Part shown: positions 1 to 64,000 of the stretch, piece after piece | Layout of the letters: each line of letters begins with the position of its first letter | How positions within the stretch are numbered: position 1 is the stretch's first letter | Assembly (NCBI GenBank): GCA_030390025.1 | Contig: JASTWF010000335.1 | Location: forward strand, 1 to 64,000 | Direction of reading: 5' to 3' | Length of the DNA: 64,000 nt | Source: Squalus acanthias | Taxonomy: Eukaryota | The notes under the pieces: model-generated | Told to the model about the DNA's origin: nothing | Database searches by the model: none | The model's input: only the letters and a program-made list of their open reading frames with translations | Position numbers and translations under genes: made by a program

Positions 1-3000
1 GGAGGGTTGTAGGGGCTGGAGGAGGTTACAGAGATAGGGAGGGTTGTAGGGGCTGGAGGAGGTTACAGAGATAGGGAGGGTTGTAGGGCTGGAGGAGGTT
101 ACAGAGATAGGGAGGGTTGTAGGGGCTGGAGGAGGTTACAGAGATAGGGAGGGTTGTAGGGCTGGAGGAGGTTACAGAGATAGGGAGGGTTGTAGGGCTG
201 GAGGAGGTTACAGAGATAGGGAGGGTTGTAGGGGCTGGAGGAGGTTACAGAGATAGGGAGGGTTGTAGGGGCTGGAGGAGGTTACAGAGATAGGGAGGGT
301 TGTAGGGGCTGGAGGAGGTTACAGAGATAGGGAGGGTTGTAGGGCTGGAGGAGGTTACAGAGATAGGGAGGGTTGTAGGGCTGGAGGAGGTTACAGAGAT
401 AGGGAGGGTTGTAGGGGCTGGAGGAGGTTACAGAGATAGGGAGGGTTGTAGGGCTGGAGGAGGTTACAGAGATAGGGAGGGTTGTAGGGGCTGGAGGAGG
501 TTACAGAGATAGGGAGGGTTGTAGGGGCTGGAGGAGGTTACAGAGATAGGGAGGGTTGTAGGGCTGGAGGAGGTTACAGAGATAGGGAGGGTTGTAGGGG
601 CTGGAGGAGGTTACAGAGATAGGGAGGGTTGTAGGGGCTGGAGGAGGTTACAGAGATAGGGAGGGTTGTAGGGGCTGGAGGAGGTTACAGAGATAGGGAG
701 GGTTGTAGGGGCTGGAGGAGGTTACAGAGATAGGGAGGGTTGTAGGGCTGGAGGAGGTTACAGAGATAGGGAGGGTTGTAGGGGCTGGAGGAGGTTACAG
801 AGATAGGGAGGGTTGTAGGGGCTGGAGGAGGTTACAGAGATAGGGAGGGTTGTAGGGGCTGGAGGAGGTTACAGAGATAGGGAGGGTTGTAGGGCTGGAG
901 GAGGTTACAGAGATAGGGAGGGTTGTAGGGCTGGAGGAGGTTACAGAGATAGGGAGGGTTGTAGGGGCTGGAGGAGGTTACAGAGATAGGGAGGGTTGTA
1001 GGGCTGGAGGAGGTTACAGAGATAGGGAGGGTTGTAGGGCTGGAGGAGGTTACAGAGATAGGGAGGGTTGTAGGGCTGGAGGAGGTTACAGAGATAGGGA
1101 GGGTTGTAGGGCTGGAGGAGGTTACAGAGATAGGGAGGGTTGTAGGGCTGGAGGAGGTTACAGAGATAGGGAGGTTGTAGGGGCTGGAGGAGGTTACAGA
1201 GATAGGGAGGGTTGTAGGGGCTGGAGGAGGTTACAGAGATAGGGAGGGTTGTAGGGGCTGGAGGAGGTTACAGAGATAGGGAGGGTTGTAGGGGCTGGAG
1301 GAGGTTACAGAGATAGGGAGGGTTGTAGGGCTGGAGGAGGTTACAGAGATAGGAGGGTTGTAGGGGCTGGAGGAGGTTACAGAGATAGGGAGGGTTGTAG
1401 GGCTGGAGGAGGTTACAGAGATAGGGAGGGTTGTAGGGGCTGGAGGAGGTTACAGAGATAGGGAGGGTTGTAGGGGCTGGAGGAGGTTACAGAGATAGGG
1501 AGGGTTGTAGGGGCTGGAGGAGGTTACAGAGATAGGGAGGGTTGTAGGGGCTGGAGGAGGTTACAGAGATAGGGAGGGTTGTAGGGCTGGAGGAGGTTAC
1601 AGAGATAGGGAGGGTTGTAGGGGCTGGAGGAGGTTACAGAGATAGGGAGGGTTGTAGGGCTGGAGGAGGTTACAGAGATAGGGAGGGTTGTAGGGGCTGG
1701 AGGAGGTTACAGAGATAGGGAGGGTTGTAGGGGCTGGAGGAGGTTACAGAGATAGGGAGGGTTGTAGGGGCTGGAGGAGGTTACAGAGATAGGGAGGGTT
1801 GTAGGGCTGGAGGAGGTTACAGAGATAGGGAGGGTTGTAGGGGCTGGAGGAGGTTACAGAGATAGGGAGGGTTGTAGGGCTGGAGGAGGTTACAGAGATA
1901 GGGAGGGTTGTAGGGCTGGAGGAGGTTACAGAGATAGGGAGGGTTGTCGGGCTGGAGGAGGTTACAGAGATAGGGAGGGTTGTAGGGGCTGGAGGAGGTT
2001 ACAGAGATGGGAAGGTTGTCGGGGCAGGAGCAGGTTACAGGGATAGGGAGGGTTGTAGGGGTTGGAGGAGGTTACAGAGATTGTGAGGGTTGTAGGGCTG
2101 GAGGAGGTTACAGTGATAGGGAGGGTTGTAGGGCTGGAGGAGGTTACAAGATAGGGAGGGTTGTAGGGGCTGGAGGAGGTTACAGAGATAGGGAGGGTTG
2201 TAGAACTGGAGGAGGTTACAGAGATAGGGAGGGTTGTAGGGGCTGGAGGAGGTTACAGAGATAGGGAGGGTTGTAGGGACTGGAGGAGGTTACAGAGATA
2301 GGGAGGGTTGTAGGACTGGAGGAGGTTACAGAGATAGGGAGGGTTGTAGGGGCTGGTGGAGGTTTCAGAGATAGGGAGGGTTGTAGGGGCTGGAGGAGGT
2401 TACAGAGATAGGGAGGGTTCTAGGGATTGGAGGAGGTTACAGAGATAGGGAGGGTTGTAGGGCTGGAGGAGGTTACATTGCAGGGGCTGGAGGAGGTTAC
2501 AGAGATAGGGAGGGTTGTAGGGGCTGGAGGAGGTTACAGAGATAGGGAGGGTTGTAGGGCTGGAGGAGGTTACAGAGATAGGGAGGTTTGTAGGGGCTGG
2601 AGGAGGTTACAGAGATAGGGAGGGTTGTAGGGCTGGAGGAGGTTACAGAGACAGGGAGGGTTGTAGGGCTGGAGGAGGTTCCAGAGATAGGGAGGGTTTT
2701 AGGGGCTGGAGGAGGTTACAGAGATAGGGAGGGTTGTAGGGGCAGGAGGAGGTTACAGGGATAGGGAGGGTTGTAGGGATTGGAGGAGGTTACAGAGATT
2801 GTGAGGGTTGTAGGGCTGGAGGAGGTTACAGAGATAGGGAGGGTTGTAGGGCTGGAGGAGGTTACAAGATAGGGAGGGTTGTAGGGCTGGAGGAGGTTAC
2901 AGAGATAGGGAGAGTTGTAGGGGCTGGAGGAGGTTACAGAGATAGGGAAGGCTGTAGGGGCTGGAGGAGGTTACAGAGATAGGGAGGGCTGTAGGGGCTG

Positions 3001-6000
3001 GAGGAGGTTACAGAGATAGGGAGGGTTGTCGGGGCTGGAGGAGGTTACAGAGATAGGGAGGGTTGAAGGGGCTGGAGGAGGATACAGAGATAGGGAGAGT
3101 TGTGGGGCTGGCGGAGGTTACAGAGATAGGGAGGGTTGTAGGCTCTGGAGGAGGTTACAGAGATAGGTAGGGTTGTAGGGCTGGAGGAGGTTACAGAGAT
3201 AGGGAGGGTTGTAGGGGCTGGAGGAGGTTACAGAGATAGGGAGGGTTGTCGGGCTGGAGGAGGTTGCAGAGATAGGGAGGGTTGTAGGGGCTGGAGGAGG
3301 TTACAGAGATAAGGAGGGGTGTAGGGGCTGGAGGAGGTTACAGAGATAGGGAGGGTTGTAGTGCTGGAGGAGGTTACAGAGATAGGGAGGATTGTAGGGG
3401 CTGGAGGAGGTTACAGAGATAGGGAGGGTTGTAGGGCTGAAGGAGGTTACAGAGATAGGGAGGGTTGTAGGGGCTGGAGGAGGTTACAGAGATAGGGAGG
3501 GTTGTAGGGGCTGGAGGAGGTTACAGAGATAGGGAGGGTTGTAGGGGCTGGAGGAGGTCACAGAGATAGGGAGGGCTGTAGGGGCTGGATGAGGTTACAG
3601 AGATAGGGAGGGCTGTAGGGGCTGGAGGAGGTTACAGAGATAGGGAGGGTTGTAGGGGCTGGAGGAGGTTACAGAGATAGGGAGGGTTGTAGGGGCTGGA
3701 GGAGGTTACAGAGATAGTGAGGGCTGTAGGGGCTGGAGGAGGTTACAGAGATAGGGAGCGTTGTAGGGGCTGGAGGAGGTTACAGAGAGAGGGAGGGTTG
3801 TAGGGGCTGGAGGAGGTTACAGAGATAGGGAGAATTGTAGGGGCTGGAGGAGGTTACAGAGATAGGGAGGGTTGTAGGGGCTGTAGGAGGTTACAGAGAT
3901 AGGGAGGGTTGTAGGGGCTGGAGGAGGTTACAGAGATAGGGAGGGTTTTAGGGGCAGGAGGAGGTTACAGAGATAGGGAGGGTTGTAGAGGCTGGAGGAG
4001 ATTACAGAGATAGGGAGGGTTGTAGGGGCTGGAGGAGGTTACAGAGATAGGGAGCGTTGTCGGGGCTGGCGGAGGTTACAGAGATAGGGAGGGTTGTAGG
4101 GGCTGGAGGAGGTTACAGAGATAGGGAGGGTTGTAGGGGCTGGAGGAGATTACAGAGATAGGGAGGGTTGTGGGGGCTGGAGGAGGTTACAGAGATAGGG
4201 AGGGTTGAAGGGGCTGGAGGAGGTTACAGAGACAGGGAGAGTTGTGGGGCTGGCGGAGGTTACAGAGATAGTGAGGGTTGTAGGGCTGGAGGAGGTTACA
4301 GAGATAGGAAGGGTTGTAGGGCTGGAGGAGGTTACAGAGATATGGAGGGTTGTAGGGCTGGAGGAGGTTACAGAGATAGGGAGAGAAGTAGGGGCTGGAG
4401 GAGGTTACAGAGATAGGGAAGGCTGTAGGGGCTGGAGGAGGTTACAGAGATAGGGAGGGCTGTAGGGGCTGGAGGAGGTTACAGAGATAGGGAGGGTTGT
4501 AGGGGCTGGTGGAGGCTACAGAGATAGGGAGGGTTGTAGGGGCTGTAGGAGGTTACAGAGATAGGGAGGGTTGTAGGGGCTTGAGGAGGTTACAGAGATA
4601 GGGAGGGTTGTAGGGCTGGAGGAGGTACAGAGATAGGGAGGGTTGTGGGGCTGGAGGAGGTTACAGAGATAGGGAGGGTTGTAGGGCTGGAGGAGGTTAC
4701 AGAGATAGGGAGGGTTGAAGGGGCTGGAGGAGGTTACAGAGATAGGGAGAGTTGTGGGGCTGGCGGAGGTTACAGAGATAGGGAGGGTTGTAGGGGCTGG
4801 AGGCGGTTACAGAGATAGGGAGGGTTGTAGGGCTGGAGGAGGTTACAGAGATAGGGAGGGTTGTAGGGGCTGGAGGAGGTTACAGAGATAGGGAGGGTTG
4901 TAGGGCTGGAGGAGGTTACAGAGATAGGGGGGGTTGTAAGGGTTGGAGGAGGTTACAGAGATAGGGAGGGTTGTCGGGCTGGAGAATATTACAGAGATAG
5001 GGAGGGTTGTAGGGGCTGTAGGAGGTTACACAGATAGGGAGGGTTGTAGGGGCTGGAGGAGGTTACAGAGATAGGGAGGGTTGTAGGGCTGGAGGAGGTT
5101 ACAGAGATAAGGAGGGTTGTGGGGGCTGGAGGAGGTTACAGAGATAGGGAGGGTTGTAGGGCTGGAGGAGGTTACAGAGATAGGGAGGGTTGTAGGGGCT
5201 GGAGGAGGTTACAGAGATAGGGAGAGTTGTGGGGCTGGCGGAGGTTACAGAGATAGGGAGGGTTGTAGGGGCTGGAGGAGGTTACAGAGATAGGGAGGGT
5301 TGTAGGGACTGGAGGAGGTTACAGAGATAGGGAGGGTTGTAGGACTGGAGGAGGTTACAGAGATAGGGAGGGTTGTAGGGGCTGGAGGAGGTTTCAGAGA
5401 TAGGGAGGGTTGTAGGGGCTGGAGGAGGTTACAGAGATAGGGAGGGTTGAAGGGATTGGAGGAGGTTACAGAGATAGGGAGGGTTGTAGGGCTGGAGGAG
5501 GTTACATTGCAGGGGCTGGAGGAGGTTACAGAGATAGGGAGGGTTGTAGGGGCTGGAGGAGGTTACAGAGATAGGGAGGGTTGTAGGGCTGGAGGAGGTT
5601 ACAGAGATAGGGAGGGTTGTAGGGGCTGGAGGAGGTTACAGAGATAGGGAGGGTTGTAGGGCTGGAGGAGGTTACAGAGATAGGGAGGGTTGTACGGGCT
5701 GGAGGAGGTTACAGAGATAGGGAGGGTTGTCGGGCTGGAGGAGGTTACAGAGATAGGGAGGGTTTTAGGGGCTGGAGGAGGTTACAGAGATAGGGAGGGT
5801 TGTAGGGGCAGGAGCAGGTTACAGAGATAGGGAGGGTTGTAGGGGCTGGAGGAGGTTACAGAGATAGGGAGGGTTGTAGGGCTGGAGGAGGTTACAGTGA
5901 TAGGGAGGGTTGTAGGGCTGGAGGAAGTTACAAGATAGGGAGGGTTGTAGGGCTGGAGGAGGTTACAGAGATAGGGAGAGTTGTAGGGGCTGGAGGAGGT

Positions 6001-9000
6001 TACAGAGATAGGGAGGTTGTAGGGGCTGGAGGAGGTTACAGAGATAGGGAGGGTTGTAGGGCTGGAGGAGGTTACAGAGATAGGGAGGGTTGTAGGGGCT
6101 GGAGGATGTTACAGAGATAGGGTGGGTTGTAGGGCTGGAGGAGGTTGCAGAGATAGGGAGGGTTGTAGGGGCTGGAGGAGGTTACAGAGATAGGGAGGGT
6201 TGTAGGGCTGGAGGAGGTTACAGAGATAGGGAGGGTTGTAGGGGCTGGAGGAGGTTACAGAGATAGGGAGGGTTGTAGGGGCTGAGGAGGTTACAGAGAT
6301 AGGGAGGGTTGTAGGGGCTGGAGGAGGTTACAGAGATAGGGAGGGTGGTAGGGCTGGAGGAGGTTACAGAGATAGGGAGGGTTGTAGGGGCTGGAGGAGG
6401 TTACAGAGATAGGGAGGGTTGTAGGGCTGAGGAGGTTACAGAGATAGGGAGGGTTGTAGGGGCTGGAGGAGGTTACAGAGATAGGGAGGGCTGTAGGGGC
6501 TGGAGGAGGTTACAGAGATAGGGAGGGTTGTAGGGGCTGGAGGAGGTTACAGAGATAGGGAGGGTTGTAGGGGCTGGAGGAGGTTACAGAGATAGGGAGG
6601 GCTGTAGGAACTGGATGAGGTTACAGAGATAGGGAGGGATGTAGGGGCTGGAGTAGGTTACAGAGATAGGGAGGGTTGTCGGGGCTGGAGGAGGTTACAG
6701 AGATAGGGAGGGTTGTAGGGGCTGGAGGAGGTTACAGAGATAGGGAGGGTTGTAGGGGCTGGAGGAGGTTACAGAGATAGGGAGGGCTGTAGGGGCTGGA
6801 GGAGGTTACAGAGATAGGGAGGGTTGTAGGGGCTGGAGGAGGTTACAGAGAGAGGGAGGATTGTAGGGGCTGGAGGAGGTTACAGAGATAGGGAGAATTG
6901 TAGGGGCTGGAGGAGGTTACAGAGATAGGGAGGGTTGTAGGGGCTGGAGGAGGTTACAGAGATAGGGAGGGTTGTAGGGGCTGGAGGAGGTTACAGAGAT
7001 AGGGAGGGTTGTAGGGGCAGGAGGAGGTTACAGAGATAGGGAGGGTTGTAGTGGCTGGAGGAGGTTACAGAGATAGGGAGGGTTGTAGGGGCTGGAGGAG
7101 GTTACAGAGATAGGGAGGGTTGTAGGGACTGGAGGAGGTTACAGAGATAGGGAGGGTTGTAGGACTGGAGGAGGTTACAGAGATAGGGAGGGTTGTAGGG
7201 GCTGGAGGAGGTTTCAGAGATAGGGAGGGTTGTAGGGGCTGGAGGAGGTTACAGAGATAGGGAGGGTTGAAGGGATTGGAGGAGGTTACAGAGATAGGGA
7301 GGGTTGTAGGGCTGGAGGAGGTTACATTGCAGGGGCTGGAGGAGGTTACAGAGATAGGGAGGGTTGTAGGGGCTGGAGGAGGTTACAGAGATAGGGAGGG
7401 TTGTAGGGCTGGAGGAGGTTACAGAGATAGGGAGGGTTGTAGGGGCTGGAGGAGGTTACAGAGATAGGGAGGGTTGTAGGGCTGGAGGAGGTTACAGAGA
7501 TAGGGAGGGTTGTACGGCTGGAGGAGGTTACAGAGATAGGGAGGGTTGTCGGGCTGGAGGAGGTTACAGAGATAGGGAGGGTTTTAGGGGCTGGAGGAGG
7601 TTACAGAGATAGGGAGGGTTGTAGGGGCAGGAGCAGGTTACAGGGATAGGGAGGGTTGTAGGGGTTGGAGGAGGTTACAGAGATTGTGAGGGTTGTAGGG
7701 CTGGAGGAGGTTACAGTGATAGGGAGGGTTGTAGGGCTGGAGGAGGTTACAAGATAGGGAGGGTTGTAGGGCTGGAGGAGGTTACAGAGATAGGGAGAGT
7801 TGTAGGGGCTGGAGGAGGTTACAGAGATAGGGAAGGCTGTAGGGGCTGGAGGAGGTTACAGAGATAGGGAGGGTTGAAGGAGCTGGAGGAGGATACAGAG
7901 ATAGGGAGAGTTGTGTGGCTGGCGGAGGTTACATAGATAGGGAGGGTTGTAGGCTCTGGAGGAGGTTACAGAGATAGGTAGGGTTGTAGGGCTGGAGGAG
8001 GTTACAGAGATAGGGAGGGTGTAGGGGCTGGAGGATGTTACAGAGATAGGGTGGGTTGTCGGGCTGGAGGAGGTTGCAGAGATAGGGAGGGTTGTAGGGG
8101 CTGGAGGAGGTTACAGAGACAGGGAGGGTTGTCGGGCTGGAGAATATTACAGAGATAGGGAGGGTTGTAGGGGCTGGAGGAGGTTACAGAGATAGAGAGG
8201 GTTGTAGGGGCTGAAGGAGGTTACAGAGATAGGGAGGGGTGTAGGGGCTGGAGGAGGTTACAGAGATAGGGAGGGTGGTAGGGCTGGAGGAGGTTACAGA
8301 GATAGGGAGGGTTGTAGGGGCTGGAGGAGGTTACAGAGATTGGGAGGGTTGTAGGGCTGAATGAGGTTACAGAGATAGGGAGGGATGTAGGGGCTGGAGG
8401 AGGTTACAGAGATAGGGAGGGCTGTAGGGGCTGGAGGAGGTTACAGAGATAGGGAGGGTTGTAGGGGCTGGAGGAGGTTACAGAGATAGGGAGGGTTGTA
8501 GGGGCTGGAGGAGGTTACAGAGATAGGGAGGGCTGTAGGGACTGGATGAGGTTACAGAGATAGGGAGGGATGTAGGGGCTGGAGTAGGTTACAGAGATAG
8601 GGAGGGTTGTCGGGGCTGGAGGAGGTTACAGAGATAGGGAGGGTTGTAGGGGCTGGAGGAGGTTACAGAGATAGGGAGGGTTGTAGGGGCTGGAGGAGGT
8701 TACAGAGATAGGGAGGGCTGTAGGGGCTGGAGGAGGTTACAGAGATAGGGAGGGTTGTAGGGGCTGGAGGAGGTTACAGAGAGAGGGAGGATTGTAGGGG
8801 CTGGAGGAGGTTACAGAGATAGGGAGAATTGTAGGGGCTGAAGGAGGTTACAGAGATAGGGAGGGTTGTAGGGGCTGGAGGAGGTTACAGAGATAGGGAG
8901 GGTTGTAGGGGCTGGAGGAGGTTACAGAGATAGGGAGGGTTTTAGGGGCAGGAGGAGGTTACAGAGATAGGGAGGGTTGTAGAGGCTGGAGGAGATTACA

Positions 9001-9232
9001 GAGATAGGGAGGGTTGTAGGGGCTGGAGGAGGTTACAGAGATAGGGAGGGTTGTAGGGGCTGGAGGAGGTTACAGAGATAGGGAGGGTTGTAGGGGTTGG
9101 AGGAGGTTACAGAGATAGGGAGGGTTGTAGGGGCTGGAGGAGGTTACAGAGATAGGGAGCGTTGTCGGGGCTGGAGGAGGTTACAGAGATAGGGAGGGTT
9201 GTAGGGGCTGGAGGAGGTTACAGAGATAGGGA
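1..9232 (-). repeat. 36/37-bp minisatellite (GGAGGGTTGTAGG(G)GCTGGAGGAGGTTACAGAGATAG)n, derived from an L2 ORF2 segment
   Basis: Tandem unit visible throughout. The reverse complement of the 36-mer reads PYLCNLLQPYNP and is contiguous with L2 sequence at 9233. Confidence 0.97.
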
Positions 9233-9562
9233 GGGGCGAGGCCATGGAGGGATTTGAAAACAAGGATGAGAGTTTTAACATCGAGGTGTTGCTTAACCGG
9301 GAGCCAGTGTAGGTCAGCGAGCACAGGGGGAGATGGGCGAACGGGACTTGGTGCGAGTTAGGACACGGGGCAGTCGAGTTTTGGATGACCTCAAGTTGAC
9401 GTTGGGTAGACCGCGGGAGGCCGGCCAGGAGTGCGCTGGAATAGTCGAGTCGAGAGGTAACAAAGGCGCGGATGAGGATTTCAGCAGTGGATGAGCTGAT
9501 GCAGGGGCGGAGTGGGGCGATGTTACAGAGGTGGACGTAGGCGGTCTTAGTGATGGCGCCGG
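9233..9562 (-). mobile_element. L2-clade LINE ORF2 3' fragment
   Basis: Minus strand reads approx. ITKTAYVHLCNIAPLRP..AEILIRAFVTSRLDYSSALLAGLP..LHWLPV..FKSLHGL, typical of the L2 ORF2 C-terminus. Confidence 0.85.
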
Positions 9563-9611
9563 ATCAGTGGTCGGAAACCAAAGACAACAACAACAACAAG
9601 AGGCAACTCAC

Positions 9612-9791
9612 TCCTAACATTTTCGGCTGTGCTTCCAGAAACTTCTCCACCAGAAGGGAGGTCTTGCCGGATCCGAGAGGTTTGGTTGGTCTCTGATCCA
9701 TCGGTCCGGGTGCTGGGATTGGCCGGGGCTCTTCGATGGGGGCGTTCCCCTGTTCCGCGGAGATGAGGCCAGCCCCTTCCGGACCCACGGG
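9612..9791 (-). CDS. MS4A/CD20-like gene, inverted copy, linker exon (PVGPEG...VEKFLEAQPKMLG)
   Basis: 180 nt, CAG acceptor and GTGAGT donor, phase 0/0; mirror of 34543-34722. Confidence 0.75.
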
Positions 9792-10027
9792 CTGCAGCGG
9801 CGCAAATCGTCTCGTGAAAAAGAAAACGCGACAGGCGCGAACATCACCTCCGAGGAGCAGGACGCAAACTGTTCCCTTTCCACGGCGAGACCTTCGTTCT
9901 CGGAGACACGGGATTCAAATCCAGTCCCGGAGAGAGAGGGGGCAGGAAATTCGTCGACAACCGCCAAACCTGATGTATGTGAGAAGTCGCACAACGCCAG
10001 GTTATAGTCCAACCGCTTTATCTGAAA

Positions 10028-10064
10028 TCACAAGCTTTCGGAGCGCTGCTCCTTCGTCAGGTGA
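10028..10064 (-). ncRNA. Minimal type I hammerhead ribozyme motif (family 1)
   Basis: Reverse complement reads TCAC-CTGACGA-A-GGAGC-AGC-GCTCC-GAAA-GC-TT-GTGA. Confidence 0.8.
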
Positions 10065-10382
10065 AGTGAAGAGATGCATATAGGCACAGCATATATAGTC
10101 AGAGAACACTGCCAGGTGACTACAGTTAATCTTTCCAGCAAAAACAGTTTTTTGTTTTCCATACAGACCCCAGCATCTGCCACATTTGACCCCTGGTGAC
10201 CCCACCTCATTGCCTTTGATGTCATGTCTTCCTGACTGACCTGTTTGGACACCATCCACACCTTTGATTGCCGTGATTATCTCTCTGCCGAGGTGTGATA
10301 AAGGGCAGTTAGAAAGATTAACTGTAGTCACCTGGCAGTGTTCTCTGACTATATATGCTGTGCCTATATGCATCTCTTCACT

Positions 10383-10419
10383 TCACCTGATGAAGGAGCA
10401 GCGCTCCGAAAGCTCGTGA
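10383..10419 (+). ncRNA. Minimal type I hammerhead ribozyme motif (family 1)
   Basis: TCAC-CTGATGA-A-GGAGC-AGC-GCTCC-GAAA-GC-TC-GTGA; stems I and II pair; predicted cleavage after C10415. Confidence 0.8.
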
Positions 10420-10521
10420 TTTCAAATAAAGCTGTTGGACTATAACCTGGTGTTGTGCGACTTCTCACATTTGTCCACCCCAGTCCAACACCGCGCATCT
10501 CCGCATCAAACCTGATGTAGG

Positions 10522-11080
10522 ACACTCACTTTAATTCTCCGCTCCACTCCCACTCTGACCTCTCCGTCCTCGGCCTCTGACACTGTTCCACTGAAGCTCA
10601 GCGTAAGCTCGAGGAACAGCACCTCATCTTTCCATTAGGCACTTTACAGCCTTCTGGACTCAACATCGAGTTCAACAATTTCAGACCATAACCTCTGCCC
10701 CCATGTTTCTCGGACGGCAGATGTTGCTGATGATTCTGCTGTTCCCATTTACACCTCCTCTCGACCCATCTTTTGTCTCTCTACTTCTCCCATTACCATC
10801 TCCTTTTGCCTTGGCCCCATCATCCCTTTTGTCATTTAATCTCTCCTGCCTTCCACCCTGTCACAGGCCTTCCCTTTTGTTCGTTCCTCCCCCTCCCACC
10901 TTTCCCTGCCCCTACATTGCTTCAATCCTATTATATCTCTGACTTTTTCCAGTTCTGACGAAGGGTCATCGACCTGAAACGTTAACTCTGTTTCCCTCTC
11001 CACAGATGCTGCCTGACCTGCTGAGTATTTCCAGCATTCACTGTTTTTATTTCAGATTTTCAGCATCCGCAGTATTTTGC
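10522..11080 (+). mobile_element. Second Penelope-like family, 3' fragment (GIY-YIG C-terminus, 3' UTR, pLTR)
   Basis: Reads HFNSPLHSHSDLSVLGL*HCSTEAQRKLEEQHLIFPLGTLQPSGLNIEFNNF, followed by a hammerhead motif. Confidence 0.8.
10951..10987 (+). ncRNA. Minimal type I hammerhead ribozyme motif (family 2)
   Basis: AGTT-CTGACGA-A-GGGTC-ATC-GACCT-GAAA-CG-TT-AACT; stem I AGTT/AACT; palindromic AACGTT. Confidence 0.8.
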
Positions 11081-11217
11081 TATTGTTTTCACCTAATATA
11101 TTTGTTTGAAATTACAAGCATGTACTTCCAAGACTTCTGAATGATGGCTTCAAGATGGGTTGGTGAAATTCCCTTGGACTGAGTCAATCCTGTCCCGACT
11201 GGACACAATCCAGAGCG

Positions 11218-14200
11218 TTACTCTGTATCTAACCCGTGCTGTACCTGCCCTGGGAGTGTTTGATGGGACAGTGAAGAAGGAGCTTTACTCTGTATCTAAC
11301 CCGTGCTGTATCTGCCCTGGGAGTGTTTGATGGGACAGTGTAGAGGGAGCTTTACTCTGTATCTAACCCGTGCTGTACCTGCCCTGGGAGTGTTTGATGG
11401 GACAGTGCAGAGGGAGCTTTACTCTGTATCTAACCCGTGCTGTACCTGCCCTGGGAGTGTTTGATCGGACAGTGTAGAGGGAGCTTTACTCTGTATCTAA
11501 CCCGTGCTGTACCTGCCCTGGGAGTGTTTGATGGGACAGTGTAGAGGGAGCTTTACTCTGTATCTAACCCGTGCTGTACCTGCCCTGGGAGTGTTTGACG
11601 GGACAGTGTAGAGGAAGCTTTACTCTGTATCTAACCCCGTGCTGTTCCTGTCCTGGGAGTGTTTGACGGGACAGTGTAGAGGGAGCTTTATTCTGTATCT
11701 AACCCGTGCTGTACCTGCCCTGGGAGTGTTTGACGGGACAGTGTAGAGGGAGCTTTACTCTGTAACTAACCCGTGCTGTACCTGCCCTGGGAGTGTTTGA
11801 TGGGACAGTGTAGAGGGAGCTTTACTCTGTATCTAACCCCGTGCTGTACCTGCCCTGGGTGTGTTTGATGGGACAGTGTAGAGGGAGCTTTACTCTGTAT
11901 CTAACCCCGTGCTGTACCTGCCCTGGGAGTGTTTGCCGGGACAGTGTAGAGGAAGCTTTACTCTCTATCTAACCCGTACTGTACCTGCCCTGGGAGTGTT
12001 TGATGGGACAGTGTAGAGGGAGCTTTACTCTGTATCTAACCCCGTGCTGTTCCTGTCCTGAGAGTGTTTGATGGGACAGTGTAGAGGGAGCTTTACTCTG
12101 TATCTAACCCGTGCTGTACCTGCCCTGGGAGTGTTTGATGGGACAGTGTAGAGGGAGCTTTACTCTGTATCTAACCCGTGCTGTACCTGCCCCGGGAGTG
12201 TTTGACGGGACAGTGTAGAGGGAGCTTTACTCTGTATCTAACCCGTGCTGTACCTGCCCTGGGAGTGTTTGACGGGACAGTGTAGAGGGAGCTTTACTCT
12301 GTATCTAAACCCGTGCTGTACCTGCCCTGGGAGTGTTTGATGGGACAGTGTAGAGGGAGCTTTACTCTGTATCTAACCCGTGCTGTACCAGCCCCGGGAG
12401 TGTTTGATGGGATAGTGTAGAGGGAGCTTTACTCTGTATCTAACCCCGTGCTGTACCTGCCCTGGGAGTGTTTGATGGGGACAGTTTAGAGGGAGCTTTA
12501 CTCTGTGTCTAACCCGTGCTGTACCTGCCCTGTGAGTGTTTGACGGGACAGTGTAGAGGGAGCTTTACTCTGTATCTAAACCCGTGCTGTACCTGCCCTG
12601 GGAGTGTTTGATGGGACAGTGTAGAGGGAGCTTTACTCTGTATCTAACCCCGTGCTGTACCTGCCCTGGGAGTGTTTGATGGGATAGTGTAGAGGGAGCT
12701 TTACTCTGTATCTAAATCCGTGCTGTACCTGTCCTGGGAGTGTTTGACGGGACAGTGTAGAGGGAGCTTTACTCTGTATCTAACCCCGTGCTGTACCTGC
12801 CCTGGGAGTGTTTGATGGGATAGTGTAGAGGGAGCTTTACTCTGTATCTAACCCATGCTGTACCTGCCCCGGGAGTGTTTGATGGGACAGTGTAGAGAGA
12901 GCTTTACTCTGTATCTAAACCCGTGCTGTACCTGCCCTGGGAGTGTTTGATGGGACAGTGTAGAGGGAGCTTTACTCTGTATCTAACCCCGTGCTGTACC
13001 TGCCCTGGGAGTGTTTGATGGGACAGTGTAGATGGAGCTTTACTCTGTATCTAACCCGTGCTGTACCTGCCCTGGGAGTGTTTGATGGGACAGTGTAGAG
13101 GGAGCTTTACTCTGTATCTAACCCATGCTGTACCTGCCCTGGGAGTGTTTGACGGGACAGTGTAGAGGGAGCTTTACTCTGTATCTAACCCCGTGCTGTA
13201 CCTGCCCTGGGAGTGTTTGATGGGATAGTGTAGAGGGAGCTTTACTCTGTATCTAACCCGTGCTGTACCTGCCCTGGGAATGTTTGATGGGACAGTGTAG
13301 AGGGAGCTTTACTCTGTATCTAACCCGTGCTGTACCTGCCCTGGGAGTGTTTGATGGGACAGTGTAGAGGGAGCTTTACTCTGTATCTTACCCGTACTGT
13401 CCCTGACCCTGGGAGTGTTTGATGGGACAGTGTAGAGGGAGCTTTACTCTGTATCTAACCCGTGCTGTACCTGCCCTGGGAGTGTTTGATGGGACAGTGT
13501 CGAGGGAGCTTTACTCTCTATCTAACCCGTGCTGTACCTGCCCCGGGAGTGTTTGATGGGACAGTGTCGAGGGAGCTTTACTCTGTATCTAACCCCTTGC
13601 TGTATCAGCCCTGGGAGTGTTTGATGGGACAGTGAAGAGGGATCTTTACTCTGTATCTAACCCATGCTGTACCTGCCCTGGGAGTGTTTGATCGGACAGT
13701 GTAGAGGGAGCTTTACTCTGTATCTAACCCGTGCTTTACCTGCCCTGGAAGTGTTTGATGGGACAGTGTAGAGGGAGCTTTACTCTGTATCTAACCCGTG
13801 CTTTACCTGCCCTGGGAGTGTTTGATGGGACAGTGTAGAGGGAGCTTTACTCTGTATCTAACCCGTGCTTTACCTGCCCTGGGAGTGTTTGATGGGACAG
13901 TGTAGAGGGAGCTTTACTCTGTATCTAACCCCGTGCTGTACCTGCCCTGGGAGTGTTTGATGGGACAGTGTAGAGGGAGCTTTACTCTGTATCTAACCCG
14001 TGCTGTACCTGCCCTGGGAGTGTTTGATGGGACAGTGTAGAGGGAGCTTTACTCTGTATCTAACCCGTGCTGTACCTGCCCTGGGAGTGTTTGATGGGAC
14101 AGTGTAGAGGGAGCTTTACTCTGTATCTAACCCGTGCTGTACCTGCCCTGGGAGTGTTTGATGGGACAGTGTAGAGGGAGCTTTACTCTGTATCTAACCC

Positions 14201-15115
14201 GTGCTGTACCTGCCCTGGGAGTGTTTGATGGGACAGTGTAGAGGGTGCTTTACTCTGTATCTAACCCCGTGCTGTACCTGCCCTGCCAGTGTTTGATGGG
14301 ACAGTGTAGAGGGAGCTTTACTCTGTATCTAACCCGTGCTGTACCTGCCCTGCCAGTGTTTGATGGGACAGTGTAGAGGGTGCTTTACTCTGTATCTAAC
14401 CCCGTGCTGTACCTGCCCTGCCAGTGTTTGATGGGACAGTGTAGAGGGAGCTTTACTCTGTATCTAACCCATGCTGTACCTGCCCTGGGAGTGTTTGATG
14501 GGACAGTGTAGAGGGAGCTTTACTCTGTATCTAACCCCATGCTGTACCTGCCCTGGGAGTGTTTGATGGGACAGTGTAGAGGGAGCTTTACTCTGTATCT
14601 AACCCCGTGCTGTACCTGCCCTGGGAGTGTTTGATGGGACAGTGTAGAGGGAGCTTTACTCTGTATCTAACCCATGCTGGACCTGTCCTGGGAGTGTTTG
14701 ATGGGACAGTGTAGAGGGTGCTTTACTCTGTATCTAACCCGTGCTGTACCTGCCCTGGGAGTGTTTGATGGGACAGTGTAGAGGGAGCTTTACTCTGTAT
14801 CTAACCCGTGCTGTACTTGCCCTGGCAGTGTTTGATGGGACAGTGTAGAGGGTGCTTTACTCTGTATCTAACCCGTGCTGTACCTGCCCTGGGAGTGTTT
14901 GATGGGACAGTGTAGAGGGAGCTTTACTCTGTATCTAACCCGTGCTGTACCTGCCCTGGGAGTGTTTGATGGGACAGTGTAGAGGGAGCTTTACTCTGTA
15001 TCTAACCCGTGCTGTACTTCCCCTGTGATTGTTTGACGGGACAGTGTAGAGGGAGCTTTACTCTGTATCTAACCCCGTGCTGTACCTGCCCTGTGATTGT
15101 TTGACGGGACAGTGT
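11218..15115. repeat. 67-bp minisatellite (ACTCTGTATCTAACCCGTGCTGTACCTGCCCTGGGAGTGTTTGATGGGACAGTGTAGAGGGAGCTTT)n
   Basis: Period of 67-68 bp visible (11220, 11287, ...). Confidence 0.97.
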
Positions 15116-15173
15116 GCATGTATCTATCAATCAATCTGATCAATTTAAACAAATGAATGAGAACCAGTCCTAC

Positions 15174-15296
15174 CCGATCCAGTTCTGGGTTCCAGGAGCG
15201 AAGGAAATCACAGAGACTGATGGACAGGACGATGCTCAGCATCATCCCAGAAAATGTCAGGAGGTAGAAGACAGGAACATAAGCAAACAGCTGCCT
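15174..15296 (-). CDS. MS4A/CD20-like gene, inverted copy, TM4 exon
   Basis: 123 nt, AG/GT bounded; RQLFAYVPVFYLLTFSGMMLSIVLSISLCDFLRSWNPELDR. Confidence 0.78.
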
Positions 15297-15345
15297 CTGT
15301 AAAGAAAGCAATTGTCACGTCAACATTGTATGTATACTTCATGAC

Positions 15346-16200
15346 ATAGGAACAGGAGCCGGCCTATTCAGCCCCCTCCAGCCTGTTACCATAGATACAA
15401 GAGTAGGCCCATTCAGCCCCCTCCAGCCTGTTACCATAGGAACAGGAGGAGGCCCATTCATCCCACTCCAGCCTGTTACCATAGGAACAGGAGGAGGCCC
15501 ATTCAGCCCTCGAGCCTGTTACCATAGGAACAGGAGGAGGCCAATTCAGCCCCTCGAGCCTGTTACCATAGGAACAGGAGGAGGCCCATTCTACCCACTC
15601 CAGCCTGTTACCATAGGAACAGGAGGAGGCCCATTCAGCCCTCGAGCCTGTTACACAGGAACAGGAGGAGGCCATTCAGCCCTCGAGCCTGTTACCATAG
15701 GAACAGGAGGAGGCCCATTCAGCCCTCGAGCCTGTTACCATAGGAACAGGAGGAAGCCATTCAGCCCCTCGAGCCTATTACATAGGAACAGGAGGAGGCC
15801 ATTCAGCCCCTCGAGCCTGTTACCATAGGAACAGGAGGAAGCCATTCAGCCCCTCGAGCCTGTTACCATAGGAACAGGAGGAGGCCCATTCATCCCTCGA
15901 GCCTGTTACCATAGGAACAGGAGGAGGCCCATTCAGTCCCTCGAGCCTGTTACCATAGGAACAGGAGGAGGCCATTCAGCCCCTCGAGCCTGTTACCATA
16001 GGAACAGGAGGAGGCCATTCAGCCCCTCGAGCCTGTTACCATAGGAACAGGAGGAGGTCCATTCAGCCCCTTGACCTGTCCTACCATTCAATTAGATCAT
16101 GGCTGACCTGTACCTCAACTCCATTTACCCACCTTTGCTCCGAATCCGTCGATACCCTGACACAACAAATATCCGTCGCTCTCAATCTTGAAAAGCTCCG
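15346..16200 (-). repeat. ~43-bp minisatellite grown from the 3' terminus of a CR1-type LINE (array to ~16080, then CR1 3' UTR)
   Basis: Unit ATAGGAACAGGAGGAGGCCATTCAGCCCCTCGAGCCTGTTACC continues into CCATTCAATTAGATCATGGCTGA, which I recognise as a CR1 3' end in reverse. Confidence 0.8.
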
Positions 16201-16204
16201 ACAC

Positions 16205-16403
16205 ATCAACAGCAATGTGATAATGACCGGATAATCTGTCTTTGTTATGTTGGTTGAGGGATAACTACTGGGCCCCAGGACACCGGGGATAACTCCCCCC
16301 CGCAGCCCCCTGCTCTTCCTCGAAACAGTGTCGCGGGATCTTCCGCGTCCACCCGAGAGAGCAGACGGGGCCTCGGTTTAACGTCTCGTCCGAAAGACGG
16401 CAC
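16205..16403 (-). mobile_element. DeuSINE-like SINE fragment
   Basis: Homologous to 20284-20620 and 31520-31730 (CCTCGGTTTAACGTCTCGTCCGAAAGACGGCAC). Confidence 0.75.
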
Positions 16404-16621
16404 TGTTAATCTCCTGTTAGCTGACGCTGCTCCAGTGCAGATAGGCCCAGGATCTCAACTCTCCTCACAACCAGTATAGACGATCAGGGGCACTGCCCTG
16501 TGGCTCCAGGTGCCCATCTTTCCTCTGTGACCGGCCCCACCTCTCCCCACCGACGATAGCGTTATGCTCAAACGCTGAAGAGAAACATTTTAGATCCTCC
16601 CTTAATTATAAGAATGAAGAA

Positions 16622-16671
16622 AGGCAGAGAGAGAGAGACAGAGGCAGAGAGACAGAGAGAGAGAGACAGAC

Positions 16672-16716
<45 letters not shown>

Positions 16717-16795
16717 GAGAGACAGAGAGAGAGACAGAGAGAGAGACAGAGAGAGAGACAGAGAGAGACAGAAAGAGAGAGAGAAATAGAGACAG

Positions 16796-16868
<73 letters not shown>

Positions 16869-16932
16869 GGCAGAGAGACAGACAGAGAGAGAGAAAGAGA
16901 GACAGAGACAGACAGAGAGAGAGACAGAAGAG

Positions 16933-16985
<53 letters not shown>

Positions 16986-17343
16986 CAGAGAAACAGAGAC
17001 AGAGACAGAGACAGAGAGAGAGAGAGACAGAGAGAGAGACAGAGACAGAGAGAGAGACAGAGATACAGAGAGAGAGACAGAGATACAGAGAGAGAGACAG
17101 AGAGAGAGACAGACAGAGAGAGAGAGAGACAGAGAGAGAGAGAGACAGAGAGAGAGAGAGACAGAGAGAGAGAGACAGAGAGAGAGAGAGAGACAGAGAG
17201 AGGCAGAGAGACAGAGAGAGAGAAAGAGAGACAGAGACAGACAGAGAGAGACAGAGATACAGAGAGAGAGACAGAGAGAGAGAGACAGAGAGAGAGACAG
17301 AAGAGAGACAGAGAGAGAGAGAGCGAGAGGCAGAGAGACAGAC

Positions 17344-17374
<31 letters not shown>

Positions 17375-18215
17375 CAGAGACAGAGAGAGAGACAGAGAGA
17401 GAGACACAGAGAGACAGAGAGACAGAGAGAGAGACAGAGAGAGAGAGCGAAACAGAGAGAGACAGAGAGAGAGAGAGAGACAGAGAAAGAGAGACAGAAA
17501 GAGAGACAGAGACAGACAGACAGACAGAGAGAGAGACAGAGACAGAGAAACAGAGACAGAGACAGAGACAGAGAGAGAGAGAGACAGAGAGAGAGAGACA
17601 GAGAGAGAGACAGACAGAGAGAGAGAGAGAGAGACAGAGAGAGACAGAGAGAGAGAGACAGAGAGAGAGACAGAGATACAGAGAGAGAGACAGAGAGAGA
17701 CAGAGAGAGACAGAGAGAGAGAGACAGAGAGAGTGAGAGAGAGAGAGAGAGACAGAGGCAGAGAGACAGACAGAGAGAGAGAGAGAGACAGACAGAGAGA
17801 GACACAGAGAGACAGAGAGAGAGAGACAGAGAGAGACAGACAGAGAGACAGAGTGAGAGACAGAGAGAGAGACAGAGAGAGAGACAGAGAGAGAGACAGA
17901 GAGAGACAGAGAGAGAGAGAGACAGAGACAGAGAGAGAGAGACAGAGAGACAGAGTGAGAGACAGAGAGACAGACAGAGAGAGAGAAAGAGAGACAGAGA
18001 CAGACAGAGAGAGAGACAGAAGAGAGGCAGAGAGAGAGAGAGAGAGAGAGCGAGAGACAGAGAGAGAGAGAGAGACAGAGAAACAGAGACAGAGACAGAG
18101 ACAGAGAGAGAGACAGAGAGAGAGACAGAGACAGAGAGAGAGACAGAGATACAGAGAGAGAGACAGAGAGAGAGACAGACAGAGAGAGAGAGAGACAGAG
18201 AGAGAGACAGACAGA

Positions 18216-18249
<34 letters not shown>

Positions 18250-18397
18250 CAGAGAGAGGCAGAGAGACAGAGAGAGAGAAAGAGAGACAGAGACAGACAG
18301 AGAGAGACAGAGATACAGAGAGAGAGACAGAGAGAGAGAGACAGAGAGAGACAGAAGAGAGACAGAGAGAGAGAGAGCGAGAGGCAGAGAGACAGAC

Positions 18398-18428
<31 letters not shown>

Positions 18429-18477
18429 CAGAGACAGAGAGAGAAACAGAGAGAGAGACACAGAGAGACAGAGAGAC

Positions 18478-18508
<31 letters not shown>

Positions 18509-18979
18509 AACAGAGAGAGACAGAGAGAGAGAGAGAGACAGAGAAAGAGAGACAGAAAGAGAGACAGAGACAGACAGACAGACAGAGAGAGAGACAGAGA
18601 CAGAGAAACAGAGACAGAGACAGAGAGAGAGAGAGAGACAGAGAGAGAGAGACAGAGAGAGAGACAGACAGAGAGAGAGAGAGAGACAGAGAGAGAGACA
18701 GAGAGAGACAGAGAGAGAGAGACAGAGAGAGAGACAGAGATACAGAGAGAGAGACAGAGAGAGACAGAGAGAGACAGAGAGAGAGAGACAGAGAGAGTGA
18801 GAGAGAGAGAGAGAGACAGAGGCAGAGAGACAGACAGAGAGAGAGAGAGAGACAGACAGAGAGAGACACAGAGAGACAGAGAGAGAGACACAGAGAGACA
18901 GAGAGAGACAGACAGAGAGACAGAGTGAGAGACAGAGAGAGAGACAGAGAGAGAGACAGAGAGAGAGACAGAGAGAGAC

Positions 18980-19012
<33 letters not shown>

Positions 19013-19390
19013 CAGAGTGAGAGACAGAGAGTGAGAGACAGAGAGACAGAGAAACAAAGACAGAGACAGAGACAGAGAGAGAGACAGAGAGAGCGAGAGA
19101 CAGAGACAGAGAGAGAGAGACAGAGACAGAGTGAGAGACAGAGTGAGAGACAGAGAGACAGAGAAACAGAGACAGAGAGAGAGAGAGAGACAGAGAGAGA
19201 GAGACAGAGAGAGGGAGAGAGACAGAGAGAGAGACTGAGACAGGGAGAGAGAGAGACAGAGAGAGAGAGAGACAGAGAGAGAGACAGACAGAGAGAGAGA
19301 CAGACAGAGAGAGAGAGACAGAGAAAGACAGACATAGAGACAGAGAGAGAGACAGAGAGAGAGAGAGACAGAGAGAGACAGAGACATAGA
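16622..19390. repeat. Compound (GA)n/(GACA)n microsatellite, 2.8 kb
   Basis: Direct inspection. Confidence 0.98.
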
Positions 19391-19903
19391 CAGTACTGCC
19401 CCTCTGACAGTGCACCGCTCCCTCAGTACTGCCCCTGTGATAGTGTAGCGTTCCCTCAGTACTGACCCTCCGATAGTGCAGCGCTCCCTCAGTACTGCCC
19501 CTCCAACAGAGCAGTCCCGCAGTACTGCCCCTCCGACAGTGCGGCGCTCCGTCAGTACTGACCCTCCGACAGTGCAGCGTTCCCTCAGAACTGCCCCTCC
19601 AATAGTGCAGTGCTCCCTCAGTACTGCCCCTCCGACAGTGCAGCACTCCCTCAGTACTGCCCCTCCGACAGTGCGGCGCTCCCTCAGTACTGCCCCTCCG
19701 ACAGTGCAGCGCTCCCTCAGTACTGCCCCTCCGACAGTGCAGCGCTCCCTCAGTACTGCCCCTCCGACAGTGCAGCGCTCCCTCAGACCGCCCCTCCGAC
19801 AGTGCAGCGCTCCCTCAGTACTGCCCCTCCGACAGTGCAGCGCTCCCTCAGACCGCCCCTCCGACAGTGCAGCGCTCCCTCAGACCGCCCCTCCGACAGT
19901 GCA
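19391..19903 (-). repeat. 33-bp minisatellite (CAGTACTGCCCCTCCGACAGTGCAGCGCTCCCT)n
   Basis: Direct inspection; abuts a degenerate tRNA-like SINE head at ~19904-19990. Confidence 0.95.
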
Positions 19904-20012
19904 GGGAGCTCGATCCCACAACCTTTTGATTTAGAAGGCCAGAGAGAGCAAGAGAGAGAGAGAGAGTGTACGACCCACTGTGCTGACACCTAACCTTAGT
20001 GAAGTACCTTAC

Positions 20013-20168
20013 CTGTTGCATTGCAGCACGATAACACGCCCAGTTAAAGGAACCCGACAGGCAGTTAACTTGGCCAAACTTGAACTTGTTCAGATCCACT
20101 AAATAGACGACCATCTGGACCCCGGTTACCATGGCACTCAGGGCGGTGCAGGCCAGGCAGGCTTTCAG
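20013..20168 (-). CDS. MS4A/CD20-like gene, inverted copy, TM3 plus extracellular loop exon
   Basis: 156 nt, TTGCAG acceptor and GTAAGG donor; LKACLACTALSAMVTGVQMVVYLVDLNKFKFGQVNCLSGSFNWACYRAAMQQ. Confidence 0.8.
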
Positions 20169-20283
20169 CTGCAAGAGAGACAGGTCGCGGGCATTAGCGG
20201 CGTAAGCGGGAGAACGCCGACGCGGTCGAAGTTCGCAGTCGACGCTGGTGAGCGCGCGGAAGAGCTGGCAATCGCGCGGGCGT

Positions 20284-20620
20284 TAAAGAAAGAAAGACCT
20301 GCATTTATATAGCGCCTTACACAACCTCAGGACCTCCCAAAGCGCTTTACAGCCAATGAAGTTCTTTTGGAGTGTCGTCACTGTTGTACTGTGGGAAACG
20401 CGGCAGACACTTTGCGCACAGCAAGCTCCCACAAACAGCAATGTCATATTGACCAGATAATCAGTTTCTGTCATGTTGCTCGAGGCATAGGTTTTGGCCC
20501 AGGACACCGGGGATAACTCCCCTGCTCTTCGAAATCGTGCAGTGGGATCTTTTACGTCCACCTGAGAGGGCAGACGGGGCCTTGGTTTAGCGTCTCATCT
20601 GAAAGACGGCACCTCTGACG
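20284..20620 (-). mobile_element. DeuSINE-like SINE body with L2-type 3' tail
   Basis: Reverse complement contains GGTGCCGTCTTTCAGATGAGACG and ends AAGGCGCTATATAAATGCAGGTCTTTCTT. Confidence 0.8.
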
Positions 20621-22435
20621 GTGCAGCGCTCCCTCAGTACTGCCCCTCCGACAGTGCAGCGCTCCCTCAGTACTGCCCCTCCAACAGTGCAGCGCTCCCT
20701 CAGTACTGCCCCTCCGACAGTGCGGCACTCCCTCAGTACTGCCCCTCCGACAGTGCAGTACTCCCTCAGTACTGCCCCTCCGACAGTGCAGCCCTCCCTC
20801 AGTACTGCCCCTCCGACAGTGCAGCCCTCCCTCAGTACTGCCCCTCCGACAGTGCAGCTCTCCCTCAGTACTGCCCCTCCGACAGTGCGGCGCTCCCTCA
20901 GTACTGCCCCTCCGACAGTGCGGCACTCCCTCAGTACTGCCCCTCCGACAGTGCAGTACTCCCTCAGTACTGCCCCTCCGACAGTGCAGCTCTCCCTCAG
21001 TACTGCCCCTCCGACAGTGCAGCGCTCCATCAGTACTGCCCCTCCAACAGTGCAGCGCTCCCTCAGTACTGCCCCTCCGACAGTGCAGCCCTCCCTCAGT
21101 ACTGCCCCTCCGACAGTGCAGCACTCCCTCAGTACTGCCCCTCCGACAGTGCGGCACTCCCTCAGTACTGCCCCTCCGACAGTGCAGTACTCCCTCAGTA
21201 CTGCCCCTCCGACAGTGCAGCACTCCCTCAGTACTGCCCCTCCGACAGTGCAGCTCTCCCTCAGTACTGCCCCTTTGACAGTGCAGCTCTCCCTCAGTAC
21301 TGCACCTCCGACAGTGCAGCGCTCCCTCAGTACTGCCCCTCCGACAGTGCGGCGCTCCCTCAGTACTGCCCCTCCGACAGTGCAGCGCTCCCTCAGTACT
21401 GACCCCTCCGATAGTGCAGCGCTCCCTCAGTACTACCCCTCCGACAGTGCAGCGCTCCCTCAGTTCTGCCCCCTCCGACAGTGCGGCGCTCCCTCAGTAC
21501 GGCCCCTCTGACAGTGCGGCGCTCCCTCAGTACGGCCCCTCTGACAGTGCGACGCTCCCTCAGTACGGCCCCTCCGACAGTGCAGCGCTCCCTCAGTACT
21601 GACCCTCCGACAGTGCGGCGCTCCCTCAGTACTGCCCCTCCGACAGTGTGACGCTCCCTCAGTACTGCCCCTCCGACAGTGCGGCGCTCCCTCAGTACGG
21701 CCCCTCCGACAGTGCAGCGCTCCCTCAGTACTGCCCCTCCGACAGTGCAGCGCTCCCTCAGTACTGCCCCTCCGACAGTGTGACGCTCCCTCAGTACTGA
21801 CCCTCTGACAGTGCGACGCTCCCTCAGTACTGCCCCTCCAACAGTGTGACGCTCCCTCAGTACTGCCCCTCCGACAGTGCGGCGCTCCCTCAGTACGGCC
21901 CCTCCGACAGTGCGACGCTCCCTCAGTACTACCCCCTCCGACAGTGCGGCGCTCCCTCAGTACGGCCCCTCCGACAGTGTGACGCTCCCTCAGTACTGAC
22001 CCTCTGACAGTGCAGCGCTCCCTCAGTACTGCCCCTCCGACAGTGCAGCGCTCCCTCAGTACTGCCCCTCCGACAGTGCAGCGCTCCCTCAGTACTGCCC
22101 CTCGACAGTGAGCGCTCCCTCAGTACTGACCCTCTGACAGTGCAGCGCTCCCTCAGTACTGCCCCTCTGACAGTGTGACGCTCCCTCAGTAATGCCCCTC
22201 TGACAGTGCGGCGCTCCCTCAGTACTGCCCCTCTGACAGTGTGACGCTCCCTCAGTAATGCCCCTCTGACAGTGCGGCGCTCCCTCAGTAATGCCCCTCT
22301 GACAGTGCGGTGCTCCCTCAGTAACGCCCCTCTGACAGTGCGGCGCTCCCTCAGTACTGCCCCTCTGACAGTGCGGCGCTCCCTCAGTACTGCCTCTCAG
22401 ACAGTGCGGCGCTCCCTCAGTACTGCCCCCTCTGA
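20621..22435 (-). repeat. 33-bp SINE-derived minisatellite
   Basis: Direct inspection; contiguous with the SINE body. Confidence 0.97.
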
Positions 22436-22468
22436 CCGTGCGGTGTAAGTGTTCCTTGCTCTACTCAC

Positions 22469-22525
22469 CAGCACTTTGCCTGGGTCCTTCTCACTCACGA
22501 TTGCGAGGGAGCCGGATATTCCCAG
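22469..22525 (-). CDS. MS4A/CD20-like gene, inverted copy, 57-nt exon (LGISGSLAIVSEKDPGKVL)
   Basis: ACAG acceptor and GTGAGT donor; ISGSL..EK motif. Confidence 0.8.
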
Positions 22526-22794
22526 CTGTGAAGGAGAACGAGCCGTTAACAGACAGACTGGCCGCAAGGGGCATTGAGATGGTGAAGATTAGTATCCACA
22601 GCAATGAATGCAGGTGCAGAAACTGCCCTGAGTAACATATACTTTAATCTTACTGTTTCCTTCCCTCTCCCAACAGACTGAAGGCGCTCCACCCGCTGGA
22701 AAGAGAGCGCGAGAGGGTTTTTTTAATTCATTCACGGGATGTGGGCGTCGCCGGCAAGGCCAGCGTTTATTAGCCGTCCCTAATTGCCCTCGAG

Positions 22795-24125
22795 AATCAT
22801 AGAACGGTTACAGCACAGAAGGAGGCCATTCGGCCCGTCGAGCCCGTACCGGCTCTCTGCAAGACCACTTCAGCTAGTCGCACTCCCCCACCCTTTCTCC
22901 GTAGCCCTGCAAATTTCTTTCCTTCAGGTACTTATCCAATTCCCTTTTGAAAGCCGCGATTGAATCTGCCTCCACCACCCTCTCAGGCAGTGCATTCCAG
23001 ATCCTAACCACTCGCTGCGTAAAAAAGTTCTTCCTCATGTTGCCTTTGGTTCTTTTGCCAATCGCCTTAAATCTGTGTCCTCTGATCCTCGACCCTTCCG
23101 CCAATGGGAACAGTTTCTCTCGATCTACTGTGTCCAGACCCCTCATGATTTTGAACACCTCTATCAAATCTCCTCTCAACCTTCTCTGCTCCAAGGAGGA
23201 ACAACCCTAGCTTCTCCAGTCTCTCCACGTAACTGAAGTCCCTCATCCCTGGTACCATTCTGGTCAATCTCCCCTTAACCTTCTCTGCTCCAAGGAGAAC
23301 AACCCCAGCTTCTCCAGTCAATCCACGTAACTGAAGTCCCTCATCCCTGGTACCATTCTGGTCAATCTCCCCTTAACTTTCTCTGCTCCAAGGAGAACAA
23401 TCCCAGCTTCTCCAGTCTATCCACGTAACTGAAGTCCCTCATCCCTGGTACCATTCTGGTCAATCTTTTCTGCACCCTCTCTAAGGCCTTCACATCCTTC
23501 CTAAAGTGCGGTGCCCAGAATTGGACACAATACTCCAGTTGAGGCCGAACCAGTGTTGTATAAAGGTTCGTCATAACTTCCTTGCTGTTCTACTCTGTGC
23601 CTCTATTTATAAAAGTGAGAAGTCGCACAACACCAGGTTATAGTCCAACAGCTTTATTTGAAATCACAAGCTTTCGGAGCGCTGCTCCTTCATCAGGTGA
23701 AGTGAAGAGATGCATATAGGCACAGCATATATAGACAGAGAACACTGCCAGATGATTACATCTCCACATCATGGCTTCTATTTATGAAGCCCAGGATCCC
23801 GTATGTTTTTTTAACCACTTTCTCAACCTGCCCGCCACCTTCAACGATTTGTGCACATATACCCCCAGGTCTCTCTGTTCCTGCACCCCTTTAGGATTGT
23901 ACCCTTTAGTTTATATCGCCTCTCCTCGTTCTTCCAACCAAAATGTATCACTTCGCACTTTTCTGCGTTAAATTTCATCTGCCACGTGTCCGCCCATTCC
24001 ACCAGCCTGTCTATGTCCTCTTGAAGTCTATCGCTCTCCTCCTCACTGTTCACTATACTTACAAGTTTTGTGTCATCTGCAAATTTTGAAATTGTGCCCT
24101 GTACAACCCACGTCCAAGTCATTAA
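22795..24125 (-). mobile_element. CR1-clade LINE 3' fragment (RT C-terminus), interrupted by a Penelope-like piece
   Basis: [69 protein letters not shown]. Confidence 0.92.
23615..23775. mobile_element. Short Penelope-like insertion (inverted pLTR plus tail remnant), hammerhead at 23664-23700 (-)
   Basis: Same pLTR as 9978; flanked by TCTATTTAT at 23602-23610 and 23777-23785. Confidence 0.8.
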
Positions 24126-24134
24126 TGGTGAGCC

Positions 24135-24415
24135 GCCTTATACAACTGAGTGTCTCGCTGGGCCATTTCAGAGGGCAGTTGGGAGTCAACCACATTGCTG
24201 TGGGTCTGGAGTCACATGTAGGCCAGACCCGGGTAAGGACGGCAGATTTCCTTCCCTAAAGGACATTATTGAACCAGATGGGTTTTTACAACAACCTGAT
24301 AGTTTCATGGTCATTACTGATACTAGCTTTTTATTCCAGATTTATTTAATTAACTGAATTTAAATTCCCCAGGCCTCTGGATTACTAGTCCAGTTACATA
24401 ACCACTGTGCTACCA
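24135..24415 (-). mobile_element. tRNA-derived SINE, internally deleted head
   Basis: Reverse complement begins GGTAGCACAGTGGTTATGTAACTGGACTAGTAATCCAGAGG (A-box-like); family not named with certainty. Confidence 0.55.
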
Positions 24416-24416
24416 T

Positions 24417-26168
24417 AGTGTGAGCGTGAGTGTGTGTGAGAGTGAGTGAATGTGAGTGAGTGTGTGTGAGAGTGAGTGAATGTGAGTGAGTGCGTGTGAG
24501 AGTGAGTGAATGTGAGTGAGTGTGTGTGAGAGTGAGTGAATGTGAGTGAGTGCGTGTGAGAGTGAGTGAATGTGAGTGAGTGCGTGTGAGAGTGAGTGAG
24601 TGAGTGTGTGAGAGAGAGAAGGAGTGTGTGTGAGAGAGGGCATGAGTGTGTGAGAGTCAGCATATGTGAGAGTGGGAGTGATAGGGAGTTTGTGAGAGTG
24701 TGTGAGTGTGAGTGTGTGAGAGTGTGTGAGAGTGTGTGAGAGTGTGTGAGAGTGTGAGAGTGTGTGAGAGTGTGTGAGAGTGTGTGAGAGTGTGTGAGTG
24801 TGTGTGAGAGTGTGTGAGAGTGTGTGAGAGTGTGTGAGCGTGTGTGAGAGTGTGTGAGCGTGTGAGAGTGTGTGAGCGTGTGAGCGTGTGAGCGTGTGAG
24901 AGTGTGTGAGAGTGTGAGAGTGTGTGAGAGTGTGTGAGAGTGTGTGAGAGTGTGTGAGCGTGTGAGAGCGTGTGAGAGTGTGTGTGAGAATGTGTGAGCG
25001 TGTGTGTGTGAGCGTGTGTGAGAGTGTGTGAGCGTGTGTGAGAGTGTGAGTGTGTGTGAGAGTGTGAGAGTGTGTGAGTGTATGTGAGTGTGTGAGTGTG
25101 TGTGAGTGTGTGAGTGTGTGTGAGAGTGTGTGAGTGTGTGTGAGAGTGTGTGAGTGTGTGTGAGAGTGTGTGAGTGTGTGTGAGTGTGTGAGTGTGTGTG
25201 AGAGTGTGTGAGAGTGTGTGTGAGTGTGTGTGAGTGTGTGAGTGTGTGTGAGAGTGTGTGAGTGTGTGTGAGAGTGTGTGAGAGTGTGTGAGAGTGTGTG
25301 AGTGTGTGTGAGTGTGTGAGAGTGTGTGAGTGTGTGTGAGTGTGTGAGTGTGTGTGAGTGTGTGTGAGAGTGTGTGAGTGTGTGTGAGAGTGTGAGAGTG
25401 TGTGAGAGTGTGAGTGTGTGTGAGAGTGTGTGAGTGTGTGAGTGTGTGTGTGTGTGTGAGTGTGTGTGAGTGTGTGTGTGTGTGTGAGTGTGTGTGAGTG
25501 TGTGAGTGCGTGTGAGAGTGTGTGAGCGTGTGTGAGTGTGTGTGAGAGTGTGAGTGTGTGTGAGAGTGTGTGAGTGTGTGAGTGTCTGTGAGTGTGTGTG
25601 AGTGTGTGTGAGTGTGTGCGAGTGTGTGAGAGTGTGTGAGAGTGTGTGAGTGTGTGTGAGAGTGTGTGGGAGTGTGTGAGAGTTTGTGAGAGTTTGTGAG
25701 AGTGTGTGAGAGTGTGTGAGCGTGTGAGAGTGTGTGAGCGTGTGAGCGTGTGAGCGTGTGAGAGTGTGTGAGAGTGTGAGAGTGTGTGAGAGTGTGTGAG
25801 AGTGTGTGAGAGTGTGTGAGCGTGTGAGAGCGTGTGAGAGTGTGTGTGAGAATGTGTGAGCGTGTGTGTGTGAGCGTGTGTGAGAGTGTTGTGAGCGTGT
25901 GTGAGAGTGTGTGAGCGTGTGTGAGAGTGTGTGAGTGTGTGTGAGAGTGTGTGAGTGTGTGTGAGAGTGTGTGAGAGTGTGTGAGAGTGTGTGAGCGTGT
26001 GTGAGAGTGTGTGAGCGTGTGAGAGTGTGTGAGCGTGTGAGCGTGTGAGCGTGTGAGAGTGTGTGAGAGTGTGAGAGTGTGTGAGAGTGTGTGAGAGTGT
26101 GTGAGAGTGTGTGAGCGTGTGAGAGCGTGTGAGAGTGTGTGTGAGAATGTGTGAGCGTGTGTGTGTGA
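24417..26168. repeat. Compound (TG)n/(GA)n microsatellite
   Basis: Direct inspection. Confidence 0.97.
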
Positions 26169-26368
26169 NNNNNNNNNNNNNNNNNNNNNNNNNNNNNNNN
26201 NNNNNNNNNNNNNNNNNNNNNNNNNNNNNNNNNNNNNNNNNNNNNNNNNNNNNNNNNNNNNNNNNNNNNNNNNNNNNNNNNNNNNNNNNNNNNNNNNNNN
26301 NNNNNNNNNNNNNNNNNNNNNNNNNNNNNNNNNNNNNNNNNNNNNNNNNNNNNNNNNNNNNNNNNNNN
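26169..26368. other. Assembly gap (200 N)
   Basis: Run of 200 N. Confidence 1.
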
Positions 26369-26456
26369 ACAGTGCAGACTGTTTGGACATGGGGGGCATC
26401 ACAACTGGGTCTGATCTTGTTCATATCAGACACCCATGATGCAACCGTGTCTATTT

Positions 26457-27192
26457 ACACACGCTCACTCACTCTCACACTCACACACTCTCACACACTC
26501 TCACACACGCTCACACACGCTCACACACGCTCACACACTCTCACACTCACACACTCTCACTCCCTCTCTCACACATGCTGACTCTCACACACTCATTCGC
26601 TCCCACACACACTCTCACACACACTCACACACTCCCTCTCACTCCCTCTCTCACACACGCTCACTCTCACACACACTCACACACTCATTCGCTCTCACTC
26701 ACACACACACTCACACACACTCCCTCTCTCACACACACTCACTCTCACACACACACACTCACACACACACTCACACACACTCCCTCTCTCACACACGCTC
26801 ACTCTCACACACACACACTCACACACACTCACACACACACTCACACACACTCCCGCTCTCACACACGCTCACACTCACACACTCACACACACTCCCTCTC
26901 TCACACACTCCCTCTCTCACACACGCTCACTCTCACACTCACACACACTCACACACACACTCACACACACTCCCTCTCTCACACACGCTCACTCTCACAC
27001 ACTCACACACTCACTCTCACACTCACACACTCATTCGCTCCCTCACACACGCTCACTCTCGCACACTCATTCGCTCCCACACAAACTCTCACACACTCCC
27101 TCACTCACTCTCACACGCACTCACTCACATTCACTCACTCTCACACACACTCACTCACATTCGCTCACTCTCACACACACTCACGCTCACAC
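26457..27192. repeat. Compound (CA)n/(CT)n microsatellite
   Basis: Direct inspection; complementary to the tract left of the gap. Confidence 0.97.
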
Positions 27193-27194
27193 TA

Positions 27195-27478
27195 TGGTAG
27201 CACAGTGGTTATGTAACTGGACTAGTAATCCAGAGGCCTGGGGAATTTAAATTCAGTTAATTAAATAAATCTGGAATAAAAAGCTAGTATCAGTAATGAC
27301 CATGAAACTATCTGGTTGTTGTAAAAACCCATCTGGTTCAATAATGTCCTTTAGGGAAGGAAATCTGCTGTCCTTACCCGGGTCTGGGCTACATGTGACT
27401 CCAGACCCACAGCAATGTGGTTGACTCCCAACTGCCCTCTGAAATGGCCCAGCGAGACACTCAGTTGTATAAGGCGGC
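27195..27478 (+). mobile_element. tRNA-derived SINE (mirror of 24135-24415)
   Basis: Reverse-complement identity with the left arm. Confidence 0.55.
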
Positions 27479-27484
27479 TCACCA

Positions 27485-28815
27485 TTAATGACTTGGACTT
27501 GGGTGTACAGGGGCACAATTTCAAAATTTGCAGATGACACAAAACTTGTAAGTATAGTGAACAGTGAGGAGGAGAGCGATAGACTTCAAGAGGACATAGA
27601 CAGGCTGGTGGAATGGGCGGACACGTGGCAGATGAAATTTAACGCAGAAAAGTGCGAAGTGATACATTTTGGTTGGAAGAACGAGGAGAGGCGATATAAA
27701 CTAAAGGGTACAATCCTAAAGGGGGTGCAGGAACAGAGAGACCTGCGGGTATATGTGCACAAATCGGTGAAGGTGGTGGGCAGGTTGAGAAAGTGGTTAA
27801 AAAAACATACGGGATCCTGGGCTTCATAAATAGAAGCCATGATGTGGAGATGTAATCATCTGGCAGTGTTCTCTGTCTATATATGCTGTGCCTATATGCA
27901 TCTCTTCACTTCACCTGACGAAGGAGCAGCGCTCCGAAAGCTTGTGATTTCAAATAAAGCTGTTGGACTATAACCTGGTGTTGTGTGACTTCTCACTTTT
28001 AGAAATAGAGGCATAGAGTAGAACAGCAAGGAAGTTATGCTGAACCTTTATACAACACTGGTTCGGCCTCAACTGGAGTATTGTGTCCAATTCTGGGCAC
28101 CGCACTTTAGGAAGGATGTGAAGGCCTTAGAGAGGGTGCAGAAAAGATTGACCAGAATGGTGCCAGGGATGAGGGACTTCAGTTACGTGGAGAGACTGGA
28201 GAAGCTGGGATTGTTCTCCTTGGAGCAGAGAAGGTTAAGGGGAGATTGACCAGAATGGTACCAGGGATGAGGGACTTCAGTGATGTGGATAGACTGGAGA
28301 AGCTGGGGTTGTTCTCCTTGGAGCAGAGAAGGTTAAGGGGAGATTGACCAGAATGGTACCAGGGATGAAGGACTTCAGTGATGTGGATAGACTGGAGAAG
28401 CTGGGGTTGTTCTCCTTGGAGCAGAGAAGGTTGAGAGGAGATTTGATAGAGGTGTTCAAAATCATGAGGGGTCTGGACACAGTAGATCGAGAGAAATTGT
28501 TCCCATTGGCGGAAGGGTCGAGGATCAGAGGACACAGATTTAAGGCGATTGGCAAAAGAACCAAAGGCGACATGAGGAAGAACTTTTTTACGCAGCCAGT
28601 GGTTAGGATCTGGAATGCACTGCCTGAGAGGGTGGTGGAGGCAGATTCAATCGTGGCTTTCAAAAGGGAGTTGGATAAGTACCTGAAGGAAATAAATTTG
28701 CAGGGCTACGGGGAAAGGACGGGGGAGTGGGACTAGCTGAAGTGGTCTTGCAGAGAGCTGGCACGGGCTCGACGGGCCGAATGGCCTCCTTCTGTGCTGT
28801 AACCGTTCTATGATT
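27485..28815 (+). mobile_element. CR1-clade LINE 3' fragment with a 3x 98-bp internal duplication and a Penelope-like insert (27836-27996; hammerhead 27911-27947)
   Basis: ORFs 27488, 28037 and 28344 carry CR1 RT motifs. Confidence 0.92.
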
Positions 28816-29084
28816 CTCGAGGGCAATTAGGGACGGCCAATAAACGCTGGCCTTGCCGGCGACGCCCACATCCCGTGAATGAATTAAAAAAACCCTCTCG
28901 CGCTCTCTTTCCAGCGGGTGGAGCGCCTTCAGTCTGTTGGGACAGGGAAGGAAACAGAAAGATTAAAGTATATGTTACTCAGGGCAGTGTCTGCACCTGC
29001 ATTCATTGCTGTGGATACTAATCTTCACCATCTCAATGCCCCTTGCGGCCAGTCTGTCTGTTAACGGCTCGTTCTCCTTCACAG

Positions 29085-29141
29085 CTGGGAATATCTGGCT
29101 CCCTCGCAATCGTGAGTGAGAAGGACCCAGGCAAAGTGCTG
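29085..29141 (+). CDS. MS4A/CD20-like gene, domain A 57-nt exon (LGISGSLAIVSEKDPGKVL)
   Basis: TTCTCCTTCACAG acceptor, GTGAGT donor, phase 0/0; resembles the MS4A ISGSLSI..EK exon. Confidence 0.85.
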
Positions 29142-29174
29142 GTGAGTAGAGCAAGGAACACTTACACCACACGG

Positions 29175-30130
29175 TCAGAGGGGGCAGTACTGAGGGAGAG
29201 CCGCACTGTCTGAGAGTCAGAACTGAGGGAGCGCTGCACTGTCGGAGGGGCAGTACTGAGGGAGCGCCGCACTGTCTGAGAGTCAGTATTGAGGGAGCGC
29301 TGCACTGTCGGAGGGGCAGTACTGAGGGAGCGCTGCACTGTTGGAGGGGCAGTACTGAGCAAGCGCTGCACTGTCGGAGGGGCAGTACTGAGGGAGCGCC
29401 GCACTGTCGGAGGGGCAGTACTGAGGGAACGTCGCACTGTCAGAGGGGGCAGTACTGAGGGAGCGCCGCACTGTCAGAGGGGGCAGTACTGAGGGAGCGC
29501 TGCACTGTCGGAGGGGCAGTACTGAGGGAGCGCTGCACTGTCGGAGGGGCAGTACTGAGGGAGCGCCGCACTGTCGGAGGGGCAGTACTGAGGGAGCGCT
29601 GCACTGTCGGAGGGGCAGTACTGAGGGAGCGCTGCACTGTTGGAGGGGCAGTACTGAGGGAGCACTGCACTGTCGGAGGGGCAGTAATGAGAGGCGCCGC
29701 ACTGTCGGAGGGGCAGTACTGAGGGAGCGCCGCACTGTTGGAGGGGCAGTACTGAGGGAGCTCTGCACTGTTGGAGGGGCAGTACTGAGGGAGAGCTGCA
29801 CTGTCGGAGGGGCAGTACTGAGGGAGCGCTGCACTGTCGGAGGGGCAGTACTGAGGGAGCGCTGCACTGTCGGAGGGGCAGTACTGAGGGAGCTCTGCAC
29901 TGTTGGAGGGGCAGTACTGAGGGAGCGCTGCACTGTCGGAGGGGCAGTACTGAGGGAGAGCTGCACTGTCGGAGGGGCAGTACTGAGGGAGCGCTGCACT
30001 GTCTGAGGGACAGTACTGAGGGAGCTCTGCACTGTCTGAGGGGCAGTACTGAGGGAGCGCTGCACTCTCGGAGGGGCAGTACTGAGGGAGCACTGCACTG
30101 TCGGAGGGGCAGTACTGAGGGAGAGCTGCA
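29175..30130 (+). repeat. 33-bp SINE-derived minisatellite
   Basis: Direct inspection. Confidence 0.95.
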
Positions 30131-30467
30131 CCGTCAGAGGTGCCGTCTTTCAGATGAGACGCTAAACCAAGGCCCCGTCTGCCCTCTCAGGTGGACGTAA
30201 AAGATCCCACTGCATGATTTCGAAGAGCAGGGGAGTTATCCCCGGTGTCCTGGGCCAAAACCTGTGCCTCGAGCAACATGACAGAAACTGATTATCTGGC
30301 CATTATGACATTGCTGTTTGTGGGAGCTTGCTGTGCGCAAAGTGTCTGCCGCGTTTCCCACAGTACAACAGTGACGACACTCCAAAAGAACTTCATTGGC
30401 TGTAAAGCGCTTTGGGAGGTCCTGAGGTTGTGTAAGGCGCTATATAAATGCAGGTCTTTCTTTCTTT
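30131..30467 (+). mobile_element. DeuSINE-like SINE body with L2-type tail
   Basis: Mirror of 20284-20620. Confidence 0.8.
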
Positions 30468-30583
30468 AACGCCCGCGCGATTGCCAGCTCTTTTGCGCGC
30501 TCACCAGCGTCGACTGCGAACTTCGACCGCGTCGGCGTTCTCCCGCTTACGCCGCTAACGCCCGCGACCTGTCTCTCTTGCAG

Positions 30584-30739
30584 CTGAAAGCCTGCCTGTC
30601 CTGCACCGCCCTGAGTGCCATGGTAACCGGGGTCCAGATGGTCGTCTATTTAGTGGATCTGAACAAGTTCAAGTTTGGCAAAGTTAACTGCCTGTCGGGT
30701 TCCTTTGACTGGGCGTGTTATCGTGCTGCTATGCAACAG
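30584..30739 (+). CDS. MS4A/CD20-like gene, domain A TM3 plus extracellular loop exon
   Basis: CTCTCTTGCAG acceptor with GCTAAC branch point, GTAAGG donor; LKACLSCTALSAMVTGVQMVVYLVDLNKFKFGKVNCLSGSFDWACYRAAMQQ with two loop cysteines. Confidence 0.85.
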
Positions 30740-30848
30740 GTAAGGTACTTCACTAAGGTTAGGTGTCAGCACAGTGGCTCGTACACTCACTCTCTATCTC
30801 TCTCTCTCTCTGGCCTTCTAAATCAAAAGGTTGTGGGTTCGAGCTCCC

Positions 30849-31416
30849 TGCACTGTCGGAGGGGCAGTACTGAGGGAGCACTGCACTGTGGGAGGGGCAG
30901 TACTGAGGGAGCACTGCACCGTGGGAGGGGCAGTACTGAGGGAGCGCCGCACTGTCGGAGGGGCGGTACTGAGGGAGCGCTGCACTGTCGGAGGGGCAGT
31001 ACTGAGGGAGCGCTGCACTGTCGGAGGGGCAGTACTGAGTGAGCTCTGCACTGTCGGAGGGGCAGTACTGAGGGAGCGCTGCACTGTCGGAGGGGCAGTA
31101 CTGAGGGAGTGCTGCACTGTCGGAGGGGCAGTACTGAGGGAGGGCTGCACTGTCGGACAGGCAGTACTGAGGGAGCGCTGCACTGTCGGAGGGACAGTAC
31201 TGAGGGAGTGCTGCACTGTCGGAGGGGCAGTACTGAGGGAGTGCTGCACTGTCGGAGGGGCAGTACTGAGGGAGTGCTGCACTGTCGGAGGGGCAGTACT
31301 GAGGGAGTGCTGCACTGTTGGAGGGGCAGTACTGAGGGAGCGCCGCACTGTCGGAGGGGCAGTACTGAGGGAGAGCCGCACTGTCGGAGGGGCAGTACGG
31401 AGGGAGTGCTGCACTG
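30849..31416 (+). repeat. 33-bp SINE-derived minisatellite
   Basis: Direct inspection. Confidence 0.95.
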
Positions 31417-31730
31417 TGGCTCAGTGGGCAGCACACTCGCCTCGGAGTCAGAAGGTTGTGGGTTCAAGTCCTGCTCCAGAGACTCGAGCACATAAAGCTC
31501 GGCCGGACACTCGGAGTGCCGCGCTGTCGGAGGTGCCGTCTTTCGGACGAGACGTTAAGCCGAGGCCCCGTCTGCTCTCTCGGGTGGGCGCGGAAGATCC
31601 CGCGACACTGTTTCGAGGAAGAGCGGGTGGGGTGCGGGGGGGAGTTATCCCTGGTGTCCTGGGGCCCAGTAGTTATCCCTCAACCAACATAACAAAGACA
31701 GATTATCTGGTCATTATCACATTGCTGTTG
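31417..31730 (+). mobile_element. DeuSINE-like SINE with tRNA-derived head
   Basis: A box TGGCTCAGTGG at 31417-31427, B box GGTTCAAGTCC at 31461-31471, then the Deu-like core. Confidence 0.82.
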
Positions 31731-32034
31731 ATGTGTCGGAGCTTTTCAAGATTGAGAGCGACGGATATTTGTTGTGTCAGGGTATCGACGGATTCGGAGT
31801 AAAGGTGGGTAAATGGAGTTGAGGTACAGGTCAGCCATGATCTAATTGAATGGTAGGACAGGCTCGAGGGGCTGAATGGACCTCCTCCTGTTCCTGTGGT
31901 AACAGGCTGGAGGGGGCTGAATGGCCTCCTCCTGTTCCTATGGTAACAGGCTCGAGGGGCTGAATGGGCCGACTCCTGTTCCTATGTCATGAAGTATACA
32001 TACAATGTTGACGTGACAATTGCTTTCTTTACAG

Positions 32035-32157
32035 AGGCAGCTGTTTGCTTATGTTCCTGTCTTCTACCTCCTGACGTTTTCTGGGATGATGCTGAGCATC
32101 GTCCTGTCCATCAGTCTCTGTGATTTCCTTCGCTCCTGGAACCCAGAACTGGATCGG
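32035..32157 (+). CDS. MS4A/CD20-like gene, domain A TM4 exon
   Basis: TTTCTTTACAG acceptor, GTAGGA donor, 123 nt, hydrophobic helix followed by Cys. Confidence 0.82.
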
Positions 32158-32215
32158 GTAGGACTGGTTCTCATTCATTTGTTTAAATTGATCAGATTGA
32201 TTGATAGATACATGC

Positions 32216-33679
32216 ACACTGTCCCGTCAAACAATCACAGGGCAGGTACAGCACGGGGTTAGATACAGAGTAAAGCACCCTCTACACTGTCCCATCAAAC
32301 ACTCCCAGGGCAGGTACAGCACGGGGTGAGATACAGAGTAAAGCTCCCTCTATACTGTCCCATCAAACACTCCCAGGGCAGGTACAGCACGGGTTAGATA
32401 CAGAGTAAAGCTCCCTCTACACTGTCCCATCAAACACTCCCAGGGCAGGTACAGCACGGGTTAGATACAGAGTAAAGCTCCCTCTGCACTGTCCCATCAA
32501 ACACTCCCTGGGCAGGTACAGCACGGGTTAGATACAGAGTAAAGCTCCCTCTATACTGTCCCACCAAACACTCCCGGGGCAGGTACAGCACGGGTTAGAT
32601 ACAGAGTAAAGCTCCCTCTACACTGTCCCATCAAACACTCCCAGGGCAGGTACAGCACGGGTTAGATACAGAGTAAAGCTCCCTCTACACTGTCCTGTGA
32701 AACACTCCCAGGGCAGGTACAGCACGGGTTAGATACAGAGTAAAGCTCCCTCTACACTGTCCCATCAAACACTCCCAGGGCAGATACAGCACGGGTTAGA
32801 TACAGAGTAAAGCTCCCTCTACACTGTCCCATCAAACACTCCCAGGGCAGGTACAGCACGGGTTAGATACAGAGTAAAGCTCCCTCTACACTGTCCCATC
32901 AAACACTCCCAGGGCAGGTACAGCACGGGTTAGATACACAGTAAAGCTCGCTCTACACTGTCCCATCGAATACACCCAGGGCAGGTACAGCACGGGGTTA
33001 GATACAGAGTAAAGCTCCCTCTACACTGTCCCATCAAACACTCCCAGGACAGGTACAGCACGGGTTAGATACAGAGCAAAGCTCCCTCTGCACTGTCCCG
33101 TGAAACATTCCCAGGGCTGATACAGCACGGGTTAGATCGAGTAAAGCTCCCTCTACACTGTCCCGTGAAACACTCCCAGGGCTGATACAGCACGGGTTAG
33201 ATACAGAGTAAAGCTCCCTCTACACTCTCCCGTCAAACACTCCCAGGGCAGATACAGCACGGGTTAGATACAGAGTAAAGCTCCCTCTACACTGTCCCGT
33301 CAAACACTCCCAGGGCTGGTACAGCACGGGTTAGATAGAGTAAAGCTCCCTCTACACTGTCCCATCAAACAGTCCCAGGGCAGGTACAGCATGGGGTTAG
33401 ATACAGAGTAAAGCTCCCTCTACACTGTCCCATCAAACACTCCCAGGGCAGGTACAGCACTGGTTAGATACAGAGCAAAGCTCCCTCTACACTGTCCCAT
33501 CAAACACTCCCAGGGCAGGTACAGCACGGGTTAGATACAGAGTAAAGCTCCCTCTACACTGTCCCATCAAACACTCCCAGGGCAGGTACAGCACGGGTTA
33601 GATACACAGTTAAGCTCCCTCTACACTGTCCCATCAAACACTCCCAGGGCAGGTACAGCACGGGTTAGATACAGAGTAA
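32216..33679. repeat. 67-bp minisatellite (mirror of 11218-15115)
   Basis: Direct inspection. Confidence 0.97.
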
Positions 33680-33828
33680 CGCTCTGGATTGTGTCCAGTA
33701 GGGACAGGATTGACTAAGTCCAAGGGAATTTCACAAACTCATCTTGAAGCCATCATTCAGAAGTCTTGGAAGTACATGCTTGTAATTTCAAACAAATATA
33801 TTAGGTGAAAACAAAAGCATCAGGTTTG

Positions 33829-34356
33829 ATGCGGAGATGCCGGTGTTGGACTGGGGTGGACAAATGTGAGAAGTCGCACAACACCAGGTTATAGTCCAAC
33901 AGCTTTATTTGAAATCACAAGCTTTCGGAGCGCTGCTCCTTCCTCAGGTGAAGTGAAGAGATGCATATAGGCACAGCATATATAGTCAGAGAACACTGCC
34001 AGATGACTACAGTTAATCTTTCTAACTGCCCTTTATCACACCTCGGCAGAGATATAATCACGGCAATCACAGGGGTGGATGGTGTCCAAACAGGTCAGTC
34101 AGGAAAACATTACATCAAAGACAATGAGGTGGGGTCGCAAGGGGTCAAATGTGGCAGATGCTGGGGTCGGTATGGAAAACAAAAAACTGTTTTTGCTGGG
34201 AAGATTAACTGTAGTCACCTGGCAGTGTTCTCTGACTATATGTGCTGTGCCTATATGCATCTCTTCACTTCACCTGACGAAGGAGCAACGCTCCGAAAGC
34301 TTGTGATTTCAGATAAAGCGGTTGGACTATAACCTGGCGTTGTGCGACTTCTCACA
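33829..34356 (-). mobile_element. Penelope-like insertion (mirror of 9978-10506), hammerheads at 33915-33951 (-) and 34270-34306 (+)
   Basis: Inverted arms; CATCAGGTTTG on both flanks. Confidence 0.85.
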
Positions 34357-34542
34357 TACATCAGGTTTGGCGGTTGTCGACGAATTTCCTGCCCCCTCTC
34401 TCTCCGGGACTGGATTTGAATCCCGTGTCTCCGAGAACGAAGGTCTCGCCGTGAAAAGGGAGCAGTTTGCGTCCTGCTCCTCGGAGGTGATGTTCGCGCC
34501 TGTCGCGTTTTCTTTTTCACGAGACGATTTGCGCCGCTGCAG

Positions 34543-34722
34543 CCCGTGGGTCCGGAAGGGGCTGGCCTCATCTCCGCGGAACAGGGGAACGCCCCCATCG
34601 AAGAGCCTCGGCCAATCCCAGCACCCGGACCGATGGATCATAGACCAACCAAACCTCTCGGATCCGGCAAGACCTCCCTTCTGGTGGAGAAGTTTCTGGA
34701 AGCACAGCCGAAAATGTTAGGA
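34543..34722 (+). CDS. MS4A/CD20-like gene, linker exon ending in the N-terminal motif of a second CD20 domain
   Basis: CTGCAG acceptor, GGA|GTGAGT donor; ends VEKFLEAQPKMLG (cf. MS4A EKFLKGEPKALG). The acceptor position is less certain than the donor. Confidence 0.78.
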
Positions 34723-34769
34723 GTGAGTTGCCTCTTGTTGTTGTTGTCTTTGGTTTCCGACCACTGATC

Positions 34770-35097
34770 CGGCGCCATCACTAAGACCGCCTACGTCCAC
34801 CTCTGTAACATCGCCCCACTCCGCCCCTGCATCAGCTCATCCACTGCTGAAATCCTCATCCGCGCCTTTGTTACCTCTCGACTCGACTATTCCAGCGCAC
34901 TCCTGGCCGGCCTCCCGCGGTCTACCCAACGTCAACTTGAGGTCATCCAAAACTCGGCTGCACCGTGTCCTAACTCGCACCAAGTCCCGTTCGCCCATCT
35001 CCCCCTGTGCTCGCTGACCTACATTGGCTCCCGGTTAAGCACCACCTCGATGTTAAAACTCTCATCCTTGTTTTCAAATCCCTCCATGGCCTCGGAT
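34770..35097 (+). mobile_element. L2 LINE ORF2 fragment (5' flank of the giant array)
   Basis: Mirror of 9233-9562. Confidence 0.85.
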
Positions 35098-38000
35098 CTC
35101 CCTATCTCTGTAACCTCCTCCAGCCCCTACAACCCTCCCTATCTCTGTAACCTCCTCCAGCCCCTACAACCCTCCCTATCTCTGTAACCTCCCCCAGCCC
35201 CTACAACCCTCCCTATCTCTGTAACCTCCTCCAGCCCCACAACCCTCCCTATCTCTGTAACCTCCTCCAGCCCCTACAACCCTCCCTGTCTCTGTAACCT
35301 CCTCCAGCCCTACAACCCTCCCTATCTCTGTAACCTCCTCCAGCCCCTACAACCCTCCCTATCTCTGTAACCTCCTCCAGCCCCTGCAACACTCCCTATC
35401 TCTGTAACCTCCTCCAGCCCCTACAACCCTCCCTATCTCTGTAACCACCTCCAGCCCCTGCAACCCTCCCTATCTCTGTAACCTCCTCCAGCCCCTACAA
35501 CCCTCCCTATCTCTGTAAGCTCCTCCAGCCCCTACAACACTCCCTATCTCTGTAACCTCCTCCAGCCCCTACAACCCTCCCGATCTCTGTAGGCTCCTCC
35601 AGCCCCTACAACACTCCCTATCTCTGTAACCTCCTCCAGCCCCTACAACCCTCCCTATCTCTGTAAGCTCCTCCAGCCCCTACAACACTCCCTATCTCTG
35701 TAACCTCCTCCAGCCCCTACAACCCTCCCGATCTCTGTAATCTCCTCCAGCCCTACAACCCTCCCTATCTCTGTAACCTCCTCCAGCCCTACAACCCTCC
35801 CTATCTCTGTAGGCTCCTCCAGCCCCTACAACACTCCCTATCTCTGTAACCTCCTCCAGCCCCTACAACACTCCCTATCTCTGTAACCTCCTCCAGCCCC
35901 TACAACCCTCCCTATCTCTGTAAGCTCCTCCAGCCCCTACAACACTCCCTATCTCTGTAACCTCCTCCAGCCCCTACAACCCTCCCGATCTCTGTAATCT
36001 CCTCCAGCCCCTACAACACTCCCTATCTCTGTAACCTCCTCCAGCCCCTACAACCCTCCCGATCTCTGTAGCTCCTCCAGCCCCTACAACACTCCCTATC
36101 TCTGTAACCTCCTCCAGCCCCTACAACCCTCCCTATCTCTGTAAGCTCCTCCAGCCCCTACAACACTCCCTATCTCTGTAACCTCCTCCAGCCCCTACAA
36201 CCCTCCCGATCTCTGTAATCTCCTCCAGCCCTACAACCCTCCCCTTCTCTGTAACCTCCTCCAGCCCTACAACCCTCCCTATCTCTGTAACCTCCTCCAG
36301 CCCCTACAACCCTCCCTGTCTCTGTAACCTCCTCCAGCCCTACAACCCTCCCTATCTCTGTAACCTCCTCCAGCCCCTACAACCCTCCCTATCTCTGTAA
36401 CCTCCTCCAGCCCCTGCAACACTCCCTATCTCTGTAACCTCCTCCAGCCCCTACAACCCTCCCTATCTCTGTAACCTCCTCCAGCCCCTGCAACCCTCCC
36501 TATCTCTGTAACCTCCTCCAGCCCCTACAACCCTCCCTGTCTCTGTAACCTCCTCCAGCCCTACAACCCTCCCTATCTCTGTAACCTCCTCCAGCCCCTA
36601 CAACCCTCCCTATCTCTGTAACCTCCTCCAGCCCCTGCAACACTCCCTATCTCTGTAACCTCCTCCAGCCCCTACAACCCTCCCTATCTCTGTAACCACC
36701 TCCAGCCCCTGCAACCCTCCCTATCTCTGTAACCTCCTCCAGCCCCTACAACCCTCCCTATCTCTGAAATCTCCTCCAGCCCTACAACCCTCCCTATCTC
36801 TGTAACCTCCTCCAGCCCCTACAACCCTCCCTATCTCTGTAACCTCCTCCAGCCCCTACAGCCCTCCCTGTCTCTGTAACCTCCTCCAGCCCTACAACCC
36901 TCCCTATCCTGTAACCTCCTCCAGCCCCTACAACCCTCCCTATCTCTGTAACCTCCTCCAGCCCCTGCAACACTCCCTATCTCTGTAACCTCCTCCAGCC
37001 CCTACAACCCTCCCTATCTCTGTAACCTCCTCCAGCCCCTGCAACCCTCCCTATCTCTGTAACCTCCTCCAGCCCCTACAACCCTCCTGTCTCTGTAACC
37101 TCCTCCAGCCCTACAACCCTCCCTATCTCTGTAACCTCCTCCAGCCCTACAACCCTCCCTTTCTCTGTAACCTCCTCCAGCCCCTACAACCCTCCCTATC
37201 TCTGTAACCTCCTCCAGCCCCTGCAACACTCCCTATCTCTGTAACCTCCTCCAGCCCCTACAACCCTCCCTATCTCTGTAACCTCCTCCAGCCCCTACAA
37301 CCCTCCCTATCTCTGTAACCTCCTCCAGCCCCTACAACCCTCCCTATCTCTGTAAGCTCCTCCAGCCCCTACAACCCTCCCTATCTCTGTAACCTCCTCC
37401 AGCCCTACAACCCTCCCTATCTCTGTAACCTCCTCCAGCCCCTACAACCCTCCCTATCTCTGTAACCTCCTCCAGCCCTACAACCCTCCCTATCTCTGTA
37501 ACCTCCTCCAGCCCCTACAACCCTCCCTATCTCTGTAACCTCCTCCAGCCCTACAACCCTCCCTATCTCTGTAACCTCCTCCAGCCCCTACAACCCTCCC
37601 TGTCTCTGTAACCTCCTCCAGCCCTACAACCCTCCCTATCTCTGTAACCTCCTCCAGCCCCTACAACCCTCCCTATCTCTGTAACCTCCTCCAGCCCCTG
37701 CAACACTCCCTATCTCTGTAACCTCCTCCAGCCCCTACAACCCTCCCTATCTCTGTAACCTCCTCCAGCCCCTGCAACCCTCCCTATCTCTGTAACCTCC
37801 TCCAGCCCCTACAACCCTCCCTATCTCTGTAAGCTCCTCCAGCCCCTACAACCCTCCCTATCTCTGTAACCTCCTCCAGCCCCTACAACCCTCCCTATCT
37901 CTGAAATCTCCTCCAGCCCTACAACCCTCCCTATCTCTGTAACCTCCTCCAGCCCCTACAACCCTCCCTATCTCTGTAACCTCCTCCAGCCCCTACAACC

Positions 38001-41000
38001 CTCCCTATCTCTGTAACCTCCTCCAGCCCCTACAACCCTCCCTATCTCTGTAACCTCCTCCAGCCCCTACAACCCTCCCTGTCTCTGTAACCTCCTCCAG
38101 CCCTACAACCCTCCCTATCTCTGTAACCTCCTCCAGCCCCTACAACCCTCCCTATCTCTGTAACCTCCTCCAGCCCCTACAACACTCCCTATCTCTGTAA
38201 CCTCCTCCAGCCCCTACAACCCTCCCTATCTCTGTAACCACCTCCAGCCCCTGCAATCCTCCCTATCTCTGTAACCTCCTCCAGCCCCTACAACCCTCCC
38301 TATCTCTGTAACCTCCTCCAGCCCCTACAACCCTCCCTATCTCTGTAACCACCTCCAGCCCCTGCAACCCTCCCTATCTCTGTAACCTCCTCCAGCCCCT
38401 ACAACCCTCCCTATCTCTGTAACCTCCTCCAGCCCCTACAACCCTCCCTATCTCTGTAACCTCCTCCAGCCCCTACAACCCTCCCGATCTCTGTAATCTC
38501 CTCCAGCCCTACTACCCTCCCTATCTCTGTAACCTCCTCCAGCCCTACAACTTCCCTATCTCTGTAACCTCCTCCAGCCCCTACAACCCTCCCTGTCTCT
38601 GTAACCACCTCCAGCCCTACAACCCTCCCTATCTCTGTAACCTCCTCCAGCCCCTACAACCCTCCCTATCTCTGTAACCTCCTCCAGCCCTTGCAACACT
38701 CCCTATCTCTGTAACCTCCTCCAGCCCCTACAACCCTCCCTATCTCTGTAACCTCCTCCAGCCCCTGCAACCCTCCCTATCTCTGTAACCTCCTCCAGCC
38801 CCTACAACCCTCCCTATCTCTGTAAGCTCCTCCAGCCCCTACAACCTTCCCTATCTCTGTAATCTCCTCCGGCACTACAACCCTCCCTATCTCTGTAACC
38901 TCCTCCAGCCCTACAACCCTCCCTATCTTTGTAACCTCCTCCAGCCCCTACAACCCTCCCTATCTCTGTAACCTCCTCCTGCCCCTAAAACCCACCCTAT
39001 CTCTGTAACCTCATCCAGCCCCGACAACCCTCACTATCTCTGTAACCTCCTCCTGCCCCTAAACCCTCCCTATCTCTGTAACCTCCTCCAGCCCCTGCAA
39101 CCCTCCCTATCTCTGTAACCTCCTCCAGCCCCTACACCCCTCCCGATCTCTGTAAGCTCCTCCAGCCCCTACAACACTCCCTATCTCTGTAACCTCCTCC
39201 AGCCCCTACAACCCTCCCTATCTCTGTAACCTCCTCCATCCCCACAACCCTCCCTATCTCTGTAACCTCCTCCAGCCCCTAAAACCCTCCCTGTCTCTGT
39301 AACTTCCTCCAGCCCTACAACCCTCCCTATCTCTGTAACCTCCTCCAGCCCCTACAACCCTCCCTATCTCTGTAACCTCCTCCAGCCCTACAACCCTCCC
39401 TATCTCTGTAACCTCCTCCAGCCCCTACAACACTCCCTATCTCTGTAACCTCCTCCAGCCCTTACAACCCTCCCTATCTCTGTAACCACCTCCAGCCCCT
39501 GCAACCCTCCCTATCTCTGTAACCTCCTCCAGCCCCTACAACCCTCCCTATCTCTGTAAGCTCCTCCAGCCCCTACAGCACTCCCTATCTCTGTAACCTC
39601 CTCCAGCCCCTACAACCCTCCCGATCTCTGTAATCTCCTCCAGCCCTACAACCCTCCCTATCTCTGTAACCACCTCCAGCCCCTGCAACCCTCCCTATCT
39701 CTGTAACCTCCTCCAGCCCCTGCAACCCTCCCTGTCTCTGTAACCTCCTCCAGCCCTACAACCTTCCCTTTCTCTGTAACCTCCTCCAGCCCCTACAACC
39801 CTCCCTATCTCTGTAACCTCCTCCAGCCCCTGCAACACTCCCTATCTCTGTAACCTCCTCCAGCCCCTACAACCCTCCCTGTCTCTGTAACCTCCTCCAG
39901 CCCCTGCAACCCTCCCTATCACTGTAACCTCCTCCAGCCCCTAGAACCCTCGCTATCTCTGTAACCTCCTCCAGCCCCTACAACCCTCCCTATCTCTGTA
40001 ACCTCCTCCAGCCCCTACAACCCTCCCTATCTCTGTTACCTCCTCCAGCCCCTACAACCCTCCCTATCTCTGTAACCTCCTCCAGCCCTACAACCCTCCC
40101 TATCTCTGTAACCTCCTCCAGCTCCTGCAACCCTCCCTATCTCTGTAACCTCCTCCAGCCCTACAACCCTCCCTATCTCTGTAACCTCCTCCAGCCTCTA
40201 AAACCCTCCCTATCTCTGTAACCTCCTCCAGCTCCGACAACCCTCCCTATCTCTGTAACCTCCTCCAGCCCCTACAACCCTCCCTATCTCTCTAACCTCC
40301 TCCAGTCCCTACAACCCTCACTATCTCTGTAACCTCCTCCTGCCCCTACAACCCTCCCTATCACTGTAACCTCCTCCAGCCACTAGAACCCTCCCTATCT
40401 CTGTAACCTCCTCCAGCCCCTACAACCCTCCCTATCTCTGTAACCTCCTCCAGCCCCTACAACCCTCCCTATCTCTGTTACCTCCTCCAGCCCCTACAAC
40501 CCTTCCTATCTCTGTAACCTCCTCCAGCCCTACAACCCTCCCTATCTCTGTAACCTCCTCCAGCTCCTACAACCCTCCCTATCTCTGTAACCTCCTCCAG
40601 CCCTACAACCCTCCCTATCTCTGTAACCTCCTCCAGCCTCTACAACCCTCCCTATCTCTGTAACCTCCTCCAGCTCCGACAACCCTCCCTATCTCTGTAA
40701 CCTCCTCCAGCCCCTACAACCCTCCCTATCTCTGTAACCTCCTCCAGCCCCTACAACCCTCCCCATCTCTGTAACCTCCTCCAGCCCCTACAACCCTTCC
40801 TATCTCTGTAACCTCCTCCAGCCCTACAACCCTCCCTATCTCTGTAACCTCCTCCAGCTCCTACAACCCTCCCTATCTCTGTAATCTCCTCCAGCCCCGA
40901 CAACCCTCACTATCTCTGTAACCTCCTCCTGCCCCTAAAACCCTCCCTATCTCTGTAACCTCCCCCAGCCCCTACAACCCTCCCTATCTCTGTGACCTCT

Positions 41001-44000
41001 TCCAGCTCCTACAACCCTCCCTATCTCTGTAACCTCCTCCAGCCCTACAACACTCCCTATCTCTGTAACCTCCTCCAGCCCCTACAACCCTCCCGATCTC
41101 TGTAATCTCCTCCAGCCCTACAACCCTCCCTATCTCTGTAACCACCTCCAGCCCCTGCAACCCTCCCTATCTCTGTAACCTCCTCCAGCCCCTACAACCC
41201 TCCCTGTCTCTGTAACCTCCTCCAGCCCTACAACCTTCCCTTTCTCTGTAACCTCCTCCAGCCCCTACAACCCTCCCTATCTCTGTAACCTCCTCCAGCC
41301 CCTGCAACACTCCCTATCTCTGTAACCTCCTCCAGCCCCTACAACCCTCCCTGTCTCTGTAACCTCCTCCAGCCCCTGCAACCCTCCCTATCTCTGTAAC
41401 CTCCTCCAGCCCCTACAACCCTCCCTATCTCTGTAAGCTCCTCCAGCCCCTACAACACTCCCTATCTCTGTAACCTCCTCCAGCCCCTACAACCCTCCCT
41501 ATCTCTGTAACCTCCTCCAGCCCCTCCAAACTTCCCTATCTCTGTAATCTCCTCCGGCCCTACAACCCTCACTATCTCTGTAACCTCCTCCAGCCCTACA
41601 ACCCTCCCTATCTTTGTAACCTCCTCCAGCCCCTACAACCCTCCCTATCTCTGTAACCTCCTCCTGCCCCTAAAACCCTCCCTATCTCTGTAACCTCATC
41701 CTGCCCCGACAACCCTCACTATCTCTGTAACCTCCTCCTGCCCCTAAACCCTCCCTATCACTGTAACCTCCTCCAGCCCCTAGAACCCTCGCTATCTCTG
41801 TAACCTCCTCCAGCCCCTACAACCCTCCCTATCTCTGTTACCTCCTCCAGCCCCTACAACCCTCCCTATCTCTGTAACCTCCTCCAGCCCTACAACCCTC
41901 CCTATCTCTGTAACCTCCTCCAGCTCCTACAACCCTCCCTATCTCTGTAACCTCCTCCAGCCCTACAACCCTCCCTATCTCTGTAACCTCCTCCAGCCTC
42001 TAAAACCCTCCCTATCTCTGTAACCTCCTCCTGCTCCGACAACCCTCCCTATCTCTGTAACCTCCTCCAGCCCCTACAACCCTCCCTGTCTCTGTAACCT
42101 CCTCCAGCCCTACAACCTTCCCTTTCTCTGTAACCTCCTCCAGCCCCTACAACCCTCCCTATCTCTGTAACCTCCTCCAGCCCCTGCAACACTCCCTATC
42201 TCTGTAACCTCCTCCAGCCCCTACAACCCTCCCTGTCTCTGTAACCTCCTCCAGCCCCTGCAACCCTCCCTATCACTGTAACCTCCTCCAGCCCCTAGAA
42301 CCCTCGCTATCTCTGTAACCTCCTCCAGCCCCTACAACCCTCCCTATCTCTGTAACCTCCTCCAGCCCCGACAACCCTCCCTATCTCTGTTACCTCCTCC
42401 AGCCCCTACAACCCTCCCTATCTCTGTAACCTCCTCCAGCCCTACAACCCTCCCTATCTCTGTAACCTCCTCCAGCTCCTGCAACCCTCCCTATCTCTGT
42501 AACCTCCTCCAGCCCTACAACCCTCCCTATCTCTGTAACCTCCTCCAGCCTCTAAAACCCTGCCTATCTCTGTAACCTCCTCCAGCCCCGACAACCCTCC
42601 CTATCTCTGTAACCTCCTCCAGCCCCTACAACCCTCCCTATCTCTCTAACCTCCTCCAGTCCCGACAACCCTCACTATCTCTGTAACCTCCTCCTGCCCC
42701 TAAAACCCTCCCTATCACTGTAACCTCCTCCAGCCACTAGACCCCTCCCTATCTCTGTAACCTCCTCCAGCCCCTACAACCCTCCCTATCTCTGTAACCT
42801 CCTCCAGCCCCTACAACCCTCCCTATCTCTGTAACCTCCTCCAGCCCCTACAACCCTTCCTATCTCTGTAACCTCCTCCAGCCCTACAACCCTCCCTATC
42901 TCTGTAACCTCCTCCAGCTCCTACAACCCTCCCTATCTCTGTAACCTCCTCCAGCCCTACAACCCTCCCTATCTCTGTAACCTCCTCCAGCCTCTAAAAC
43001 CCTCCCTATCTCTGTAACCTCCTCCAGCTCCGACAACCCTCCCTATCTCTGTAACCTCCTCCAGCCCCTACAACCCTCCCTATCTCTGTAACCTCCTCCA
43101 GCCCCTACAACCCTCACTATCTCTGTAACCTCCTCCTGCCCCTAAAACCCTCCCTATCACTGTAACCTCCTCCAGCCCCTAGAACCCTCCCTATCTCTGT
43201 AACCTCCTCCAGCCCCTACAACCCTCCCTATCTCTGTTACCTCCTCCAGCCCCTACAACCCTTCCTATCTCTGTAACCTCCTCCAGCCCTACAACCCTCC
43301 CTATCTCTGTAACCTCCTCCAGCTCCTACAACCCTCCCTATCTCTGTAATCTCCTCCAGCCCCGACAACCCTCACTATCTCTGTAACCTCCTCCTGCCCC
43401 TAAAACCCTCCCTATCTCTGTAACCTCCCCAGCCCCTACAACCCTCCCTATCTCTGTGACCTCCTCCAGCTCCTACAACCCTCCCTATCTCTGTAACCTC
43501 CTCCAGCCCTACAACACTCCCTATCTCTGTAACCTCCTCCAGCCCCTACAACCCTCCCGATCTCTGTAACCTCCTCCAGCCCTACAACCCTCCCTATCTC
43601 TGTAACCACCTCCAGCCCCTGCAACCCTCCCTATCTCTGTAACCTCCTCCAGCCCCTACAACCCTCCCTATCTGTGTAACCTCCTCCAGCCCCTACAACC
43701 CTCCCTTTCTCTGTAACCTCCTCCAGCCCCTACAACCCTCCCTATCTCTGTAACCTCCTCCAGCCCCTGCAACACTCCCTATCTCTGTAACCTCCTCCAG
43801 CCCCTACAACCCTCCCTGTCTCTGTAACCTCCTCCAGCCCCTGCAACACTCCCTATCTCTGTAACCTCCTCCAGCCCCTACAACCCTCCCTGTCTCTGTA
43901 ACCTCCTCCAGCCCCTGCAACACTCCCTATCTCTGTAACCTCCTCCAGCTCCGACAACCCTCCCTATCTCTGTAACCTCCTCCAGCCCCTACAACCCTCC

Positions 44001-47000
44001 CTATCTCTCTAACCTCCTCCAGTCCCGACAACCCTTACTATCTCTGTAACCTCCTCCTGCCCCTAAAACCCTCCCTATCACTGTAACCTCCTCCAGCCAC
44101 TAGAACCCTCCCTATCTCTGCAACCTCCTCCAGCCCCTACAACCCTCCCTATCTCTGTAACCTCCTCCAGCCCCTACAACCCTCCCTATCTCTGTTACCT
44201 CCTCCAGCCCCTACAACCCTTCCTATCTCTGTAACCTCCTCCAGCCCTACAACCCTCCCTATCTCTGTAACCTCCTCCAGCTCCTACAACCCTCCCTATC
44301 TCTGTAACCTCCTCCAGCCCTACAACCCTCCCTATCTCTGTAACCTCCTCCAGCCTCTAAAACCCTCCCTATCTCTGTAACCTCCTCCAGCTCCGACAAC
44401 CCTCCCTATCTCTGTAACCTCCTCCAGCCCCTACAACCCTCCCTATCTCTGTAACCTCCTCCAGCCCCTACAACCCTCACTATCTCTGTAACCTCCTCCT
44501 GCCCCTAAAACCCTCCCTATCACTGTAACCTCCTCCAGCCCCTAGAACCCTCCCTATCTCTGTAACCTCCTCCAGCCCCTACAACCCTCCCTATCTCTGT
44601 TACCTCCTCCAGCCCCTACAACCCTTCCTATCTCTGTAACCTCCTCCAGCCCTACAACCCTCCCTATCTCTGTAACCTCCTCCAGCTCCTACAACCCTCC
44701 CTATCTCTGTAATCTCCTCCAGCCCCGACAACCCTCACTATCTCTGTAACCTCCTCCTGCCCCTAAAACCCTCCCTATCTCTGTAACCTCCCCAGCCCCT
44801 ACAACCCTCCCTATCTCTGTGACCTCCTCCAGCTCCTACAACCCTCCCTATCTCTGTAACCTCCTCCAGCCCTACAACACTCCCTATCTCTGTAACCTCC
44901 TCCAGCCCCTACAACCCTCCCGATCTCTGTAATCTCCTCCAGCCCTACAACCCTCCCTATCTCTGTAACCACCTCCAGCCCCTGCAACCCTCCCTATCTC
45001 TGTAACCTCCTCCAGCCCCTACAACCCTCCCTGTCTCTGTAACCTCCTCCAGCCCTACAACCTTCCCTTTCTCTGTAACCTCCTCCAGCCCCTACAACCC
45101 TCCCTATCTCTGTAACCTCCTCCAGCCCCTGCAACACTCCCTATCTCTGTAACCTCCTCCAGCCCCTACAACCCTCCCTGTCTCTGTAACCTCCTCCAGC
45201 CCCTGCAACCCTCCCTATCTCTGTAACCTCCTCCAGCCCCTACAACCCTCCCTATCTCTGTAAGCTCCTCCAGCCCCTACAACACTCCCTATCTCTGTAA
45301 CCTCCTCCAGCCCCTACAACCCTCCCTATCTCTGTAACCTCCTCCAGCCCCTCCAAACTTCCCTATCTCTGTAATCTCCTCCGGCCCTACAACCCTCACT
45401 ATCTCTGTAACCTCCTCCAGCCCTACAACCCTCCCTATCTTTGTAACCTCCTCCAGCCCCTACAACCCTCCCTATCTCTGTAACCTCCTCCTGCCCCTAA
45501 AACCCTCCCTATCTCTGTAACCTCATCCTGCCCCCACAACCCTCACTATCTCTGTAACCTCCTCCTGCCCCTAAACCCTCCCTATCTCTGTAACCTCCTC
45601 CAGCCCCTAGAACCCTCGCTATCTCTGTAACCTCCTCCAGTCCCTACAACCCTCCCTATCTCTGTAACCTCCTCCAGCCCCTACAACCCTCCCTATCTCT
45701 GTTACCTCCTCCAGCCCCTACAACCCTCCCTATCTCTGTAACCTCCTCCAGCCCTACAACCCTCCCTATCTCTGTAACCTCCTCCAGCTCCTACAACCCT
45801 CCCTATCTCTGTAACCTCCTCCAGCCCTACAACCCTCCCTATCTCTGTAACCTCCTCCAGCCTCTAAAACCCTCCCTATCTCTGTAACCTCCTCCAGCTC
45901 CGACAACCCTCCCTATCTCTGTAACCTCCTCCAGCCCCTACAACCCTCCCTATCTCTCTAACCTCCTCCAGTCCCGACAACCCTCACTATCTCTGTAACC
46001 TCCTCCTGCCCCTAAAACCCTCCCTATCACTGTAACCTCCTCCAGCCCCTAGAACCCTCCCTATCTCTGTAACCTCCTCCAGCCCCTGCAACCCTCCCTA
46101 TCTCTGTAACCTCCTCCAGCCCCTACAACCCTCCCTATCTCTGTTACCTCCTCCAGCCCCTACAACCCTCCTATCTCTGTAACCTCCTCCAGCCCTACAA
46201 CCCTCCCTATCTCTGTAACCTCCTCCAGCTCCTACAACCCTCCCTATCTCTGTAACCTCCTCCAGCCCTGCAACCCTCCCTATCTCTGTAACCTCCTCCA
46301 GCCTCTAAAACCCTCCCTATCTCTGTAACCTCCTCCAGCTCCGACAACCCTCCCTATCTCTGTAACCTCCTCCAGCCCCTACAACCCTCCCTATCTCTGT
46401 AACCTCCTCCAGCCCCGACAACCCTCACTATCTCTGTAACCTCCTCCTGCCCCTAAAACCCTCCCTATCACTGTAACCTCCTCCAGCCCCTAGAACCCTC
46501 CCTATCTCTGTAACCTCCTCCAGCCCCTACAACCCTCCCTATCTCTGTAACCTCCTCCAGCCCGTACAACCCTCCCTATCTCTGTTACCTCCTCCAGCCC
46601 CTACAACCCTTCCTATCTCTGTAACCTCCTCCAGCCCTACAACCCTCCCTATCTCTGTAACCTCCTCCAGCTCCTACAACCCTCCCTATCTCTGTAATCT
46701 CCTCCAGCCCCGACAACCCTCACTATCTCTGTAACCTCCTCCTGCCCCTAAAACCCTCCCTATCTCTGTAACCTCCCCAGCCCCTACAACCCTCCCTATC
46801 TCTGTGACCTCCTCCAGCACCTACAACCCTCCCTATCTCTGTAACCTCCTCCAGCCCCGACAACCCTCACTATCTCTGTAACCTCCTCCAGCCCCTACAA
46901 CCCTCCCTATCTCTGTAACCTCCTCCAGCCCCTACAATCCTCCCTATCTCTGTAACCTCCTCCAGCTCCTACAATCCTCCCTATCTCTGTAACCTCCTCC

Positions 47001-50000
47001 AGCCCCTACAACCCTCCCTATCTCTGTAACCTCCTCCAGCCCCTACATCCCTCCCTATCTCTGTAACCTCCTCCAGCTCCTACAACCCTCCCTATCTCTG
47101 TAACCTCCTCCAGCCCTACAACCCTCCCTATCTCTGTAACCTCCTCCAGCCCCTACAATCCTCCCTATCTCTGTAACCTCCTCCAGCCCTACAACCCTCC
47201 CTATCTCTGTAACCTCCTCCAGCCCCTACAACCCTCCCTATCTCTGTAACCTCCTCCAGCCCCTACAGCCCTCCCTATCTCTGTAACCTCCTCCAGCCCC
47301 TACAACCCTCCCTATCTCTGTAACCTCCTCCAGACCTACAACCCTCCCTATCTCTGTAACCTCCTCCAGCCCCTAAAACCCTCCCTATCTCTGTCACCTC
47401 CTCCAGCCCCTGCACCCATCCCTATCTCTGTAACCTCCTCCAGCCCCACATAACCCTCCCTATCTCAGTAACCTCCTCCAGACCCTACAACCCTCCCTAT
47501 CTCTGTAACCTCCTCCAGCCCCGACAACCCTCCCGATCTCTGTAATCTCCTCCAGCCCTACAACCCTCCCTATCTCTGTAACCTCCTCCAGCCCCTACAC
47601 CCCTCCCTATCTCTGTAACGTCCTCCAGCCCCACATAACCCTCCCTATCTCAGTAACCTCCTCCAGACCCTACAACCCTCCCTATCTCTGTAACCTCCTC
47701 CAGCCCCGACAACCCTCCCGATCTCTGTAATCTCCTCCAGCCCTACAACCCTCCCAATCTCTGTAACCTCCTCCAGCCCCTACAACCCTCCCTATCTCTG
47801 TAACCTCCTCCAGCCCCTGCAACACTCCCTATCTCTGTAACCTCCTCCAGCCCCTACAACCGTCCCTATCTCTGTAACCTCCTCCAGCCCCTGCAACCCT
47901 CCCTATCTCTGTAACCTCCTCCAGCCCCTACAACCCTCCCTATCTCTGTAACCTCCTCCAGCCCTACAACCCTCCCTATCTCTGTAACCTCCTCCAGCCC
48001 CTACAACCCTCCCATCTCTGTAACCTCCTCCTGCCCCTACAACCCTCCCTATCTCTGTAACCTCATCCAGCCCCGACAACCCTCCCTATCTCTGTAACCT
48101 CCTCCAGCCCCTACAACCCTCCCTATCACTGTAACCTCCTCCAGCCCCAGAACCCTCCTATCTCTGTAACCTCCTCCAGCCCCTACAACCCTCCCTATCT
48201 CTGTAACCTCCTCCAGCCCCTACAACCCTCCCTATCTCTGTAACCTCCTCCAGCCCCTACAACCCTCCCTATCTCTGTAACCTCCTCCAGCCCTACAACC
48301 CTCCCTATCTCTGTAACCTCCTCCAGCTCCTACAACCCTCCCTATCTCTGTAACCTCCTCCAGCCCTACAACCCTCCCTATCTCTGTAACCTCCTCCAGC
48401 CTCTAAAACCCTCCCTATCTCTGTAACCTCCTCCAGCTCCGACAACCCTCCCTATCTCTGTAACCTCCTCCAGCCCCTACAACCCTCCCTATCTCTCTAA
48501 CCTCCTCCAGTCCCGACAACCCTCACTATCTCTGTAACCTCCTCCTGCCCCTAAAACCCTCCCTATCACTGTAACCTCCTCCAGCCCCTAGAACCCTCCC
48601 TATCTCTGTAACCTCCTCCAGCCCCTACAACACTCCCTATCTCTGTAACCTCCTCCAGCCCCTACAACCCTCCCTATCTCTGTAACCTCCTCCAGCCCCT
48701 ACAACCCTTCCTATCTCTGTAACCTCCTCCAGCCCCTACAACCCTCCCTATCTCTGTAACCTCCTCCAGCCCCGACATCCCTCACTATCTCTGTAACCTC
48801 CTCCTGCCCCTAAAACCCTCCCTATCACTGTAACCTCCTCCAGCCCCTAGAACCCTCCCTATCTCTGTAACCTCCTCCAGCCCCTACAACCCTCCCTATC
48901 TCTGTAACCTCCTCCAGCCCGTACAACCCTCCCTATCTCTGTTACCTCCTCCAGCCCCTACAACCCTTCCTATCTCTGTAACCTCCTCCAGCCCTACAAC
49001 CCTCCCTATCTCTGTAACCTCCTCCAGCTCCTACAACCCTCCCTATCTCTGAAATCTCCTCCAGCCCCGACAACCCTCCCTATCTCTGTAACCTCCTCCT
49101 GCCCCTAAAACCCTCCCTATCTCTGTAACCTCCCCCAGCCCCTACAACCCTCCCTATCTCTGTGACCTCCTCCAGCACCTACAACCCTCCCTATCTCTGT
49201 AACCTCCTCCAGCCACGACAACCCTCACTATCTCTGTAACCTCCTCCAGTCCTACAACCCTCCCTATCTCTGTAACCTCCTCCAGCCCTACAACCCTCCC
49301 TATCTCTGTAACCTCCTCCAGCCCCTACAATCCTCCCTATCTCTGTAACCTCCTCCAGCCCCACAACCCTCCCTATCTCTGTAACCTCCTCCAGACCCTA
49401 CAACCCTCCCTATCTCTGTAACCTCCTCCAGCCCTACAACCCTCCCTATCTCTGTAACCTCCTCCAGCCCCTAAAACCCTCCCTATCTCTGTAACCTCCT
49501 CCAGCCCCTACAACCCTCCCTATCTCTGTAACCTCCTCCAGCCCCTACAACCCTCCCTATCTCTGTAACCTCCTCCAGACCCTACAACCCTCCCTATCTC
49601 TGTAACCTCCTCCAGCCCCTAAAACCCTCCCTATCTCTGTAACCTCCTCCAGCCCTACAACCCTCCCTATCTCTGTAACCTCCTCCAGACCCTACAACCC
49701 TCCCTATCTCTGTAACCTCCTCCAGCCCCTACAACCCTCCCTATCTCTGTAACCTCCTCCAGCCCCTACAACCCTCCCTATCTCTGTAACCTCCTCCAGC
49801 CCTACAACCCTCCCTATCTCTGTAACCTCCTCCAGCCCCTAAAACCCTCCCTATCTCTGTAACCTCCTCCAGCCCCTAAAACCCTCCCTATCTCTGTAAC
49901 CTCCTCCAGACCCAGAACCCTCCCTATCTCTGTAACCTCCTCCAGACCCTACAACCCTCCCTATCTCTGTAACCTCCTCCAGCCCCTAAAACCCTCCCTA

Positions 50001-50297
50001 TCTCTGTAACCTCCTCCAGCCCTACAACCCTCCCTATCTCTGTAACCTCCTCCAGCCCCACAACCCTCCCTATCTCTGTAAACTCCTCCAGCCCCTACAA
50101 CCCTCCCTATCTCTGTAACCTCCTCCAGCCCCACAACCCTCCCTATCTCTGTAACCTCCTCCAGACCCTACAACCCTCCCTATCTCTGTAACCTCCTCCA
50201 GCCCCACAACCCTCCCTATCTCTGTAACCTCCTCCAGCCCCACAACCCTCCCTATCTCTGTAACCTCCTCCAGACCCTACAACCCTCCCTATCTCTG
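35098..50297 (+). repeat. 15.2-kb 36/37-bp L2-derived minisatellite with higher-order blocks
   Basis: (CCCTATCTCTGTAACCTCCTCCAGCCC(C)TACAACCCT)n. Confidence 0.98.
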
Positions 50298-50458
50298 CAC
50301 TCCTCCAATTCTGGCCTGTTTCACAGCCCGATTTTAATCGCTCCACCATCGGCGGCCGTGCCTTCATCTGCCCAGGTCCTGAGCACTGGAATTCCCTCCC
50401 TGAAACTTCCCGTCTCTCTACCTCTCTTTCCACCTTTCAGACGGTCCTTAAACCCTAC
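50298..50458 (+). mobile_element. L2 continuation after the array (resumes again at 54612-54720 and 55020-55055)
   Basis: Approx. SSNSGL..FNRSTIGGRAFI..WNSLP..LK; tail AAGGCGCTATATAAATGCAAGTT at ~55027. Confidence 0.8.
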
Positions 50459-50817
50459 GGGGGAAAAATTAGGTCGCGCCCCGTTTGGAGCGCAAATATC
50501 GTCTGGACGCAAATATTAGCGCCTGGCGCTAATTATCGCCACTGACTGGAAACTTCACTTTTACCGCCCCGGGAGGTGAGTGGAGCGCTAAATCAGGTGC
50601 TGCACACCTGTCTTACGGCGCAAAGGCCGAGCAGTGAGGCGCTAACTCAGCGCGCGAGCGCAGCGCAGGAGCTGCCAGTTAGCGAGGGAACACAGACACA
50701 CTGGCGCCGGCCACTTCTTAAAGCGGGGGGGGCCAACTTGCTCCCCAGCCACACCCTGCTCATTGCAGCCTTGAATCGCGGCCTGGAGAGACCTGTGAAT
50801 CCATTTTGCTGCCAAGG

Positions 50818-52636
50818 ATGGAGAGGGTGAGAGAACGAGCTCATCGCTTCACCGAGCGGGCCTTGGATGCTCTGGTTGGCGCGGTGGAGCGCAGAAGATG
50901 TATACTCTTCCCTGAGAGTGGCAGGAGGCCTTTGCCACGCGAGTACAGAAGAGTGTGGAGGGAGGTGGCTCAGAGCGTCTCCTCCAGGAGCATGGTGCCC
51001 AGGACCCATGTTCAATTCCGCAAAAAGTTCAACGACCTCACTCGGGTCGTCAGGGTGAGTGGCTTTTTCTCAATACCTCTCCATCCCTCCATCTCAACCT
51101 CACTCTATGGCCAGAGGGTCTTAAAACCCCAATGCACAACACTCATCCAACACCTATGGCCCTTTCATGAAACACACACACACATTCCACACTTTGCATA
51201 CAGTAAGGGCTATTCACCTATGGGAGGCACATCAGGCAAGACCATGGCTGCATACAGTAAGGGCTATTCATCTATGGGAGGCACATCAGGCAAGACCATG
51301 GCTGTATATTTACTCAGATGCTGTCCTTTTTCTTGCAGGCCAAGCTGGCGCATAATAGGAGACAGCAGCAATGGACAGGTGGAGGGCGGCCTCAGCTGCA
51401 ACCCCTCAGCGATCTTGAGGAGCGCGTCCACAGGATTGTGGCAAGCCGGTGATCGGTCCCGTCGCCACTGGAGACGCCGACCCCGTTCTGGACAGCAATG
51501 GTAAGGTCATCACCTTTTTGTCCTCTGTCCTTCCACTTGTCCCTCACAACACCAGCCTTTGACACTTTCAATCCAACTTGCTAACTCGCTGCACTTATTC
51601 CTCCCTTACTGCCACCCTGTCCTCACGCTAAAGCCTCTCTTGTACCTCCCTGCTTTCAGATGGTGATTAACCAGCTGAGGAGACGGGCCCTGAAGCTGCC
51701 ACTGGGAGTGAAGCTGCAGCCGAGGAGGAAGAGGAAGCCGGAGCATCAGTGCCACCCTCTCCCGAGGAAGCCCATGCCCATACTGGGAACACGCCTTCCC
51801 TGGAGGGGAGCAGGGGGGAAGGGTCTGATGAGGGTGAAGCTCCAGGACCCAGCGGGCTGCAGCAACGCCATGGGGGTAGGGAAGAACGGGGGCCTTCTCC
51901 CCAGAGGGAGAGTATGCCAGAGACTCCTACTGCAATGGACGCAGAGGAGGAGCGGCTGATCGCAGAAATGAACACCCAGGCGGTGGGCATGCACACTGAG
52001 CTCATGGGTGCAGTGGGAAGGGTGCCCGAATGCATTGAGTCACTGGCAAGGAGTGTGGAGCACTTCGCTGTAGCACAGGCGGATGCCACACTAACGCTTA
52101 GTGCTGCAATTCAGTCACTGACTGCCATGATCCCATCTCTGACTGCTCTCATGCAGACTCAGATTGAGGCCACGCGAGCACTGACTGCTGCCAACCTCGA
52201 TGGTTCGTTCACATGTCCCCGGGGCTCTCACCGCGCCGCAGCAGGCCAGCAATCTGTGCTCCAGCAGATTGCTCCGGATGCTGAAGTGCTGCCCCGTGGG
52301 AGTGCCAGTGTGTCGGGCGAGCAGGGAGTTGCTGTCCTCTCTCACGATGACAGCATTCCTGCTGCCAACACTGTCACTTCTCCACTGCACTTGCCACCGC
52401 CTGTAGGACAGACTGCTGCCGCCCATGCAGAGTTGGTGCAGTCTGCAGCCGGGCCCTCCAGGCCCAGAACTGGTCGAGGCCGTCCTTCAGTGGCATCTGC
52501 AGTGTCAGGGTCTGACGATCAGCAGCCTTCCACCAGCCTTGCTGCAGCCACTGAGGTCCCATTACGGAGGAGCAGTAGGGTTAGAAGGGGGGAAGTGCGC
52601 AAGGGAAGGAGATCACCCTCGAAGGGCAAAAAGTAG
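50818..52636 (+). pseudogene. Harbinger Myb/SANT-like (trihelix) protein gene, 3 exons (50818-51054, 51339-51500, 51660-52636), disrupted
   Basis: RFTERALDALV..VWREVAQSVS..RTHVQFRKKFNDL, then AKLAHNRRQQQWTGGG. Apparent 1-nt frameshift near 51440 and in-frame TAA at 51668. Confidence 0.8.
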
Positions 52637-52948
52637 GAGGTGTGACAAAATGCTGGTCATTTTTTTATTAAAGGCCGAGGTTCGTGGTCCAACTTTTGTT
52701 TAGTGTTTTGGACATTATCTCCAGGTTGTGAGAACCAGTTATGTTATTGACTGTTTTTTTGTGTTTATTTCTATGAGTTTGTCATGAGGAAATGACACAC
52801 ACAGAGTTTGTAAAATAAATAAGTTTTTGTATTCAAAATATACATGTTTGGTGTTTGGAATTATTGGTGCCTTGGCCGGCTTAGGGGTTGCGTGCTGGGT
52901 TCATTGATGTTGTTAGCAATGGCAGAAGCCAAATCCACAGCAGGGGCC

Positions 52949-54100
52949 CTAGAAGCGGCTTGCTATCAGCCGTTGACGGACGGCCCTTGCAGTTTCACCA
53001 TTGTGGGCCGCCCTCCCGCCTTGGTGCTGCTGATGATCATCCTCCTCGTCCTCTTCCTCCTCCTCCTCTGGTGGTGCTCCAAGGCCTGGTGGCATTGGCT
53101 GGGTCCTGACGATTGCCATGTTATGCAACATGCAGCACACAACTACGAAGTTGGATACTCGCTCAGGCGAGTACTGCAGGGCTCCTCCAGAATGGTCGAG
53201 ACAGCGGAACCGTTGCTTCAGCACGTCGATTGTGCGCTCAATAATGTTCCTGGTAGCTTGATGGCTCTCATTGTACCGCAGCTCAGCAGGGGTGTTGGGC
53301 GTATGGAGCGGTGTCATCAGCCAGGTGCTCAATGGATACCCCTTGTCCCCGAGAAGCCAACCAACTGGCTGATGCGGTGCCTCGAAAAGTTCTGCCACAG
53401 TAGTCTGGCGCAGGATAAAAGCATCGTGGCAGCTGCCAGGATAGTGGGCATTGACAGCGAGTATCAGCTGTCTGTGGTCACAGACCAACTGAACATTCAA
53501 GGAATGGAACCCCTTTCTGTTCCGGAATTCCTCGGCATTCTCATGTGGAGCACGCAAAGCCACATGCGTGCAGTCAATGGCGCCCTGCACCATGGGGAAG
53601 CCCGCTATCCTCGCAAAGCCCAGAGCGCGGTCACGCTGCTTGTCTGGGGTCATGGGGAAAGAGATGAACTCTCGTCTCCTTTTAAAGAGGGCATTTGTGA
53701 CCTGCCGGATGCAGCAATGCACCGCGAACTGGGAGATATTGGCGAGGTCCCCAGCAGCAGCTTGAAATGAGCCAGCAGCATAGAAGTTGAGAGCCACTGT
53801 GAACTTCACTGCCACCGACAGAGACGTCCTGGACCTCAGTTGAGGCTGCAGATCTGGCTGCAGCAGGTGGCAGAGCTCAGTGACCACCTCCTTGCTGAAT
53901 CGCAGCCTTCGCAAACACAGCTCCTCAGACATATGAATGTAGGAGAGCTGTTCACGATATACCCTGGGAGGGTAAGCTCTCCTGTACATACGCCTGTTGG
54001 CCCTCCTCCGTCTGGCCATCATTGCCACTCTCTCTCTGCGTCTCTGTGTCCTCCGATTCAGCTGGAGCAGGACGACGCCCCCAATCAGTGCAGACCCCAT
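52949..54100 (-). CDS. Harbinger (HARBI1-like) DDE transposase, 383 aa from ATG 54100
   Basis: GAIDCTHV, NRKGFHSLNVQLVCD, PGSCHDAFIL, LLGDKGYPL, YNESHQATRNIIERTIDVLKQRFRCL; uninterrupted ORF. Confidence 0.95.
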   Translation of the reverse strand: MGSALIGGVVLLQLNRRTQRRRERVAMMARRRRANRRMYRRAYPPRVYREQLSYIHMSEELCLRRLRFSKEVVTELCHLLQPDLQPQLRSRTSLSVAVKFTVALNFYAAGSFQAAAGDLANISQFAVHCCIRQVTNALFKRRREFISFPMTPDKQRDRALGFARIAGFPMVQGAIDCTHVALRAPHENAEEFRNRKGFHSLNVQLVCDHRQLILAVNAHYPGSCHDAFILRQTTVAELFEAPHQPVGWLLGDKGYPLSTWLMTPLHTPNTPAELRYNESHQATRNIIERTIDVLKQRFRCLDHSGGALQYSPERVSNFVVVCCMLHNMAIVRTQPMPPGLGAPPEEEEEEDEEDDHQQHQGGRAAHNGETARAVRQRLIASRF

Positions 54101-54719
54101 AGTCTCTTTGCAAGCAAAGTAATGAAGGACAGCAACCAAAGTAGCAGCGAAGTTAGGATCAGTAGGCAAAACTACCTCACAAAGCGTTGACTCAATGCAG
54201 AAGTCTCTCTTTCTCTCTCTCCGAATCTCTCTCTCTCTCTCAGAACGAGTGGTGCAAAAATGTCAACCACAGAAAAAGACAGGAAGAGGCCCCCTTTAAA
54301 TAGCGCCCCCCCCAGCCCCACAGCGATTGATAGCGTTCCAGTCTTCCGGTCGTTGGATGCGCCAGGCGGTAAGGCAGGGGGCGCCACTCAATTTCCGCTC
54401 CGGGGCGCCACAAGGGCGTTGCACCATGGAATGACGTCACAATCTGCGCGCGCAGGTTGTCGCGGCGGTAAAGTTTAGCGCTGCCGCACAATGTCTAGTT
54501 AAGTTCCCGAGCGGCGCAAACATCGCTGCGCCCGGGCGCTAGCGGCTTTGCGCCCCATTAGCGCCCTCTTAAGGCGCTAACGGGAGGCGCAACCAAGTGA
54601 ATTTTTACCCCTACCTCTTTGACCAAGACTTTGTTCGCCTGCCCCAACATCTCCAGATGAGAGTCGGAGTCAAATTTTGTTTGATAATCGTTTCCGTGAA
54701 GCACGTTGGGGTGTTTTAT

Positions 54720-55005
54720 TTTATTCCTTCACTGGATGTGGGCGGGGCTGACAAGGCCGGCGTTTATTACCCATCCCTAGTTGCCCCTTGAGAAGGTGGT
54801 GGTGAGCCTCCTACTTGAACCGCTGCAGTCCGTGTGGTGAAGGTGCTCCCACAGTGCTGTTAGGGAGGGAGTTCCAGGATTTTGACCCAGCGACGATGAA
54901 GGAACGGCCGATATATTTCCAAGTCGGGATGGTGTGTGACTTGGAGGTGGTGGTGTTCCCATGCGCCTGCTGCCCTTGTCCTTCTAGGGGGTAGAGGTCG
55001 CGGGT
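54720..55005 (-). mobile_element. CR1-group LINE 3' fragment (second family) nested in the L2 tail
   Basis: Homologous to 59545-60050 and 22722-22792. Confidence 0.7.
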
Positions 55006-55191
55006 GTACTCCGCTCTACTCCATTAAAGGCGCTATATAAATGCAAGTTAATGTTGTTTTCCTCGCTGTATTCCCATGAACCTGGTTTTCCAAATGTCCT
55101 GATGTCCTACCCTCATCCATGTCTTTGTTACCAACAAACCATGTTTTCTCAATGTCTGTCATCGCAACGCAAGTGTCTTTCTCATTCCCAG

Positions 55192-55302
55192 GTTGTGCAC
55201 ATAGTGCTGGCGCTGTGCCTGATACTCATAACCATGCCGAATCTCATCCTGCTGACTTATGAACAAATAAGACTGAGCATTTTGTGGTGGTTGGTGTTGC
55301 AG
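55192..55302 (+). CDS. MS4A/CD20-like gene, domain B TM1-TM2 exon
   Basis: CTCATTCCCAG acceptor, GTAGGT donor, 111 nt; VVHIVLALCLILITMPNLILLTYEQIRLSILWWLVLQ. Confidence 0.8.
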
Positions 55303-56019
55303 GTAGGTGATGTGCACCAGTTTTGACTGATCGATGTGTCATTGGCCAATGAACCTCAATATAGAGCAGTGTGTGCTGGGACATACTCCGTGGAAAATAA
55401 GGGGCAGGTTGGGGTCATGTTATCCACCCGACTGCAATTGGATGTGGGAGATTGATGCCATTTTCACCTCATTGGGCAATTGAGTTCCAGCATGTGGGAA
55501 CCCATGACCCAATTAGTGGTTTCAGTCTGAAAGTCGCCTCTGATGATGTCATCATTGCTGCTGCATTGAAGGTCTTCAGAGACTGCCTGGCCTTTGCTGT
55601 GAGAGGACCTGAAGGCACAATGAGCAGCAGCAGTCCTAAGTCTGCTCCCAGATATTTTTACACAGAGAGAGACAGAGAGAGAGACAGAGAGAGAGATCCA
55701 GCCAGACAAATGTGCTCCCGCCAGGTTTCACAATCGTGGTTCAGAACAGGCGTGCTTCACGTACAACAAGGGTTAAAATCACAAAGGCCTTTCAAAATGG
55801 CATTACAGAGCCAATTTAGTGCTTGTTAAGGGCCTTAACAGCCTATCCCGCCTCTTAAAGGCGGGACGGAGTCGGGACCAGCAGACACGATTTAATGAAA
55901 ATTGCGTGGAGGCGGGATGGAGGCGGACTTGTGCCCGCCCGCCAGTTTTCGCAATTTTAACCCCCCACACGCCTCCAAACTCGCCTCCACGGGTCACTGA
56001 AAATCCAGCCCTAAGAGTC

Positions 56020-56690
56020 TGAATGAGGTCGAGGAGCAGAGAGATCTCGGGGGGAACAGATACACAAAGCAGTAAAAGTAGCGACCCAGGTTAACAGCTC
56101 ACTTGGAGGACTGCGAACGATTCTGGTCGCCATATTACACTCGGAGAGCTGTGCACAGTTCGGGTCTCCGTGTTATTATAAGGATAGAGAGGCACTGGAG
56201 ATGGTGCAAAATAGATTGACTGGAGTGACCGGTACAACCTCTCAGTCTGCGATCAGGAAAGTTTGAACGGGCTGGGGCTCCTTTCTCTCGGAAATAGAAG
56301 ACTGAGGGATGACCTGATGGAGGTCTTTAAGATTATGAAAGGGTTCGATCGGGTAGACGTAGAGAAGATGTTTCCACTTGTGGGAGAGACCAGAACTAGG
56401 GGGGCCATCAGTATAAGAGAGTCACTAATAAATCCAAGAGGGAATTCAGGAGAAACTTCTTCACCCAGAGAGTGGTGAGAATGTGGAACTCGCTCCCACA
56501 GGGAGTGGTTGAGGCGAGTAGTATAGATGTATTTAAGGGGAAGCTGGATAAACACACGAGGGTGAAAGGAATAGAAGGAGATGTTGATGGGGTGAGATGA
56601 AGAAGGGTGGGAGGAGGCTCGTGTGGAGCAGAAACACTGTCATGGAGCAGTTGGGCCGAATGGCCTGTTCCTGTGCTGTAAATACTCTGT
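56020..56690 (+). mobile_element. CR1 LINE 3' fragment
   Basis: RRLRDDLMEVFKIMKGFDRVDVEKMFPLVGETRTRG; 3' end GGGCCGAATGGCCTGTTCCTGTGCTGTA. Confidence 0.85.
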
Positions 56691-56799
56691 AATAAAACCC
56701 CGGGTGAAGACCCCAGGTCCCGAAGGTTGGGAAGGGGACAAAGGAATGCGAAGAGCTGAATCCAATAGTCGAGAAAGACAGACTCCCATTTCTACAGCA

Positions 56800-57092
56800 G
56801 GAGCTCCCAAAGCTCTTTACAGCCAATGAAGTACTTTAGTCGTCACTGTTGTAATGTGGGAAACGCAACAGCCAGTTTGCGCACAGCAAGCTCCCACAAG
56901 CAGCAACGTGATAATGACCAGATATTCTGTTTGTAGTGATGTGAGTTGAGGGGTGAGTATCGGGCCCAGGTCACCCGAGAGAACTCACCTCTGTTCATCT
57001 TCCAGGAGTGTCTGTGGGATCTTTTATCTCCACCGGAGATGGCAGAAGGGGGCCTCGGTTTAACGTCTCGTCCGAAAGACGGCATCTCTGGC
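56800..57092 (-). mobile_element. DeuSINE-like SINE body
   Basis: Homologous to 20284-20620. Confidence 0.8.
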
Positions 57093-58413
57093 AGTGTGGC
57101 GCTCCCTCAGTACTGCCCCTCTGACAGTGCAGCACTCCCTCAGTACTGCCCCTCCGATAGTGCAGCGCTCCCTCAGTACTGCCCCTCCGACAGTGCGGCG
57201 CTCCCTCAGTACTGCCCCTCCCACAGTGCAGCGCTCCCTCAGTACTGCCCCTCCGACAGTGCGGCACTCCCTCAGTACTGCCCCTCCGACAGTGCAGCGC
57301 TCCCTCAGTACTGCCCCTCCGACAGTGCAGCGCTCCCTCAGTACTGCCCCTCCCACAGTGCAGCGCTCCCTCAGTACTGCCCCTCCGACAGTGCAGCGCT
57401 CCCTCAGTACTGCCCCTCCGACAGTGCAGCGCTCCCTCAGTACTGCCCCTCCGACAGTGCGGCGCTCCCTCAGTACTGCCCCTCCCCCAGTGCGGCGCTC
57501 CCTCAGTACTGCCCCTGCGACAGTGCGGCACTCCCTCAGTACTGCCCCTCCCACAGAGCAGCGCTCCCTCAGTACTGCCCCTCCGACAGTGCGGCACTCC
57601 CTCAGTACTGCCCCTCCGACAGTGCAGCGCTCCCTCAGTACTGCCCCTCCCACAGTGCAGCGCTCCCTCAGTACTGCCCCTCCGACAGTGCAGCGCTCCC
57701 TCAGTACTGCCCCTCCGACAGTGCAGCGCTCCCTCAGTACTGCCCCTCCGACAGTGCGGCTCTCCCTCAGTACTGCCCCCTCCGACAGTGCAGCGCTCCC
57801 TCAGTACTGCCCCTCCGACAGTGCAGCGCTCCCTCAGTACTCCCCCTCCAACAGTGCAGCGCTCCCTCAGTACTGCCCCTCCGACAGTGCGGCTCTCCCT
57901 CAGTACTGCCCCCTCCGACAGTGCAGCGCTCCCTCAGTACTGACCCTCCGACAGTGCAGCGCTCCCTCAGTACTGCCCCTCCGACAGTGCGGCGCTCCCT
58001 CAGTACTGCCCCTCCGACAGTGCAGCACTCCCTCACTACTACTCCTCCGACAGTGCGGCGCTCCCTCATTACTGCCCCTCCGATAGTGCAGCACTCCCTC
58101 AGTACTGCCCCTCCGACAGTGCAGCGCTCCCTCAGTACTACCCCTCCGACAGTGCGGCGCACCCACACTACTGCCCCTCCAACAGTGCAGCGCTCCCTTA
58201 GTACTGCCCCTCCGACAGTGCAGCGCTCCCTCAGTACTACCCCTCCGACAGTGCAGCGCTACCTCAGTACTGCCCCTCCGACAGTGCAGCGCTCCCTCAG
58301 TACTGCCCCTCCGACAGTGCAGCGCTCCCTCAGTACTGCCCCTCCCACAGTGCAGCGCTCCCTCAGTACTGCCCCTCTGACAGTGCAGCGCTCCCTCAGT
58401 ACTGCCCCTCCGA
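57093..58413 (-). repeat. 33-bp SINE-derived minisatellite (independent copy)
   Basis: Direct inspection. Confidence 0.97.
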
Positions 58414-58544
58414 CGTTTTAGCTAGTTTAACCCTTTTCCCACGTGAAGCACGCCTGATCTGAAACACGCCAGTGAAACCTGGCGGGAGCACAAGTGGATA
58501 GCTGACTATCAGCTGCAGGTCCACTATTACAACGGAGATGTGAT

Positions 58545-59358
58545 GAAGGTAGTAGTAGTTATCGGCCCCCAAACAGTAGTTGTAATGTAGGGCAGAGTAT
58601 AAATCAGGAAATTAGAGGTGCATGTAACAAGGTCATCCAGTAATCATGGGGGACTTTAAGCTACATGTAGACTGGGCAAACCAAATTTGCAGTAATAGTG
58701 TGGAGGACAAATTCATGGAATGAATGCAAGATAGTTTTCTAGATCAGTATGTTGAGGAACCAACTGGGGAACAGGCTATTTTAGATCTAGTATTGTGCAA
58801 CGAGAAAGGGTTAATTAATAACCTTGTAGTAAAGGGGCCTTTAGGGAAGAGTGATCATAATATGATAGAATTTTATATTGAGTTTGCAAGTGACTTAATT
58901 AAATCCGAAACTAGGGTCTTAAATCTAAACAAAGCAAACTACGTAGGTATGAGGGGCGAGTTGGCTAAGGTAGATTGGGAAACTACATTAAAAGGTATGA
59001 TGGTAGACAAGCAATGGCGAGCATTTAAAGAATTAATACATAATTTACAACAAATATACATTCCTGTAAGGCACAAAAACCCCACAGGAAAAGTGGTCCA
59101 ACCGTGGCTAACAAGAGAAATTAAAGAAAGTATTAGATCAAAGGAAGAGGCTTATAATGTTGCCAAAAAGAGCAGTAAGCCTGAGGATCGGGAGGATTTT
59201 AGAATTCAGCAAAGGAGGACCAAGAAATTGATAAAGGAAGGGAAAATAGAATATGAGAGTAAACTAGCGAGAGACATAAAAACAGACTGTAAAAGCTTCT
59301 ATAGGTGTGTAAAAAGGAAAAGATTAGCGAAAGTAAATGTGGGTCCCTTACAGGCAGG
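58545..59358 (+). mobile_element. CR1 LINE ORF2 internal fragment (APE endonuclease end and linker)
   Basis: FLDQYVEEPT..ILDLVLCNE..LGKSDHNMIEF..PWLTREIK..KSFYR. Confidence 0.9.
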
Positions 59359-59544
59359 AGATAAGGTGGGGGAGCATTCCATGTGAGATCAGAGCAGAGG
59401 GTGAGGCCAGGAATATCAGTGGATGGGTGAGGAATTGGGGGAGGAACCACGAGAGAGAGGGGGGGGGAATCTGTCAATTGGGTTGGTCACACTCAGATGT
59501 TGGATTGACGTGAAGCAATTGGTCAGAATCAGGCCTCAGTGGGT

Positions 59545-60050
59545 TTTATTTAATGCATTCATTCATGGGATTTGGGCGTCGCTGGCGAGGCCGGTATTTA
59601 TTGCCCATTCCCGACTTGCCCCTTGAGAAGGTGGTGGTGAGCCGCCTTCTTGAACCGCTGCAGTCCGTGTGGTGAAGGTGCTCCCGCAGTGCTGTTACTT
59701 CGGGGAGTTCCAGCGTTTGGACCCAGCGACGATGAAGGAACGGCCGACACACGACCAAGTCAGGATTGGTGTGTGACTCGGAGGAGGGGAACTTGGAGGT
59801 GGTGGTGTTCCCATTGCGCCTGCTGCCCTTGTCCTTCTAGGTGGAAGAGTTCGTGGGTTTGGGAGGTGCTGCCGAAGAAGCCTTGGCGAGTTGCTGCAGT
59901 GCATCTTTGTAGATGGTACACACTGCAGCCACGGTACGCCGGTGGTGGAGGGAGTGAATGTTTAAGGTGGTGGATGGGGTGCCAATCAAGCGGGCTGCTT
60001 TGTCCTGGATGGTGTCGAGCTTCTTGAGTGTTGGAGCTGCAGTGCATCTT
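59545..60050 (-). mobile_element. CR1-group LINE 3' fragment (second family)
   Basis: TLKKLDTIQDKAARLIG..LNIHSLHHRRTVAAVCTIYK. Confidence 0.8.
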
Positions 60051-60119
60051 GTAGATTGGTGACTCTTACCACCAGTGCATGTGTGTCGTATCCTCTCACT
60101 GTGTCTCTTACGCTTGCAG

Positions 60120-60176
60120 TGTATCGCATCGGGTGTCTTGTCCATCGCAGCTGAAGACAGACCAAGCATCAACATG
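60120..60176 (+). CDS. MS4A/CD20-like gene, domain B 57-nt exon (CIASGVLSIAAEDRPSINM)
   Basis: CGCTTGCAG acceptor, GTAAGA donor; same length, phase and motif as 29085-29141. Confidence 0.85.
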
Positions 60177-60234
60177 GTAAGACAGTCAAAAGATTAACGG
60201 ACATTACTACCCTTCAGAGACTAAAACAAGGCTG

Positions 60235-60622
60235 AGTAGGCCTCAGCTGGAGTATTGTTTCAAAGTCGAGGCACCACACTTTAGGAAGGATGTTAAGGCC
60301 TTGGAGAGAGGGTGCAGAGGAGATTGACCAGAATGGTACCAGGGATGAGGGACTTCAGTTAGGTGGAGAGACTGGAGAAGCTGGGATTGTTCTCCTTGGA
60401 GCAGAGAAGGTTAAGAGGAGATTGACCAGAATGGTACCAGGGATGAGGGACTTCAGTTATGTGCAGAGACTGGAGAAGATGGGATTGTTCTCCTTCGAGC
60501 AGAGAAGGTTTTGGGGAGATTTGATAGAGTTGTTCAAAATCATGAGGGGTTTTGATAGAGTAGATAAGCAGAAACTGTTCCCACTTGCAGGAGGGTCGGT
60601 AACCAGAGGACACAGATTGAAG
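60235..60622 (+). mobile_element. CR1 LINE fragment with a 2x 98-bp duplication
   Basis: [29 protein letters not shown]. Confidence 0.85.
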
Positions 60623-61236
60623 GGGTTAAAGACGCTATATAAATTCAAGTTGTTGCTGTTGTTGTTGTACTTCTCTCAAATAAGACTCCCTGACCGAACA
60701 GTTCTGAAACTCTTTGAAACACAGGTTTTATTAACCGTTATCTTTGTATAATGCAGTTAATGGATCCCTTGACCTATGTTTATGACTCTAGCCACCAAAG
60801 TTACACTTTAATCACTCATGGCTGACGTCATTACTGTCCCTTATTTCCTTGCACAAGCATTTCACGTATATAACACACAGACATTAAAAGCAGAAGACAA
60901 GGTAGGCTTTCCTCCTCAGGACATATCAAAGACATCCTGTTCATATTGGGAAATCTGTCGCTCTATATTACAAGCAAGGTCCGTTATTAAACCTTAACTC
61001 CCCAAGATGTCCAACATACAACTCTCCACTCCTCGCCCCATGTCCAATGTCACCCTTTCAACAACAACAACTGGCATTTATATAGCGCCTTTAACATAGT
61101 AAAACGTCCCAAGGCGCTTCACAGGAGCGATTATCAAACACAATTTGACCCCGATCCACATTTGGAGATATTAGGGACAGGTGACCAAAAGCGTGGTCAA
61201 AGAGGTAGGTTTTAAGGAGCTTCCTAAAGGAAGAGA

Positions 61237-61854
61237 TGTGAGAAGTCGCACAACACCAGGTTATAGTCCAACAGCTTTATTTGAAATCACAAGCTTTCGG
61301 AGCGCTGCTCCTTCGTCAGGTGAAGTGAAGAGATGCATATAGGCACAGCATATATAGTCAGAGAACACTGCCAGGTGACTACAGTTAATCTTTCTAACTG
61401 CCCTTTATCACACCTCGACAGAGAGATAATCACGGCAATCAAAGGTGTGGATGGTGTCCAAACAGGTCAGTCAGGAAAACATGACATCAAAGACAATGAG
61501 GTGGGGTCACAAGGGGTCAATGTGGCAGATGCTGGGGTCTGGATGGAAAACAAAAAACTTTTTTTGCTGGAAATCACAGCGGGTCCGGCCGCAGCTGTGT
61601 AGAGAGAACAAGCCAACGACGACTCGAGTCTGGATGACTCTACGTCAGGTGGGGTTACATGTAACGTGACATGAACCCAAGATCCCGGTGTTCTCTGACT
61701 ATATATGCTGTGCCTATATGCATCTCTTCACTTCACCTGACGAAGGAGCAGCGCTCCGAAAGCTTGTGATTTCAAATAAAACTGTTGGACTATAACCTGG
61801 TGTTGTGCGACTTCTCACATTTGTCCACCCCAGTCCAACACCGGCATCTCCACA
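61237..61854. mobile_element. Penelope-like insertion with inverted 5' part and 12-bp TSD; hammerheads at 61287-61323 (-) and 61733-61769 (+)
   Basis: TAAAGGAAGAGA at 61225-61236 and 61855-61866. Reverse complement of 61655-61687 reads RDLGFMSRYM*, a Penelope-like ORF terminus. Confidence 0.87.
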
Positions 61855-62025
61855 TAAAGGAAGAGAGAGAGAGAGGCGGAGAGGGTGAAGGAAGGAATTC
61901 CAGAGCTTCGGAGCCAAGGCGGCTGAAAGCAGGGCCGCCAATGGTGGAGCGATTAAAAGCGGGGGTGGGGGGGGGTGGGCGGGGGACTGCTCAAGAGGGC
62001 AGAATTGGAGGAGCACGGATATATC

Positions 62026-63678
62026 GGAGGGTTGTAGGGCTGGAGGAGGTTACAGAGATAGGGAGGGTTGTAGGGCTGGAGGAGGTTACAGAGATAGGGA
62101 GGGTTGTAGGGCTGGAGGAGGTTACAGAGATAGGGAGGGTTGTTGGGCTGGAGGAGTTTACAGAGATAAGGTGGGTTGTAGGGGCTGGAGGGGGTTACAG
62201 AGATAGGGAGAGTTGTAGGGGATGAAGGAGGTTACAGAGATAGGGAGGGTTGTGGGTGCTTGAGGAGGTTACAGAGATAGGGAGGGTTGCAGGGCTGGAG
62301 GAGGTTACAGAGATAGGGAGGGTTGTAGGGGCTGGAGGAGGTTACAGAGATAGGGAGGGTTGTAGGGCTGGAGGAGGTTACAGAGATAGGGAGGGTTGTA
62401 GGGCTGGAGGAGGTTACAGAGATAGGGAGGGTTGCAGGGCTGGAGGAGGTTACAGAGATAGGGAGGGTTGTAGGTGCTGGAGGAGGTTACAGAGATAGGG
62501 AGGGTTGTAGGGGCTGGAGGAGGTTACAGAGATAGGGAGGGTTGTAGGGCTGGAGGAGGTTACAGAGATAGGGAGGGTTGTAGGGGCTGGAGGAGGTTAC
62601 AGAGATAGGGAGGGTTGTAGGGCTGGAGAAGGTTACAGAGATAGGGAGGGTTGTAGGGCTGGAGGAGGTTACAGAGATAGGGAGGGTTGTAGGGCTGGAG
62701 GAGGTTACAGAGATAGGGAGGGTTGTTGGGCTGGAGGAGGTTACAGAGATAGGGAGGGTTGTAGGGCTGGAGGAGGTTACAGAGATAGGAAGCGTTGTAG
62801 GGCTGGAGGAGGTTACAGAGGTAGGGAGGATTGTAGGGGCTGGAGGAGGTTACAGAGATAGGGAGGGTTGTAGGGGCTGGAGGAGGTTACAGAGATAGGG
62901 AGGGTTGTGGGGGCTGGAGGAGGTTACAGAGATAGGGAGGGTTGTAGGGCTGGAGGAGGTTACAGAGATAGGGAGGGTTGTAGGGGCTGGAGGAGGTTAC
63001 AGAGATAGGGAGGGTTGTAGGGACTGGAGGAGGTTACAGAGATAGGGAGGGTTGTCGGGCTGGAGGAGGTTACAGAGATAGGGAGGGTTGTAGGGGCTGG
63101 AGGTGGTTACAGAGATAGGGAGGGTTGTAGGGGCTGGAGGAGGTTACAGAGATAGGGAGGATTGTAGGGCTGGAGGAGGTTACAGAGATAGGGAGGGTTG
63201 TAGGGGCTGGAGGAGGTTACAGAGATAGGGAGGGTTGTAGGGGCTGGAGGAGGTTACAGAGATAGGGAGGGTTGTAGGGACTGGAGGAGGTTACAGAGAT
63301 AGGGAGGGTTGTTGGGGCTGGAGGAGGTTACAGAGATAGGGAGGGTTGTAGGGGTTGGAGGAGGTTACAGAGATAGGGAGGGTTGTAGGGGCTGGAGGAG
63401 GTTACAGAGATAGGTAGGGTTGTAGGGGCTGGAGGAGGTTACAGAGATAGGGAGGGTTGTAGGGGCTGGAGGAGGTTACAGAGATAGGGAGGGTTGTAGG
63501 GGCTGGAGGAGGTTACAGAGATAGGGAGGGTTGTAGGGGCTGGAGGAGGTTACAGAGATAGGGAGGGTTGTAGGGGCTGGAGGAGGTTACAGAGATAGGG
63601 AGGGTTGTAGGGGCTGGAGGAGGTTACAGAGATAGGGAGGGTTGTAGGGGCTGGAGGAGGTTACAGAGATAGGGAGGG
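62026..63678 (-). repeat. 36/37-bp L2-derived minisatellite (independent copy)
   Basis: Direct inspection; L2 sequence on both sides. Confidence 0.97.
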
Positions 63679-64000
63679 AGGGGGGGGCGCGAGATGATGG
63701 AGGGATTTGAAAACAAGGATGAGAATTTTAAAATCGAGGAGCTGCTTAACCGGGAGCCAATGTAGGCCAGCGGGCAAAGGGAGGGTGATGGGTGAGCGGG
63801 ACTTGGTGCGAGTTAGGATACGGGGCAGCAGAGTTTGGGATGAGCTCAAGTTTACGGAGTGTGGAACGTGGGAGAGTGTTGGAATCGTCAATGTCTGGGG
63901 GTAAGCCAGGAATATTAAGTGAGAAGGAAAGTTGGGAGCGTTCACCTTGAAGTCAGGCTTCGGGGAAATCGGATGGAAATTTCCACGGGTCTGAAGGGGA

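What the first reader, a model, noticed from the sequence alone, without database searches (positions are those of the whole stretch)
29085..60176. Hidden spliced gene predicted to encode a tandem (two or more domain) MS4A/CD20-like protein
Seen: six GT-AG exons (57, 156, 123, 180, 111, 57 nt), all phase 0, join into a stop-free 228-aa frame: LGISGSLAIVSEKDPGKVL / LKACLSC..C..C..QQ / TM4..ELDR / PVGPEG..VEKFLEAQPKMLG / VVHIVLAL..WWLVLQ / CIASGVLSIAAEDRPSINM. Known: typical MS4A genes have one tetraspan domain, with the exon order FLKGEPKxLG, TM1-2, short ISGSL exon, TM3-loop, TM4, then a terminal exon with a stop. Here the exon after TM4 has no stop, ends in a fresh KFLxxxPKxLG motif with a GTGAGT donor, and the exon series restarts with a diverged second domain. 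Inference: a covalently concatenated 8-TM (or longer) MS4A, possibly a fixed hetero-oligomer of a family that normally oligomerises.
Basis: partly seen in the sequence, partly recalled or inferred. Interest (0 to 1): 0.8.

Follow-up and report, generated by a model that had tools for sequence, protein, structure and literature searches.

The report
Shark double-length MS4A membrane protein
A real spliced shark gene joins two different CD20-like four-helix membrane domains into one predicted eight-pass protein, conserved in other sharks and a ray, which likely acts as a built-in two-subunit pair; such double MS4A genes were already reported from chicken, opossum and platypus, but not from fish.

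Summary
Confirmed. The six GT-AG, phase-0 exons are exactly as stated. Contigs from two studies' runs (guessed RNA) join 32157 to 34543 and 34722 to 55192 in one record. The gene runs beyond the window: exons 1-2 lie on contig C2523 and exons 9-11 at C2617:64.9-73.1 kb. The model has 410 aa, 8 hydrophobic segments and two MS4A domains, then a stop. It aligns end to end with unnamed RefSeq/UniRef models from horn shark (241/417, two Pfam CD20 stretches), sawshark, catshark and an electric ray. A second two-domain paralog is predicted in this genome. The internal ATG is not conserved (1 of 8 linkers). The halves form separate old clades, so fusion of two different neighbours is as likely as internal duplication. 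Packing of the halves as a fixed heterodimer is inferred and untested. Tandem MS4A genes are known (Zuccolo 2010, 'not in fish'), so this is a new member of a known kind.

The parts
29085..29141 (+). Exon 3: domain 1, end of TM2 (ISGSL exon). Exons 1-2 lie outside the window on G000:C2523 (6718-6578 and 1474-1364, minus strand), whose next intron overlaps window 26369-26456 at 97.7%.
30584..30739 (+). Exon 4: domain 1, TM3 and large extracellular loop with a Cys pair (model residues 139, 148)
32035..32157 (+). Exon 5: domain 1, TM4; no stop, phase-0 donor
32158..34542 (+). Intron between the domains (2385 nt, of which 1.47 kb is tandem repeat); no AATAAA/ATTAAA, no terminal-exon-like candidate among 4 acceptors scored
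34543..34722 (+). Exon 6: 60-residue proline-rich linker ending in the pre-TM1 motif of domain 2; in-frame ATG at 34633 not conserved
55192..55302 (+). Exon 7: domain 2, TM1-TM2
60120..60176 (+). Exon 8: domain 2, end of TM2 (SGVLS exon). Exons 9-11 lie beyond the window at G000:C2617:64911-65024, 71990-72109 and 73085-73147 (stop).
9612..22525 (-). Near-identical inverted copy of exons 3-6 (22525-22469, 20168-20013, 15296-15174, 9791-9612): 8 differences in 516 coding nt (4 silent, 4 replacement), splice sites intact; recent inverted duplicate or unpurged haplotype
26169..26368 (.). 200-N scaffold gap; separates the inverted copy from the + strand gene and cuts off exons 1-2

Best explanation
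It is a spliced shark gene in which two diverged MS4A/CD20-type domains are joined in one reading frame by a 60-residue proline-rich linker, predicted to give an eight-pass membrane protein that likely works as a built-in, fixed heterodimer of two different MS4A subunits. Shown: the exons, four splice junctions including both sides of the linker, one open frame, two MS4A domains, and conservation of the arrangement in other sharks and a ray. Inferred: the linker is cytoplasmic and flexible, since an even number of helices per half keeps both halves in the same orientation, as the subunits of an MS4A dimer would be. The two four-helix bundles would then pack side by side, fixing 1:1 stoichiometry and partner identity for a family that oligomerises. 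With no ITAM or ITIM and no tyrosine in the tails or linker, it likely acts as a membrane organiser or partner subunit of other receptors or channels, not as a kinase-docking chain. Inferred origin: two neighbouring MS4A genes of a cluster fused before sharks and rays split, and the fused gene then duplicated into paralogs A (this gene) and B.
For: Junctions: X1 and X5 contigs (2 studies, 2 of 183 nt differ from the window) cover only 34542-34724, with loose ends equal to the end of exon 5 and the start of exon 7. The X5 record (886 nt) also holds exon 3 at the exact offset, and X9 (1437 nt, about 88% alike) holds exon 3 and the linker in frame, 24 nt longer. Flanking intron bins have zero cover in both lays. 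No intronless copy came up among the genome hits. Model: 410 aa with no internal stop and 8 segments with KD19 of at least 1.7; two profile hits. Orthologs: horn shark XP_067915907.1, 241/417 identical including the exons I predicted blind; Pristiophorus 270/419, Scyliorhinus 211/409, Narcine 159/379, each with two profile hits. A 43-row tree gives domain-1 (100/97) and domain-2 (100/99) clades, each with ray inside A and paralog B outside. The ortholog model has 4+4 helices and a low-confidence linker. Domain 2 matches FceRI-beta (Z 14.8, rmsd 3.4, 142 aligned) and CD20 (Z 11.9). Domain 1 matches FceRI-beta by sequence, E 5e-8. CD20 occurs as homodimers and tetramers (PMC7271567, passage), and Zuccolo et al. 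read tandem genes as a sign of dimer-based function.
Against: No protein-level or single-molecule evidence. The runs are only guessed to be RNA and are assembled contigs, which show local adjacency, not full-length transcripts. In 2 of the 4 runs laid (X9, X11) the upstream loose end is too diverged to call as exon 5 by letter match, and 1 of 4 runs (X12) laid nothing. Junctions after exon 7 and exon 1 to 2 are not seen, and the exon 1 and exon 9 donors score weakly (-2.3, 0.4). The fold models are modest (pTM 0.52 and 0.49), Foldseek gives no hit at E <= 0.001, and domain 1's best structural rows are TARP-type bundles (Z 12.3). A 60-residue disordered linker does not force contact between the halves. 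A Hemiscyllium isoform model lacks the linker exon (P0016), and a horn shark isoform model starts inside domain 1 (P0012), so products may vary. The sawshark ortholog of paralog B's second half is annotated as a stand-alone 211-aa protein (P0020).
Confidence: 0.7

Rival explanations
1. The fusion is real but the halves act as beads on a string: each domain pairs in trans with other MS4A chains or receptors, and the linker only tethers them, for example to cross-link complexes into larger arrays.
For: The linker is long, low-confidence in both models and variable in length among orthologs. FceRI-beta, the closest solved relative, is solved as a subunit of the IgE receptor (entry titles). The halves are only 34/167 identical.
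Against: The same two partners, in the same order, are kept in 7 genera and both paralogs. Invariant residues across 5 full-length orthologs are spread over both halves and the linker (31/149, 16/60, 35/134).
Confidence: 0.23
2. Two adjacent single-domain genes with read-through transcripts: gene 1 ends after exon 5 and gene 2 starts at the ATG at 34633.
For: There is an in-frame ATG 30 codons before the exon 6 donor, also unchanged in X9. P0020 is annotated as a second half only, starting at a Met in the linker. Contigs cannot show transcript ends.
Against: The ATG is present at that place in 1 of 8 linkers and two linkers have no Met at all. The 30 codons before it are as conserved as those after (17/30 each against horn shark; paralog differences by codon position 3/10/12). 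There is no polyA signal or terminal exon in the 2385-nt intron, nor in paralog B's 703-nt intron, which is mostly GA repeat. No laid contig showed another 5' partner for exon 6.
Confidence: 0.05
3. Assembly or gene-model artefact, or a dead recent duplicate.
For: The region is fragmented, with 6 gaps in C2617, pieces on small contigs and near-identical inverted copies.
Against: Exons 3-11 lie in one gap-free piece (26369-115496). Independent run contigs and 7 other genera show the same join.
Confidence: 0.02

Closest known systems
RefSeq/UniRef gene models of elasmobranchs: XP_067915907.1 (Heterodontus francisci), UniRef100_UPI00398E75BF (Pristiophorus japonicus), XP_072354173.1 (Scyliorhinus torazame), XP_069797004.1 (Narcine bancroftii), XP_060709462.1 (Hemiscyllium), XP_072420843.1 (Chiloscyllium punctatum), XP_048476702.1 (Rhincodon typus)
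   Same: Orthologs: same two domains and order; same linker except in the Hemiscyllium isoform. The four full-length ones are 42-64% identical to the window model.
   Different: Named 'uncharacterized' or 'FceRI-beta-like'; no paper on them found. The window gene's linker is about 8 residues shorter than the sawshark's. The Chiloscyllium and Rhincodon models lose most or part of domain 2.
Tandem MS4A genes of chicken, opossum and platypus (Zuccolo et al. 2010, PMC2826416)
   Same: Two MS4A units in one frame; one platypus gene also joins unlike units (MS4A1-like plus MS4A3-like); same dimer interpretation.
   Different: In the section and passages I read, the support is genomic clones, and the authors state such genes were not found in fish or amphibians. 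Here there is spliced-contig support and conservation across sharks and a ray. Orthology to those genes was not tested; independent origin is likely but inferred.
FceRI-beta (MS4A2) and CD20 (MS4A1), Pfam PF04103
   Same: Each half matches by sequence or fold; Cys pair in the large extracellular loop of each half.
   Different: Single-domain proteins. The shark protein has no ITAM or ITIM (the ITAM of FceRI-beta is recalled, not from a call).
MLC1 (modulator of VRAC current 1)
   Same: Eight predicted TM built as a 4+4 structural repeat whose interface is proposed to matter for folding (PMC9144339, passages); MLC1 clusters appear among Atlas look-alikes.
   Different: 29 of 30 feature hits are CD20 clusters, and no MLC1 family hit came up in the Pfam scan. 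An architectural analogue or a distant relative, not an ortholog as far as tested.

Membership tests
MS4A / CD20-like (PF04103) | Profile hit above the family cut-off | tested here: met
   Ortholog P0013 scores 54.9 bits with 2 stretches, cut-off 27.9. The window model gives two hits to a profile of 12 other shark MS4A sequences. Single exons give no Pfam CD20 hit (0 of 6; 0 of 4). Pfam itself was not run on the spliced window peptide.
MS4A / CD20-like (PF04103) | Four membrane helices per unit | tested here: met
   8 hydrophobic segments, 4 per half; 4+4 helices in the ortholog model.
MS4A / CD20-like (PF04103) | N- and C-termini cytoplasmic | not testable with these tools
   Inferred from homology (CD20 topology: PMC7271567 passage).
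MS4A / CD20-like (PF04103) | Pre-TM1 PKxLG-type motif, SGxL motif in TM2 and all-phase-0 exon series (about 114/57/114/120 nt); motif names recalled | tested here: met
   Both halves have them; four neighbouring MS4A units on C2617 have 114/57/114/93-126 nt exons.
MS4A / CD20-like (PF04103) | Fold like FceRI-beta / CD20, domain 2 | tested here: met
   VIA Z 14.8 (8k7t_B) and 11.9 (6y90_A), residues 245-387; Foldseek top ranks are FceRI-beta but E > 0.001.
MS4A / CD20-like (PF04103) | Fold like FceRI-beta / CD20, domain 1 | tested here: inconclusive
   Only one alignment is shown per chain. Rows covering residues 36-195 are TARP-type four-helix bundles, Z up to 12.3. The sequence match to 8y81_B is E 5e-8.
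Tandem MS4A (Zuccolo 2010) | Two or more MS4A sequences in one open frame | tested here: met
Tandem MS4A (Zuccolo 2010) | Orthology to the chicken, opossum or platypus genes | not tested
   Those sequences were not identified among the hits; the paper's supplements (Table S1, Fig. S3) were not opened.
FceRI-beta (MS4A2), the name on some ortholog models | C-terminal ITAM (recalled) | tested here: not met
   No ITAM or ITIM pattern in gene A, P0013 or paralog B; no Tyr in the tails or linker of A.
MLC1 | Sequence membership of Membrane_MLC1 (PF27925) | tested here: inconclusive
   Not listed in the Pfam scan, but I did not check that this library copy holds the family. Atlas structure row is under the naming bar, TM 0.34/0.40.
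MS4A oligomers | Subunits pack as a dimer | not tested

The most novel reading that the evidence does not exclude
An elasmobranch lineage of obligate single-chain MS4A heterodimers, fixed before sharks and rays split and kept in two paralogs, with an optional linker exon that changes the geometry between the halves. It would be a natural, transcript-supported template for how two different MS4A subunits pair and whether the pair forms a pore or a ligand site.
Probability: 0.35. Interest if true: 0.65.

Novelty: new member of a known kind. Interest (0 to 1): 0.4.

Why it matters
How MS4A proteins (CD20, FceRI-beta, MS4A4A/6A, the necklace chemoreceptors) pair and what the pairs do is unsettled. 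In the section I read, the earlier tandem genes rested on genomic clones, and neighbouring genes are easily merged by gene predictors. This gene is spliced across the join and conserved in 7 elasmobranch genera. It contradicts the 2010 statement that fish lack tandem MS4A genes and places a tandem gene in the earliest-branching group known to have MS4A genes. A single chain with two defined, different halves is a convenient object for solving a hetero-pair structure and for split-and-complement tests. It is not a new kind of system, and its orthologs already exist as database models.

Tried and rejected
Pfam on single exons: no CD20 hit for any of the 10 exons of this gene or the 3 paralog exons scanned, while 4 of 5 neighbour TM1-2 exons hit. 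A genome-wide PF04103 search missed this gene. A word-index protein search with the linker found nothing (38 candidates, none at E <= 10). A PDB sequence search with the TM1-2 alignment gave only a designed repeat protein and noise. The run search was dominated by repeats (shares 0.14-0.37), no holder is on record as RNA, and 6 of 24 runs were laid; X12 laid nothing. Complex prediction of the two halves was not available, so there is no verdict. A third domain was rejected: a stop exon follows exon 10, no further linker-type exon was found up to 118.8 kb, and ortholog ends agree. Internal duplication as the origin: a 15-row tree put both halves together (97/95), but the 43-row tree did not, and the constraint is neither shown nor rejected (p-AU 0.38). 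In that tree the row labelled HetB_d1 is in fact the single-domain horn shark protein P0021, mislabelled by me, and it was inside the tested set. It is sister to the domain-1 clade (96/85). The tree held a random draw of at most 30 single-domain hits; rows without my anchor motif were dropped (43 rows remained). Haplotig reading of the inverted copy: first favoured (the X5 contig mixes alleles of both copies), then weakened because exons 10-11 also have an inverted 98.5-99.5% copy at C2617:107959-112871 inside the same gap-free piece, with no mirror symmetry in between; left open at about 60:40 for a real duplicate. The idea that the four minus-strand units at C2617:225-392 kb form one long concatemer was not supported: no convincing linker exons were found and their orthologs are single-domain models. 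Literature: 10 searches; only PMC2826416 holds 'tandem MS4A', and subscription journals are not covered.
Full report
Observation. All six exons are at the stated places, AG/GT-flanked, phase 0 and stop-free. The window is G000:C2617:1-64000, the start of a 532,512-base scaffold in a 3.7-Gb genome. The protein tree puts the gene nearest the sawshark ortholog (92/69 and 97/78), so the source is a shark; I did not identify it further. A chance control among 14 splice-scored candidates separates the real exons (E 3e-6 or better against the ortholog) from the rest (E 2.2 or worse).

Splicing across the join. I laid four runs on the linker exon with its flanks. In X1 and X5, from two studies and 2 letters different from the window in 183, one contig covers exactly 34542-34724. 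Its upstream loose end is window 32127-32156, the end of the TM4 exon, and its downstream loose end is the start of exon 55192 (compared by eye). X9 (20 other letters in 174) covers the exon and joins the same downstream exon. X11 covers 60 bases at about 83%. On exon 29085, X5 and X9 gave contigs of the same lengths (886 and 1437 nt) with loose ends leading to exon 30584 and to an exon absent from the window; X2 gave the downstream join only; X12 gave nothing. In X5 the distance from exon 3 to exon 6 is 336 nt, exactly 57+156+123; in X9 it is 360, in frame. The runs are only guessed to be RNA, but the contigs stop at the splice sites, intron bins have no cover, and no intronless copy appeared in genome searches. 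Contigs do not prove full-length molecules.

Full gene. The missing upstream exon occurs once in the genome, on contig C2523, whose next intron overlaps the first 88 bases after the window's gap at 97.7%. C2523 also holds an ATG exon. Downstream of the window lie TM3 (64911-65024), TM4 (71990-72109) and a stop exon at 73085. The 11 exons give 410 residues with 8 hydrophobic segments. The halves are 34/167 identical, with a local score of 105 against 33 +/- 5 for 500 shuffles. A profile from 12 other shark MS4A sequences hits residues 40-130 and 246-386 (48.6 and 42.6 bits; best shuffled domain 7.7 in 1000 shuffles). Exons 1, 9, 10 and 11 were predicted before the ortholog was found and then matched it at 31/47, 17/38, 21/40 and 10/20.

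Relatives. Exon 4 found a horn shark model whose long isoform, XP_067915907.1 (414 aa), is 241/417 identical to the model and has two Pfam CD20 stretches. A search of 1.84 billion representatives gave 183 hits at E <= 0.001 and 8 at E <= 1e-30. All 8 are elasmobranch: Heterodontus, Pristiophorus (2), Scyliorhinus, Hemiscyllium, Chiloscyllium, Rhincodon and the ray Narcine. I named 20 of the other 149 listed hits; none of the named ones is a chimaera, which is weak evidence of absence. Ten long hits with 2-3 stretches are models from a frog, lizards and teleosts; I did not test whether they are real, but they show that multi-unit MS4A models are common in databases. This genome also holds a diverged paralog B, pieced together from C2442, C2228 and C1905 in exon order: 352 stop-free residues, 145 identical to gene A, two profile hits, and a 703-nt intron at the join. 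Its continuity across contigs and its splicing are predicted only, and its sawshark counterpart is annotated as a second half alone (P0020).

One gene or two. The ATG at 34633 is found at that place in 1 of 8 linkers, and two linkers have no Met; X9 keeps it. The 30 codons upstream are as conserved as those downstream. Neither intron at the join has a polyA signal or a terminal-exon-like candidate. The two-gene reading is unlikely (0.05).

Origin. Domain 1 and domain 2 each form a strong clade containing A, its orthologs including the ray, and B as the outer branch. So the two-unit arrangement is older than the A/B duplication, which is older than the shark-ray split (roughly 250-300 million years, recalled). 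A small tree joined the two halves, but the larger one did not, and a single-domain horn shark gene (P0021) is sister to domain 1 (96/85). One origin of both halves is neither shown nor rejected (p-AU 0.38, with P0021 inside the tested set). Fusion of two different neighbours is my preferred reading. As a speculation, exon 6 opens like an MS4A terminal exon and closes like an N-terminal exon, as if a deletion had removed the first gene's stop and the second gene's start (alignment; not tested).

How it works. AlphaFold models of the two horn shark isoforms, used as stand-ins, show four helices per complete half and a low-confidence linker (mean pLDDT 68 and 66, pTM 0.52 and 0.49). Domain 2 matches FceRI-beta (Z 14.8) and CD20 (Z 11.9); domain 1 matches FceRI-beta by sequence (E 5e-8), but its listed structural rows are TARP-type bundles. 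Each half keeps a Cys pair in the large outer loop; there is no ITAM, ITIM or N-glycosylation sequon in gene A. CD20 forms homodimers and tetramers (PMC7271567, passage), and MS4A6D homodimers are reported (PMC11663944, passage). I therefore infer a covalently fixed heterodimer acting as an organiser or partner subunit.

The inverted copy. Window 9.2-24.4 kb mirrors 27.2-35.1 kb at 97.5-98.3%, with 8 coding differences in 516 nt. Exon 1 and exons 10-11 are also present twice. Exons 2 and 9 were found once genome-wide, and exons 7 and 8 once on C2617. The second copy of exons 10-11 lies in the same gap-free piece, tail to tail, which favours a real recent duplicate; allele mixing in the X5 contig fits either reading. 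This does not affect the main result.

What is known. Zuccolo et al. [quoted passage not shown] It is the only paper holding 'tandem MS4A'. Searches on sharks, chondrichthyans and elasmobranchs listed no paper on this gene by title or abstract start (listings only, apart from PMC2826416 and passages of PMC7776563). MLC1 is an 8-TM 4+4 repeat protein (PMC9144339, passages) and appears as a distant look-alike. Earlier notes of this scan concern pyrin-MS4A fusions, not this gene.

Verdict. Real, spliced, conserved and correctly read by the first stage. It is a new member of a known kind, already present as unnamed gene models, and adds spliced-contig support and a much older lineage. Interest 0.4.

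Noticed in passing
window 50818-54100: Harbinger-like DNA transposon in intron 6: intact 383-aa DDE_Tnp_4 ORF (52949-54100, minus; E 7.5e-40) facing a Myb/SANT-like ORF from 50818 (E 4e-10); a 95-96% copy lies at C2617:514-517 kb. No clear terminal inverted repeat found.
   Followed up: partly
G000:C2617:118841-172591 (+) and 392254-225724 (-): Five more MS4A units on the same scaffold; orthologs of three are single-domain models in other sharks. The whale shark model XP_048476703.1 appears to merge exons of two of them.
   Followed up: partly
G000:C2617:430379-430239 (-): Second copy of exon 1 (6 differences in 141 nt) with no exon 2 after it in continuous sequence: an orphan piece or a mis-join.
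   Followed up: partly
G000:C2617:107959-112871 (-): Inverted 98.5-99.5% copy of exons 10-11 in the same gap-free piece as the gene.
   Followed up: partly
G000:C2442, C2228, C1905 (L073, L017-L018, L074): Paralog B: a second predicted two-domain MS4A gene, 41% identical to gene A, on three small contigs.
   Followed up: yes
P0016, P0012: Database isoform models: Hemiscyllium X2 skips the linker exon in frame; horn shark X2 starts inside TM2 of domain 1.
   Followed up: no
window 1-9235 and 35098-50297; L010:2300-5000: Very long tandem arrays (9 and 15 kb) fill intron 6 in both copies; a retroelement-like insert with a reverse-transcriptase-like frame lies just after the stop exon (read by eye).
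   Followed up: no
G000:C5:5.56-5.78 Mb, C10:80.28-80.31 Mb, C1, C2, C19: Other PF04103 hits in the genome, most below the cut-off.
   Followed up: no
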